Assembly (NCBI GenBank): GCA_964019335.1
Contig: OZ025705.1
Coordinates: forward strand, 310,001 to 374,000
DNA from: Diplonema japonicum
Taxonomy: Eukaryota > Protista > Euglenozoa: Diplonemea
DNA length: 64,000 bases
Direction of reading: 5' to 3'
The notes under the pieces are model-generated. The model was not told the DNA's origin and searched no databases. It saw nothing but the letters and a program-made list of their open reading frames with translations. How positions within the stretch are numbered: the stretch's first letter is position 1; each line of letters starts with the position of its first letter. This document shows, one piece after another, positions 1 to 64,000 of the stretch. The position numbers and the translations under genes are program-made.

Positions 1-1757
1 TCAACATCGGGCCGCCGAAGGTAGATCCCTTCAACAGGATCGACAAAAGAAGTATGAAACCACGTCCACACAACTGACTCCGCCCACGTGTTCCCCTCTT
101 CCGTGAGATGAAAACGCGTGTCGCCCGTTATAGGCGGCGCATCTGAGAGATCAAACTTCAACCAGATATCACACTTCATCTTCCCTTTAACCTCCTCGAC
201 TCTGTTGTAATATTCCAAAGGGCTCAGCTCCTCCACCCCGGGGTACTGCGTGTCACCGACGAGCACTCTGTACTGCCGGAAACCCTTCTCAGGCGTGGGT
301 TTGGAAAGCCTCCGGACCCTGCTGAAAGCCGTGGCGGACTTCTGCGATAAAAGCGTGTCGTCTGTATCGGAGCACCACAATGTGTCGCCTTTAGACCCGT
401 CAAGAGCGGCAGCAACGAATCTGTGAGGCGTGGCTGCGTACATTTTCGGTAAAGGGCCTATAACAACGGAATCGAAGCAAAGGGTTTTTGGAACAGGCGG
501 TGTGAAGACACACCGTTTGCCGGTTCCAACACCCGTGAGGCAGGACTCGTAGTATTTCAGATAAAGATTCTGCGACGGGGACTCCACTGTTTGAACCTTG
601 ACAGACCCGATCTCGGTACGCATCAGCCCGAAGCGTTGCCGTGCTTCTTCAACACCCGGCGCGACACCGCTCCACACCAAATGGGAGCATATCATCATAC
701 CGGTGCGTCCTTTACCACCTTTACAGTGAACTATGATGACGTGTTGGATATCGCTGTCGAGGTATGCTGAGGCAGAGAGGCAGAACTCGTGGATCATGAT
801 GAGGTCGCAAGGCTGATGGTCGTCGATGGTGAATCGTTCCACCCTCCCGTGGAAGTTGTCCGGTGTGTACTGACGCTCGGAGCACAGGTTGTAAACCTTG
901 TACTTGCTGTAGTGCTTCGCATCGAGAAAGGCCCGCACCTCGTCTATCTGGTTTCTGTACAGCGATTCAACAGAAATGCTCGGCCACGACATTGCAATAA
1001 TAGTATCAGTTATATAAGTCAAATCCAAGTCGTACCCCCCTGCTATGTACCGTCTGCGGCATCCCGACACGGTATTCTCGCCGATTTTTGCGCCGGACGT
1101 TAGTTTTTCGTACGTGACAACGACTATACGGAGGCACCGGGTGATGGTCTGTACGACGATAGAGCCTTTTGGAAGGAACGCTGTTTCGAGGATAGCGGAT
1201 GTTAGAAGGATGGAGATGCGCAGGGCACGGCCTGCCTTTGTGATAAAAGGCGTGTTAACACGGAGGAGCCATTGGTACACCCCGTGCGCGATCAGACGAA
1301 TAACCACCATTTCAATGAGGAATATGAAGGATATCACCACGCTTACGACCCTGAGCGTTGTTCCCGGCCATGCTGATTCGCTTGCCGATTTTCCGTCGAC
1401 CGCCACCAGCGTTACCGTTGCGGCGATGTCTACGAACAAAAGAAGCAGTAACGATACCTGGAGGGGAAGGAGTGTTTCCAACTTTTTCAGTTTCGCCTGG
1501 AATTTGACGCTCCTCGGCCTCCTCGCACCTGGTGCTTCCACAAACGGTGTTTCTCCTGTCATCACCCTCAATTCTTCCCCTTCCTGATCATGTTCTTCCA
1601 CCCAGTCGTCTTCCAGAAGCGGTGCATCCAACGTGCTGCTGTAAAACGCTTCTTTTTTCTTCTCCAGCTCCTGTCTGAAATCCAGGGTATACTCGTATTT
1701 GAATTCCGCACCGTGGGGGGACTTGAGATCCTCCGAGAACCCGTCGAGTCTTTGCAT
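1..1757 (-). CDS. Voltage-sensing phosphatase / TPTE-like protein (4-TM voltage-sensor-like domain + PTEN-type phosphatase + C2); 3' end runs off the window
   Basis: Not in the ORF track because it has no stop in the window. Manual translation from ATG 1757 is open to base 1. It shows hydrophobic helices (S2-like IFLIEMVVIRLIAHG, S4-like TITRCLRIVVV), then RRRYIAGGYDLDLTYITDTIIAMSWP, YKVYNLCSER, catalytic HCKGGKGRTG (705-728), VESPSQ and C2 motif WFHTSFV. Confidence 0.9.
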   Translation of the reverse strand, partial: MQRLDGFSEDLKSPHGAEFKYEYTLDFRQELEKKKEAFYSSTLDAPLLEDDWVEEHDQEGEELRVMTGETPFVEAPGARRPRSVKFQAKLKKLETLLPLQVSLLLLLFVDIAATVTLVAVDGKSASESAWPGTTLRVVSVVISFIFLIEMVVIRLIAHGVYQWLLRVNTPFITKAGRALRISILLTSAILETAFLPKGSIVVQTITRCLRIVVVTYEKLTSGAKIGENTVSGCRRRYIAGGYDLDLTYITDTIIAMSWPSISVESLYRNQIDEVRAFLDAKHYSKYKVYNLCSERQYTPDNFHGRVERFTIDDHQPCDLIMIHEFCLSASAYLDSDIQHVIIVHCKGGKGRTGMMICSHLVWSGVAPGVEEARQRFGLMRTEIGSVKVQTVESPSQNLYLKYYESCLTGVGTGKRCVFTPPVPKTLCFDSVVIGPLPKMYAATPHRFVAAALDGSKGDTLWCSDTDDTLLSQKSATAFSRVRRLSKPTPEKGFRQYRVLVGDTQYPGVEELSPLEYYNRVEEVKGKMKCDIWLKFDLSDAPPITGDTRFHLTEEGNTWAESVVWTWFHTSFVDPVEGIYLRRPDV

Positions 1758-1899
1758 TCTTTGGGGTTTCTCCCCCCAAAAAAAAACCCCTCCCTTTTTT
1801 TTGTTTGTCCCCCCCCCGCCAAGTAAAAAAAAGGGGGGGAAAAAGTTAGGAATGCGAGATTTTCTCCCCCCCCCTTTTTTTTCCGCTTTGTCTTTTTGT

Positions 1900-2136
1900 T
1901 CAGCCTCCATTAGCGTCTCTAAGCTTCGTCATCAGACTCCTGCCGTCGTATTCATCCTCGCTATCCTCTGCACTGTCATATGACTGTGGTGGGACTGATG
2001 TCTCGCTCATCCATGGTGGGGTATTGCAGGAAGGCCTCGTTTCATTCAGAACAGAGCATTGGCGGGGAAAGGGAAGCCCGGCCACCGGAAGGGGCTGGCT
2101 GTGGATAGCTGCTTGGAGGCGTTGAACGGGGTCCAT
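1900..2136 (-). CDS. Hypothetical 78-aa protein
   Basis: ATG-TGA ORF that fills a coding-like island between homopolymer spacers, on the same strand as all other genes; no recognisable motif. Confidence 0.35.
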   Translation of the reverse strand: MDPVQRLQAAIHSQPLPVAGLPFPRQCSVLNETRPSCNTPPWMSETSVPPQSYDSAEDSEDEYDGRSLMTKLRDANGG

Positions 2137-2250
2137 TTCCCTCTTTTCTTATACCCCACCCCCTCAAAAAAAAATCAAAAAAAAAAAAAAAAAAAAAGAG
2201 ACATTTAAGGGTACCTGCGGTATGTGGCAGGACGCCTGAAGAGTCTCAAT

Positions 2251-5200
2251 CTATCTCTTGATCGAACCTTTCTGCTGTGGTGTGGCCTTCGGCCCCTCGT
2301 TCACCCTCCTCGGTACCTTAGGTATAAAACCCTCAACCGAGTTGGTAAGGACACAATAGTTGTACAGTTGTTTCTCAAGGATGTGGCGGGTCACCGGGGA
2401 GGCGAATACCGGTCTAGAGGAGTAGCCCCTTACGGAGCTGTTGTAGTAACCCAACGTGCGCAGGGAGTGGACAGAAACTACTGACGCAGCTGGGATGAGG
2501 GGCGCTATGCCCTTACTGGTGTGGATGCGTTCTAGTGCCGTTATCACCCGGCCTATTACACGCGCGCTCACTTGGATGTCCTCACCCTCTTCACAAGGTG
2601 AGAGTCCCACCGTGGCAATGAAGTCTATGGCCAGCTCAAGCCTGGAGACCTGTCCACCTGTCGTGCCCCAGTGAAGGGCAGAGAGCCATCGGATGACGTG
2701 CGGGATGAGCCGTGGGAGGCACTGTTGCCTCAAACCATTGTCGTAGTACCACCTCAGTGACCGTGGCTTGAGCAAACTCCCCTTCTCGAAAGGCCTGTTC
2801 CACAGGTGAACGCTGAAGTCCATCGTCTTTTTCCGTGCAAAGGTGAGTTGTAAGCTACCAGTGATCTCCGCCATCATCAGCTGCAACTCGGCAGTGTCCA
2901 GCCCGAGTCCCACTGTCGCGATGCCGTGCAGTTGCGTGCACCGGGGCCACTGGTTACGTTGTGTGCACAGCGCTGCCCGCGTCTCGGAAGCTGTCCTGAT
3001 GTGCTCGTGCGCCTGACAGTCCCAGAGGGTGTGCTCCAGGAGTCTCGCCGTGTGTTCCGAAATGTCGAAAGTAGCGTCGCAGCCCATGCATTTCGTCCGC
3101 CCCCCGACCGTGTCGTTGATAATCTTGGGGTGGAACGGGAAAACAGCCCCAGTTATCACTTGCAGGACCCTTCGTGCTTTGGGAGGGTTGCGGTTCGCCA
3201 GGTGCAGGTGTAGCCCGTTGGTTGCCACTTCGTCGATGTCGCCCGTCCCCTGAAAGGAGGGTCTGCTCTCCACGAGGTTCGCTCGCAGGTGGACCTTCAG
3301 GAGCTTCCTGACCTCATGCTTCAGTGCCCCAGGCTCTAGGGGGACCCATTGCCGCGCGAAATGCGCCCAGCTGGACCCTAGTTCCTCCAGCAGCTCGTGG
3401 GTCTGTCCGAGTATCCCGCGCGGGGCGAGGGGGTTTCCGTTCCGGGCGGCCTCCTTGTAGCCGTCTCTGCACGCCCTGACGAGTGAACTGGACTCACCGT
3501 CGCTCCTCATCATCCGCGCAAACGTTGTGATCCTGCGGTATGCGGCTGCTGAGTACGGGTCCAGCCTGTGTCCTTTGAAAGCCACCCCGAGGAGGGCGCC
3601 TGACGAGCGTGTTGGGTTGTGTGGGCCCCATATGCAAGAGGTAATCTTCTTCCTGAGGGAGTCCAAGAGCGAGTCCGTGGGTGGTGTGTAGAGCACTCCG
3701 TAGAGCGCCGCAGGTAGGATGCAGTCTTCTATCAGTTGGGCCTTACGCGTTCTCGTGATTTGGGTCACTGTGAGCCTGTCGACAGCATCCAGCGCCGTGG
3801 CGATCCTTGTGTTCTTCGTCCTGGTGGGCTGCAGGCACACCGTACACCCCAACATAGTTACGCTTTTCACCGTATCGAATAAGGTGCCCCTCATCGCCAG
3901 CCTGCTTCTGTACCCCTTCTTGGTGCTAAAGGCCTTAGTTTTCCCCGGGTGTACCGACATGTTCGTCAAGCGGCAGAGCTCGTCCAGCAAGAGTATGGAA
4001 CTCTGGACCGCCTTCTCCGAGATCCTAGAGAAGAGGTATAGGTCGTCCGCGTAGGAGATGGGTAGGACTTCAGGGAATGTGGTGACGCATCGCCTGGTGT
4101 AGGCAGCGAGGATGGCGTTGATGAAGACGGGTGAGATAGGGCAGCCCTGGAGGATTCCGTTTGTGGTGCGAAACACTTCCCCTACCCCCGCCTGGAAGCG
4201 CAAACGCCGGTCGAGGTTGGCGTACATGGATCTCAGCGGCCTTAGGATATTCTCGGACATGCCCAGTCTCTCCGCAAGGTCGAACGTCAACGTGACAGGG
4301 ACGGAGTCGAAACACTTCCTGAAGTCTACCGACAGGCCATACAGGGGCTCTGCCCCCTGTCGAGCATTTTCCACCTGCGCACACACTTTGAAGAGTAGGT
4401 CATCGACGCCGTGTTTTGGTCTAAAGCCGTGCTGCGTCGGGGTGATCCAACGTTCCTGCCACTCGAGAATAGCGGGGAGCCTGGCACATGCCCATAGGCG
4501 GTAGAAGGCACTGGAGACCGTGATCGGGCGATGGTCTAAGGGCTCTTCCGACTCAGACTTCGGGATCATCGTGATCAAGGCAGTCAGGATCGCTTGTGGC
4601 CACACGCCGGTCGTCTCAATCCAGTCAAAGAGGAACAGGAAGCCATCGAGGAGTTCTGAGGGTAGGTGCGCTAGCTCACTCAGCCTCCATCCGTCTACCC
4701 CTGCACAATGCTGCCGCTGTTTCTTGTTGAGGACCTTCCGAAGCTGCGCAGAGGTGAGCTCCGTGGTGGACATCGAGCAGTACGGGATATACCCCCCGAA
4801 GGATCTCACGAACTCTTCCGCTGTTGGTTCTGGCCTGTCTTTGTACATCTGGAACACAGGACTCCATGCCTCCCTGAACGCGCGGTCGATCTCGCCCAGA
4901 TTGGTGCTGAGCCTCCCGTCAGCCGTCCGGACCGCCAGCAGCTCTCTCGACTGTTTTCCCTGCACTAGTCCCGCTATGGTTTGGCGATGCTTCGCGAAGT
5001 GGTACTCCATCTCTCTCTTGTGCTTAGCACCCCGCGATACTTTGCTAGCGAGGTCCATTGTTCTCTGCACTTGGAGCACCTTCGCCTGCAGCTCCGCAGC
5101 GTCCTTGGCCATATCAACCGTCGGCGCCGCGCTCTCAGGGATGACACGCTGGTTCACTGCACGTCGCACCGCGTTGTCCCATCCCCTACAGATCTCATGC

Positions 5201-6543
5201 GGGGGGGCTCCACATATAGGCTTCAGCCGTCTGACTACAGCAGCACAACCCACGCGGATTTTCTCGAGCGCTAGATATCTCTTTGAGACCGCACCCACGC
5301 TGTGCGCTGTAGCAGGCGCTGTTATGCGTTTGAGAGTCGGCTCGCCCAGGCTCCCTCGCCCCAGGTAGCTCGGATTAAAACTCTCCCTTGACGTCCCCAG
5401 TAGGTGCCGTTCGCATATCGAGGAAAGGAACTGGTAAGCACTGTCCATGTCCCCCAGCTCCTTAAAAGAAGTCAGAGTCTGAAGGAGGTCCGCGGGCGGG
5501 GGCGGTCTATGTCCGGCTGGAGCCGGGGTAATCTGCCTGGGGATGGAGAACCGGTAGGTCGCCTGCTTGAGCGCTGTCACCCCTAGCCTAAGTCTAAGGG
5601 CATGGTGTGAGGGAACCCCGATGTCGACCGTCTCGCAGTCCTTCAGCGTGTGTGCCGCAACCTTGTTGAGCAGGATGTAGTCCGGCCTGGTCCTCGCCAC
5701 TGCAGTGACAAAGGTCGGGGGGGTCTCCTCGTTCTTGCGCCTGGCAATTGTGGCGGCCGCGTCAACCCACTGGCTCGCAAGCGCTTCAGCTAGTACGGGG
5801 GACTCCCCCACCGACGTGTTGAAGTCGCCTGTGATTGCCACTGGGACTTCCCCTAGTTCACACACGCCGCTAACGGTTTCGTGCAGCAGCCTCTCCCTTT
5901 CCTGTCTGGCGTTTGCTGTGCCGTCTTTCACTGGACAATAGAGGGTGATCACATGCAGCCATGAGTTGGTCCCAATCGCGACCCTTGCGTGCACCCTCCG
6001 CGACGTCGACATGTCTCCATTGAACACCGCGTTGTCCTTCAGCGCCAGGCGCCGTTTCTTCACCAGAATGCCCACCCCTCCTCGTTCTGCAACATCTGGA
6101 GCCGCAAGCCCGTGAATCACTTTGCACTCTTGAGGCGGACCCCACAACGTTCTGTGCGCTTGGAGGAATGAGTCAGTCTTCGTCTCCAGCTCGACCCTTA
6201 GTTGACCTGCCTTCGTGAGGGCCGTCTCTTGCAGACAGGCGATGTCGAAGCACTGCGTCCTAATCCTGGATTCATGATTCCTGTAGTTAGTCATGTTTGC
6301 AGAAAGCAGCACCAGTTCGTCCGGGTCGGCAGGCCCCGGGTTGGGGTGAATGTCACCATGTGTGAGGAGCCTCCTACGGGTTTCGCCTGCAATCGATTTC
6401 CTCGAGCGCTTGGCAATGTATCGGCAGCTTCGTGGCAACGCCATCGGCCGGCAGCGGGAGTATAACGCGCCGTTGGAGGGAGCACCAAACCAGTCGGAGG
6501 GTATGCAGCGTGGGCTGAGGAGTGAGAGAGTGTCGAGGGTCAT
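2251..6543 (-). CDS. Retrotransposon ORF2: 2A-like peptide, APE endonuclease, reverse transcriptase, C-terminal CCHC-type zinc knuckle (1430 aa)
   Basis: LLTHGDIHPNPGP; APE motifs SANM, CLQET, GDFNT, RPDYIL; RT motifs RPIT, QHGF, DFRKCFDSV, GILQGCPISP, YADD; CMGC...EHTLWDC. Confidence 0.95.
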   Translation of the reverse strand: MTLDTLSLLSPRCIPSDWFGAPSNGALYSRCRPMALPRSCRYIAKRSRKSIAGETRRRLLTHGDIHPNPGPADPDELVLLSANMTNYRNHESRIRTQCFDIACLQETALTKAGQLRVELETKTDSFLQAHRTLWGPPQECKVIHGLAAPDVAERGGVGILVKKRRLALKDNAVFNGDMSTSRRVHARVAIGTNSWLHVITLYCPVKDGTANARQERERLLHETVSGVCELGEVPVAITGDFNTSVGESPVLAEALASQWVDAAATIARRKNEETPPTFVTAVARTRPDYILLNKVAAHTLKDCETVDIGVPSHHALRLRLGVTALKQATYRFSIPRQITPAPAGHRPPPPADLLQTLTSFKELGDMDSAYQFLSSICERHLLGTSRESFNPSYLGRGSLGEPTLKRITAPATAHSVGAVSKRYLALEKIRVGCAAVVRRLKPICGAPPHEICRGWDNAVRRAVNQRVIPESAAPTVDMAKDAAELQAKVLQVQRTMDLASKVSRGAKHKREMEYHFAKHRQTIAGLVQGKQSRELLAVRTADGRLSTNLGEIDRAFREAWSPVFQMYKDRPEPTAEEFVRSFGGYIPYCSMSTTELTSAQLRKVLNKKQRQHCAGVDGWRLSELAHLPSELLDGFLFLFDWIETTGVWPQAILTALITMIPKSESEEPLDHRPITVSSAFYRLWACARLPAILEWQERWITPTQHGFRPKHGVDDLLFKVCAQVENARQGAEPLYGLSVDFRKCFDSVPVTLTFDLAERLGMSENILRPLRSMYANLDRRLRFQAGVGEVFRTTNGILQGCPISPVFINAILAAYTRRCVTTFPEVLPISYADDLYLFSRISEKAVQSSILLLDELCRLTNMSVHPGKTKAFSTKKGYRSRLAMRGTLFDTVKSVTMLGCTVCLQPTRTKNTRIATALDAVDRLTVTQITRTRKAQLIEDCILPAALYGVLYTPPTDSLLDSLRKKITSCIWGPHNPTRSSGALLGVAFKGHRLDPYSAAAYRRITTFARMMRSDGESSSLVRACRDGYKEAARNGNPLAPRGILGQTHELLEELGSSWAHFARQWVPLEPGALKHEVRKLLKVHLRANLVESRPSFQGTGDIDEVATNGLHLHLANRNPPKARRVLQVITGAVFPFHPKIINDTVGGRTKCMGCDATFDISEHTARLLEHTLWDCQAHEHIRTASETRAALCTQRNQWPRCTQLHGIATVGLGLDTAELQLMMAEITGSLQLTFARKKTMDFSVHLWNRPFEKGSLLKPRSLRWYYDNGLRQQCLPRLIPHVIRWLSALHWGTTGGQVSRLELAIDFIATVGLSPCEEGEDIQVSARVIGRVITALERIHTSKGIAPLIPAASVVSVHSLRTLGYYNSSVRGYSSRPVFASPVTRHILEKQLYNYCVLTNSVEGFIPKVPRRVNEGPKATPQQKGSIKR

Positions 6544-6624
6544 CCCGTCCAGCGTGATCAGTGTGACAAGCGCGAAAAGGAAAAGGAACAGGGGACGGAG
6601 CAGGGAGCCTGACCATGCAGATAG

Positions 6625-7560
6625 TCAGTTGAATTCATCCTGCGTGATCGCCGCTACATCCATAAGTGCTGCCTGGTCAGCGTCCCTCTTACGCGTGGGG
6701 GAGGCGGATTCGGCAGCCGCGCGTTCAGCTTCAGCCTCCGCTTTAGCCTTCGCGAGCGGGGACAGTGGAAATTCGGCCTCCGTAAGCTTCACCCGGGACC
6801 TCCCTTTGGGATGGAACGCGCGCCCGATGCGGTTCGGCTTGTCCTCGACCGTCCATTCTCTGATTGAAATGGAGGTCAGGTTGTCTGCACGGCGGATGAC
6901 GGGGTTGGAGGGAGCCTCCTCTGCCCTTGCCAGCCATCTCCTCCCCGGCAACCGGCTGAGCTTCTTCACGACCCATCCCTGCATCCTGCAGTCGTCGATG
7001 ATGTCGCACTGGTGCTCGCAGTGCCCGGCCCCCTCGATAACAAACTTCCTCCCCACCTGGTCCTCCGGCAGGAAAACAGCGCCCAGGGACTGTACCACCA
7101 CGTGTCGAGCAGTGCCTGGTGGGAGCATGATCGCCAGGCCGATGGGAGTGACCGTGAGGGCTACACGGAAGCTAGAAGAGGTCCCGGTGAAGGTACGGGG
7201 AACATCCCGCGGATGGATCGAATCTTTGAGCTGGATGACTTCCAATCGCTCTTCGGGGAGTGCGTGTGTCCAATACACATCGTTGTCTCCGCTGCCGCTG
7301 AGGAGGCGGGCGGCGTGTTGCCAGTCCACGCGCACCCTTGCCGTCGCACGCTGTGCCGTCCTCTCCACCCGCCAGACGTTGCTCCTCACGACCTCGTGCA
7401 CCCCCTGCTTGTCCCTTGCTGCTAGCATGGCCATCCTGGCTATTGCCTCCCCGTCCGACGTCTTCGCCCATTGCGCGGCGCCGCAGAACTTCTTGGCGAT
7501 AATCGCCACGAGGACAACGGACCTGTTAGTCCTCGTTTGGGGCTTGTCGCCGTCGGCCAT
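6625..7560 (-). CDS. Retrotransposon ORF1 (about 311 aa, function unknown)
   Basis: Long ORF directly upstream of ORF2 inside the element. First ATG is at 7560; the track start at 7716 is in the flanking T-run. Confidence 0.7.
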   Translation of the reverse strand: MADGDKPQTRTNRSVVLVAIIAKKFCGAAQWAKTSDGEAIARMAMLAARDKQGVHEVVRSNVWRVERTAQRATARVRVDWQHAARLLSGSGDNDVYWTHALPEERLEVIQLKDSIHPRDVPRTFTGTSSSFRVALTVTPIGLAIMLPPGTARHVVVQSLGAVFLPEDQVGRKFVIEGAGHCEHQCDIIDDCRMQGWVVKKLSRLPGRRWLARAEEAPSNPVIRRADNLTSISIREWTVEDKPNRIGRAFHPKGRSRVKLTEAEFPLSPLAKAKAEAEAERAAAESASPTRKRDADQAALMDVAAITQDEFN

Positions 7561-7679
7561 CACAGGGTCGTAGTGCTCGCCGGCAGTCCAGAGGGCCTTG
7601 ATGCCTCTGCTGGTGGGGGTTGCAACTTCCCTAGCGGCCTCGAACCGGGTTTTCGAGACGACACGAAAGAAAACATAAC

Positions 7680-7714
<35 letters not shown>

Positions 7715-7736
7715 AAGGTTTGATCAACACAAGTTT

Positions 7737-8899
7737 CTACATCGAGCCCTGCTGGAAGGATTCCGAAGCCCGAAGGTGGGAGATGGATATTTTATTCCCT
7801 TCCATTCTCGCAACGTGTTTGGACACCATGTCCTGGTACCGATACATCTCACCAACCTGTTGGTACGAACCAAGCGAAGCCGCTCGCTCTGTGTATCCAG
7901 AGATGCTGGCCAACTCGCCAGAGGCACTCACCGCCGTGTTGTCAAGAGAACCATCTTCAAGAGACCGGTGAAGAACAACAGCGATACAAACACAAAAGGC
8001 GACAATGGTATAGGTGTACATCATGCGGTTGGAGAAGAAGACGTCCTCACCTTGACGCTGCAGAATTTTTTTTTATTTTTATTTTATTTGTATAAATACC
8101 GTCAGGCATTCTTGTTGCTCGTTGTGCTTCAGGGAAAGCCATTTGTAAGGGTTCTGCATGACCGCGTCCTTCACAACGACCCTTCGTAGATCGTCTGCTG
8201 CATCGACTTGAATCTGGTTGTGGACCTCCGCCATCTTCCGCTCATGGAGCAACGCGTCTCTTTCAAGCAGCCTCAGATTTCTTTGTTCCACTGACCGCCT
8301 CAAAGCGTATTTATCGTAAATAGACTCCCTTGTTTCATCAAACCCAGGAAGCCGCGCATTTGCAAGCATGAGCCTGTGTGCCGCATCTATTTCTTCAGGC
8401 TCGTCAGATATGTATGAAGCAGATTGACCGTAGTTTGTTAACTCGTGCTGGGGGAGGGTATTATAATTTTTTTTTTTATATTTCTTTTTTAAAAAAAAAT
8501 TACCTTTGTACCCCTGTCGAAACCGTACATTGATTTGCTGCGGTTTCCCGGGAGGCCCATTGACAGGGGGCGGACGCCCTCGATCTCGCCCGCCTTTGCT
8601 TCTTTTATCAAGTTTCCGAACGGGTTTTTCTTAAAGGCGTGGTCGACTCCGTCGGTGAAGTCCAGTATTTCTCCTTCTTGGTGAGCCCTTGGATCGTCGG
8701 GGGGGTTGTGTTTAAACATAATATTGGACTCACCGTCATCCGTGGTCGAAGCATAGACGAATTTCTTATCGTGGGTCTTCTTCCCCAACCCCTTTTCCCC
8801 TGTTTTTGCAAGGTGTTTTGTGTCTTGCGTTGTTTTTCCACTGCACAGTCGTTGTTGCAGTTTTTGCACTGCTTTGAATGACCGTCGTTTGCGCCACAT
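7737..8899 (-). CDS. Three-exon hypothetical protein (354 aa) with a basic presequence-like N-terminus and one TM helix
   Basis: Three track ORFs join in frame through GT-AG introns 8448-8503 (56 nt) and 8058-8099 (42 nt); TM segment YTYTIVAFCVCIAVVL. Confidence 0.75.
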
Positions 8900-10176
8900 G
8901 TTTTTTTTTTTCTCTTCTTCCCCCTCTTTGTTGTTTTAAACCCACCGAAAGACGATTTTTTTTTTTTTTTTTTTTTTAGAAAAGAAAAAGTATATATGAA
9001 GAAAAGAAGAAGAAGAAGAAGAAAAAAGAAAGAAAGAAAAAAAAACTATAAGAGGGGAAGAGGTAAAAAAAAAAAGATTTTTTGTTCTGTTTTTTTTTTT
9101 AATTTTATTTTTTTTCAAAAGGAAGGTGTGTGTGGTGCGGGGATTGGAGGGGGGGGATAATAAAAAGAAACCCAGAAATGAGAGGGAAAAAAAAGAAAGT
9201 ATGTTTTGTGTGGCTTTTTTTTTTTTTTTTTTTTTTTTTCCTTCTGTTATTGCTTGCAGGTTGGTTTTTTTTCTCTTTTTTTTTTCTCTCTTTTTATCCT
9301 CACTTTTTTTTTTTCTTCTTAAGGAATGGGGAAAGGGAAGGGAGGAAAAGGGGATATGAAAGAAAAAAATAAAAAAACTCAAAGCTACCCAAATACTTAA
9401 TTTTTGCCCGGTGAGAGTGAAACTTTTGTTTTGTTTTCCCCTTCCTTCCCCCCCACCCCGCCACACGCAAGGGAAAAAAAAAAAAAAAAGGAGGGAAAAA
9501 ACTGGTAGAGCTCAAAACCTCATTACTGGCCATCCCCCCCCTTTTTTTCTAGAAGGGCACAAATTTTGATTGCATAAAAGAAGGAGAGACAAAGTGCGGG
9601 CAAAATAATTGTAATAGGTAGCCAAGAGTAAGTATAAAAAAAAAAAGTATAAAAAAAAAAAAAAGCAACTGAACTGTTTGGAACTAAAGGGGAGGAGCTA
9701 AATAAGGTGGGGGGGGGGGAGAAAAACTTACTTGTGTGCATAGATGCCTTTCCTTTTTTTTTGTAAACTACCCTTTTTTTTTTTAAATACGAACTCTCCC
9801 TTGGGTATCTTGCAGACACTCAAGGTTTTTTTTTTATAGAAGAAAAGGGGGGAGGAATAAAAAAAAGAAGAAAAAGAAGTAAACTGTACTGTACAAAATA
9901 AAAAAAAAATCACTATGAAAGAGGGAGGGAGAATTGTTAGTAATCGACACCCCCCCCCCCCCCCCCCCGCCAAAAGAACAAAACTGGAATCGAAAAAACT
10001 AAAAAGGATTCTCTCGCTTTCATTCTTTCTCTCCTTCTGCGCCCACATCTGAGAGAGGCAGAAATCTTGTTTCTTTTTTTTTTTTTTCCTCGCTCTTCCT
10101 GAAATCTTTCCTGGGACGAATGGGGTAGAAACCCGGAGTGGTTTCCCCTTGAACACATTGCTGACGTTCCTCCTTT

Positions 10177-10210
<34 letters not shown>

Positions 10211-10361
10211 GGGACATAGCAACTCGAAATTTGCACCCGCTGCGTTGTGCGTGTTTTTTTTTTCCCTTCAAAGTACATTTTTTTTTTAAATAGTTTTCTT
10301 TGTAGTTTTTTTTCCCCCCTCTTTTTTTTTTTTTTTTTCTCTTTCGTTTCCTTTTAAAAAA

Positions 10362-10416
<55 letters not shown>

Positions 10417-10705
10417 CTTTTTTTTTCCCAATGATAATATCAAAAAAAAAAATCAAAAAAAAAATGTAGAGATAAAGCATTTTGGAGACCAAAAAAAACT
10501 TTTTCCATTTCGTAGATTGTCAAAAAATTTTAAAATACCACAAGATACTTTTTTTTTTTTTTCTTTTTTTTTTTCCCCCGTTCTTTCTTTGACACTTCCT
10601 TTTTATTAGTCTCTCGAACGGACGGAAAAAAAACTTTCTCGGGTCTCGATAAATACCCCCCCCCAAAAAAAATATACACACAAACGAAAGAAAAAGCCCA
10701 CATTT

Positions 10706-12453
10706 TCAAGCCGAAGGAGAACGGGATGGGTCCTGTGAGTGCGGGTGTGGGTGCGGCTGCGGGTGCGGGTGAGGGTGAGGGTGCTGCCCGTAGTACGCTG
10801 CGGCATACGCTGCGTACTGAGGCGGAGGTGGCATCATCCACCATGGCGGAAACCCCAAGTACTGCTGCGTTTTTTTTTTTTTTTTTTTTTTTTTTTTTCC
10901 CTCCATCCCCATACAAAAGGAATGCTGTCACATGACGACGACGACACCCCCGACATCCCTGACCCAGCTGTTTTCGAGCTAAACGCAGACCTCGGCGAAG
11001 GGATCTTAGCCCGATTGTTTTGCAAATGACTTCTCTGCAAAAAAAAAAAAAAAAAGAAGCTTTTTTTTCCCCTTCAAAAAAAAAAAAAAAAAAAAAAAAA
11101 ACACACCCTCGCATCAGGCGTCCCATATTCAAGGTTCGGTCTTTGCGTCGAAACCATGGAACTAGAACTCGCTGTACTCGACCTCCCGCACTCTGCAGGG
11201 ACCGCAAGGACCTGCCCCATGTAGTTGTAAGGATCAGCATGGCCATGCTGCTGCCTGTAAGGAGGGTACCCATACGGGTAGCCGCCATAGGGGTAGGGGT
11301 AAGGCTCACACTTTGCAATCTCTGACATAACACTGTCGACAATCTTCGATATGTTGTCGCTTGACATGGCACTGGTAGAGCTGCCTTCACCATGCTGGGT
11401 TTTAGGAGTAGAGGGTGGGGTGACGTGAGAAGCGTTTCCAGGCCCCGGAGCATGCTCGGGCGGGCTGCAAGTCAACGCCTGTTCAAGCGAACTTGATAAT
11501 TCCTCCCCCATCTTCTTACTATACCCATCAGCGATAATATTCTGCAGCTTACCCCGCAGCCTATCATCCACTCCCGGCCTCGACGATGCTCGTGTCGAGG
11601 AATTCCTTGTAGATGACGACGCATCGCTTGACGCCTTTATCATCCCCCGCATTCCCTTCGGCGGCTTTGAATGACATCCTTTACATCCGAACATGGCGTA
11701 TGTTTGTTCCACCCATTGCCTGTACTCCTCTGTTTGGTATGGCATCGACCCGTAAAAACTGTCTTGCTGGGGGAAGCCTTGGTTGGAGGTTGATCTGTGG
11801 TTCGTGCTTCCTTTTGATGACGTGGCCTTCTTAGGAGTGGTTTGGGTGATGGAATCCCTGCTTACAGGTGTTTTCGCTTGCGGGTGCGGGCATGGTGATG
11901 GAGCATGTTCACGTGTTTTGTCACTATGAAAGATATCGCTAAGCTCATGAGACGCACGTCCGTGGGGTGAAGCAGCGGTTCCACAGCTTTCTCTTCCCAT
12001 GTCTTGATCATGGGTAGATGGAACAGGGACGAATGATGGGGTGTAAGGATTGTCAGGCGTCTTCCCGTGGAGTTCTGGGTTACTTTGAATTACCTTTTTG
12101 ACGCGGCTTTCAAGAAATTGATCGGAGTCCGGGTCTGGGGTAACTTTGTGTTTTGAAGATTCCGGAGTAGGTGTTCTTATAGGTTGGTGTCTTGAACCGG
12201 TCCTCCCGCCTTCTCCTTCCCATGTTTGAGGTGAAGAACGTATGTCCCTTGGGGACACACCAGTTTGCCCGCCTCGGGGTACTTTACGCATTTGTCCCGG
12301 TGGTGGTGTGCTTCCGGATTCTTCTGTGCTGTCGGCACTCCTTCTTCCTTTTTTGGTGCGGTCGTCTGGGATTTTCTTCTTCGCCGCAGCCTTCTTCGTG
12401 GAAGGCTTCGCGAAAAACGGGTGCTGTTGAGGCAGATGCTGTTGAGGCAGCAT
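10706..12453 (-). CDS. Three-exon low-complexity, probably disordered S/P/Y-rich hypothetical protein
   Basis: The 459-aa ORF runs into poly-T at a GT donor. Introns 11035-11106 (72 nt) and 10865-10914 (50 nt) join it in frame to ...QYLGFPPWWMMPPPPQYAAY...HPHPHP. Confidence 0.65.
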
Positions 12454-12935
12454 TTCTTCTTCTTTTTTTTTTTTTTTTTATATTTGTTTGTGTTGGGGGA
12501 AGAAGAAAAAAATGGGGGTAAAAGAGAAGGAGAGAGAGAGAAAGAGAAAAAAGAAAAAAAAAAAAACCTCCTTTTTTTTTTTTCCCTCTTTCTCTCTCGC
12601 TTTACTCCAGCCTTCCCTCCTCCCCTTCCTGTTGGGATGATAATTAGTTTTATGCGGAAGGAAAAAAAAAATGAGGGGAAAATGAAATAAAGAGGGATAA
12701 AAGTATAATAAACTCTATAAAAGAAAAGGGAAAGGGGAAAAAAAGAAGAAGAAAAAAACTTCACACAAAAAAAAAAGAAAACTCTATTTTTTTTTTATTT
12801 ATTTTTTTGTGAAATGGTGGGGAGGGGAGAATAAAAAAAAAAAAGAGAGAGAGAAAAAAAAATACTAAAAAAAAAAAAAATCTAAAAACAATCTAACAAT
12901 GAAAAAAATCACAAATTATACCCCCCCCCTTTTTT

Positions 12936-13499
12936 TTACGGGTTGTACCGGGTTAGCACTCCTTTGGGGGCTTGCTCCATTGTTCCAACGGGCCCTCCCG
13001 GACCAGCAGCGCGCATAACAGCATTTATTTGAGATGAACCGAAATGTTGTTCTAAGTATTTTGCGAGCTTCCAAGTGTAGATAAGCCAGCACATGACAAG
13101 CCCGAAACTGAATGAGAAGGTAGTGACAAGGACGGAGATTCCCTGCAGGATGTTAATCCAACCATATTTCCACAGAACCCAGAACTCCATCATCCAGCAA
13201 GGCAGGTCGCGCGAGAAGAAGATGGTGTACACCCCAGCCATGATTCTGTTTCGCCTGCTTGACGCCAGCATCTGATGGTAGTACCTGTAAGGCCAAAACA
13301 TCAAGACGCTGCCAGCGAATACATATAATATAGCACCAATGATGTTGCACACCAAATGCCACGACACCAGCGCGTCGCCTAGCAGCGCGCGCTCTCTGTT
13401 GTAGAACCACCACCACGCCATCAAACTGAGAAAGCACTCCATGAAGTACCAGTACAACAGGAACAAAGATGCCCGAGGGGCACGGATCAACGGCGGCAT
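12936..13499 (-). CDS. Multi-pass membrane protein, hypothetical (187 aa)
   Basis: ATG 13499 (MPPLIRAP); about four hydrophobic segments; family not recognised. Confidence 0.7.
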   Translation of the reverse strand: MPPLIRAPRASLFLLYWYFMECFLSLMAWWWFYNRERALLGDALVSWHLVCNIIGAILYVFAGSVLMFWPYRYYHQMLASSRRNRIMAGVYTIFFSRDLPCWMMEFWVLWKYGWINILQGISVLVTTFSFSFGLVMCWLIYTWKLAKYLEQHFGSSQINAVMRAAGPGGPVGTMEQAPKGVLTRYNP

Positions 13500-13584
13500 A
13501 TTTCTATTTTTTTTTTGCCCCCCTACCCACCCCACTTTTTTTTTTTTTTTCGAAAATTTTTTCAAAAAAAAAAAAAAAAAAAAA

Positions 13585-14739
13585 TTATATTTTTCTCTTC
13601 TTGGCCATCCCGGTGCCGTCTCTGTAAAATCCTTCCAACCAGTCTCCGAGGTTTCCTCTTATGGTTTTCCGATATTGGTGCGTTCCGATGATGTATAGAA
13701 CGTTGTTGATAACGACCATGTGGCCTTGGGGGATGGGGGCGGCTGCAGGTTGACTGTCTCTGAACGAGGTGAAGTGGCTGAGTTCTTTTGGTGTGAGCAA
13801 GAAGGTATCGGTACCGACGGGCAGCTGGGATTTCTGATTTGCCGCAGTGGACGTGAAAACGGGAGCTTGAGCAAGCTTTTCGATTTGCTTTTGAGCAAGG
13901 ATCCTCGCGTGTTCGAGAGCGAGAGGTGATGTGGTGGCAAGACACACCCCACTGGGCGTTGGGAACAAAAGAACTTGTTGTAAAGCCTGCAAATTGAAAA
14001 ACTCTTTCGGAAGCACCACATGACAGGTGTTCACCAGGATTGTGTCACTTCGCTTCTCGATTTTCTCCGGTTTCAAATTGAAGGTCTTCGATATGGTCCA
14101 CCTAATGTACTCCACAGCCTTCTTGCGACGCCCTTCATCCGAGCTGAAAATAAAAATTTTCTCTTCAACAGCCCGAATCACTGTTTGCGAGGCCGACTCG
14201 ATTTTCTTCCTTACAGCGTGTTTTTTACCTTGCAAAGCGTTTCTATCAGCCGCTGACGACATCTCTATAACAGTGAAAAAACGGTTGTTTTTGCTGTAGA
14301 ATTCGGTTGTTTGAAGCCATTGAACATTGTTTAGAACAGAGGCGGTTGTGAGCACACCAGTTGCCTTTTCCGTGTCGGCTCCGAAAATGCCGATTTGGGT
14401 GTGTTTTGATGGGTCGTACTTCACACCTTTACGCTTGTATTCTGTTCTGAAGATGATGAGCTCACCCAGGGCCCCGTCGGTGAGCACCTTTTCAACTTTT
14501 TCGTTCGGGACCAGAAGCACCAATAAATCACCAGCGTCGTCTTTCTGACCAAGCGGGACCATTCCCCTGTGGAAAGCGCACTCTAGGTATTTCGCGGCCC
14601 GTTTCTCGTCGCCCCCAGACACCTCGAGGGTCTTTTTGCCTTGTCTTGTTATGGTGCTCTGTGTCATTCTCCTCACCGTTCTCACTACTGATTGGTAGTG
14701 CACCTCCGATACCAGACCCTGGAGTGCAATCGTTTTCAT
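13585..14739 (-). CDS. Hypothetical protein (384 aa)
   Basis: Long ORF of normal composition with a basic C-terminus (KKRKI); no confident domain call. Confidence 0.7.
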   Translation of the reverse strand: MKTIALQGLVSEVHYQSVVRTVRRMTQSTITRQGKKTLEVSGGDEKRAAKYLECAFHRGMVPLGQKDDAGDLLVLLVPNEKVEKVLTDGALGELIIFRTEYKRKGVKYDPSKHTQIGIFGADTEKATGVLTTASVLNNVQWLQTTEFYSKNNRFFTVIEMSSAADRNALQGKKHAVRKKIESASQTVIRAVEEKIFIFSSDEGRRKKAVEYIRWTISKTFNLKPEKIEKRSDTILVNTCHVVLPKEFFNLQALQQVLLFPTPSGVCLATTSPLALEHARILAQKQIEKLAQAPVFTSTAANQKSQLPVGTDTFLLTPKELSHFTSFRDSQPAAAPIPQGHMVVINNVLYIIGTHQYRKTIRGNLGDWLEGFYRDGTGMAKKRKI

Positions 14740-15256
14740 TTTTTCTTCCCCCTTTTTTTTTTTTTTGCTTTGAAAGGAAATCGTTTTCCGGCGGGATCAG
14801 TATCTTTCTTCTCCAAAAAATAATGGAAAACTGACATAATTAAAAGGCATGGAAAGGGGATGAAGAGAAAGAAAAAAAAAGGGGGTGGGCGGGTGACAGG
14901 TCAAGGGGGGGAGGGAAGGGTGGGGAGAGGAGACAGGTAATTCTTTTTTTTGACTAGTCCCCCTCAATTTTTTTTTCTATTGGGAGGGGGGAAGAGGCAA
15001 AAAATATCGCCTACCACCCCGCTAGCACTCACCCTTAAATGGAAATAGGGGGGGGGGGGGAGAACGGGTTCAAAATATTGTTGGTGCAGATTCCGGAGGT
15101 CACAATACAATCCACTTGTTTGCTTGCAGTTTTTTTGGGAGGGGGGGTGGGGGGAAGAGAATAAAAAGCAGAGTAGTAGAAGGGGGGAAGGATTTTTTTT
15201 ATTGCACCCTTTTTTTTTTTTAAAAAAACTTCTTTCTATTATCTTTTTTTTTCTCC

Positions 15257-15456
15257 NNNNNNNNNNNNNNNNNNNNNNNNNNNNNNNNNNNNNNNNNNNN
15301 NNNNNNNNNNNNNNNNNNNNNNNNNNNNNNNNNNNNNNNNNNNNNNNNNNNNNNNNNNNNNNNNNNNNNNNNNNNNNNNNNNNNNNNNNNNNNNNNNNNN
15401 NNNNNNNNNNNNNNNNNNNNNNNNNNNNNNNNNNNNNNNNNNNNNNNNNNNNNNNN
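15257..15456. other. Assembly gap (200 N)
   Basis: Run of n characters. Confidence 1.
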
Positions 15457-15649
15457 ATTTTTCTCCCCAAAAAAAAAATAAAATAAAATAAAAAAACCTC
15501 CCTTAAAATAAAGAATTCCCTCCCTCCCCCATCCCTCGCTCACTCTGTTTCTCCATTGTATTCTATTATTTCGAGAAAAAAAAAAAAAAAACCTCCCCCT
15601 TTCCCACACTTTTTCCCCCCTCCCCCCCCACTTCTTTTTTTTTTGGTCC

Positions 15650-15694
15650 TCACATATCAATTGGTTCGATTTTCTGTGTAACCTCTTTTGTCGA

Positions 15695-15725
<31 letters not shown>

Positions 15726-17277
15726 CCTTTCCCCATATATACCTGTAGTACTCGTATTCGGGTGCCTCAGTCAACTCCCTCAGCAAATCCTTTACAGCAC
15801 CCATACATTTTTCAAAGTGAAGCCGGTTGATACGTGCCGTGATGACCGAATCCTTGGCAACGACGTCGGCAATATTCTTCGATGGCGTCACCTCAAAGAA
15901 CTCAATGTAGCCAACAGGGTGGCCGGGGGAGAAGGAGCAAACGTAACGAGGCGCATCTGGTAGAAGTACACCATCGTCGTCCTTGTGACGGCCTACAACA
16001 TCGACTTCTCCTTCAACAATGAAATGCATGTAGTCACCAAGCTTTGAAAATTCAATGATTTTCTCGCCTTGCGCGTACCTCTTTTCTTCCAACGCATCGG
16101 CCAGTTGCAAAATCTGCGATGGCGTTTGATCCCTCAAAAACTTAATGTCTCTGAGCCACGCTTTGTAAATCTCTCGTTTTTCATGAGCCTGCCTTCCCAT
16201 CACCCCGGTGAAAACTTCATTGCAAAGAACAAAGCAAGAAGTGTCAGTGCTCCCCATAGCCTCGACGGTTTCTTTCGACTTCGAATTCGTCGATGTGACC
16301 ACATACTCGCCGAGGTACGATCCGCGCTCGTATTTTTTTCCTTCTTCGCTTTGATCAGACTGTAAAAAACCGGATTTTACGATGTAGAAGCCAGATACTT
16401 CTGAAGGGACTTCCCCTCGTTTGAAGACGAAGGTGCCAGGTTGGAAAACCACAGGCTTCATCGCGGAGGCAACGGAGGCGAGTTCAGAGTCACGGATTAA
16501 ATGCGAGAATAACGGGCAGGTTTTGAGGGTCTCCATAATGAGCAACGTGTCCTCTTGAGACTTGTCGTATTTTGGTGCTTCGTATTTGCTAACGTCAACG
16601 GACACAGGGTTGGTGATCACGTCGTGTCTACCGAACATTACCGATCTTTTTTGTTCGAGTTTTCCGTCGTCGGAAATGTCATCGTCGAGATCAGGATTGA
16701 TCAGCGTCTCGTCAAGTACATTAGACTGGTTTCTGATGTTTGCCATGATCCGTCGAGCCTCCTCCTTGTTGTTCCCCTTCCACGCGGCGTAGGCTTCCGT
16801 CTCTCCAGTCGAAAGAATTTTAAAACAGTTTAAAAACTCGCCATATGTCGTAGAATCCGATCTTTTAGGATGCGGGGGCTTCGCGTACATCCACGGCCAC
16901 GGCCACCTGTCCTTTTCCCAATCCTCATATATTCCCTTCTTTTGTTTTCTTAGTAATATGTGGGCGCTCTGTTTGAACTCTTCGCTTTGATGGCGGCTTA
17001 GGCAGTTCGAGCTTGTCGATCTTGCCATTTTATTGACCGCCTCGCCTTTATAGTATTTTTCATCGTTGTGGGGTTGTTGCTGCTGCTGTTGTTGTTGTTG
17101 TTTCTTCAAGGTTGGTTGTGCGGCGGCTGTCGTCGGTGCGGGTGGTGTGCTCCCCGTCTGTGACTTTGCGGCAGGGGGCGATTTTTCCTTCTTGTCGTCA
17201 ATCTTTCTCCTTTTCTGGGTTTCATCCTTGCGTTTGTCCCCGCCAGGGGCCTTTTCTGCAGACCCGCAACAGCCCAT
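15650..17277 (-). CDS. Dually acylated PKA-regulatory-subunit-like protein with tandem divergent CNB domains (kinetoplastid PKAR type)
   Basis: Starts MGCCGS at 17277; two CNB folds (CPLFSHL...FYIVKSG; LQLADALEE...HFIVEGEVDVVGR...NIADVVAK...RLHFEKCMG...EYEYY). The 3' end is tentative: donor 15742, best acceptor 15696, stop 15650. Confidence 0.8.
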
Positions 17278-17770
17278 TCTTCCCCCTCCCACCCCCCCTT
17301 TTTTTTTTAAATTGATGGTTGGTTGTATGACAATAAAATTTTAAGGGAAAAAAAAAAAAAGCGAAAAGGTGAGGGGGTGTAAAATGGAATAAAGTGTAAA
17401 TGGATGGGGGGGGGGGGGGGGGGGGGGGGAGGCACAAATAATTCACTGCCACTGATCGCTCTTTGAGCTTTGGCGTGCGTGTGCATTTGCAAGTTTTTTT
17501 TTTTAAACTCCCCTTCTTTTTTTTCTCGTTTTTGAAACCAGAAAAAAGGGGTACAACAAAGTGGGGCTTTACCCTTCTTCCCCCCCCCCTCCCCCCCCCC
17601 CCCCTGTTTCAATCATTGAAAGTCCACAAGAAAAGGAAGAAAAAAAAAATCCCCCAGCAACATAAGCAAGAAAAAGACCGTTTGACCTTTTCTTTTTTTT
17701 TTTTTTGGATTGACAGATTCGGAACAAACAAACAAGCAAAAAAAAAAAAAAAAAAAAAAAAGAGAGAAAC

Positions 17771-18985
17771 TCAAGCGTAATGGCTGCGGAGGATAACCTG
17801 AAGCAGCCCGTCTGCGACACCAAGCAACCCATGGGTCCCAAGCCCGATGGTGCAGGTACGAGAGATGAAGATTCGATGCATGAGGGAAGAGACAGGGCGG
17901 GAGGGACGGTACTTGAATGAAGGGAGGAACGCATAAGCAGTGAAAAGATCAGCCGCCAAACTCAAAGCATAAAGCATGGCAGGAAATGTTGGGACCGCAA
18001 ACGTTTCAGAAGACACAGCATGACACAGCAGCAACAGGGAGAAGACCTGCCTCCAGTACCAGACAACTGCATTCACCTGCACGAAAAAATGTTGCGGTTT
18101 GACCCCAAGAATCCGTGTCCCTTCCCACGCTACCAACCCGAGGTGCTCAGATGGGAAATATAGAAATCCAAAAATCCAGTGTAGGTAATAAAGTAACAAA
18201 CCCAAACCCTCCGCCCTCGGCGGTGCGCTGACACCCGCTTGTATCATTCTCCACCCTCCCGTGACCCTCCCCAACGCACGGTAAAATCCTAACTGCCCGC
18301 CTAGCCACAACGAATAGTCCGCTGCATTGACACCAACAACCCTATCCAAGACAGGAAACAACATCCGCCCGGAATAATGAAGAATTTTCAAGTAAGGATT
18401 CCACAGAGTGATGACAGCAATATAGTAAAAGGAAGCCCAAATAGACAAGGCACCAAGGAGGTGACCCCCTGCTCTGGATAGAGAGGTTAGTTTTGAGACG
18501 CCTGTCGCCCTTGTGGACGGTAAGAAGTGGGAGTTGTTTCTGGTTCTCAAAAGCCGTTTTGTCTCCATTGAGTACTCACCGAAAAACATAGTTTTTCGTC
18601 GCAGTGTGGGTGGGACAGGGACGCTGAGGACGCCTGCGGAGAGGGAACGGGCTGGTGGTGCCTTGAGATGGAGCGATATAGGTGAGCCAAGCGGAGTTAG
18701 AATTCTGTTGTCGGGCCAGCACAGTACATCACTACTTCTGCTGCCTTGTAGTCTTGCCTTTGGTTTGCACGATTCTTGTTTCGGCCAGATGACCGAGCTC
18801 CAGTCTCCTTCGAATGGGTCTTCGTTGTCCCACGCTGTCTGCATCGTCGGCTCTTCTGGTGTGCTCTCCTCCAAACCCTCTACATGCTTCCTGTCGAATG
18901 CACTGAACGTGCTGTCACTGGTGTTGCTTTTGGATTTCTTGTTTGCCTTCCTTCTTCGTCGTTTTTTCATTGAGGCTGACTCCAT
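17771..18985 (-). CDS. PEX11-family-like peroxisomal membrane protein with long N-terminal extension
   Basis: C-terminal half has PEX11-gamma-like motifs LYFPSEHLGLV, ADLFTAYAFLP and GLLGVADGLL; ATG at 18985. Confidence 0.55.
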   Translation of the reverse strand: MESASMKKRRRRKANKKSKSNTSDSTFSAFDRKHVEGLEESTPEEPTMQTAWDNEDPFEGDWSSVIWPKQESCKPKARLQGSRSSDVLCWPDNRILTPLGSPISLHLKAPPARSLSAGVLSVPVPPTLRRKTMFFGEYSMETKRLLRTRNNSHFLPSTRATGVSKLTSLSRAGGHLLGALSIWASFYYIAVITLWNPYLKILHYSGRMLFPVLDRVVGVNAADYSLWLGGQLGFYRALGRVTGGWRMIQAGVSAPPRAEGLGLLLYYLHWIFGFLYFPSEHLGLVAWEGTRILGVKPQHFFVQVNAVVWYWRQVFSLLLLCHAVSSETFAVPTFPAMLYALSLAADLFTAYAFLPSFKYRPSRPVSSLMHRIFISRTCTIGLGTHGLLGVADGLLQVILRSHYA

Positions 18986-19015
18986 TTTTTTTTTCCCCCC
19001 TCCCTTTTTTTTTAA

Positions 19016-20822
19016 CCATCTACCAACGGACCATTTTTGCCCACCAGGGGGGTAAATTTTCAAAACTTCAAAAAAAAGCTATTCTAGCGCAACGCCGGGG
19101 CTATATGCCCCCGGAAATGCCTCCAGATGTCCCAATTCTAGAGAGTGGGTGCCCACAGCAGGGCCCACCCTCACAGCATTGTCAAAAATATCGTTCCTGA
19201 AGTGCCCGAGAGGGGGTACAAAAAACAAGTCAAAAAAAATCGACTGTAAAATTCTGTAAAAAGCTATTTAAGGCCTTCTTGACGCGGTTCGTACGTGCCC
19301 CAGGGCTGGGGGACTTCTTTTTTGACCCCGAGAGGGGTTTCTGGGGGGTATCCCCGGCAAGGTGGTAGTCTTTGAAGCACGGAGTCATGCAAAGTTGTAC
19401 CAAGCAGGTTGAACACTGGAACTGGGGTCATTTCGACTTGCCATGCTTGCACCGCATGTTGCACTACTTTTTCGGGGAAATGGTCCCAGAAGGTACTATC
19501 GCGGTGCATTGGGGTCTCAGGGCACTCGTTCTGTGTTTCGGGGCATGGTATTGGGGCAGCCTGCTCTGTAGTTGACTTTAGCTGTTGTTTAGACTGCCTC
19601 CCTAGTAGCCCTTCGATGACTGCCTCTTTGAAAGGCGTGAATCCACTGTCGTTCGTACTCAGGGTGTTGGGGGGCAATGCTTCTTTCCAAACAAGCCAAG
19701 CATTTGCCAGAGATCTATCTAACAAGTACGAAAATACTTTCAGGGGCCACTTCGAAGTCATAAGGGTGCGTTTATGGCGTTTTGTCACAGCGTCACCCAG
19801 CGTCGGTTCCGCCCATTGCGGTGTTGTAAATATGCACTTGGTGGGGAGTGGGATGTCCATTCCGGTTTTCATTCTCTTTTGGCCGACACGTCAAATTTGA
19901 CTTCACCAGAACATCCAACGTCGACAGAAAGCGCACAGGCTTGATGTCATGCCACGTTGTGGTGCAAAGGATGCTCACGTGCTGGTGGAACTGGGTGTCG
20001 CCACAGGATGCGTGTCCTTGGGCTTGCGGCCTCGCTTCTTTGCATCCGTGATCTCCGGGAGGCCTTTGCGATAGGTAGAAGTCAGCACGCTTGTTTGTTT
20101 CGCTGTGGAAACACAGATTTCCCAGAATAGTCAAAAAGCGGTCTCTTGACATGACAGCAGCGTACCCAGGGGTGTGGTTGAGAGACGTGGAGCCAGCGCG
20201 CCAGTAGTCAGAATAATCTGGCATGATATCCAAGTCCATCGACAAAAGGACACCTAAGAAGGTATGCAAAGAAGCAGCATTGAGATCCAGGGAAACACCT
20301 TTTTTAGCCGCATTTGCCACATTGTTCGAAATTATGACCCAAATAACGTTTGGGGCGAGCATTTGGGAGAATATATGGAATGTCGTTGAGCCTCTGATGT
20401 CAAAACAGGGTCCACAAGGATTCCGATCTTCACGAAACCGGATGCCTTCCAACCGCTCCGGCTTTGCCGTCCAATCACCCTGCTGTGACTCGGAATCGGT
20501 CGAATTCGTATCAGAATCACTGTTCGTACCAAAATTGCATAATAGGGATGAGCCATCAGTGCTACCATCACTCATAATGTCCTCTTCCGGCCTCTTTCTG
20601 GGCACCCTTTTTTGAAGTGATTTTTAAGGGTAAATTTGGGCTGGCGTTTTTTTTTCTTTTTTCTTTTTCTTGTTAAGTTAGGGCAGCATTTAGTTTATAT
20701 TTTTCATATTTTCCGCGCAGGACCCCGGATGCGAGAAGTGGCCGAGCTGTATTGCATTGAAAGCCCTTTGCGCAAAAGATTTTTTTTCAAATCGTCTCTA
20801 TAAGACGCTCGTTGGTAGATGG
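19016..20822 (-). mobile_element. Non-autonomous/decayed piggyBac DNA transposon (1807 bp)
   Basis: Perfect 13-bp TIRs CCATCTACCAACG (19016-19028) and CGTTGGTAGATGG (20810-20822), each flanked by TTAA (19012-19015, 20823-20826). Confidence 0.92.
19264..20575 (-). pseudogene. piggyBac (PGBD-type) transposase pseudogene, frameshifted and internally deleted
   Basis: Motifs DYSDYW, MSRDRF, WHDIKPVRFLST, YNTAMGGTD and KWPLKVF...ANAW are spread over different frames; much shorter than a full transposase. Confidence 0.85.
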
Positions 20823-21413
20823 TTAATTTTTATTTTTATTTTTTCTCGCGCAAAAAAAAAAGGAAAAAAAGAAGAAGAAAAAAAAAAAGAGGGAAAGTGT
20901 GTGGGAGGCATTTGAAGGATAAATGGAAGAAGAAAGAAAAAAAAGGAAAAAAAGAAAGCCAAAGTAGTTTCAAACTTTCAAAGGGTCCTTCAGACAGAAA
21001 GGAGGGCAAATACCCATCTTTCTTTCTTTTTTTTTTCCCCTCTTTTTTTCATTCTCCTGCTGCCCTTTTTTTTTCATGTTCGCCAGTTCCGCAAAAGCTG
21101 CTTTTGTTTTCATATGGAAGTGGGAGGGAAGACAGCAGGTATTCTCAAGGATCCTATCCATTCGTTTAGGAAGAAGAAAGAAGAAGGAAAAAAAAAAGTA
21201 CTTTCAAAAGAGAAAGAAGAACAGCAAAGAGAGGTAATGTTGCATGGAACGATTGCCACATGGGGAAGGGGAGTGGGGGGTGGGGGAAGCACACAAATCT
21301 TTTTTTTTTTTTAAAATAGGAAATCTAACACCCGTCTTTGAATACAATGGTTCTTCAGACGATGCGGTTTCCTTTCGTTCGTTTTCGTCACTCGACTGGC
21401 AACGGGTATGCGT

Positions 21414-21439
21414 GGCGTGACCCAGAGTCACGAAAGGCC
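21414..21439 (-). promoter_or_regulatory. Candidate 3'UTR stem-loop shared by chitinolytic genes (first of nine copies)
   Basis: GCGTGAC-YCRGA-GTCAC inverted repeat, also at 22997, 37508, 39329, 47337, 50844, 54069, 57576 and 60801. Confidence 0.55.
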
Positions 21440-21582
21440 GCAACCCGCACCAAAAAAATAATAATAATAATAATGAAAAAGCACGTTTGCATTGTCTTGT
21501 CTTTCTATTTTTTTTTTTTTAAATAATTTTTCTTCCCTCATATTCAAAAGGGTTTGTTTGCAGTGTTAACGGTACCATCCCA

Positions 21583-22425
21583 TCACCCGATGAGCTTGCA
21601 CTGAGAGGCAACGTCGCACTTCACCCTGCACTGGGCGTACCACTGGCTCTGCTGGTAGCAACGGCTCGGTGCCTCACAGCAAGAGGGTGACGACAGGCAG
21701 CTTCCCCATTCCGCGATCTTGGGACCAGAGCAGGTGCCCGCGGGAGGGGCATCTGTTGGTGCAGGGGTTTTTTCGACATTCGGTACCGGTGTCGGGACAG
21801 GGGTGGAAACACCCCCTCCTGTGGGTGCCGGAGTGGGGAGGGGCGTCGGGACAGGGGTCGTGCTGCCACCGTTGAAGTCAAGGTCGATGGCGTTGTAGAA
21901 GCTGGCAGAGGTGTCACCGACATCCCAGACTGCAAGGACCACGTGGTAGCCGCTCCTGGTCGGGACTGTGCAGGAGTGGGTCACTGTCATCGGGGGCTGC
22001 TGCATCTCCCCGTCCACCGTGCAGAAGGGGGTCCCCTCCAAGGTCTCCCTCCCGAGAGGGTCCACCCCGTTCCACCCCTCCTTCGTGATGAAGTACCTCC
22101 AGTCCCGCGTCACGTGGTTCGCTGTGAACTGCCACGTGAAGTCCATCGCCCCGCTGCTCACAGAGGTCTTCGCCCACCTCGTCGTCGACTGCTCGTTCAG
22201 GGGCGCCCAGTTGTCCTTCCCAGCAGCAGCCACCGTCCCGTCCGCAGGGCCAGTCTCGGGGTACCGGTCCTCCCCCTCCACGCTCTGCGGCTCGTACTGC
22301 ACACCACCGCAGCCGCTGTTGCTCCCCTCCTTGCAGGCGAAGTTTCTTGACGGGGGTGCCTTCACGTAGCCGTGCCCCTGCACCGTGGCGAACAGAGCTG
22401 TCGTGCAGAGAAGGGAACGCAGCAT
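21583..22425 (-). CDS. Secreted AA10 lytic polysaccharide monooxygenase, isoform A (Pro/Thr linker + CBM1-like module)
   Basis: Signal peptide MLRSLLCTTALFATVQG then mature N-terminal HGYV; QYEPQSVEG, FTANH, WRYFITK, LAVWDVGDT, FYNAID; C-terminal WGSC...CC...CYQQSQWYAQC. Confidence 0.93.
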   Translation of the reverse strand: MLRSLLCTTALFATVQGHGYVKAPPSRNFACKEGSNSGCGGVQYEPQSVEGEDRYPETGPADGTVAAAGKDNWAPLNEQSTTRWAKTSVSSGAMDFTWQFTANHVTRDWRYFITKEGWNGVDPLGRETLEGTPFCTVDGEMQQPPMTVTHSCTVPTRSGYHVVLAVWDVGDTSASFYNAIDLDFNGGSTTPVPTPLPTPAPTGGGVSTPVPTPVPNVEKTPAPTDAPPAGTCSGPKIAEWGSCLSSPSCCEAPSRCYQQSQWYAQCRVKCDVASQCKLIG

Positions 22426-23138
22426 TGGTGTTAAGGTTTTGTGGTGGTTGTTGAGGTATGAAACCTGCGTGTCGGGGTGCGGTGCGTTGAAAGGTAGGCA
22501 CAACAAAGAAAATGAAGAAAGAAAGAAAGAAAGAAAGAAAGAAGAGAGAGAATTAACAGGGCTGCGGAAAGGCCCAAAATTCGTTCGGTCAAAAACGAGA
22601 CAAAAAAAGCAAGCTTTGGAGAATAAGGAGATAAAGTTTTAACAAAATAAGTTTTAAATAATAATAAGAAGAAAGAAAGAAAGAATGAAGAGAGAGGTGT
22701 ATTATGTAGCACCCACTTACCAGATGAAGCTAAGGGGTTGTCACCGTTAGAGTGGCCTAATAAGGAAACGGTGTCGTGTGAGGAGCTTGCTTTTGCTCTT
22801 TTGAAGAGAGAAAAGGAAACAAACAGAGAGAGAGGGAGAGAGAGGGAGGGAGGGCATGCATGTATGAGCGTGTTGCATAATAACGATTTACCACACAAAA
22901 AGAAAAGGGAGGAAGTGGAGGAGAACACAAAAGCGAACTGGCGTACTTCTGCCCCGGGAAATATTTCCACAAGACAAGGAACAGAACGGTAAAGGAGCGT
23001 GACCCAGAGTCACTTAACACTCTTTGCCTTAGTTTCTGTTCAGTAGTTGGTTATTATTTCTTTTTCTTCTTCTTTTTTTTTTTTCTCTTTTTTTTCTTTT
23101 TTTCATTTTTTGTCCCCTCCTCTTACAACTTCAGATCA

Positions 23139-24702
23139 CTAGTTGCTGATCTTCACACACTCCGGTGCGTAGTTGCAGACAGACAGACACCTGGCCCACC
23201 ACTTGTTCTGCTGGTAGCACGACAGCCCGGCCTCACAGCAGTTCGGGTTCGAGAGACATCCTCCCCAAGCACTGATCCTGCTGGCGCAGGTAGGATCGGA
23301 AGTGGGTACTGGCGTGGAGGCGGCGACTGTTGGCTGGGGAGTAGGGGCAGGAGTAGGAGCAGGAGTGGAAGGAGCTGTTGGCTGAGGAGTAGGGGCAACC
23401 GTTGGCTCAGGGGTGGGAGCAGGAGTGGACGGGGTCACGGGCTTGGGAGTGGGTGCCGGTGCCACGGTGGGCTGGGGAGTAGGTGCAGGGGTCGGCATGG
23501 GGGTGGACGCGGGAGGAGGGTTTCCGTGGCTGCACCCCCCGGCAGGGCTGACGGAGGCACCGACCGCCTGCGACCAGGCCCCGTTGGTGTCGTGAAGAGC
23601 GACCCAGAAGAAGGCCCCCCCCCGTTGCAGGGGTACTCCTTGTTCAGGTCATTCATCACGCTGACAGCCTGCTGCGCGTTGCTGTTGGAGTTGGTCCCCC
23701 CGCAGTCGCTGATGCAGAAGCCGAAGACCACCTTCGTCGGGTCGTTCCCGAAGCAGTCTGTCACGTGTGGGTCTTGAGGTGCTGCAAAGCAGACTCGTAG
23801 ACGCCCCCGTTGATCCCGTCCGAGTTGGGGCGCGTCACCCCGTTGTAGTACTGCGGCATGATGAAGTCCACAGAGCTCGCCACCTCCTTGATGACGTTGT
23901 AGTAGCCGGTCCCCTGCTTCATTCGATGTCCATCGGTGCGTGCGTCACCTCACCGCCAGCAGGGAGCTTCTGCTTCAGCCCGACAGTCACCTCCTTCAAA
24001 AAGGCCTGCGCCTGTGCCCCCTTCGCGAAGGGGGACCCGTTGTGCCCGTCCTCGTAGTAGTACTCGTAGTCGATGTCCACCCCGTCGAAGCCCTGGTCCC
24101 GCGAGATGTCCACCAGTTGCTGGATCACGAAGTCCTCCTTCCCGTAGCAGTACTCCCAGCAGTCGTTCTTCCCGTCCCACGAGCCTCCCATCCCGGCCCC
24201 GCCGAAGGACAGGATCACCTTCTTCCCAGCCGCACGCCACTTCTGCACCAGGGCGGGCTGCGGGGCGTTTCCGCACACCGGCACGGGCGTCGAGATCACG
24301 CACTGCTGGTTGCAGGTGTTCTTCCCCGGGCTCCACGTGTAGGTCACCGCGAAGGACACGAGGACGTGTGTGTAGGCGTTCATCTGTGCGTCGGTGGGGC
24401 ACGCCTGCCAGTTCCCGACGTAGGCGATCATCCTGCTGTCCTCCGATGCCTGAGCCGGAGGACCGGGCGGCGGCGTGGGAGGGGCGGGGGTCGGAGGCGG
24501 TGCCGGCACAGTGCCCCCCATCGATGGGCACCACGTTGCTTGGTTCGACGCGCACACACCAGCACTCGTAGCACGGCTCCGCCCACCCTGACTTGTAACA
24601 AGGCGCACCCATGTTGATGCAACGCTGGCACTCCTCCACAGTCTGCCCTGAAACACCTCCCGCAAGCAGCATCATCCCAAGAAGCACCCGAGACGTTCTC
24701 AT
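23139..24702 (-). pseudogene. Secreted GH18 chitinase with Pro/Thr linkers and CBM1-like module, four frameshifts
   Basis: Signal peptide from ATG 24702; KVILSFGG, FDGVDIDYE (DxDxE), VDFIMPQYYNG, NGGAFFW. Frame changes near 24565, 23922, 23765 and 23615-23623. Confidence 0.85.
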
Positions 24703-25207
24703 TTTATTTGTGTGTAGTGTTGTGAAAACTGTGGAAAGGATAGGGCTCATCAAAAACACACAACTCATCAAATTATCTTCAATGCATCCCTCAGGGTGTC
24801 AAATGGATCAAAAAAAAACTCGATGATTTAAAGGAAGCCGGTGGGGGCACCCTGCACAAGCACCATTTACTTGATTACAGAGGGCGCACCTCGGCCTAGC
24901 TGTAGCTTCTTCTGCGTTCCGCGTTGTGTCCTTAATGCGTGCGGTGTGCAGCTCAACCCCAGCCGGGGCGCCCCGGGTAACCAAGATTCTGAGCCCGTGT
25001 AGTTTGCTGCCTGTTCGCCACCCAGAGCATCTGCTTCTTCCACTTGGGCGCTACCGGTGATGACCGACGAGGAGGTCAACAGCGAACAACACATCTGATG
25101 TACTTCTTTATATTTCCATGTTATCCCCACCAAAAAAAAATAAAATAAAAAAAAAGGCAGGTTTTCGTGACGTTGCATATTTCTTTTCTCATTCTTTTCT
25201 GTCCCCC

Positions 25208-25687
25208 CTAGCAACTGTTGTACCATGCCTGGTACTGCTCGGTTGTGCAAAGGGCAGCGCAGTCGTCCTTGTAGCGGCAGTCGGTACCGGTCATGTACCC
25301 ACGCCACACGAAGCCAGCTGCACCAGGGGAGGTGCCAGTGTAATTTGCTGGCCCACCAGGGATCGTCTGTGTGAAGGCGTCGGTAAAAGGGGTATCTGTA
25401 TTGTAAGCAATGACAGAGCCTACCCAGTTACTCGGGGTCTGCGAGTATACTGCAAGGAAGTCGGCCACTTTGCTGTGGGTAGGCTTCAGACCCCCGCCCT
25501 GGCAAAATATGCCTTCTTGGGTGGTGTTGCACTGGCAAAGACAATAGAACCCACTGTAGCTCACCTTGAGACCCCCGTCCACATACAGACCGCTTTCATT
25601 CCACTGTTGTGCCCCGACAAACGCAGTTGCTTCTTCGAGCGTGTACCCAGCTAGAGCCATCGTGATGCTGACCGCAAGAATAATCAT
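25208..25687 (-). CDS. Small secreted Cys-containing hypothetical protein (159 aa)
   Basis: ATG 25687, signal-like MIILAVSITMALAG, eight Cys, N-glycosylation sequons NES, NTT, NYT. Confidence 0.65.
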   Translation of the reverse strand: MIILAVSITMALAGYTLEEATAFVGAQQWNESGLYVDGGLKVSYSGFYCLCQCNTTQEGIFCQGGGLKPTHSKVADFLAVYSQTPSNWVGSVIAYNTDTPFTDAFTQTIPGGPANYTGTSPGAAGFVWRGYMTGTDCRYKDDCAALCTTEQYQAWYNSC

Positions 25688-26300
25688 TTTATTTTTGTTG
25701 TTTGTTGGCAGGCCTTTTGTATTGGTGATGCTGTACATAAAAAACAAAAAAACAAATAGGAGGGGGGGGGGGGGGAGTGGTATCATATCAAAAATATGGG
25801 AGAGAGAAATGTTAAGATCAACACAAAAAAAAAAAAAAAATACAGGATAAATAAAAAGGACGGGGAGGGAGGGGATTCGGGGGTCTTTCCCCTCTTCCTA
25901 GAAGCTTGAAGAGAAGGGTGACAAGAAGAAGAAGGTATAAAAAAAAATCTTTTTTTTGTGATAATACTACAATTGTTGTAGGTGCAGCTTTCTTTCTTTT
26001 TTTTTATTTCTTTTTTTTTTTATTTAGGGTGCTTGTCTCGTCAAACCCTCTGGACAATGGACTTCTAGCGCTGGAGCCTCTTGCAGTGTTGGAATGGAAG
26101 AAGTAAAAAAAAAGAAGAAAAAAAAGAAATAGAAGTGAAACATGTAAGGGCGAAAAAAAAAAAAAAAAAAAAAAAACTTCAAAGTGTCGGACTAACGAAT
26201 AAGAGGGAAACAAGGAAAAGAGCACAGGAGGGAGAGAAGAAAGAAAAATCTAGACATGGTTTTCGAGGTTTTAGCCCCTTGCTGTTAATAAGAGAATGAG

Positions 26301-26331
<31 letters not shown>

Positions 26332-26334
<3 letters not shown>

Positions 26335-27334
26335 ACATTTAAGGGTACCTGCGGTATGTGGCAGGACGCCTGAAGAGTCTCAATCTATCTCTTGATCGAA
26401 CCTTTCTGCTGTGGTGTGGCCTTCGGCCCCTCGTTCACCCTCCTCGGTACCTTAGGTATAAAACCCTCAACCGAGTTGGTAAGGACACAATAGTTGTACA
26501 GTTGTTTCTCAAGGATGTGGCGGGTCACCGGGGAGGCGAATACCGGTCTAGAGGAGTAGCCCCTTACGGAGCTGTTGTAGTAACCCAACGTGCGCAGGGA
26601 GTGGACAGAGACTACTGACGCAGCTGGGATGAGGGGCGCTATGCCCTTACTGGTGTGGATGCGTTCTAGTGCCGTTATCACCCGGCCTATTACACGCGCG
26701 CTCACTTGGATGTCCTCACCCTCTTCACAAGGTGAGAGTCCCACCGTGGCAATGAAGTCTATGGCCAGCTCAAGCCTGGAGACCTGTCCACCTGTCGTGC
26801 CCCAGTGAAGGGCAGAGAGCCATCGGATGACGTGCGGGATGAGCCGTGGGAGGCACTGTTGCCTCAAACCATTGTCGTAGTGCCACCTCAGTGACCGTGG
26901 CTTGAGCAAACTCCCCTTCTCGAAAGGCCTGTTCCACAGGTGAACGCTGAAGTCCATCGTCTTTTTCCGTGCAAAGGTGAGTTGTAAGCTACCAGTGATC
27001 TCCGCCATCATCAGCTGCAACTCGGCAGTGTCCAGCCCGAGTCCCACTGTCGCGATGCCGTGCAGTTGCGTGCACCGGGGCCACTGGTTACGTTGTGTGC
27101 ACAGCGCTGCTCGCGTCTCGGAAGCTGTCCTGATGTGCTCGTGCGCCTGACAGTCCCAGAGGGTGTGCTCCAGGAGTCTCGCCGTGTGTTCCGAAATGTC
27201 GAAAGTAGCGTCGCAGCCCATGCATTTCGTCCGCCCCCCGACCGTGTCGTTGATGATCTTGGGGTGGAACGGGAAAACAGCCCCAGTTATCACTTGCAGT
27301 ACCCTTCGTGCTTTGGGAGGGTTGCGGTTCGCCA
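26332..27334 (-). mobile_element. 5'-truncated copy (1003 bp) of the non-LTR retrotransposon
   Basis: Matches 2198-3200 at offset 24134 with about five substitutions seen; preceded by A31 on the + strand. Confidence 0.95.
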
Positions 27335-27797
27335 AAAAAGAAAAAGAAAAAAAAGAATTGTTCTTGAAATTAAGCATACTTGTTAAATACAAGAAAAATT
27401 AGTTTTTTTTTTCTTTTTTTTTTTCTCCTTTCATTTTTCTCCCCCCTCCCCCTTCTGTGAGCTCATGGCTATGCGTAACGATAAAGCTTTTAATTCATCG
27501 TTTTCTCTTGTTTTTTTTTTTTTTTTGTTTTAATTTGTCATCCCCCTCCGCGTCTGAGAAAAATCGCGTTGTGATGAAAGGGAAGGTAGTAACGACAGAG
27601 GGAAGAAAAAAAAAACTAAATTTGGAGTAACTACTCACAAAAAAAAGGGGGGGTAAATATTACCACCAGAGAATGTAACCTCTGGGAAGGGACTGGGCAC
27701 ACCAACTTACGTCCATTCCTTGTTCGCCCCCCCCCCCCCCCCCCCTCCCCCCTCTCCTTTTTTCTTTTCTATTTTTCCCCCCATTCCTTTCAGTTTC

Positions 27798-27831
<34 letters not shown>

Positions 27832-28863
27832 ACAACTTTTATTGTGTTCTTTCTCCCTTGTTAGAAGGAAAATACGGGGGTGAAAAAAAAAAGAAGAAGA
27901 AAAAAAAAAAAAAGAGAAACACATGAAGATGTGAATTGCTTCTGAATGAAACTGTTGAAATCACGCACGAAATATAAAAAAAAAGGGGGGTGAGGAGAAG
28001 TAGTTTTTTTACTTCTTTCTTTCTTTCTTTTTTCTCGTTTTTTTTTTTCTCCCCCATTTGACAGCCCAGACTCAACTACGAGAGTAAAGTCCTATAATTA
28101 TTATGAAAAACGGCACGTGTGGAGGGAGAGGGGGGTTTCTGCTTCTTTTTTTTTTTCTAGTATATTTTGTTCAAAAAAAAAATATCGTAGGCCATTTCAT
28201 TTTTTTTTTCGCTCAAATAAATATTATTTCAACCGATACTTATTTGTCATTCGAAAAGAAAATGAAGCTGCTTACGATAAATTCTCCCATCTTTTGTTTG
28301 TTTTGATTTCATTTCCGGGGGGGGGGGGTCCTTTTAATTTTATTCTCCATAAAGAAGGTCAATCACAAGTTCGTTTCTTATTTTATTTTATTTTTATTTT
28401 ATTTTTACTTAATTCACCCCACTATGCTATCACATAGTCCTTTTTTTTTCTTTTTTTTTCTTCCCTTTCTCCGAAAATTCGAACAAGAGGGGGGAGGGAG
28501 GGAGGGAGGGAAATGCATTATAAACTCGATAAAATTTCAGTGTGCATGGGGGTGCTCACTGTGGCTCCCCGGCCGGGAAATGAACCCGTATAAAAAAAAA
28601 AAAAAAGGTAGAAGATTCAGTGGGTTTTCCCAATTTTTTTTGTCTTTTTTTTTTTTTTTCCCACACACCACACGAAAAGGCCGACTCGAACCGTAAAAAA
28701 AAAAAAAAAAAAAAATATAAATGCAAAAGGAAAAAAAAAAAAAAAAAAAACGCCCCCAAAAGAAAACCCCCTCCCCTTTTCAATAAATAAACAATAAAAA
28801 AAAAAGAAAAAAAAAACACAGGCAACGGGAGAAAAAAAAAAAGCTTAAGACCTTTTGGGAGAA

Positions 28864-28916
<53 letters not shown>

Positions 28917-28965
28917 CACATTCGCGGGCTAGGTTTTGAGAAGATTTCCCCTCCCCCCCTTTTTT

Positions 28966-31392
28966 TTATTCCCGTCCTTCCAAAGGATGTTCCTTGTACA
29001 AGAGAAAGGAAATGGCACCGGAGAGGAAAAGGCACAGGAACAACATAACGATCAGCTGCATATTGGCAAACGCGAGAGAGATCGTGGCCACCGGCAAGAT
29101 CTGTTCTGATACAGATGAGAGAATCGGCTGGAAAGTTTCATTGTTGGTGGCCTGCGCGAGTACATCCGAAAGCTCGATATACGTCTGCACCGCGGCTGTG
29201 GTGGTGGCCCCGACTTTCAACAGTGTGAAGCAAGAATACCCAAAAGTGAGTAAAATGCTTCCCGTGAAAACATTCGCAGGCGTTCCCCACTTCTCTACAA
29301 ATGTAAGTTCATCTATCACATCATCAACAACAGAATTATCCTGATCCACAGACATCGGTACATTTGTCTTCTTTGTCTCGGATTTAACCGACAATCGCTT
29401 CCCACTTACACTTGTACTACTACTTGTTAAAATCGTCATTGCTTGTTTGATAAATTGTGTGTACGTAAGTGATAGTTCACCAATAGCGGTGGACGTAATT
29501 TTTGAACGCAGCCATGTGGATTTTAGGAAGTGAACCTCGCCTGTGACCCTCATTTCGCATTGAACAGCAGCTTCGTCCACAAGCTCCACCTCAACAAGAA
29601 CTTCAATTCGAAAACAGTCTCCTGTCATAACATCAGGTGTCTGGGATGTGAAATGAACACGAAGCTTGTTCTTACTGTAAGCAAACCTCTGCCATTCAAC
29701 GTAAACAGTGTGCTTGTTCCAAGGGGCTTGAATGATCGTGTTGCAGGTGAAGGTCCTCCACCCGACTGATTTACCCTCACCGACATGTTCCCAGGGGGGC
29801 ATGGTGCACTGCGTGGGTTTCTCTTTTGTTCCCATGTACTCGCCGCGTTTTTGATGGTAGGAAGACAGGAAAGACGATGTGTTTGAAAAGAGAAGCTCGA
29901 AGATATCCTTAACAGACCTCCCTGCAGGGCACGGTTCCGCTTCGCGAATTGGCTTCGTCAAGCACCGTTCTTCCAGAAAATTTTTGTTGCAATCGAGGTC
30001 TGAGAAATATCGGTGCATTTGATTGACATCGATGTCTGATGTTTCGAAGGCGGACGCAGTGGTTTGAGCGACAGCGACAGCGGGTGTGGTGGGTTGGGGG
30101 TGTGGTGGGGATGCTGACCGAAGTGCGGGTGAACCTTTTGGAGACTTTGGTCCCCTTGGCGACAAGGACTTCGATATGGCCTTGATAATATTCACAGGGG
30201 ATTTTGGTGTTTTGACGATTTCCCTGTCGTTCTCATCCGTTGTGTACCCCTCCATGTTCCCGGACCTTACTGATGCTCCCCTCACACGTGTTAAGCCCCC
30301 CGCTAGCTCTTGAATGTACTTGAACATGTTGTCTTCATTTTTAAAGCCTTCGAAGACGAGTTCCTTCGCCTCGTTTCTTGACGTCATCAGGAATTTTATT
30401 GCGTGTCCTTTCCACGTTTTCGCTTTGTCGATCTTCACGCACGACTCGTAGGGAATGAGTACATGGTACTTATAAGGGACCGTCACGAAGGAAGCGTGAT
30501 GCGATGAGAGGAATATGATCCCGTGTTGTTTCAACATTCCCTTCTTCGAGGGCCGGTAGCAGGATCTACTGTGGAGCACCGGTTCGTTCAATGGGAGAAA
30601 TGTGAGGTTTTCTGGCGGGGTGGGAACTACCGTGACGGATACCATTGAGGAGCTTGATGAGAATACGGATTCTAATTCGGTTTTTCTCGACACCGCTGTC
30701 CCGGAGACTGAGGTGATCCTCCACCCTTTGGTGTCGTTCAGTTCGGGGCCGTCTGCGATGATCAGATCCTCCGTTAGTTGTGTGTTTTTGAAGGTGGTTA
30801 GCGATAGGTCGAGGGTTATTTTGTCAGCTTTGGTGTATTTTCTTATCCATTTCCGTCTGCGTACGCAGTCGCCCCTTCGGCGTGGGTGGTGGTATTTCCA
30901 CCACCAGTCAGTAGAATATTCCCATCCGTCATCGCTGTCTTCTCCTTGCAGTTCCCAGCCAGATGCCCATACACATCCTGAAGGTGGGACAGCGTCTTCT
31001 TTTTTCGCTGGTTTTCGTTTCGCGTCGCACCATTCTGGGATATCGGTCGGGAGGCGTTTCTTCCCCCACGACATTATAGGGAACCATCGTTGTGTTTCAT
31101 GTATTAGAACGCATTGTTGTCCGGGTTCTAGAGGGGACATGGGCTCGTTGTTGTTCAAGCAGGGGCTTTCATAGGTTAGGGCACCGCAGCAGCTCCAATG
31201 CTCTTCTGTTATCTGGTCCTCTTCATGCTCGCATACTGCACCTTCGATGTGGCCCTCTCGTGAGCACCAATGTTCTTTCTCTTCTCCTCTCCATTCACCA
31301 TCGTGCGCTCGATCATCACTGGCCTCGCTTGAGGCAGCGCTTTCTGTCATTCCCTCTCCTGTAGGGGGGGTTGGGATAGAGGGGGCACACAT
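28966..31392 (-). CDS. LAM/Aster-like lipid-transfer protein: DysF domain + GRAM/PH-like + VASt + C-terminal TM helices (808 aa)
   Basis: DysF motifs ETQRWFP...DGWEYS...VRRRKWIR; GIIFLSSHHASF (GRAM-like); VASt motifs IFELLFS, TPDVMTGDCFRIE, VHFLKSTWLRSKI; hydrophobic C-terminus. Confidence 0.78.
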   Translation of the reverse strand: MCAPSIPTPPTGEGMTESAASSEASDDRAHDGEWRGEEKEHWCSREGHIEGAVCEHEEDQITEEHWSCCGALTYESPCLNNNEPMSPLEPGQQCVLIHETQRWFPIMSWGKKRLPTDIPEWCDAKRKPAKKEDAVPPSGCVWASGWELQGEDSDDGWEYSTDWWWKYHHPRRRGDCVRRRKWIRKYTKADKITLDLSLTTFKNTQLTEDLIIADGPELNDTKGWRITSVSGTAVSRKTELESVFSSSSSMVSVTVVPTPPENLTFLPLNEPVLHSRSCYRPSKKGMLKQHGIIFLSSHHASFVTVPYKYHVLIPYESCVKIDKAKTWKGHAIKFLMTSRNEAKELVFEGFKNEDNMFKYIQELAGGLTRVRGASVRSGNMEGYTTDENDREIVKTPKSPVNIIKAISKSLSPRGPKSPKGSPALRSASPPHPQPTTPAVAVAQTTASAFETSDIDVNQMHRYFSDLDCNKNFLEERCLTKPIREAEPCPAGRSVKDIFELLFSNTSSFLSSYHQKRGEYMGTKEKPTQCTMPPWEHVGEGKSVGWRTFTCNTIIQAPWNKHTVYVEWQRFAYSKNKLRVHFTSQTPDVMTGDCFRIEVLVEVELVDEAAVQCEMRVTGEVHFLKSTWLRSKITSTAIGELSLTYTQFIKQAMTILTSSSTSVSGKRLSVKSETKKTNVPMSVDQDNSVVDDVIDELTFVEKWGTPANVFTGSILLTFGYSCFTLLKVGATTTAAVQTYIELSDVLAQATNNETFQPILSSVSEQILPVATISLAFANMQLIVMLFLCLFLSGAISFLLYKEHPLEGRE

Positions 31393-32263
31393 TTAGAAAT
31401 GGAAAAAAAAAAAAAAAAAGAAGAAGGTGGGGAAAAAAAATATAAAAAAAAAAAAAAAAAATAGTTGCGTGAATTCGTGCTGTGGCTTTCATTTCGTCCT
31501 ATCCACCCGCATAGGGGGTATTCTTTTTGGGGCGGGCGGGCGGGACTTAGAAAAGAAATAGAAATAAAATGAGACAAAAAAAAAAGAAAAAGAAGGGTGA
31601 TGCGCTTAAGCACCCGCAAACCTCCTTTTTTTTGTTCTCTTTTTCTTTTGGTGTGTGTGTTGTGTTGTGTGTTAAATCTCCTTTTCTTCGCACTGGCTCG
31701 CCTTAGTTTTCTTCATTTTTTTTTTTTTTTTATAGTTCTTCTTTTCGCGATGAAGACTTCTCCACGCCCCCAAAAAAAAGCATTTTTTTTTCCCCGTTTC
31801 TTCTTTTTTTTTCTTTCCGTCGTAATATCTCGCACGGTGTTCTGTTTCATTCTACTTTTTTTTTTTTCATATTTTTTGTTTTGACTGAAAGAATAATAAA
31901 AAAAAAAGAATAGTGACACAAGTAAATTCGAAGTACTTAAAAAGACAAACAAAAAAAAAGAGGGGGGAAGAAAATGTTGCAGGGGGGGGGGGGGGGGTTT
32001 GTTCTAGTTTCTTTTATCGAAATAACTACATCTCGATAAAGAGAAAAAATTGTGTATGTTTCCTCCCCCCCCTTCCCTTCCTGGATTCAGAACATTTTGA
32101 GAAACTTACCCCCCCCCCCCCATCCCCACCTTACTAAAAAAAAGAAGAAGAAAACACCGAACTCACTGTATGGAATGGATGAGAAAAAAAAAGGAGGGAG
32201 ATTTAAAACAACGATACATCAGAGGAAAAAAAAAGAAAAAAAAAAACCCCTCGTTCCCCACCA

Positions 32264-32340
32264 TCACTTGCCAAAAAAAATAGTAACACAAGTGATGTTG
32301 TCCCCACTGCCTCGTTCAAGAGCTTCAGCAGTTAGTGCCT

Positions 32341-32373
<33 letters not shown>

Positions 32374-35300
32374 CCTCCCTCAAACCTCAGGAATAGCAGC
32401 GTAAGTGAACACCTCGTCATCTTCTTCCTCATCATCATCATCATCATCATCATCACCCTTACCAGCTTCGGCGGCACCGTCGATCTCAGATTTTGCAGAA
32501 GCCACCGCCTCACACACATCCTCAGGCGTCATAACATCCCACAGCCCATCAGACGCAATGACAGCAAAGGCATCATTCTCCGTTATGCTATATGTGTGGA
32601 TGTCAGGCTCACAGGTAACAACATCCTTGCAGGGGTAGTCCCCAATGGACCGCGTTACTAGGAGGACACCATTTACCCTCCACGAGCCGTAGTAGTGGAT
32701 GACAGAGCCGCCGCGTGATTCGACCTTTGCACGTTCCTCTTCATCTTTGCATATGTGTAAGTGATTTAGTTGTCTTGCTGGGTCAGCACCGCCGATTACA
32801 ATTCTGCAATCACCGACATTTGCGACTGTGATGGTGTTTTCACGAACGGCTGCGACGATTGCTGTCGTGCCTGCATCGCAGTCGGCGGAGTCGACCTTTT
32901 TGAAGAAACCTTTGTTGGCCTCGAGGAAGCATTGCATCATGGCGCTGCCCACGTCGTTAGCCCATGCTGGATGACGGATTATCTTGTCCAGCAAATTGTT
33001 TCGACAATACTCTGCAGCGTACTTCCCACCGTGCCCGTCGAATACCCCAACAATGTACTCGTTCTCGTATTTCGATGGTTCTCCAAACACAACGCAGTTT
33101 GGGCTTAGAATCTCGGAATGTGTGTCTTCCATACCACCACGGAGTCCTTTTTCAGCGTGTGCGTAGATTTGATGTTTTGAAGGCGGGATGGGTTTTCCGA
33201 CGCACGCTGTTGCGTTTTCTACTATTCGTTCCCATGTGGTGGATGCGAGGGCCTTTTCGTGTAGATCCTTGACAGGAACGACGTCGGAGTTCAAGGTGCG
33301 CAGTTCGTCGACCCAACTGTCAGCGTCGTTGATCATTTCGTGCAGTTCGATGTATTCGGAAGGTGTGATCTGTGCGATGACGTTGAAGTCCGTGCTGTCA
33401 TACAGAGCTTGAAGAATGCTCCCGTGAAGCTGTGGTATCTCATCTTCGTCGATGTACTTGAATATTTTGTCGCAGTTTTTCTTCTTGTACATGTTCTGAT
33501 GTGTTTTCATGCACTGAATGGACCGGTTTCGCATGTCGTCTGACGAGAGCGACCCCATCTGCATCATTCTGCCCGATGAATCTGTTGAGGATGTGTCCTT
33601 TGTAAGGAGGACGCCTTTTGCGAATTCTTCGGTGTCGGTGTTGTGTGATTTTGGGGTGTCGGGCTCCGGTTCGGGTGTGGGGAGGGGGGACGGGTTTTCC
33701 GATTTTGAAAGGTGCTCTTGGTACGACTTCAAATACGCGTTATTGTGCCCCCCGCCTCGCAGCTCGCCTTTTTGGAAATCCGCCGTCGCATCGAATTTCT
33801 TGTCGGTGCTGATGACAGGCAACGCAAACTGTTCGCAGATTTCACGTAAAACCGATGGTTGCAATGGTTTTTGGATAACTTGTTGCATGCCTGCTTTTAA
33901 ACACAATGTGTCCATATCTGCGTGGGGGTCCGCTGTGAGACCGACAATATTCGTTGGTACTAACTCGTTTTCAGCTTCGTATTCCAGGATTTTGTTGGTA
34001 GCTGCGACACCTGAAACCCTTGACATGTGAACATCCATCAGGACTATGTGAAACCGGGTAGATTTGCATGCTTCAATGGCGTCTTCACCGTCTGAAGCCA
34101 GTTTAATGTTTATCGAGCTTGGGTCGAAGACGGATTTGAACATTTTCGCGGTGACTTTTTGCGTTAGAAACACATCTTCGACGATAAGAATATTGATAAT
34201 CCCGTTTTCGTGTTCGTTCCGCCTGTCCTTCAAGGCCACGCCTGAAACACAATGAACAGATTTCTCGCCGATTTTCTGGCTGATTTCGGCGAGTTCAACT
34301 TCGGGAACAGGTGCGGACGACCCGCGCACCCACGAATTGTTTCTGATCTCGTTCAGCGTTATCCTCAGCAGAACGTTGCGTTCGAGCATTCTCTTCAACA
34401 GCGAAACGAGTTCGGAGGAGTAAACCGGTTTTTTCGGATACGAAATCGGCGCGCTTTGAATTTTTTCGTACAATTGAATTTCGGATTTTGCTGCGGCAAA
34501 GGGCGCGCGGCCATACATGAAAATGTACAGAGTGATTCCCAACGCCCATATATCGTTGCTTTTCCCGCTTGAGAAATCGCCGCGACACGCCTCGGGTGAG
34601 AGGAACAATGGTGTGCCGCCTGTTTCGCGACTGCCATCGTCATTCGAATTCATCGCACGAGACACACCGAAATCAGCGAGTTTTACAACAGTTTTGTCGC
34701 TTGTTATGAGGATGTTCTCTGGCTTTATGTCGCGGTGGATGATATTGCAATCGTGGAGATGCTGTAGGCCTTCGACGATTTGTTGGAAGTACTGCCGTGT
34801 GGTGACTTCTTCGAAAGGGGGTTCCCGTGTCACGCCCTTGTCAGACAGGGACATGATAGCACCACCATCGACATACTCGAAAATTAAATATTGTTCCTTT
34901 AGGTCGTCGTCGTCCATGACCGCGAAGAGACGTACTGCGTTGGGGTGGTTTATTTTTGTTAGAACCGCCACTTCTTTGGACTCACCGGACTTTTTGAACA
35001 GTTTCTTGCTTATTTCTTTCATTGCGTAGTGGTGGCCCGTTTTGTCCTCTACCAGGTATACCTCACCATACCTGCCTGAACCTAAATGCTTCAACACGGT
35101 GTACTCATTGATCATCCGTCGATCTGTTTCGGTGTCTCTGCTGATGGTGACCTTGCTGATGAATTGTGTTCGTGGACGTGGTGAGGTGTCTTCCTTGTCC
35201 TCTTCCTTGTCCTCTTCCTTGTCCTCTGCTGTTTTCGAATCTTCCTTTTCTCCATCGTAGGATGTGCTCTCTTTTCTTTCAGAACTAACATCCTCTTTGT

Positions 35301-35568
35301 GACACAATAAATCGGTTTCTAAATGTGTCCCGGATTGCTTTTCAGGGGGTGCTTTGGTTTTCCCCCCGTTCTGGTCGGCCAAAGGAGGCGGTAGAGGCTG
35401 TGGTGGCGGCGTGGCAGGATCTGGATTACTCTGCACACGCTCCTTGGTACTCGATTTTCGTCTCTTCTCCTTCTCAGGAGCGATATCCTTCTTATACTCA
35501 CTTGACCTTCTTTTTGTCTCTTTTGCTTTGTCCTCTACAGTACTACCTTTTAGACACCCTTGACCCAT
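32264..35568 (-). CDS. Acylated Ser/Thr kinase (CaMKK-like) - response-regulator receiver - PP2C phosphatase fusion, two exons
   Basis: Starts MGQGC; kinase GSGRYG, AMK, HRDIKPEN, DFG; receiver ILIVED, VLMDVHM, GLTA, QKP; PP2C MED, VFDGHGG, ANVGD, ASDGLWD. Intron 32339-32385 (47 nt) restores the terminal RGSGDNIT motif. Confidence 0.92.
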
Positions 35569-35804
35569 TATATAAAGGGGGGGTTTTATTTTTTTGACCC
35601 CGCTTTTCTCTTTTTTTGTTGTTGTTGTGCAGGGGGAAAAAAAAAAGGGGAAAAAAAAAGAAGGAATATGTAAGTACCAAACTGATAGGGACAATTGTGT
35701 GAGACTAAAGGACGAAAGAGAAAGCGAAGGAGGGGGTGGAAAATGATAATGGAAAAAAAAAAAAAAAAAAATGGAGAAAAAAAGAATAGTAAATGTAAAT
35801 AAGA

Positions 35805-36204
35805 TTATCGGTCCATTGCCCCGCCGGTAGTGTTGAGGTGACCTTTGAGGTAAATTCGGGATTTCACAAGTTGCTTTTTGGACATTCTTTTGATCTGTAA
35901 TTTTTTTTTAAAAACTTTTTTTTTGTTTATGGAATACCTTCTTATTATCTTTAATCACCTGCACGGTGACCGATTTCATTGAGTCCTCCTGTTTCTTTAG
36001 TTTTAGTGCCTCTAGCCTCTTCCTCTCTTGCTCCTTCTTTTTACTGGATTCCTGCTTCAATTCATTCGAAAGTTTCTTTATCACGTCCAACTGCTTCTGT
36101 CTTTCCCTCCTCTTCGCAAATGATGTCTTTGATTCCTTTGTCGCATTCAGCGTTGATACCGGCTTCTTCTTTCCCTTCCACGGACGGTTGGATTTGTTCG
36201 TCAT
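35805..36204 (-). CDS. CCDC86/Cgr1-like rRNA-processing coiled-coil protein, two exons
   Basis: RPWK...TSFAKR; intron 35895-35937 (43 nt) restores KKIKRMSKKQL. Confidence 0.8.
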
Positions 36205-36389
36205 TTCCCCTTCTTTTTTTTATGAACCTGTGGGACAAAAGTTTTTTTTTTTCCCTATAAAAAAACAATTTCTTTTTTTCCAATTATTTTTTTTTTTTCA
36301 AAAAAAAAAAAAAATCTATTTGGTAAAATTTCTTTTTTTTTTTCCTTTCTTACACCCACCCCCCCCTCCCCCTCCTTCTCTTCTAAATA

Positions 36390-36656
36390 TTAATTCAGAT
36401 TCTGCTCTACTGCATTTTGCTTACGCGGGTTGTTCTTCAGAAGAAAATTTCCTGTTCAAAAAAAAGATTTTTTTTTTAATGGATCTATTCTCATACCTAA
36501 GTAATCCACTGGGTTTTCAGGCCGCTCCCTAGTTATAGCTGTGAGACCTTGCAGAAGAATGGGCACAACAGTCTCATCTAAATATGACCTAATAGGAAGG
36601 GCGGCCAGCTGCTGGGGGTAATCGGAAGTTGAAGGGGGTGCTTCAGGTGTGGACAT
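36390..36656 (-). CDS. DPY30: Dpy-30 motif protein (73 aa), two exons
   Basis: [19 protein letters not shown]...[10 protein letters not shown]; intron 36452-36496 (45 nt) continues GNFLLKNN. Confidence 0.85.
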
Positions 36657-37676
36657 TTTTTTTCTTCTTTTTTTTTTCCTTCCTAGAATTATTATATATC
36701 AAATTCCGAAAAATATTCTTTTGGGACTTGTTCCGTTCATTGCAGTTATTGTTTTGAAGAAAAAAAAAAAGCTATTTTCCTGGTGTTGCCCAACCAAAAT
36801 GACTCCTGTGTCAGCATCACGAGTGTCTCTAGGGACTTTACCTTATGACCTTTTGCCTTGGCTTTCACTTTTGTAGTGTTTTCCTTATAAAATCTGAACT
36901 TCGGTTCGAATTGGGGGGGGGGGGGGGGGGGTTGCCTTGAGAAAGAGATCTGGGAATAAAAAAAATAAAAAAAGATATAAAAAAAAAAAAGGTGTGTGGG
37001 AGGCATTTAAGATTGAATTGAAAGGGAGAAAGAAGAAGAAAGAAAGAAAAAAAAACGAAAGAGAAAGGCGAAAGGACCTTCAGACAGAAAGGAGGGCAAC
37101 TAAGAACACGGCGTACTTTGTTACCCCCTCTCTCTTTTTTTTCATTCTCCTGCTGCCCTTTTTTTCTTCATGTTCGCCAGTTCCGCAAAAGCTGCTTTTG
37201 TTTTCATATGGAAGTGGGAGGGAAGACAGCAGGTATTCTCAAGGATCCTATCCATTCGTTTAGGAAGAAGAAAGAAGAAGGAAAAAAAAAAGTACTTTCA
37301 AAAGAGAAAGAAGAACAGCAAAGAGAGGTAATGTTGCATGGAACGATTGCCACATGGGGAAGGGGAGTGGGGGGTGGGGGAAGCACACAAATCTTTTTTT
37401 TTTTTTAAAATAGGAAATCTAACACCCGTCTTTGAATACAATGGTTCTTCAGACGATGCGGTTTCCTTTCGTTCGTTTTCGTCACTCGACTGGCAACGGG
37501 TATGCGTGGCGTGACCCAGAGTCACGAAAGGCCGCAACCCGCACCAAAAAAATAATAATAATAATAATGAAAAAGCACGTTTGCATTGTCTTGTCTTTCT
37601 ATTTTTTTTTTTTTAAATAATTTTTCTTCCCTCATATTCAAAAGGGTTTGTTTGCAGTGTTAACGGTACCATCCCA

Positions 37677-38519
37677 TCACCCGATGAGCTTGCACTGAGA
37701 GGCAACGTCGCACTTCACCCTGCACTGGGCGTACCACTGGCTCTGCTGGTAGCAACGGCTCGGTGCCTCACAGCAAGAGGGTGACGACAGGCAGCTTCCC
37801 CATTCCGCGATCTTGGGACCAGAGCAGGTGCCCGCGGGAGGGGCATCTGTTGGTGCAGGGGTTTTTTCGACATTCGGTACCGGTGTCGGGACAGGGGTGG
37901 AAACACCCCCTCCTGTGGGTGCCGGAGTGGGGAGGGGCGTCGGGACAGGGGTCGTGCTGCCACCGTTGAAGTCAAGGTCGATGGCGTTGTAGAAGCTGGC
38001 AGAGGTGTCACCGACATCCCAGACTGCAAGGACCACGTGGTAGCCGCTCCTGGTCGGGACTGTGCAGGAGTGGGTCACTGTCATCGGGGGCTGCTGCATC
38101 TCCCCGTCCACCGTGCAGAAGGGGGTCCCCTCCAAGGTCTCCCTCCCGAGAGGGTCCACCCCGTTCCACCCCTCCTTCGTGATGAAGTACCTCCAGTCCC
38201 GCGTCACGTGGTTCGCTGTGAACTGCCACGTGAAGTCCATCGCCCCGCTGCTCACAGAGGTCTTCGCCCACCTCGTCGTCGACTGCTCGTTCAGGGGCGC
38301 CCAGTTGTCCTTCCCAGCAGCAGCCACCGTCCCGTCCGCAGGGCCAGTCTCGGGGTACCGGTCCTCCCCCTCCACGCTCTGCGGCTCGTACTGCACACCA
38401 CCGCAGCCGCTGTTGCTCCCCTCCTTGCAGGCGAAGTTTCTTGACGGGGGTGCCTTCACGTAGCCGTGCCCCTGCACCGTGGCGAACAGAGCTGTCGTGC
38501 AGAGAAGGGAACGCAGCAT
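37677..38519 (-). CDS. Secreted AA10 LPMO isoform A, copy 2
   Basis: Translation identical to 21583-22425. Confidence 0.93.
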   Translation of the reverse strand: MLRSLLCTTALFATVQGHGYVKAPPSRNFACKEGSNSGCGGVQYEPQSVEGEDRYPETGPADGTVAAAGKDNWAPLNEQSTTRWAKTSVSSGAMDFTWQFTANHVTRDWRYFITKEGWNGVDPLGRETLEGTPFCTVDGEMQQPPMTVTHSCTVPTRSGYHVVLAVWDVGDTSASFYNAIDLDFNGGSTTPVPTPLPTPAPTGGGVSTPVPTPVPNVEKTPAPTDAPPAGTCSGPKIAEWGSCLSSPSCCEAPSRCYQQSQWYAQCRVKCDVASQCKLIG

Positions 38520-38870
38520 TGGTGTTAAGGTTTTGTGGTGGTTGTTGAGGTATGAAACCTGCGTGTCGGGGTGCGGTGCGTTGAAAGGTAGGCACAACAA
38601 AGAAAATGAAGAAAGAAAGAAAGAAAGAAAGAAAGAAGAGAGAGAATTAACAGGGCTGCGGAAAGGCCCAAAATTCGTTCGGTCAAAAACGAGACAAAAA
38701 AAGCAAGCTTTGGAGAATAAGGAGATAAAGTTTTAACAAAATAAGTTTTAAATAATAATAAGAAGAAAGAAAGAAAGAATGAAGAGAGAGGTGTATTATG
38801 TAGCACCCACTTACCAGATGAAGCTAAGGGGTTGTCACCGTTAGAGTGGCCTAATAAGGAAACGGTGTCG

Positions 38871-39325
38871 TGTGAGGAGCTTGCTTTTGCTCTTTTGAAG
38901 AGAGAAAAGGAAACAAACAGAGAGAGAGGGAGAGAGAGGGAGGGAGGGCATGCATGTATGAGCGTGTTGCATAATAACGATTTACCACACAAAAAGAAAA
39001 GGGAGGAAGTGGAGGAGAACACAAAAGCGAACTGGCGTACTTCTGCCCCGGGAAATATTTCCACAAGACAAGGAACAGAACGGTAAAATGTGAGGAGCTT
39101 GCTTTTGCTCTTTTGAAGAGAGAAAAGGAAACAAACAGAGAGAGAGGGAGAGAGAGGGAGGGAGGGAGGGAGGGAGGGAGGGAGGGCATGCATGTATGAG
39201 CGTGTTGCATAATAACGATTTACCACACAAAAAGAAAAGGGAGGAAGTGGAGAAAAACACAAAAGCGAACTGGCGTACTTCTGCCCCGGGAAATATTTCC
39301 ACAAGACAAGGAACAGAACGGTAAA
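38871..39325. repeat. Tandem duplication of an approximately 220-240 bp spacer segment
   Basis: TGTGAGGAGCTTGC...GAACGGTAAA occurs twice here and once in the 22.8-23.0 kb copy. Confidence 0.85.
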
Positions 39326-39462
39326 GGAGCGTGACCCAGAGTCACTTAACACTCTTTGCCTTAGTTTCTGTTCAGTAGTTGGTTATTATTTCTTTTTCTT
39401 CTTCTTTTTTTTTTTTCTCTTTTTTTTCTTTTTTTCATTTTTTGTCCCCTCCTCTTACAACT

Positions 39463-40126
39463 TCAGATCACTAGTTTCACACACTCCGGTGCGTAGTTGC
39501 AGACAGACAGACACCTGGCCCACCACTTGTTCTGCTGGTAGCACGACAGCCCGGCCTCACAGCAGTTCGGGTTCGACTCCCAGCAGTCGTTCTTCCCGTC
39601 CCACGAGCCTCCCATCCCGGCCCCGCCGAAGGACAGGATCACCTTCTTCCCAGCCGCACGCCACTTCTGCACCAGGGCGGGCTGCGGGGCGTTTCCGCAC
39701 ACCGGCACGGGCGTCGAGATCACGCACTGCTGGTTGCAGGTGTTCTTCCCCGGGCTCCACGTGTAGGTCACCGCGAAGGACACGAGGACGTGTGTGTAGG
39801 CGTTCATCTGTGCGTCGGTGGGGCACGCCTGCCAGTTCCCGACGTAGGCGATCATCCTGCTGTCCTCCGATGCCTGAGCCGGAGGACCGGGCGGCGGCGT
39901 GGGAGGGGCGGGGGTCGGAGGCGGTGCCGGCACAGTGCCCCCCATCGATGGGCACCACGTTGCTTGGTTCGACGCGCACACACCAGCACTCGTAGCACGG
40001 CTCCGCCCACCCTGACTTGTAACAAGGCGCACCCATGTTGATGCAACGCTGGCACTCCTCCACAGTCTGCCCTGAAACACCTCCCGCAAGCAGCATCATC
40101 CCAAGAAGCACCCGAGACGTTCTCAT
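39463..40126 (-). pseudogene. GH18 chitinase pseudogene, copy 2 (catalytic region deleted)
   Basis: Shares the 5' frameshift with copy 1. KNDCWE is fused directly to SNPNCCEAG, removing DxDxE; there is a 7-nt deletion at the C-terminus. Confidence 0.88.
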
Positions 40127-40211
40127 TTTATTTGTGTGTAGTGTTGTGAACAAAGAAAACTGTGGATGGGTTTCAAAATGCACACGTTGTTAGGAAAAAT
40201 AAAATAAAACT

Positions 40212-40439
40212 TCACTGGTTAGGATGTGGCTTCTTCATAACCTGGCTCTCCCTGTTCGTCACTCTGCTTGTCACCAGTACTGCAATCACAAACCCAAATC
40301 CCCACCACAATGCCCTCCCTCCCCACCTCTGTAATCTCGATGATTTTTCATAGTAACTAAGTTTTTCCATGCTGCTCCTGTTGTAGTCAGTGGAGTGGCA
40401 TTGTCTGCGCTGCACCAACATCCTACTTGTGACCAACAT
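40212..40439 (-). CDS. Small single-TM protein (75 aa), possibly mitochondrial
   Basis: ATG 40439, basic presequence-like MLVTSRMLVQRR, TM ALWWGFGFVIAVLV. Confidence 0.5.
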   Translation of the reverse strand: MLVTSRMLVQRRQCHSTDYNRSSMEKLSYYEKSSRLQRWGGRALWWGFGFVIAVLVTSRVTNRESQVMKKPHPNQ

Positions 40440-40829
40440 CTCTTTTTTTTTTTTTTTTTTTTTCTTCCGCCCTCTTTTTTTTTTATACTCGTGCGAACAA
40501 AAAAAAAAAAAAAAAGGAAAACAGAAGTCATAAAGAATCATTAACCCCCCCTTTTCTTTCCTCAAAGAACATTTTGTGACAGTTCGATTGTCTGGTCAGC
40601 GCTCCTTGGGAAAAAAAAAAAAAATCTACTCATCGGCGAACAAAGAGCGGTATTTCCACATACTGGACAAGAAAAAAAAAAAAAAGGTGACACAAGACCT
40701 CGTCGCTTATACACAGAAAAAAAAAGGGAAAACAAAAAGGAAGGGAAGGAAAGGGACTTGACAATAGAAGGAATGAGGCATCTAAAACAAAAAAAAAAAA
40801 AAACAAAAACAAAAAAAAAGCATAAAATC

Positions 40830-42695
40830 TCATGGTGACGGCATCCAAGGCCCCGAGCCACGTGGGGGCGACACTCTGTTAGGCACAGGGGGGTGTTGGT
40901 ACAAGGAGGCAGTTGTGTTATTGGCGTGATGGTGCGGAGTCGGGCGTGGGCGTGAGGTCGGGGACGAAAAGGTAGGCACTGTGGTACGAGTTTCTTTCCA
41001 TGCCTCCCAGTTGGTTTGCTGACGTTGCCAGTCACGCCACACAGCAGTCGATTGATCTGTCTCGTGGCGCTTCGAAGGCGACATGCGCCCCTCTCTGGGG
41101 AACATGTTGGGCTGGTAACCCCGTTTCCTCAGCATTTCATTCTCCCTCTCCATTTTCTCGATGTATTCCTGCATCGTCCTCTTCTCCACCTCCAGCTGCT
41201 GGCAGTACTGTCTCGTCTCCGTCACCTTCGACCAGTCGACTTTCATTTTTTTGTTCTTCTCCTTCAACTTGCCGTTCTGCGTCTCCAGCTTGATTACGCG
41301 GTTCTCGTAAACAGTGAGCCGTGACTCAAGCATCTCGCCCCCTTCCACAGGTACGCTGATGGAAGATACGTTAGCGCTCTTGACCGCGCTGCTCCCTTCC
41401 AACCGCGACTGCAGATCTCTTTTCTGTGTCTCTGCCTCGTTTAGCATCTGCTGCGATTTCAAATTGCTGTCCGACAACGAGGCCAGCTCCGTCTCCAGCT
41501 CTAACAACTTCCCCTCCATCAGATTGCGTTCGATGGCGTGGCGCTCCCTTAGTTCTTGCTCCGTGCGATGAGCCCCTTGCACTGCAATCTGTGCTTGGTC
41601 TGTCTCACGCCTTGCCACCTCTGCGCTCCGCTCCTGAGACTCTTCGATCCTTGTTCTTATGATAGACCTCAGCGCCAGCAGCACGTCTTGTAGCTCAGCC
41701 AAGCATCCCTTCCCTGTCTGCACTACTCCATGGAGGGGGCCTGTCCCTGCTGCCTCGCTCTCGTCTTTGATCGAGTCGTTGAAGCGGATGAGGTCTGCCA
41801 ACCTGTCTTGTTCAACTGCTGTATGCAGAGCAAGGTACCCAGTAGACGTCCTCTTCAGTCCTGCAACGAGAGACCGCAGTTGCATCTCTGCCTCTTCAGT
41901 GTCGCGCTGTCGTTCCATCAGGCGTGCTACCTCGCCAGCAAGCCTGTCGCACTCTGCTTGGCACTGTCGCATTTGCTCCGAGGACTCGTTCGCTGCCCGT
42001 GTCTTTTCGGCAACGTTGTCCTGAGCAGCCGCCCTGTCACCCCTTTCCTTGTTCAGCTGCTCTGTGGTTTCCCTCACCTCGGCCATCACCTGCTGCAGCA
42101 TTACTTCCAGCCGGGCCTTCTCTTCACCAAGTTTTCCTTTCTCACCGTCGTTATCCTCGAGTTCCTTCCTCAGTCTAGTTACCTCTTCAGCCACACGCTT
42201 ACACTCGGTGACGCCCCTGTCTAACCACTCCTTCATCACAGCTTTCTCCTCGCGCAGTGTTGCGATCTGCTCGTTCTTCTCCTTGATGTCCTGCTCTAGC
42301 TGCCTGTCGGGGATGTGCACAGGTTGCTGCGGGGGGTTGTGCGGGGTTGTGTTAAGAGGCTGCTGCTGCATAACCTTTAGCTGCAGTTTCAAGCGTTCGA
42401 CCTCATCTTGCGTCTGGCGCTTTTCGATGCGCTCCCTCTCTAAGTGCCCATTCAGGTTTTCCATTGTCTGGTGCAGACCGCCCACCTGCATCTTCAGATC
42501 GTCCTTGTCTTTGTACCCGCCAGTGAAGGCGGTGCTTGCAGCGCTGTCACCCTCTTCCGTCCCGCCTCCAACCCGCCTGCTGAAGCCCTCTATCTCTTGG
42601 TTTAGCTTCCAAAGCTGGCTTTTGAATGGAGTTGCAGCTGGAGATGGCTGCGCGTTGTAGGTGCTTGAGAACTGCATGGCAGGTGGCTGCGACAT
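40830..42695 (-). CDS. Long coiled-coil protein, hypothetical (about 621 aa)
   Basis: E/Q/K/R/L heptad-rich ORF; first ATG at 42695. Confidence 0.8.
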   Translation of the reverse strand: MSQPPAMQFSSTYNAQPSPAATPFKSQLWKLNQEIEGFSRRVGGGTEEGDSAASTAFTGGYKDKDDLKMQVGGLHQTMENLNGHLERERIEKRQTQDEVERLKLQLKVMQQQPLNTTPHNPPQQPVHIPDRQLEQDIKEKNEQIATLREEKAVMKEWLDRGVTECKRVAEEVTRLRKELEDNDGEKGKLGEEKARLEVMLQQVMAEVRETTEQLNKERGDRAAAQDNVAEKTRAANESSEQMRQCQAECDRLAGEVARLMERQRDTEEAEMQLRSLVAGLKRTSTGYLALHTAVEQDRLADLIRFNDSIKDESEAAGTGPLHGVVQTGKGCLAELQDVLLALRSIIRTRIEESQERSAEVARRETDQAQIAVQGAHRTEQELRERHAIERNLMEGKLLELETELASLSDSNLKSQQMLNEAETQKRDLQSRLEGSSAVKSANVSSISVPVEGGEMLESRLTVYENRVIKLETQNGKLKEKNKKMKVDWSKVTETRQYCQQLEVEKRTMQEYIEKMERENEMLRKRGYQPNMFPREGRMSPSKRHETDQSTAVWRDWQRQQTNWEAWKETRTTVPTFSSPTSRPRPTPHHHANNTTASLYQHPPVPNRVSPPRGSGPWMPSP

Positions 42696-42845
42696 GGCAC
42701 CCCACACCCCACTGTGATATACTGGAAACAGGAATATAAAAAAAGAAATTCACCATGATAGGAAACGAAGTAGTTAGCAACGGCCCAAAAAAAAAAAAAA
42801 AAAAAAAAAAAAGAAGAAGAAGAAAAATGAGCGGAAACCCAATTT

Positions 42846-44207
42846 TTAAGAAGGGCTAACCTTAAGATGGGCCAAAGGCACGTGTTGTACATCGAAATCA
42901 TGAACAAGCGTAGAAACAGAGAGCTCTTCATGAAGGGCGGCGCTGCCTGCATCGTACAGCGCATTCTTCGAGAGAGCCGACAGAGCGCAGGAGAGGTTGG
43001 ACGAGTCGATGAAGTTCCCCGAAATCGCTACCGAAGGGGTAAGGTTGGTCACGGCATGAGTCATACCAGCAGGGACAAAAATAACATCACCGGGGTTCAG
43101 GATAACCTCATATGGTGTGGCATGGGCGTAAGCAGGGTGCGCACTGAGAGAAACACCCTCAATAGGGTCCACCTCGAACACAGGCTCAAAGGCACCCTGC
43201 AAAGGATATGTCGGGTACAGGAAGGGAAGGTCCATGGTCGAATAGAAAATCCATTTCTTTTGACCTGACAAGCACATCATCCAAAAGTTTGACCCGAAGG
43301 TGTCTACATGTAGCTTCGATGACAATCCAGCAGACGGAGCAACAAACAGTGACGGCCAGGCATCCCTGTACAGTCCCACCCTATCGGGGGTGGGTAGGAA
43401 ATCGTTTGCGAAGTACTTGGGAATGGTCAGATGCTTGTTCAGTTCCTCTAGGTACAAGGGAATGCTCACATCAAAGAGATATGAATCGTTACTTAACTCC
43501 GAGATTTTTTCACACCCCGCGCACTCCAGCCCGCCCCATTCCATCGAATTTGTGACGGACTTCTTGACAGGAACTTTTTTTTGACCCGCGATTTCAATGA
43601 GCCATTGATGGTCCCAGGGCTTGCCGTTTGTTACCGTGTCGTTCAGACCCTCTATGATAACAGGTGTTTGTGTTGTTGCAAATTTTTCGTGGAAATCACG
43701 GACGGAAAGGGAGTCGGTGTGGATCCGTTGGATTGTGTTGCTTGGGTCCTTTTTGCGTTTTTTGGAAGGCGTTTCCTGCGAGAAATAGTTCAGGGCATAA
43801 TCTCTCGCGTTGTCCATACTCAACCATGTTTCTAGGCGTAATATTTCGCCTTCGATAGACAGGCTCGGGTCCTCATCTGAGATCAATAACTGTGTAGTCT
43901 TCACACCTCCTATCACCACGGTCTCTGCGCTGGCTGTTCGAGTTTTTTCACCAGTAACGTCTTGCATTGTTTTCAGTACTTTTTTGAACTCCTCGACTGC
44001 TTCTTCTTTCATTCCTAGTATTTCAAGCATCTCGGCTTTCCGTACCCCTTCCTTCTCTCTCGCCAACCTTCTTTCTAAAAACTCTCTGCCTCCGTTTTGC
44101 ATCACAGTTGTAAGCAGGTACGTCCCTTTACCTTCGAAAGGCTTTATTTTGAGTGCCTCGGATGTGCTTTGGGGCTGGATCTTCCACCATGCCGCGAGGA
44201 GTTCCAT
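42846..44207 (-). CDS. JmjC-domain 2-oxoglutarate/Fe(II) oxygenase (JMJD4/6-like)
   Basis: LHVD (HxD), GQKKWIFY, PGDVIFVPAGMTHAVTNL, AISGNF. Confidence 0.88.
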   Translation of the reverse strand: MELLAAWWKIQPQSTSEALKIKPFEGKGTYLLTTVMQNGGREFLERRLAREKEGVRKAEMLEILGMKEEAVEEFKKVLKTMQDVTGEKTRTASAETVVIGGVKTTQLLISDEDPSLSIEGEILRLETWLSMDNARDYALNYFSQETPSKKRKKDPSNTIQRIHTDSLSVRDFHEKFATTQTPVIIEGLNDTVTNGKPWDHQWLIEIAGQKKVPVKKSVTNSMEWGGLECAGCEKISELSNDSYLFDVSIPLYLEELNKHLTIPKYFANDFLPTPDRVGLYRDAWPSLFVAPSAGLSSKLHVDTFGSNFWMMCLSGQKKWIFYSTMDLPFLYPTYPLQGAFEPVFEVDPIEGVSLSAHPAYAHATPYEVILNPGDVIFVPAGMTHAVTNLTPSVAISGNFIDSSNLSCALSALSKNALYDAGSAALHEELSVSTLVHDFDVQHVPLAHLKVSPS

Positions 44208-44603
44208 TTTTTTTTTTTTTTTTTACTTCTTCTTTTCTTGCCCCATGTAAAAAGTTAGAGTTATCTGGTTAAAGAAGAGAAAAGGAAAAAAGGAATGTAG
44301 AGAGCAATAAGAAAGGGAAAAGAAAAGAAAAAACAGGGCACCTATGCTGGGTGCTACGTTGGGTGGCAATTCGGCCATTGAAAGAACAAAAAAAAAAAAA
44401 TGGGGAAGAAACACACAAGAAATAAAAGCGCAGGTAAGACACGTTCATAAAGACAAAGAGAAAGAAAGAAAAAAAGGGGGGTGTTCAATCGCTACTGTCA
44501 ATGGTCAAGGAAAGAAAAGGAGACATAAATTAGAGGAAAGATGTGTGTATTTTAAAAAGGCCTTTCCCTTTTTTTTCTCTTTTTTTTTTTTTTTCTCCTG
44601 CTT

Positions 44604-46043
<1,440 letters not shown>

Positions 46044-46047
46044 TCAA

Positions 46048-46081
<34 letters not shown>

Positions 46082-46291
46082 AATAATATTAATAAGTTCG
46101 ACACTCAATAAAGAGGGCTGCAAAAGCCGTAGCTGTTGCTATCCACTCTTTCTCTTGTTTCAAAATCAAAGATAAGTTTAAAGACGGGGGAAGAGGAGGG
46201 ACTCTTTCCTCCTCGAAAAAAACAACTTTTTTATCTACAATTGCGGGGGGGGGGGGGGGGATAAAGAAAAAGAAAAGGGCACAGAGAGGGC

Positions 46292-46570
46292 TTATTTCCC
46301 AGGGAACTGAGCGTTCTTCTGCTGCTCAAGGAGTTCCTGGAACTTCTGCTTGAAGTGAGCGGAGTGGTCCCTCATCTTCTTGTTGAACTTGTCGGTGTGC
46401 TCCTTGATCATCTTCTCGAACTTGTCGTAGTGCTCCTTCATCTCAGGCGACAGGGTCGACTCGTCGGGCTTGTCCGCGAAGAACTTCTTGTTCTGCTCCT
46501 CCATCTTCTTGCTGAACTCGGCATCGAGGCGGTCGAGCTTGTCGCTGAACTCCTGGTACGTGGTGCACAT
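46292..46570 (-). CDS. KMP11: Kinetoplastid membrane protein 11 homolog
   Basis: 92 aa; KLDRLDAEFSKKMEEQNKKFFADKPDESTLSPEMKEHY...QFPGK. Confidence 0.96.
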   Translation of the reverse strand: MCTTYQEFSDKLDRLDAEFSKKMEEQNKKFFADKPDESTLSPEMKEHYDKFEKMIKEHTDKFNKKMRDHSAHFKQKFQELLEQQKNAQFPGK

Positions 46571-47549
46571 CTTTCTCTTTTTTTTTGGTTGTTTAAAGGT
46601 TGTTTGTGTTGTGTGGCCCTTTTTGTTGTCTTATTTTGGAAAGAAGAACGATTCATAGAAAACACAAAATATAAACGGATTCATTTTTCTCTTTTCCTTC
46701 CCCCTTCCTGTCCCTGACGGCGCCAAAGGATATTCAACGGCCTGAGAGGTCGTCCGAAGGTTCAGAAGGGGGAAAGGAGAAAGGGAGAGAGGGAGGAAGG
46801 GAGGGAGGGAAAGTATAAAAAAGAAGACTTGAACTGTATATTCTTAAAAGGGTACCTTCGTCCAGTGCAATGCAGGTCTGCACGCAACCACAAAAGAAGG
46901 CCACCCTCTTATTTGTTCTTTTTTTAAAGCCACCACTTCCACGTAAAGACGATTATCACCTTTCATAAAAGGAAGCAGGGAAGACAGACAGAGGCAACAA
47001 CCCGTTGCCGTCTGTTGTCGTGTTAAGGAAGAAGTGAAACTTGAAACAAACAAAAGGGGAAAACCATTTAAGGGTATCTGCGGTATGTCGCAGAAGGCTT
47101 AAATAATAAAGGTAAAAAAAAAAGGGAAACAAACGAGAGAGAAGATATGTCAGAGGAGGGGGTTTGTGTTTGGTATTAAACAAAAGAAAAATACGATTGC
47201 CACAAAGGGGAGAAGGGAAAGGGGGCACATCAAACAAGAATCGTTGTGAAAGAAGAAGGAGAAAAAAAAAGAAAGAGGAAAGCATCATATGTGGGTCCAC
47301 AGCGAAGAGAACACACAGACAGGTAAGCAGAGAGGTGGCGTGACTCGGAGTCACGAAAGGCCCACGCCTTTGCTTGATTTCTTGTGGTTCTCTTCTTGGT
47401 TGCCATCCTTCCTTTTTTTTCCCTTCGATTTCGGTTCATTTTAATGTTTGTTTGTTTTTTTTTTCTTGTTTGTTGTTTTTGTTTTTTTTTTTTTTGTTTT
47501 TTTTTTTTTTGGTTTTTTTTTTTTTTTTTTTGCCAGCTCCTCAGCACCA

Positions 47550-48551
47550 TCACCCGATGAGCTTGCACTGAGAGGCAACGTCGCAAGTCACCCTGCACTG
47601 GGCGTACCACTGGCTCTGCTGGTAGCAACGGCTCGGTGCCTCACAGCAAGAGGGTGACGACAGGCAGCTTCCCCACTCCGCAATCTTGGGACCAGAGCAG
47701 GTGCCCGCGGGAGGGGGCAGGTTCGTGGGGACGGTTGCGGTGGTGGTACTGCTGCCGCTGTTGCTGCTGCTGGTACTGCCACCACTGCTGCTGCTGCCGG
47801 TGGTGGTGGTGCTGCCACCGCTGGTGGTGGTGGTACTGCCACCGCTGCTGGTACTGCCGCCGTTGAGGCTGCTGCTGCTGCTGCTGCTGGTGGTGGTGGT
47901 GGTGGTGGTACTGCTGCTGCTGCTGGTACTGCCACCACTGCTGCTGCTGCTGCTGCCGCCATTACCACTACCAAAGTTGTTGCTGGCACCGTTGAAGTCA
48001 AGGTCGATGGCGTTGTAGAAGCTGGCAGAGGTGTCACCGACATCCCAGACTGCAAGGACCACGTGGTAGCCGCTCCTGGTCGGGACCGTGCAGGAGTGGG
48101 TCACCCCAGAGAGAGGAGGCTGCTGCATCTCCCCGTCCACCGTGCAGAAGGGGGTCCCCTCCAAGGTCTCCCTCCCGAGAGGGTCCACCCCGTTCCACCC
48201 TTCCTTCGTGATGAAGTACCTCCAGTCCCGCGTCACGTGGTTCGCCCTGAAGGCCCACGTGAAGTCCATCGCCCCGCTGCTCACAGAGGTCTTCGCCCAC
48301 CTCGTCGTCGACTGCTCGTTCAGGGGCGCCCAGTTGTCCTTCCCAGCAGCAGCCACCGTCCCGTCCGCAGGGCCTGTCTCGGGGTACCGGTCCTCCCCCT
48401 CCACGCTCTGCGGCTCGTACTGCACCGCCCCGCAGTTCGTGTTCCTCTTCTGGTTGCACGACCAGCTCCTCGACGACGGGGTCACCACGTAGCCGTGCCC
48501 CTGCGCTGAGGCGAACAGGGCGGTCACGCAGACAACAGAGCGCAGCATCAT
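47550..48551 (-). CDS. Secreted AA10 LPMO isoform B (Ser/Thr/Gly linker + CBM1-like)
   Basis: Signal ...ASAQG then HGYV; QYEPQSVEG, FRANH, FYNAID; trinucleotide-repeat linker; 8-Cys module. Confidence 0.93.
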   Translation of the reverse strand: MMLRSVVCVTALFASAQGHGYVVTPSSRSWSCNQKRNTNCGAVQYEPQSVEGEDRYPETGPADGTVAAAGKDNWAPLNEQSTTRWAKTSVSSGAMDFTWAFRANHVTRDWRYFITKEGWNGVDPLGRETLEGTPFCTVDGEMQQPPLSGVTHSCTVPTRSGYHVVLAVWDVGDTSASFYNAIDLDFNGASNNFGSGNGGSSSSSSGGSTSSSSSTTTTTTTSSSSSSSLNGGSTSSGGSTTTTSGGSTTTTGSSSSGGSTSSSNSGSSTTTATVPTNLPPPAGTCSGPKIAEWGSCLSSPSCCEAPSRCYQQSQWYAQCRVTCDVASQCKLIG

Positions 48552-49248
48552 TTCTTTGTTGTTGTTTTTTTTTTCTTAAAGTGTTTTGGGGTTACAAAAA
48601 CCTGTGTGCGTTGAGGTGGATAGGAAAGGAGAAGGAATAAAAGGAAATAAAGAAGCCCCTCCCTCAATTCTGTACCAAAGCAAAGGAGCAAAATACAGAA
48701 AGGGGGTGAGTGAAGAAAAAAAGAGAACAACATCTTCAACATCAGCAGCTTTTTATTTTATTTTTTTTCGGACAAGAACTGTAGCAAATGGCAAAGAGGA
48801 GAAGGGGAAGAAGAAAAAGTTGGTGGTTGATGCACACCAACCAAGTTAGGGAGAAGCCAAAAGCAAAAGCAAAAACAAAAACAAAAGGAGTATGCTGCAC
48901 ACCTTGGAGGAAGAAATAACTATTTCAAAAAAAAGAAGAAGAAACCCCATTGATCTTCCAGGATAGCCTGTGGAAGTATGGAACCAAATGAAATGAAATG
49001 AAGGCCCTCCAGCGCACACACATATCGGAAAAAAATAAGAAAATCAAAAAACAGAGAGAAAGTTTCAGTGTGCATGGGGGTGCTTACTGTTGTAGAAAAG
49101 AAAGAAAGGAAGGAAAAAACCCCCAACAAAGATAGTGGGGAAGAACTTGGTGTTTTTGAGATTTAAGATTTAGTGACTCATCGGAAATTTAAACATCACA
49201 CAAAAGAGAAGCGAAAAAGAAGTGTTTTATTTTTCTTTTTTTTTCATT

Positions 49249-49995
49249 TTATTGTTTGAGGAGGATGTCAGAGCAGCCCTGCTGCTTGCAGACCTCTTCC
49301 AGATTGGAGGCGTTGCTCTCGCAGGAGAGACCCTTTGCATGCATCCTGCCCAGAACAGTCGACTCGGAGAGGTAGAAGTTCGCGAAGGGTGTCATGAAGT
49401 CCTCGGAGATGCTCTTCTCGCAGAGCCCCGTCTTCATGAGGGCTGCCCGCCAGTTTTGCACCTTCGGGTAGCCGTGAGCAAAGTCGTAGCCGGTCTTCTC
49501 CTTGATGATCTGTGTTCGGTGCAGCAAAGGAAGCCAGGTCATGTCCACTGTGCTCACGGTGTCGCTGTTGAAGAACTCCGCCCCCCCAAGCACCTTCTCC
49601 ACCTTCGCAAAGGCCGTCGCTATCTTCATCGTCCGCTCCCTCAACGTCTCCCCGTCACTGCTGGACTGCGCCCCGCACTGCGGCATGTAGTTCTTGCTCC
49701 CGAGGTACCCCCAAGCCCTGTTCTGCGCCCTCTGCACGAGGCTCAGGTCCGGCTGCAGGGCAGGGTAAGCCTCCTCGATGTACTCCGCGATCGCCTCCGA
49801 CTCGAACAGCACCTCCTCCTTCTCAGTCACAAGCAGCGGCACCTGCCCGTTGGGCGAGATGTCCAAAAACCACTGCGGCTTCTCCTTCAGGTTGATGTAC
49901 TCCACAACGTAAGGGGTCTTCTTCGCCTCCAGCAGGGCCGTGATCCGCTGAACGAAGGGGCAGATCTTGAAGCTGATCACTTTTAACACCGGCAT
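49249..49995 (-). CDS. Glutathione S-transferase, omega/DHAR-like Cys-GST of bacterial type
   Basis: SFKICPFVQR, KPQWFLDISPNGQVP, LFESEAIAEYI, VDMTWLPLLHR. Confidence 0.9.
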   Translation of the reverse strand: MPVLKVISFKICPFVQRITALLEAKKTPYVVEYINLKEKPQWFLDISPNGQVPLLVTEKEEVLFESEAIAEYIEEAYPALQPDLSLVQRAQNRAWGYLGSKNYMPQCGAQSSSDGETLRERTMKIATAFAKVEKVLGGAEFFNSDTVSTVDMTWLPLLHRTQIIKEKTGYDFAHGYPKVQNWRAALMKTGLCEKSISEDFMTPFANFYLSESTVLGRMHAKGLSCESNASNLEEVCKQQGCSDILLKQ

Positions 49996-51046
49996 TTTGC
50001 TTTTTTGTTTTTCTCTCTTTTTCTTTTTTTTTTTTTATGGTGGTCTACTTTAAAGAACGTTTCCCATTAGGATATAGAAAATATTTTTAAAAAAAAGAAC
50101 AAAAAGATTTTTCTCTTTTTCCTTCCCCCTTCCTGTCCCTGACGGCGCCAAAGGATATTCAACGGCCTGAGAGGTCGTCCGAAGGTTCAGAAGGGGGAAA
50201 GGAGAAAGGGAGAGAGGGAGGGAAAGTTTAAAAAAGTCGATGCAAACTCCGCGCGAGAGCCGCAGGCCAAAAAAAAAAAAGAAAAAAGAAAAAAAGAAAG
50301 AAAGAAAGAATAAGAAAAGTCGGAGTGTATATTTTCTTAGAAAAGGGGGCCTTCTTGTCGAGTGCATGCTAGTCACACCACAAAAAAAAAAAGGTCTGTT
50401 TTTTTTTTTTTTTTTTTCATTTTTCAAAAATAGAAAAAAAGCCGCCATTTCCACGTAAAAACGATTTTCGCCTTTCATAAAAGGAAGCAGGGAAGACAGA
50501 CAGAGGCAACAACCCGTTGCCGTCTGTTGTCGTGTTGAGGAAGAAAGAAATTGAAAACAAAAAAAGATAATAAAAGAAAAGAGAATTAAAAAAAAAAAAA
50601 AAAAAAAGCAATCGAGGGAGAAGAATATCAGAGGGGGGGGGGGGGGGGGGGGTTGAGCAAAAGACGATTGTCACAAAAGGGAAAAGAGAAAGGGTCACAC
50701 ATCATGGGTGAGAGAGAAAAAAAAGAAGGGAAGCCAAAAAAATAAAATAAAATAAAAGAAAGTGATGAAGGAAAGCAGCTGTCCCCTGGGAATACGGGTC
50801 CACAGGGAGGAGAACACAGACATGTTGCGTAGCGAAAGACAAAGGCGTGACTCAGAGTCACGAAAGGTCACCCTCGCCTCACATTGCTGTGCCTCTTCAG
50901 ATGGTGTGGTTCATTTGTTTTGTTTTATTTATTTTTTTTGTTTTTCTTTTTAAAAAACTTTTGGCTTGTCATCCTTCATTTTTTTTTTCTTCTCATTTCT
51001 TCAATCCTCGTTTCATTTTAACATTTTTAGTTTTTTTTTTTCTCCA

Positions 51047-51955
51047 TCACCCGATGAGCTTGCACTGAGAGGCGACGTCGCACTTCACCCTGCACTGGGC
51101 GTACCACTGGCTCTGCTGGTAGCAACGGCTCGGTGCCTCACAGCAAGAGGGTGACGACAGGCAGCTTCCCCACTCCGCAATCTTGGGACCAGAGCAGGTG
51201 CCCGCAGGAGAAGGCGGGTTCGTGGGGACAGGTGTGGGAACAGGGGTCGACACGGGAACAGTGGACCCACCTGCTGGGGTGGGTGTGGGTGTGGGGGTGG
51301 GTGCAGGTGTGGGAACAGGTGTCGCGGTGGTGGTACTGCCACCGTTTCCATTGCCGCTGCTGCTGCTGCCACCACCAAAGTTGTTGCTGGCACCGTTGAA
51401 GTCAAGGTCGATGGCGTTGTAGAAGCTGGCAGAGGTGTCACCGACATCCCAGACTGCAAGGACCACGTGGTAGCCGCTCCTGGTCGGGACCGTGCAGGAG
51501 TGGGTCACCCCAGAGAGAGGAGGCTGCTGCATCTCCCCGTCCACCGTGCAGAAGGGGGTCCCCTCCAAGGTCTCCCTCCCGAGAGGGTCCACCCCGTTCC
51601 ACCCTTCCTTCGTGATGAAGTACCTCCAGTCCCGCGTCACGTGGTTCGCCCTGAAGGCCCACGTGAAGTCCATCGCCCCGCTGCTCACAGAGGTCTTCGC
51701 CCACCTCGTCGTCGACTGCTCGTTCAGGGGCGCCCAGTTGTCCTTCCCAGCAGCAGCCACCGTCCCGTCCGCAGGGCCTGTCTCGGGGTACCGGTCCTCC
51801 CCCTCCACGCTCTGCGGCTCGTACTGCACCGCCCCGCAGTTCGTGTTCCTCTTCTGGTTGCACGACCAGCTCCTCGACGACGGGGTCACCACGTAGCCGT
51901 GCCCCTGCGCTGAGGCGAACAGGGCGGTCACGCAGACAACAGAGCGCAGCATCAT
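51047..51955 (-). CDS. Secreted AA10 LPMO isoform C (Pro/Thr linker + CBM1-like)
   Basis: Catalytic domain identical to isoform B; different linker. Confidence 0.93.
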   Translation of the reverse strand: MMLRSVVCVTALFASAQGHGYVVTPSSRSWSCNQKRNTNCGAVQYEPQSVEGEDRYPETGPADGTVAAAGKDNWAPLNEQSTTRWAKTSVSSGAMDFTWAFRANHVTRDWRYFITKEGWNGVDPLGRETLEGTPFCTVDGEMQQPPLSGVTHSCTVPTRSGYHVVLAVWDVGDTSASFYNAIDLDFNGASNNFGGGSSSSGNGNGGSTTTATPVPTPAPTPTPTPTPAGGSTVPVSTPVPTPVPTNPPSPAGTCSGPKIAEWGSCLSSPSCCEAPSRCYQQSQWYAQCRVKCDVASQCKLIG

Positions 51956-52387
51956 TTCTTTGTTGTTGTTTTTTTTTTCTTAAAGTGTTTTGGGGTTACA
52001 AAAACCTGTGTGCGTTGAGAGGTGGTTTTGTTAGATGGAAGTGTGTCTCGAGAGAAAAGAAAGAAGAAAGGAAAAAAAGGAACAGCAAGGTCGCATCCAG
52101 CATTCTAGAAAAGGAAAAGAACACCAACACAAACAGAAGTGGTATGAAGGATACTTCTGCATCAAAAATACTATTGCATCAAGGGTGGACCAATATCCAC
52201 CGCTCGACATTCGTACCTTTGCACCCATAATGGACCAGCTAGAGATGAATAGGGTGGAAGATAGAGAAGGCCGTCTTTGGAGACCACATGAAAGGATGAA
52301 ACAATCACGATCACGATTTGTGGTGGTGACGACGAACATTCGGATATATTATTTATTATTATTATCATTATTTTCCCCTTCACACAT

Positions 52388-52696
52388 TCAAAGCTTTGTC
52401 GCGACCACAGCCTTGATCTTCCCATCCTCTATGGTGAAGGTTTCCTTCGCCTTCAGTGTGAGGAGCAGCATCTTCGCCTTCATCGTGCGGGTGAACTGCT
52501 TCCCGTCGGCGGACGCTTCGGGCTCCGAATGCCCGTAGAAGTCAGGCATGTCACTCAGAAGCTGCTTCCTCAAGGCCCCCTTTCCATTCGCCTCAAACTT
52601 CGGGTTCTTGAAGTGCACGTCTTCCGTCATCAAGCTCAGCATCCCGTCAACGTCCTTCGACTTCGTGAACTTCGTGTACTGCGCGATAACCTCCAT
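52388..52696 (-). CDS. NTF2/SnoaL-like domain protein (102 aa)
   Basis: DVDGMLSLMTEDVHF..P, GKGALR, ETFTIEDGKI pattern typical of the SnoaL-like fold. Confidence 0.75.
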   Translation of the reverse strand: MEVIAQYTKFTKSKDVDGMLSLMTEDVHFKNPKFEANGKGALRKQLLSDMPDFYGHSEPEASADGKQFTRTMKAKMLLLTLKAKETFTIEDGKIKAVVATKL

Positions 52697-53023
52697 GTTT
52701 GCGATTGGTGTTTGTGGGGCTGCAGATGGGGGTGAGTGGGGGGGGTGGGTTTGCTTGTAAAGAATGCCTTGTTGTCAAAAACAAAAAATAAAATAAATCA
52801 AAAACCGGGGGGGGGGGGGGGGGTTAGAAACTATAATAAGAGGGCTGCAAAAGCCGTAGCTGTTGCTATCCACTCTTTCTCTTGTTTCAAAAAAATCAAA
52901 GATAAGTTTAAAGACGGGGGAAGAGGAGGGACTCTTTCCTCCTCGAAAACAAAAAAAATACTTTTTTATCTACAATTGCGAGGGAGGGGGGGATAAAGAA
53001 AAAGAAAAGGGCACAGAGAGGGC

Positions 53024-53302
53024 TTATTTCCCAGGGAACTGAGCGTTCTTCTGCTGCTCAAGGAGTTCCTGGAACTTCTGCTTGAAGTGAGCGGAGTGGT
53101 CCCTCATCTTCTTGTTGAACTTGTCGGTGTGCTCCTTGATCATCTTCTCGAACTTGTCGTAGTGCTCCTTCATCTCAGGCGACAGGGTCGACTCGTCGGG
53201 CTTGTCCGCGAAGAACTTCTTGTTCTGCTCCTCCATCTTCTTGCTGAACTCGGCATCGAGGCGGTCGAGCTTGTCGCTGAACTCCTGGTACGTGGTGCAC
53301 AT
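53024..53302 (-). CDS. KMP11: KMP-11 homolog, copy 2
   Basis: Identical to 46292-46570. Confidence 0.96.
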   Translation of the reverse strand: MCTTYQEFSDKLDRLDAEFSKKMEEQNKKFFADKPDESTLSPEMKEHYDKFEKMIKEHTDKFNKKMRDHSAHFKQKFQELLEQQKNAQFPGK

Positions 53303-54281
53303 CTTTCTCTTTTTTTTTGGTTGTTTAAAGGTTGTTTGTGTTGTGTGGCCCTTTTTGTTGTCTTATTTTGGAAAGAAGAACGATTCATAGAAAACACAAA
53401 ATATAAACGGATTCATTTTTCTCTTTTCCTTCCCCCTTCCTGTCCCTGACGGCGCCAAAGGATATTCAACGGCCTGAGAGGTCGTCCGAAGGTTCAGAAG
53501 GGGGAAAGGAGAAAGGGAGAGAGGGAGGAAGGGAGGGAGGGAAAGTATAAAAAAGAAGACTTGAACTGTATATTCTTAAAAGGGTACCTTCGTCCAGTGC
53601 AATGCAGGTCTGCACGCAACCACAAAAGAAGGCCACCCTCTTATTTGTTCTTTTTTTAAAGCCACCACTTCCACGTAAAGACGATTATCACCTTTCATAA
53701 AAGGAAGCAGGGAAGACAGACAGAGGCAACAACCCGTTGCCGTCTGTTGTCGTGTTAAGGAAGAAGTGAAACTTGAAACAAACAAAAGGGGAAAACCATT
53801 TAAGGGTATCTGCGGTATGTCGCAGAAGGCTTAAATAATAAAGGTAAAAAAAAAAGGGAAACAAACGAGAGAGAAGATATGTCAGAGGAGGGGGTTTGTG
53901 TTTGGTATTAAACAAAAGAAAAATACGATTGCCACAAAGGGGAGAAGGGAAAGGGGGCACATCAAACAAGAATCGTTGTGAAAGAAGAAGGAGAAAAAAA
54001 AAGAAAGAGGAAAGCATCATATGTGGGTCCACAGCGAAGAGAACACACAGACAGGTAAGCAGAGAGGTGGCGTGACTCGGAGTCACGAAAGGCCCACGCC
54101 TTTGCTTGATTTCTTGTGGTTCTCTTCTTGGTTGCCATCCTTCCTTTTTTTTCCCTTCGATTTCGGTTCATTTTAATGTTTGTTTGTTTTTTTTTTCTTG
54201 TTTGTTGTTTTTGTTTTTTTTTTTTTTGTTTTTTTTTTTTTTGGTTTTTTTTTTTTTTTTTTTGCCAGCTCCTCAGCACCA

Positions 54282-55283
54282 TCACCCGATGAGCTTGCAC
54301 TGAGAGGCAACGTCGCAAGTCACCCTGCACTGGGCGTACCACTGGCTCTGCTGGTAGCAACGGCTCGGTGCCTCACAGCAAGAGGGTGACGACAGGCAGC
54401 TTCCCCACTCCGCAATCTTGGGACCAGAGCAGGTGCCCGCGGGAGGGGGCAGGTTCGTGGGGACGGTTGCGGTGGTGGTACTGCTGCCGCTGTTGCTGCT
54501 GCTGGTACTGCCACCACTGCTGCTGCTGCCGGTGGTGGTGGTGCTGCCACCGCTGGTGGTGGTGGTACTGCCACCGCTGCTGGTACTGCCGCCGTTGAGG
54601 CTGCTGCTGCTGCTGCTGCTGGTGGTGGTGGTGGTGGTGGTACTGCTGCTGCTGCTGGTACTGCCACCACTGCTGCTGCTGCTGCTGCCGCCATTACCAC
54701 TACCAAAGTTGTTGCTGGCACCGTTGAAGTCAAGGTCGATGGCGTTGTAGAAGCTGGCAGAGGTGTCACCGACATCCCAGACTGCAAGGACCACGTGGTA
54801 GCCGCTCCTGGTCGGGACCGTGCAGGAGTGGGTCACCCCAGAGAGAGGAGGCTGCTGCATCTCCCCGTCCACCGTGCAGAAGGGGGTCCCCTCCAAGGTC
54901 TCCCTCCCGAGAGGGTCCACCCCGTTCCACCCTTCCTTCGTGATGAAGTACCTCCAGTCCCGCGTCACGTGGTTCGCCCTGAAGGCCCACGTGAAGTCCA
55001 TCGCCCCGCTGCTCACAGAGGTCTTCGCCCACCTCGTCGTCGACTGCTCGTTCAGGGGCGCCCAGTTGTCCTTCCCAGCAGCAGCCACCGTCCCGTCCGC
55101 AGGGCCTGTCTCGGGGTACCGGTCCTCCCCCTCCACGCTCTGCGGCTCGTACTGCACCGCCCCGCAGTTCGTGTTCCTCTTCTGGTTGCACGACCAGCTC
55201 CTCGACGACGGGGTCACCACGTAGCCGTGCCCCTGCGCTGAGGCGAACAGGGCGGTCACGCAGACAACAGAGCGCAGCATCAT
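54282..55283 (-). CDS. AA10 LPMO isoform B, copy 2
   Basis: Identical to 47550-48551. Confidence 0.93.
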   Translation of the reverse strand: MMLRSVVCVTALFASAQGHGYVVTPSSRSWSCNQKRNTNCGAVQYEPQSVEGEDRYPETGPADGTVAAAGKDNWAPLNEQSTTRWAKTSVSSGAMDFTWAFRANHVTRDWRYFITKEGWNGVDPLGRETLEGTPFCTVDGEMQQPPLSGVTHSCTVPTRSGYHVVLAVWDVGDTSASFYNAIDLDFNGASNNFGSGNGGSSSSSSGGSTSSSSSTTTTTTTSSSSSSSLNGGSTSSGGSTTTTSGGSTTTTGSSSSGGSTSSSNSGSSTTTATVPTNLPPPAGTCSGPKIAEWGSCLSSPSCCEAPSRCYQQSQWYAQCRVTCDVASQCKLIG

Positions 55284-55980
55284 TTCTTTGTTGTTGTTTT
55301 TTTTTTCTTAAAGTGTTTTGGGGTTACAAAAACCTGTGTGCGTTGAGGTGGATAGGAAAGGAGAAGGAATAAAAGGAAATAAAGAAGCCCCTCCCTCAAT
55401 TCTGTACCAAAGCAAAGGAGCAAAATACAGAAAGGGGGTGAGTGAAGAAAAAAAGAGAACAACATCTTCAACATCAGCAGCTTTTTATTTTATTTTTTTT
55501 CGGACAAGAACTGTAGCAAATGGCAAAGAGGAGAAGGGGAAGAAGAAAAAGTTGGTGGTTGATGCACACCAACCAAGTTAGGGAGAAGCCAAAAGCAAAA
55601 GCAAAAACAAAAACAAAAGGAGTATGCTGCACACCTTGGAGGAAGAAATAACTATTTCAAAAAAAAGAAGAAGAAACCCCATTGATCTTCCAGGATAGCC
55701 TGTGGAAGTATGGAACCAAATGAAATGAAATGAAGGCCCTCCAGCGCACACACATATCGGAAAAAAATAAGAAAATCAAAAAACAGAGAGAAAGTTTCAG
55801 TGTGCATGGGGGTGCTTACTGTTGTAGAAAAGAAAGAAAGGAAGGAAAAAACCCCCAACAAAGATAGTGGGGAAGAACTTGGTGTTTTTGAGATTTAAGA
55901 TTTAGTGACTCATCGGAAATTTAAACATCACACAAAAGAGAAGCGAAAAAGAAGTGTTTTATTTTTCTTTTTTTTTCATT

Positions 55981-56727
55981 TTATTGTTTGAGGAGGATGT
56001 CAGAGCAGCCCTGCTGCTTGCAGACCTCTTCCAGATTGGAGGCGTTGCTCTCGCAGGAGAGACCCTTTGCATGCATCCTGCCCAGAACAGTCGACTCGGA
56101 GAGGTAGAAGTTCGCGAAGGGTGTCATGAAGTCCTCGGAGATGCTCTTCTCGCAGAGCCCCGTCTTCATGAGGGCTGCCCGCCAGTTTTGCACCTTCGGG
56201 TAGCCGTGAGCAAAGTCGTAGCCGGTCTTCTCCTTGATGATCTGTGTTCGGTGCAGCAAAGGAAGCCAGGTCATGTCCACTGTGCTCACGGTGTCGCTGT
56301 TGAAGAACTCCGCCCCCCCAAGCACCTTCTCCACCTTCGCAAAGGCCGTCGCTATCTTCATCGTCCGCTCCCTCAACGTCTCCCCGTCACTGCTGGACTG
56401 CGCCCCGCACTGCGGCATGTAGTTCTTGCTCCCGAGGTACCCCCAAGCCCTGTTCTGCGCCCTCTGCACGAGGCTCAGGTCCGGCTGCAGGGCAGGGTAA
56501 GCCTCCTCGATGTACTCCGCGATCGCCTCCGACTCGAACAGCACCTCCTCCTTCTCAGTCACAAGCAGCGGCACCTGCCCGTTGGGCGAGATGTCCAAAA
56601 ACCACTGCGGCTTCTCCTTCAGGTTGATGTACTCCACAACGTAAGGGGTCTTCTTCGCCTCCAGCAGGGCCGTGATCCGCTGAACGAAGGGGCAGATCTT
56701 GAAGCTGATCACTTTTAACACCGGCAT
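55981..56727 (-). CDS. Omega/DHAR-like GST, copy 2
   Basis: Identical to 49249-49995. Confidence 0.9.
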   Translation of the reverse strand: MPVLKVISFKICPFVQRITALLEAKKTPYVVEYINLKEKPQWFLDISPNGQVPLLVTEKEEVLFESEAIAEYIEEAYPALQPDLSLVQRAQNRAWGYLGSKNYMPQCGAQSSSDGETLRERTMKIATAFAKVEKVLGGAEFFNSDTVSTVDMTWLPLLHRTQIIKEKTGYDFAHGYPKVQNWRAALMKTGLCEKSISEDFMTPFANFYLSESTVLGRMHAKGLSCESNASNLEEVCKQQGCSDILLKQ

Positions 56728-57778
56728 TTTGCTTTTTTGTTTTTCTCTCTTTTTCTTTTTTTTTTTTTATGGTGGTCTACTTTAAAGAACGTTTCCCATT
56801 AGGATATAGAAAATATTTTTAAAAAAAAGAACAAAAAGATTTTTCTCTTTTTCCTTCCCCCTTCCTGTCCCTGACGGCGCCAAAGGATATTCAACGGCCT
56901 GAGAGGTCGTCCGAAGGTTCAGAAGGGGGAAAGGAGAAAGGGAGAGAGGGAGGGAAAGTTTAAAAAAGTCGATGCAAACTCCGCGCGAGAGCCGCAGGCC
57001 AAAAAAAAAAAAGAAAAAAGAAAAAAAGAAAGAAAGAAAGAATAAGAAAAGTCGGAGTGTATATTTTCTTAGAAAAGGGGGCCTTCTTGTCGAGTGCATG
57101 CTAGTCACACCACAAAAAAAAAAAGGTCTGTTTTTTTTTTTTTTTTTTTCATTTTTCAAAAATAGAAAAAAAGCCGCCATTTCCACGTAAAAACGATTTT
57201 CGCCTTTCATAAAAGGAAGCAGGGAAGACAGACAGAGGCAACAACCCGTTGCCGTCTGTTGTCGTGTTGAGGAAGAAAGAAATTGAAAACAAAAAAAGAT
57301 AATAAAAGAAAAGAGAATTAAAAAAAAAAAAAAAAAAAAGCAATCGAGGGAGAAGAATATCAGAGGGGGGGGGGGGGGGGGGGGTTGAGCAAAAGACGAT
57401 TGTCACAAAAGGGAAAAGAGAAAGGGTCACACATCATGGGTGAGAGAGAAAAAAAAGAAGGGAAGCCAAAAAAATAAAATAAAATAAAAGAAAGTGATGA
57501 AGGAAAGCAGCTGTCCCCTGGGAATACGGGTCCACAGGGAGGAGAACACAGACATGTTGCGTAGCGAAAGACAAAGGCGTGACTCAGAGTCACGAAAGGT
57601 CACCCTCGCCTCACATTGCTGTGCCTCTTCAGATGGTGTGGTTCATTTGTTTTGTTTTATTTATTTTTTTTGTTTTTCTTTTTAAAAAACTTTTGGCTTG
57701 TCATCCTTCATTTTTTTTTTCTTCTCATTTCTTCAATCCTCGTTTCATTTTAACATTTTTAGTTTTTTTTTTTCTCCA

Positions 57779-58687
57779 TCACCCGATGAGCTTGCACTGA
57801 GAGGCGACGTCGCACTTCACCCTGCACTGGGCGTACCACTGGCTCTGCTGGTAGCAACGGCTCGGTGCCTCACAGCAAGAGGGTGACGACAGGCAGCTTC
57901 CCCACTCCGCAATCTTGGGACCAGAGCAGGTGCCCGCAGGAGAAGGCGGGTTCGTGGGGACAGGTGTGGGAACAGGGGTCGACACGGGAACAGTGGACCC
58001 ACCTGCTGGGGTGGGTGTGGGTGTGGGGGTGGGTGCAGGTGTGGGAACAGGTGTCGCGGTGGTGGTACTGCCACCGTTTCCATTGCCGCTGCTGCTGCTG
58101 CCACCACCAAAGTTGTTGCTGGCACCGTTGAAGTCAAGGTCGATGGCGTTGTAGAAGCTGGCAGAGGTGTCACCGACATCCCAGACTGCAAGGACCACGT
58201 GGTAGCCGCTCCTGGTCGGGACCGTGCAGGAGTGGGTCACCCCAGAGAGAGGAGGCTGCTGCATCTCCCCGTCCACCGTGCAGAAGGGGGTCCCCTCCAA
58301 GGTCTCCCTCCCGAGAGGGTCCACCCCGTTCCACCCTTCCTTCGTGATGAAGTACCTCCAGTCCCGCGTCACGTGGTTCGCCCTGAAGGCCCACGTGAAG
58401 TCCATCGCCCCGCTGCTCACAGAGGTCTTCGCCCACCTCGTCGTCGACTGCTCGTTCAGGGGCGCCCAGTTGTCCTTCCCAGCAGCAGCCACCGTCCCGT
58501 CCGCAGGGCCTGTCTCGGGGTACCGGTCCTCCCCCTCCACGCTCTGCGGCTCGTACTGCACCGCCCCGCAGTTCGTGTTCCTCTTCTGGTTGCACGACCA
58601 GCTCCTCGACGACGGGGTCACCACGTAGCCGTGCCCCTGCGCTGAGGCGAACAGGGCGGTCACGCAGACAACAGAGCGCAGCATCAT
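57779..58687 (-). CDS. AA10 LPMO isoform C, copy 2
   Basis: Identical to 51047-51955. Confidence 0.93.
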   Translation of the reverse strand: MMLRSVVCVTALFASAQGHGYVVTPSSRSWSCNQKRNTNCGAVQYEPQSVEGEDRYPETGPADGTVAAAGKDNWAPLNEQSTTRWAKTSVSSGAMDFTWAFRANHVTRDWRYFITKEGWNGVDPLGRETLEGTPFCTVDGEMQQPPLSGVTHSCTVPTRSGYHVVLAVWDVGDTSASFYNAIDLDFNGASNNFGGGSSSSGNGNGGSTTTATPVPTPAPTPTPTPTPAGGSTVPVSTPVPTPVPTNPPSPAGTCSGPKIAEWGSCLSSPSCCEAPSRCYQQSQWYAQCRVKCDVASQCKLIG

Positions 58688-59119
58688 TTCTTTGTTGTTG
58701 TTTTTTTTTTCTTAAAGTGTTTTGGGGTTACAAAAACCTGTGTGCGTTGAGAGGTGGTTTTGTTAGATGGAAGTGTGTCTCGAGAGAAAAGAAAGAAGAA
58801 AGGAAAAAAAGGAACAGCAAGGTCGCATCCAGCATTCTAGAAAAGGAAAAGAACACCAACACAAACAGAAGTGGTATGAAGGATACTTCTGCATCAAAAA
58901 TACTATTGCATCAAGGGTGGACCAATATCCACCGCTCGACATTCGTACCTTTGCACCCATAATGGACCAGCTAGAGATGAATAGGGTGGAAGATAGAGAA
59001 GGCCGTCTTTGGAGACCACATGAAAGGATGAAACAATCACGATCACGATTTGTGGTGGTGACGACGAACATTCGGATATATTATTTATTATTATTATCAT
59101 TATTTTCCCCTTCACACAT

Positions 59120-59428
59120 TCAAAGCTTTGTCGCGACCACAGCCTTGATCTTCCCATCCTCTATGGTGAAGGTTTCCTTCGCCTTCAGTGTGAGGAGCAG
59201 CATCTTCGCCTTCATCGTGCGGGTGAACTGCTTCCCGTCGGCGGACGCTTCGGGCTCCGAATGCCCGTAGAAGTCAGGCATGTCACTCAGAAGCTGCTTC
59301 CTCAAGGCCCCCTTTCCATTCGCCTCAAACTTCGGGTTCTTGAAGTGCACGTCTTCCGTCATCAAGCTCAGCATCCCGTCAACGTCCTTCGACTTCGTGA
59401 ACTTCGTGTACTGCGCGATAACCTCCAT
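59120..59428 (-). CDS. NTF2/SnoaL-like protein, copy 2
   Basis: Identical to 52388-52696. Confidence 0.75.
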   Translation of the reverse strand: MEVIAQYTKFTKSKDVDGMLSLMTEDVHFKNPKFEANGKGALRKQLLSDMPDFYGHSEPEASADGKQFTRTMKAKMLLLTLKAKETFTIEDGKIKAVVATKL

Positions 59429-59755
59429 GTTTGCGATTGGTGTTTGTGGGGCTGCAGATGGGGGTGAGTGGGGGGGGTGGGTTTGCTTGTAAAGAATGCC
59501 TTGTTGTCAAAAACAAAAAATAAAATAAATCAAAAACCGGGGGGGGGGGGGGGGGTTAGAAACTATAATAAGAGGGCTGCAAAAGCCGTAGCTGTTGCTA
59601 TCCACTCTTTCTCTTGTTTCAAAAAAATCAAAGATAAGTTTAAAGACGGGGGAAGAGGAGGGACTCTTTCCTCCTCGAAAACAAAAAAAATACTTTTTTA
59701 TCTACAATTGCGAGGGAGGGGGGGATAAAGAAAAAGAAAAGGGCACAGAGAGGGC

Positions 59756-60034
59756 TTATTTCCCAGGGAACTGAGCGTTCTTCTGCTGCTCAAGGAGTTC
59801 CTGGAACTTCTGCTTGAAGTGAGCGGAGTGGTCCCTCATCTTCTTGTTGAACTTGTCGGTGTGCTCCTTGATCATCTTCTCGAACTTGTCGTAGTGCTCC
59901 TTCATCTCAGGCGACAGGGTCGACTCGTCGGGCTTGTCCGCGAAGAACTTCTTGTTCTGCTCCTCCATCTTCTTGCTGAACTCGGCATCGAGGCGGTCGA
60001 GCTTGTCGCTGAACTCCTGGTACGTGGTGCACAT
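59756..60034 (-). CDS. KMP11: KMP-11 homolog, copy 3
   Basis: Identical to 46292-46570. Confidence 0.96.
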   Translation of the reverse strand: MCTTYQEFSDKLDRLDAEFSKKMEEQNKKFFADKPDESTLSPEMKEHYDKFEKMIKEHTDKFNKKMRDHSAHFKQKFQELLEQQKNAQFPGK

Positions 60035-61013
60035 CTTTCTCTTTTTTTTTGGTTGTTTAAAGGTTGTTTGTGTTGTGTGGCCCTTTTTGTTGTCTTATTT
60101 TGGAAAGAAGAACGATTCATAGAAAACACAAAATATAAACGGATTCATTTTTCTCTTTTCCTTCCCCCTTCCTGTCCCTGACGGCGCCAAAGGATATTCA
60201 ACGGCCTGAGAGGTCGTCCGAAGGTTCAGAAGGGGGAAAGGAGAAAGGGAGAGAGGGAGGAAGGGAGGGAGGGAAAGTATAAAAAAGAAGACTTGAACTG
60301 TATATTCTTAAAAGGGTACCTTCGTCCAGTGCAATGCAGGTCTGCACGCAACCACAAAAGAAGGCCACCCTCTTATTTGTTCTTTTTTTAAAGCCACCAC
60401 TTCCACGTAAAGACGATTATCACCTTTCATAAAAGGAAGCAGGGAAGACAGACAGAGGCAACAACCCGTTGCCGTCTGTTGTCGTGTTAAGGAAGAAGTG
60501 AAACTTGAAACAAACAAAAGGGGAAAACCATTTAAGGGTATCTGCGGTATGTCGCAGAAGGCTTAAATAATAAAGGTAAAAAAAAAAGGGAAACAAACGA
60601 GAGAGAAGATATGTCAGAGGAGGGGGTTTGTGTTTGGTATTAAACAAAAGAAAAATACGATTGCCACAAAGGGGAGAAGGGAAAGGGGGCACATCAAACA
60701 AGAATCGTTGTGAAAGAAGAAGGAGAAAAAAAAAGAAAGAGGAAAGCATCATATGTGGGTCCACAGCGAAGAGAACACACAGACAGGTAAGCAGAGAGGT
60801 GGCGTGACTCGGAGTCACGAAAGGCCCACGCCTTTGCTTGATTTCTTGTGGTTCTCTTCTTGGTTGCCATCCTTCCTTTTTTTTCCCTTCGATTTCGGTT
60901 CATTTTAATGTTTGTTTGTTTTTTTTTTCTTGTTTGTTGTTTTTGTTTTTTTTTTTTTTGTTTTTTTTTTTTTTGGTTTTTTTTTTTTTTTTTTTGCCAG
61001 CTCCTCAGCACCA

Positions 61014-62015
61014 TCACCCGATGAGCTTGCACTGAGAGGCAACGTCGCAAGTCACCCTGCACTGGGCGTACCACTGGCTCTGCTGGTAGCAACGGCTCGG
61101 TGCCTCACAGCAAGAGGGTGACGACAGGCAGCTTCCCCACTCCGCAATCTTGGGACCAGAGCAGGTGCCCGCGGGAGGGGGCAGGTTCGTGGGGACGGTT
61201 GCGGTGGTGGTACTGCTGCCGCTGTTGCTGCTGCTGGTACTGCCACCACTGCTGCTGCTGCCGGTGGTGGTGGTGCTGCCACCGCTGGTGGTGGTGGTAC
61301 TGCCACCGCTGCTGGTACTGCCGCCGTTGAGGCTGCTGCTGCTGCTGCTGCTGGTGGTGGTGGTGGTGGTGGTACTGCTGCTGCTGCTGGTACTGCCACC
61401 ACTGCTGCTGCTGCTGCTGCCGCCATTACCACTACCAAAGTTGTTGCTGGCACCGTTGAAGTCAAGGTCGATGGCGTTGTAGAAGCTGGCAGAGGTGTCA
61501 CCGACATCCCAGACTGCAAGGACCACGTGGTAGCCGCTCCTGGTCGGGACCGTGCAGGAGTGGGTCACCCCAGAGAGAGGAGGCTGCTGCATCTCCCCGT
61601 CCACCGTGCAGAAGGGGGTCCCCTCCAAGGTCTCCCTCCCGAGAGGGTCCACCCCGTTCCACCCTTCCTTCGTGATGAAGTACCTCCAGTCCCGCGTCAC
61701 GTGGTTCGCCCTGAAGGCCCACGTGAAGTCCATCGCCCCGCTGCTCACAGAGGTCTTCGCCCACCTCGTCGTCGACTGCTCGTTCAGGGGCGCCCAGTTG
61801 TCCTTCCCAGCAGCAGCCACCGTCCCGTCCGCAGGGCCTGTCTCGGGGTACCGGTCCTCCCCCTCCACGCTCTGCGGCTCGTACTGCACCGCCCCGCAGT
61901 TCGTGTTCCTCTTCTGGTTGCACGACCAGCTCCTCGACGACGGGGTCACCACGTAGCCGTGCCCCTGCGCTGAGGCGAACAGGGCGGTCACGCAGACAAC
62001 AGAGCGCAGCATCAT
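61014..62015 (-). CDS. AA10 LPMO isoform B, copy 3
   Basis: Identical to 47550-48551. Confidence 0.93.
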   Translation of the reverse strand: MMLRSVVCVTALFASAQGHGYVVTPSSRSWSCNQKRNTNCGAVQYEPQSVEGEDRYPETGPADGTVAAAGKDNWAPLNEQSTTRWAKTSVSSGAMDFTWAFRANHVTRDWRYFITKEGWNGVDPLGRETLEGTPFCTVDGEMQQPPLSGVTHSCTVPTRSGYHVVLAVWDVGDTSASFYNAIDLDFNGASNNFGSGNGGSSSSSSGGSTSSSSSTTTTTTTSSSSSSSLNGGSTSSGGSTTTTSGGSTTTTGSSSSGGSTSSSNSGSSTTTATVPTNLPPPAGTCSGPKIAEWGSCLSSPSCCEAPSRCYQQSQWYAQCRVTCDVASQCKLIG

Positions 62016-62712
62016 TTCTTTGTTGTTGTTTTTTTTTTCTTAAAGTGTTTTGGGGTTACAAAAACCTGTGTGCGTTGAGGTGGATAGGAAAGGAGAAGGA
62101 ATAAAAGGAAATAAAGAAGCCCCTCCCTCAATTCTGTACCAAAGCAAAGGAGCAAAATACAGAAAGGGGGTGAGTGAAGAAAAAAAGAGAACAACATCTT
62201 CAACATCAGCAGCTTTTTATTTTATTTTTTTTCGGACAAGAACTGTAGCAAATGGCAAAGAGGAGAAGGGGAAGAAGAAAAAGTTGGTGGTTGATGCACA
62301 CCAACCAAGTTAGGGAGAAGCCAAAAGCAAAAGCAAAAACAAAAACAAAAGGAGTATGCTGCACACCTTGGAGGAAGAAATAACTATTTCAAAAAAAAGA
62401 AGAAGAAACCCCATTGATCTTCCAGGATAGCCTGTGGAAGTATGGAACCAAATGAAATGAAATGAAGGCCCTCCAGCGCACACACATATCGGAAAAAAAT
62501 AAGAAAATCAAAAAACAGAGAGAAAGTTTCAGTGTGCATGGGGGTGCTTACTGTTGTAGAAAAGAAAGAAAGGAAGGAAAAAACCCCCAACAAAGATAGT
62601 GGGGAAGAACTTGGTGTTTTTGAGATTTAAGATTTAGTGACTCATCGGAAATTTAAACATCACACAAAAGAGAAGCGAAAAAGAAGTGTTTTATTTTTCT
62701 TTTTTTTTCATT

Positions 62713-63459
62713 TTATTGTTTGAGGAGGATGTCAGAGCAGCCCTGCTGCTTGCAGACCTCTTCCAGATTGGAGGCGTTGCTCTCGCAGGAGAGACCCTTT
62801 GCATGCATCCTGCCCAGAACAGTCGACTCGGAGAGGTAGAAGTTCGCGAAGGGTGTCATGAAGTCCTCGGAGATGCTCTTCTCGCAGAGCCCCGTCTTCA
62901 TGAGGGCTGCCCGCCAGTTTTGCACCTTCGGGTAGCCGTGAGCAAAGTCGTAGCCGGTCTTCTCCTTGATGATCTGTGTTCGGTGCAGCAAAGGAAGCCA
63001 GGTCATGTCCACTGTGCTCACGGTGTCGCTGTTGAAGAACTCCGCCCCCCCAAGCACCTTCTCCACCTTCGCAAAGGCCGTCGCTATCTTCATCGTCCGC
63101 TCCCTCAACGTCTCCCCGTCACTGCTGGACTGCGCCCCGCACTGCGGCATGTAGTTCTTGCTCCCGAGGTACCCCCAAGCCCTGTTCTGCGCCCTCTGCA
63201 CGAGGCTCAGGTCCGGCTGCAGGGCAGGGTAAGCCTCCTCGATGTACTCCGCGATCGCCTCCGACTCGAACAGCACCTCCTCCTTCTCAGTCACAAGCAG
63301 CGGCACCTGCCCGTTGGGCGAGATGTCCAAAAACCACTGCGGCTTCTCCTTCAGGTTGATGTACTCCACAACGTAAGGGGTCTTCTTCGCCTCCAGCAGG
63401 GCCGTGATCCGCTGAACGAAGGGGCAGATCTTGAAGCTGATCACTTTTAACACCGGCAT
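62713..63459 (-). CDS. Omega/DHAR-like GST, copy 3
   Basis: Identical to 49249-49995. Confidence 0.9.
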   Translation of the reverse strand: MPVLKVISFKICPFVQRITALLEAKKTPYVVEYINLKEKPQWFLDISPNGQVPLLVTEKEEVLFESEAIAEYIEEAYPALQPDLSLVQRAQNRAWGYLGSKNYMPQCGAQSSSDGETLRERTMKIATAFAKVEKVLGGAEFFNSDTVSTVDMTWLPLLHRTQIIKEKTGYDFAHGYPKVQNWRAALMKTGLCEKSISEDFMTPFANFYLSESTVLGRMHAKGLSCESNASNLEEVCKQQGCSDILLKQ

Positions 63460-64000
63460 TTTGCTTTTTTGTTTTTCTCTCTTTTTCTTTTTTTTTTTTT
63501 ATGGTGGTCTACTTTAAAGAACGTTTCCCATTAGGATATAGAAAATATTTTTAAAAAAAAGAACAAAAAGATTTTTCTCTTTTTCCTTCCCCCTTCCTGT
63601 CCCTGACGGCGCCAAAGGATATTCAACGGCCTGAGAGGTCGTCCGAAGGTTCAGAAGGGGGAAAGGAGAAAGGGAGAGAGGGAGGGAAAGTTTAAAAAAG
63701 TCGATGCAAACTCCGCGCGAGAGCCGCAGGCCAAAAAAAAAAAAGAAAAAAGAAAAAAAGAAAGAAAGAAAGAATAAGAAAAGTCGGAGTGTATATTTTC
63801 TTAGAAAAGGGGGCCTTCTTGTCGAGTGCATGCTAGTCACACCACAAAAAAAAAAAGGTCTGTTTTTTTTTTTTTTTTTTTCATTTTTCAAAAATAGAAA
63901 AAAAGCCGCCATTTCCACGTAAAAACGATTTTCGCCTTTCATAAAAGGAAGCAGGGAAGACAGACAGAGGCAACAACCCGTTGCCGTCTGTTGTCGTGTT

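Follow-up and report, generated by a model that had tools for sequence, protein, structure and literature searches.

The 64,000-nt stretch of Diplonema japonicum DNA analysed here, hereafter the window, contains seven intact open reading frames encoding lytic polysaccharide monooxygenases (LPMOs) of family AA10, all of which lie on the minus strand and contain neither stop codons nor frameshifts (Table 1). Five of the seven are located in a tandem array and two in the arms of a segmental duplication. All seven proteins cover positions 1-183 of the 183 positions of the Pfam profile LPMO_10 (PF03067), with E-values from 1.5e-43 to 4e-45 and scores of 150-155 bits against a curated cut-off of 23. 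In all copies, a hydrophobic leader ends in AQG or VQG directly before HGY, so that signal cleavage, at a site placed by eye according to the -3/-1 rule, would expose His1. The second histidine of the brace (H87, in the motif ANH) and the axial phenylalanine (F160 of the mature domain) are invariant in an alignment of diplonemid and bacterial sequences, and they correspond to H114 and F187 of CBP21; these AA10s likewise show no variation in His1, in the Glu of YEPQSVE, in WDVGDT or in the Phe of SFY. The C-terminal tail contains exactly eight cysteines in each of the seven proteins. The series of seven genes with leader, His1, ANH, linker and 8-Cys module, as described in an earlier note on this DNA, is therefore confirmed by ORF reading and by the LPMO_10 matches, except that the first two genes start at an ATG (at 22425 and 38519) and not at the upstream TTG. 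The GbpA motifs that it had named (QYEPQSVEG, F(T/R)ANHVT, LAVWDVGDT and SFYN) were all found, in alignment with the structures of GbpA and CBP21. On the basis of these sequence features, we infer that the window genes are functional nuclear AA10 LPMO genes of D. japonicum, whose products are predicted to be secreted, to bind copper and to depend on it.

Table 1. Features of the window (coordinates in nucleotides from its first letter)
Feature	Position	Strand	Evidence
Segmental duplication, arm 1	20854-24726		self-BLAST
AA10 LPMO copy 1, 280 aa; signal peptide, His1, catalytic domain, Pro/Thr linker, 8-Cys CBM1-like module	21583-22425	-	Pfam LPMO_10, E 4e-45
Pseudogene of a GH18 chitinase, beside LPMO copy 1; C-terminal CBM1-like module of its own	23142-24705	-	Pfam Glyco_hydro_18, E 3e-9
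Segmental duplication, arm 2	36958-40150		self-BLAST
AA10 LPMO copy 2, 280 aa, protein identical to copy 1	37677-38519	-	
GH18 remnant beside LPMO copy 2	39466-40135	-	self-BLAST, frame reading
Tandem array, unit of 6732 bp, 2.66 units within the window	46107-64000		self-BLAST
KMP-11 (euglenozoan flagellar/cytoskeletal protein) within unit	46292-46570; copies 53024-53302, 59756-60034	-	Pfam KMP11, E 4e-52
AA10 LPMO type A, unit 1, 333 aa, Ser/Thr-rich linker	47550-48551	-	LPMO_10, E 2e-43
Glutathione S-transferase (GST) within unit	49249-49995; copies 55981-56727, 62713-63459	-	Pfam GST_N_2, E 4e-18; GST_C_2
AA10 LPMO type B, unit 1, 302 aa, Pro/Thr linker	51047-51955	-	LPMO_10, E 1.5e-43
Type B unit 1: Cys module	51050-51196	-	
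Type B unit 1: linker	51197-51391	-	
Type B unit 1: catalytic domain	51392-51901	-	
Type B unit 1: signal peptide	51902-51955	-	
SnoaL-like small protein within unit	52388-52696; copy 59120-59428	-	Pfam SnoaL_2, E 6e-6
AA10 LPMO type A, unit 2, protein identical to unit 1 type A	54282-55283	-	
AA10 LPMO type B, unit 2, protein identical to unit 1 type B	57779-58687	-	
AA10 LPMO type A, unit 3, protein identical to unit 1 type A	61014-62015	-	

The arms of the segmental duplication (3-4 kb) are 94-100% identical, and arm 2 lacks about 0.9 kb of GH18 sequence. Both LPMO genes of the duplication do adjoin GH18 sequence, as had been noted before, but neither neighbour is a living chitinase gene. 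The one beside copy 1 retains DGVDIDYE and shows four reading-frame changes relative to intact paralogues of 516-568 aa (frame-by-frame reading and tblastn). In the one beside copy 2, an internal in-frame deletion fuses the N-terminal third to the Cys module, with loss of the DxxDxDxE motif. The first of the frame changes is present in both duplicated copies. The changes were ruled out as introns, because there is no additional sequence relative to the paralogues, and rejected as HiFi homopolymer errors, because the two sites checked base by base lie outside homopolymers. Intact GH18-linker-module genes exist elsewhere in the genome, where 58 GH18 matches were found, and 10 of 49 LPMOs lie less than 10 kb from a GH18 against about 0.6 expected, these counts being non-independent and inflated by segmental and near-contig-end copies.

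Each unit of the tandem array contains KMP-11, an LPMO, a GST, a further LPMO and a SnoaL-like protein, and the array terminates with one more type B LPMO gene just past the window (C58:374514-375419). In an assembly built from PacBio HiFi and Hi-C data of D. japonicum YPF1604 (62.3 Mb; PMC13598402), the units are 100% identical when positions 46900-52834, almost 6 kb, are compared with the same stretch shifted by 6732, so that the exact copy number of the array depends on the assembler; the copies of KMP-11 are likewise exact. The presence of KMP-11 within the unit places the LPMO genes in genuine protist DNA, as the earlier note had proposed. Other same-strand neighbours of LPMO genes are a kinase, cathepsin L, a JmjC protein and a non-LTR retrotransposon. 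The GC3 richness that had been remarked on is borne out: the LPMO genes have a GC3 of 0.79-0.84, and in their catalytic part it reaches 0.90. It was ruled out as an indication of foreign descent, because KMP-11 (0.90), cathepsin (0.92) and GST are equally high, compared with 0.54 for ordinary neighbours; high GC3 is here the host signature of highly expressed genes.

The amplification extends well beyond what had been anticipated from the window. Genome-wide, PF03067 gives 52 matches, of which 49 are full-length and spread over about 20 contigs, and at least 48 intact AA10 genes fall into five subfamilies. The 48 intact genes that we fetched all encode a leader, His1, a linker and the module, apart from two in which the module is truncated. 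The family has grown by tandem and segmental duplication, and the window shows both modes. Transcription is established for at least the copy 1/2 type, in that all 280 residues of the copy 1 protein agree with EukProt entry P0003, which is derived from a transcriptome. Ten D. japonicum AA10 transcripts are given at 150-1574 TPM in Additional file 4 of Valach et al. (2023, PMC10161547), where neighbouring GH rows stand at about 6-90 TPM. Between paralogous catalytic domains, dN/dS is 0.05-0.45; these domains are under purifying selection.

Domain 1 of GbpA (N-acetylglucosamine-binding protein A of Vibrio and related marine Gammaproteobacteria; PDB 2XWX, 7PB6 and 8GUL) aligns with the window LPMOs at E-values of about 1e-58. 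The catalytic domains of named GbpAs are 56-60% identical to theirs and bear the same His brace and the motifs YEPQSVEG, ANHVT and WDVGDT..SFYN, the two domains differing in length only by the loop that follows His1, which is shorter in the window LPMOs. CBP21 (SmLPMO10A of Serratia marcescens, 2BEM), a single-domain protein and the reference chitin-oxidising AA10, aligns from His1 to the end at 1e-53. The equivalents of its Y54, E55, E60, H114, D182 and F187 are retained, and its N185 is Ala in the window LPMOs, as it is in GbpA. In contrast, the window LPMOs match only LPMO_10 in Pfam and lack GbpA domains 2 and 3 (PF18416 and PF21868) as well as domain 4, which is of the CBM5/12/73 type, whereas bacterial relatives carry PF21868, PF18416 and PF02839. 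Unlike GbpA, the window LPMOs possess a low-complexity linker of eukaryotic type and a module of the Cys-knot kind, and their family is encoded by dozens of protist nuclear genes.

This module is absent from all of the roughly 220 bacterial AA10 matches retrieved, and it is present on many host secreted proteins, mostly GH18 chitinases, in agreement with the earlier proposal of a fusion to a host module. Since a metallophosphoesterase and a glycine-rich protein bear it as well, the module alone is no indication that chitin is the target. The label 'CBM1-like' is a fair description, but the module of the window falls below the Pfam threshold (13.6 bits against CBM_1, PF00734, with a cut-off of 20.6 bits; E 0.063), and the match covers the C-terminal half of the profile only. 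Among 14 module variants, the best reached E 7e-4, and CBM_1 was the top Pfam family for 11. A six-frame search of the genome with CBM_1 gave a single match above the cut-off, on an unrelated ORF, and thus the LPMO modules are not canonical CBM1. In the module alignment, C4, W12, C15, C21, C22, C28, W34 and C38 are invariant; the core C-x6-WGxC-x5-CC-x5-C-x5-WYxQC, three aromatics and the Gln before the last Cys resemble those of the six-Cys CBM1 of fungi. The spacing, which otherwise appears to be that of the six-Cys form, differs in a loop after WGxC that is about four residues shorter, so that the GGxxWxG stretch is missing, and a C-terminal extension gives the window-type module a fourth Cys pair. 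When an AF2 model (pLDDT 87) is fitted to the CBM1s of CBHI and cellobiose dehydrogenase, the deviation over 36 columns is about 1.9-2.0 A. In Foldseek, 1CBH gave a TMt of 0.73 and an rmsd of 1.9 (36 columns), the CDH CBM1 had an identity of 28%, and E-values were at least 0.1 throughout; psalmotoxin outscored CBM1 there, and spider knottin toxins score equal to CBM1 against the module in both sequence-profile and fold searches. In the ESM Atlas, the top named cluster was CBM_1 at 0.76, a lead only, and a region-restricted search with the module alone, whose reach is limited by word index and length window, returned D. japonicum AA10s only. The module might represent a new form of the CBM1 fold, one that binds chitin.

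How might a protist have obtained such genes? AA10 LPMOs are held to be enzymes essentially of bacteria and viruses. In searches of 5.8 and 1.8 billion proteins, the closest non-diplonemid relatives were bacterial AA10s at 56-64% identity, many of them with the GbpA domain set. These relatives are marine gammaproteobacterial (Halieaceae, Zooshikella, Hahella, Vibrio and Granulosicoccus), the genera named among the best being Halioglobus, Luminiphilus, Congregibacter, Zooshikella and Hahella, and P0015 is the closest bacterial match. The same AA10 architecture is found in Diplonema ambulator, Rhynchopus euleeides and a Rhynchopus-like ENA genome, and the transfer was therefore neither recent nor species-specific. 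The ENA relatives P0010-P0018, P0131, P0160 and P0166 are termed diplonemid-like on the strength of architecture and of resemblance to Rhynchopus euleeides; P0162, like P0160, is also diplonemid-like. In an IQ-TREE tree of a 70-row subset, chosen via a FastTree of 186 rows and rooted on Bacillota, a Diplonema clade (99/96) and a Rhynchopus-type clade (99/97) lie inside a clade dominated by Gammaproteobacteria (84/96), the deeper nesting branches having support of 84/96 and 98/89. Diplonemid AA10s are monophyletic in 38% of the bootstrap trees and backbone support is 37-47, so that the tree is compatible with one or two transfers into diplonemids and names no specific donor. Nesting within a bacterial clade, a patchy distribution in eukaryotes and the interleaving with KMP-11 in host DNA all suggest horizontal acquisition, and the marine gammaproteobacterial origin of a GbpA-domain-1/CBP21-like domain, as suggested in the earlier note, is upheld by the nearest relatives and the nested position.

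We consider it probable that an AA10 of the gammaproteobacterial GbpA/CBP21 type was acquired, refitted with a host module and multiplied, and that it likely serves chitin oxidation in D. japonicum. The catalytic domain would have been gained from a marine gammaproteobacterium by an ancestor of Diplonema and Rhynchopus, the classic diplonemids, and the LPMO domain alone would have been retained. In place of GbpA domains 2-4 there is a Pro/Thr or Ser/Thr linker, probably O-glycosylated, with one or two CBM1-like cysteine-knot modules of the host type, such as are also attached to host GH18 chitinases, and tandem and segmental duplication would then have turned the fused gene into at least 48 intact genes. 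After cleavage of the signal peptide, copper would be held by His1 and the second His, and the module would anchor the enzyme on a crystalline polysaccharide, most likely chitin. C1-oxidised chain breaks might then make the crystal accessible to the large GH18 set, with which we suppose that the LPMOs act in synergy. The substrate-face residues YEPQSVE and WDxxDT are kept and, in structure matches and the tree, the window genes group with chitin-active CBP21/GbpA types, a resemblance from which we infer that chitin is the substrate; the proteins probably act by catalysis rather than adhesion.

Could the genes be something other than acquired LPMOs of the host? The perfect identity of the tandem units might raise the suspicion of bacterial contamination or an assembly chimera, for which we see virtually no room: KMP-11, GST and LPMOs alternate in one unit, 49 copies are spread over about 20 contigs, the linker and module are eukaryote-specific, the transcriptome with the exact protein match is independent, and the sequence is present in the reads of independent studies, in that ten sequencing runs of one organism from three studies contained 71-85% of the unit's sampled 31-letter words. 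Nor is it at all likely that AA10 was already present in the ancestor of Euglenozoa or of eukaryotes and passed down vertically, with the gammaproteobacterial likeness due to reverse transfer or slow evolution, although the genes are common to several diplonemid genera and their codon usage is fully host-adapted. In both searches, the eukaryotic matches were confined to diplonemids and diplonemid-like genomes, with a single unplaced protein of eukaryote-like character besides, and in the tree the diplonemid clades branch from within a diverse bacterial radiation rather than beside it; tree and searches thus put these AA10s among bacteria and not in a broad eukaryotic clade. Paradiplonema papillatum is moreover reported to be without LPMOs (Additional file 1 of Valach et al. 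2023, PMC10161547), for which loss in that species or a later gain in the other lineages must be assumed.

As real LPMOs, the enzymes might still have as their target cellulose or another polysaccharide of algae or prey. CBM1 modules are classically cellulose binders, and the best family for the module is CBM_1, the fungal cellulose-binding domain; P0160 and P0166, from the Rhynchopus-like relative, join AA10 to a GH5 cellulase-family domain, and diplonemids carry many CBM1-bearing cellulases (Valach et al. 2023, PMC10161547). We nevertheless regard this as unlikely, since the catalytic domain groups with chitin-active GbpA and CBP21 and keeps the CBP21 surface residues Y54, E55, E60 and D182, and since the module in the D. 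japonicum genome is mostly on GH18. Even less probable is a mainly non-catalytic role as adhesins to chitinous or mucin-like surfaces, as for GbpA in Vibrio colonisation. GbpA domain 1 is the nearest solved relative, but it is itself a catalytically active LPMO; the domains that bind the bacterial surface (2 and 3) are gone, as is domain 4, and the His-brace and second-sphere residues are invariant in 48 paralogues under purifying selection. The very high and constitutive expression in axenic culture seen in published TPM values (Valach et al. 2023, PMC10161547) would fit such adhesins.

Beyond our preferred reading of an acquired, refitted and multiplied chitin-oxidising AA10, a more speculative extension, which we hold to be possible but rather doubtful, is that classic diplonemids have a self-contained oxidative chitin system of bacterial derivation, in which AA10 and GH18 enzymes share one knottin-type module and AA7-like FAD oxidases supply H2O2. 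Such a system would comprise dozens of highly expressed AA10s, a new targeting module that is either a strongly diverged CBM1 or the founder of a separate family, and FAD oxidases that are adjacent and secreted.

Previous investigations of CAZyme transfers in the same lineage (Valach et al. 2023, PMC10161547; bioRxiv 10.64898/2026.01.29.702485) likewise describe bacterial, secreted and expanded enzymes. They treat GH, PL, CE and CBM families, with LPMOs stated to be absent from D. papillatum; D. japonicum AA10 appears in the supplementary tables of Valach et al. as ten uncommented rows. In our literature search, we found no main text pairing Diplonema or diplonemids with LPMO or AA10, and the Phytophthora 'AA10' reports concern a different, cellulose-annotated set. 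Because the paper on the model diplonemid says that LPMOs are lacking in Diplonema, the AA10 family changes the view of diplonemid digestion. By the published TPM values, AA10s are among the most highly expressed CAZymes of D. japonicum (Valach et al. 2023, PMC10161547).

D. japonicum is a protist that lives free in the sea and belongs to a group of heterotrophic plankton ranking among the most diverse, and it appears to have domesticated a GbpA-type AA10 with a linker and binding module of its own in about 50 genes. This family offers a natural experiment in domain shuffling following gene transfer and a eukaryote-expressed AA10 set for enzymology. Marine chitin turnover is credited chiefly to bacteria. 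If the self-contained system exists, the AA10 family may be unusually large for one genome, and the classic diplonemids, very abundant heterotrophs of the sea, would count among the significant chitin degraders of the eukaryotes. Our results suggest that an abundant group of ocean protists is able to attack chitin by a route known mainly from bacteria.

Every long ORF between 13 and 64 kb of the window lies on the minus strand, and seven of these genes encode AA10 LPMOs that match the Pfam LPMO_10 profile over its whole length (E 1.5e-43 to 4e-45). Each LPMO runs from a hydrophobic leader through a catalytic domain some 170 residues long and a low-complexity linker, which is Pro/Thr-rich in the 280- and 302-aa proteins and Ser/Thr-rich in the 333-aa protein, to a C-terminal module of 49 residues with eight Cys. 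The leader ends in AQG or VQG with HGY directly after it, and its predicted cleavage would leave a His as residue 1. The earlier note had this order of parts right but began the first two genes at an upstream TTG; the correct start is an ATG, and a EukProt transcriptome-derived protein is identical to copy 1 of the 280-aa LPMO read from that ATG.

Features in and around the window (plain numbers, window positions; C58, contig holding the window, with window position 1 at C58:310001; other C numbers, other contigs; L numbers, fetched loci, L008 lying on C58)
Feature	Position	Strand	Remark
Non-LTR retrotransposon ORF	2251-6543		1430 aa
Scaffold gap	15257-15456		200 N, inside ORF 15220-17292
piggyBac-type transposase fragment	19793-20605		
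Segmental duplication	20854-24726; 36958-40150		
LPMO copies 1 and 2	21583-22425; 37677-38519	minus	identical, 280 aa
GH18	23142-24705		
Non-LTR 3' fragment	26301-27334		about 1 kb
Cathepsin L-like protease	44604-46019		
Tandem array	46107 to window end		unit 6732 bp
LPMO type A	47550-48551; 54282-55283; 61014-62015	minus	identical, 333 aa
LPMO type B	51047-51955; 57779-58687	minus	identical, 302 aa
Third LPMO type B	C58:374514-375419		just past window end
Dirigent-like protein	L008:1971-2594		
AA7-like ORF	L008:3301-4914 (C58:377301-378914)	minus	538 aa
GDSL esterase	L008:6525-7316		
Another BBE match	C58:243139		
Metallophosphoesterases with module	L133 (C75:303163); L137/L138 (C108:149386, C108:164820)		
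Contig-end LPMOs	C104:1641; C104:299724; C39:578426; C11:810185; C5:886950; C61:495640; C13:12876		274 aa

Self-comparison of the window uncovered two kinds of duplication. Followed as it is transcribed, the unit of the tandem array encodes a SnoaL-like protein, then LPMO type B, GST, LPMO type A and finally KMP-11 (Pfam E 4e-52), and within the window KMP-11, type A and GST are present three times and type B twice. The units are 100% identical across nearly 6 kb, with differences confined to near 46.1-46.9 kb. The catalytic domains of types A and B are nucleotide-identical (dS = 0) and their modules nearly identical, whereas their linkers are quite different. The segmental duplication holds LPMO copies 1 and 2, and a GH18 gene lies upstream of the LPMO in both arms. 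The window also encodes a JmjC protein, a non-LTR retrotransposon with endonuclease and reverse transcriptase, and a cathepsin L-like protease (I29 propeptide, Peptidase_C1, DUF3586), whose in-frame Lys/Ile-rich insert right before the active-site Cys resembles a short intron that the ORF reads through. A 3' fragment of the retrotransposon, 99.3% identical, is situated between the LPMO/GH18 duplicates, and the segmental duplication is closely preceded by a piggyBac-type transposase fragment (DDE_Tnp_1_7).

How far does this family extend beyond the window? The assembly searched (62.5 Mb, 132 contigs) contains 52 matches to PF03067, of which 49 are full-length; they spread over about 20 contigs, and 14 lie on the window's own contig. 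Forty loci were fetched besides the window LPMOs, and the 48 intact genes in total form five subfamilies told apart by their leaders. Leader, His1 and linker are found in all 48; the module occurs as one 8-Cys, one 6-Cys or two 6-Cys units and is truncated in two copies. The dN/dS ratio of the catalytic domains ranges from 0.05 to 0.45 between paralogue pairs. The GC3 of the LPMO genes (0.79-0.90, against about 0.54 in ordinary neighbours) was considered as a trace of foreign DNA, which is ruled out by like values in KMP-11 (0.90), cathepsin (0.92) and GST (0.86); high GC3 here marks highly expressed host genes. This fits Valach et al. 2023, in whose Additional file 4 ten D. japonicum AA10 transcripts stand at 150-1574 TPM and the adjoining GH rows at roughly 6-90 TPM (PMC10161547). 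Near-identical 274-aa LPMO genes were also observed at distances between a few kb and about 17 kb from contig ends. Several have a GH18 match 7-8 kb away, which on C5, C11 and C61 is an ORF of about 2400-2540 aa containing more than one GH18 domain and on C39 and C104 a gene of 544-548 aa; the arrangement resembles a block that was duplicated near the ends of chromosomes.

The best solved-structure matches of the catalytic domain are to GbpA domain 1 (8GUL, 7PB6, 2XWX; E about 1e-58), followed by CBP21 (2BEM; E 1e-53). His1, the Glu of YEPQSVE, the His of ANH and the W, D, T, F and Y of WDVGDT..SFY are invariant in an alignment of diplonemid and bacterial sequences. Catalytic-domain identity is 56-60% to named GbpAs, 64% to P0015, the nearest of the unnamed bacterial proteins, and, with one genome per prokaryotic species, 57-61% to the nearest named bacteria, Zooshikella, Hahella and the Halieaceae Halioglobus, Luminiphilus and Congregibacter. 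GbpA domains 2 and 3 and the CBM5/12 of the bacterial relatives are absent from the window LPMOs. In an IQ-TREE tree (LG+C20+F+G4; 70 rows, 171 columns; Bacillota root), a Diplonema clade (99/96) and a Rhynchopus-type clade (99/97), which two divergent diplonemid-like proteins join at 80/86, both fall inside an otherwise Gammaproteobacteria-dominated GbpA-type clade (84/96). This nesting, which upholds the bacterial derivation proposed in the earlier note, leads us to infer that AA10 was transferred from bacteria to diplonemids, either before the Diplonema/Rhynchopus split or twice into them; the donor would have been a marine gammaproteobacterium, with no particular one singled out. Branches that separate the Diplonema clade from the Rhynchopus-type one have weak support (37-47); 38% of bootstrap trees recover the diplonemids as monophyletic, and nowhere does a well-supported branch of this tree demand more than one origin. 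None of the close AA10 relatives comes from the alphaproteobacterial endosymbionts of D. japonicum. A 326-aa protein from a 2.07-Mb ENA contig (P0018), consisting of AA10, a Pro/Thr linker and two CBM1-like modules, branches away from the diplonemid clades beside betaproteobacterial Andreprevotia-type sequences (support 80-96) and may be a separate acquisition by another eukaryote.

The closest proteins to the window LPMOs are from D. japonicum itself (identity 87% for the full protein and 97% for the catalytic domain), D. ambulator and Rhynchopus euleeides, and with both diplonemid clades lying among bacterial sequences we regard vertical inheritance of AA10 as very improbable. That the locus is an artefact is scarcely credible, for all the perfect identity of its array units: KMP-11 lies inside the LPMO-bearing unit, and copy 1 matches a EukProt protein exactly. 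The catalytic domain of the C13 subfamily is identical to a D. japonicum transcript. The published genome of strain YPF1604, an aquarium sand filter isolate, is 62.30 Mb from PacBio HiFi and Hi-C, and its paper does not mention chitin, LPMOs or CAZymes (PMC13598402).

The C-terminal module has a core, C-x6-WGxC-x5-CC-x5-C-x5-WYxQC, that is common to 14 variants, including the module of the GH18 pseudogene. CBM_1 is the top Pfam family for 11 of the 14 (best E 7e-4), although the window LPMO module reaches 13.6 bits against a cut-off of 20.6. A module profile searched against the PDB finds the CBM1s of cellobiohydrolase I and cellobiose dehydrogenase (E about 0.01) and also psalmotoxin (E 0.003); an AlphaFold model (pLDDT 87) can be overlaid on those CBM1s at 1.9-2.0 A (36 columns) and fits knottin toxins about equally, with all E-values non-significant. 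The nearest named ESM Atlas cluster is likewise CBM_1, at a lead-level score. Because these four weak indications agree, the earlier label "CBM1-like" seems a fair one, short of CBM1 membership. The module's loop after WGxC is presumably about 4 residues shorter than that of CBM1, and the window type has an extra Cys pair. The module forms the C-terminus of many intact GH18 chitinases as well as of a metallophosphoesterase and a glycine-rich protein, and occurs on every diplonemid-type AA10 among the matches and on none of about 220 bacterial AA10s; it is therefore a host part. Secreted calcineurin-like metallophosphoesterases at three loci carry it together with a "WNGPRIG" tail at the end, which suggests a general anchor of secreted proteins, beyond glycan-active enzymes.

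GH18 has 58 matches genome-wide, among them genes of 516-568 aa that comprise leader, small Cys motif, linker, GH18, linker and module, and ORFs of about 2400-2570 aa that have several GH18 domains each. A GH18 is found within 10 kb of 10 of the 49 LPMOs (about 0.6 expected) and within 30 kb of 10 of the 22 LPMO clusters, but these proximities are not independent, since many are copies of one near-contig-end block. In the window, the GH18 at 23142-24705 keeps DGVDIDYE and has four frame changes relative to intact 516-568 aa paralogues from other contigs; because the two sites read base by base have 1-2 nt missing or extra outside any homopolymer, in a HiFi assembly, it is read as a pseudogene. 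In the second copy, a loss of about 0.9 kb took out the catalytic motif and fused the N-terminal third of GH18 in frame with the module. Both GH18 genes adjoining window LPMOs are dead. The chitin reading draws mainly on the catalytic-domain clade and the conserved surface residues, and secondarily on the module's preferred partners. Substrate is the weakest link of the reading as a whole; cellulose or another glycan, which a CBM1-like module would suggest, is an unlikely alternative. Non-catalytic adhesion, a role suggested in the earlier note by likeness to GbpA, is less probable still; the invariant residues include His1 and the His of ANH.

The 538-aa ORF about 3.3 kb past the window end adjoins the last LPMO of the tandem array and has a signal-peptide-like leader with FAD_binding_4 and BBE domains, the type of an AA7-like oligosaccharide oxidase (12 BBE matches genome-wide); its product could supply the LPMOs with H2O2. 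The array and this gene have two others between and beside them, encoding a secreted dirigent-like protein and a GDSL esterase. In a Rhynchopus-like genome (ENA contigs of 0.8-2.3 Mb), single ORFs join AA10 with GH18 (P0131, 720 aa), with GH5 (P0160, 766 aa) and with GH5 and GH18 (P0166, 1011 aa), bearing the same Cys modules; given correct gene models, these would be LPMO-hydrolase fusions.

Neither the enzyme family AA10 nor the general theme that CAZymes were transferred into diplonemids is new. Our literature search met no main text pairing diplonemids with LPMO or AA10, and the sole trace of these genes was an uncommented supplementary table of Valach et al. 2023, whose supplement also gives LPMOs as the one category lacking in Diplonema papillatum (PMC10161547). 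Apparently undescribed so far are the transfer of AA10, the way its architecture was rebuilt, a family size of about 50 genes and the sharing of the module. Considered together, the sequences make it probable that the LPMOs are secreted Cu enzymes that the module would anchor to crystalline chitin, where C1-oxidised breaks would open it to the GH18 set of the host; possible sources of the chitin are prey, fibrils of diatoms, fungal walls and crustacean detritus.
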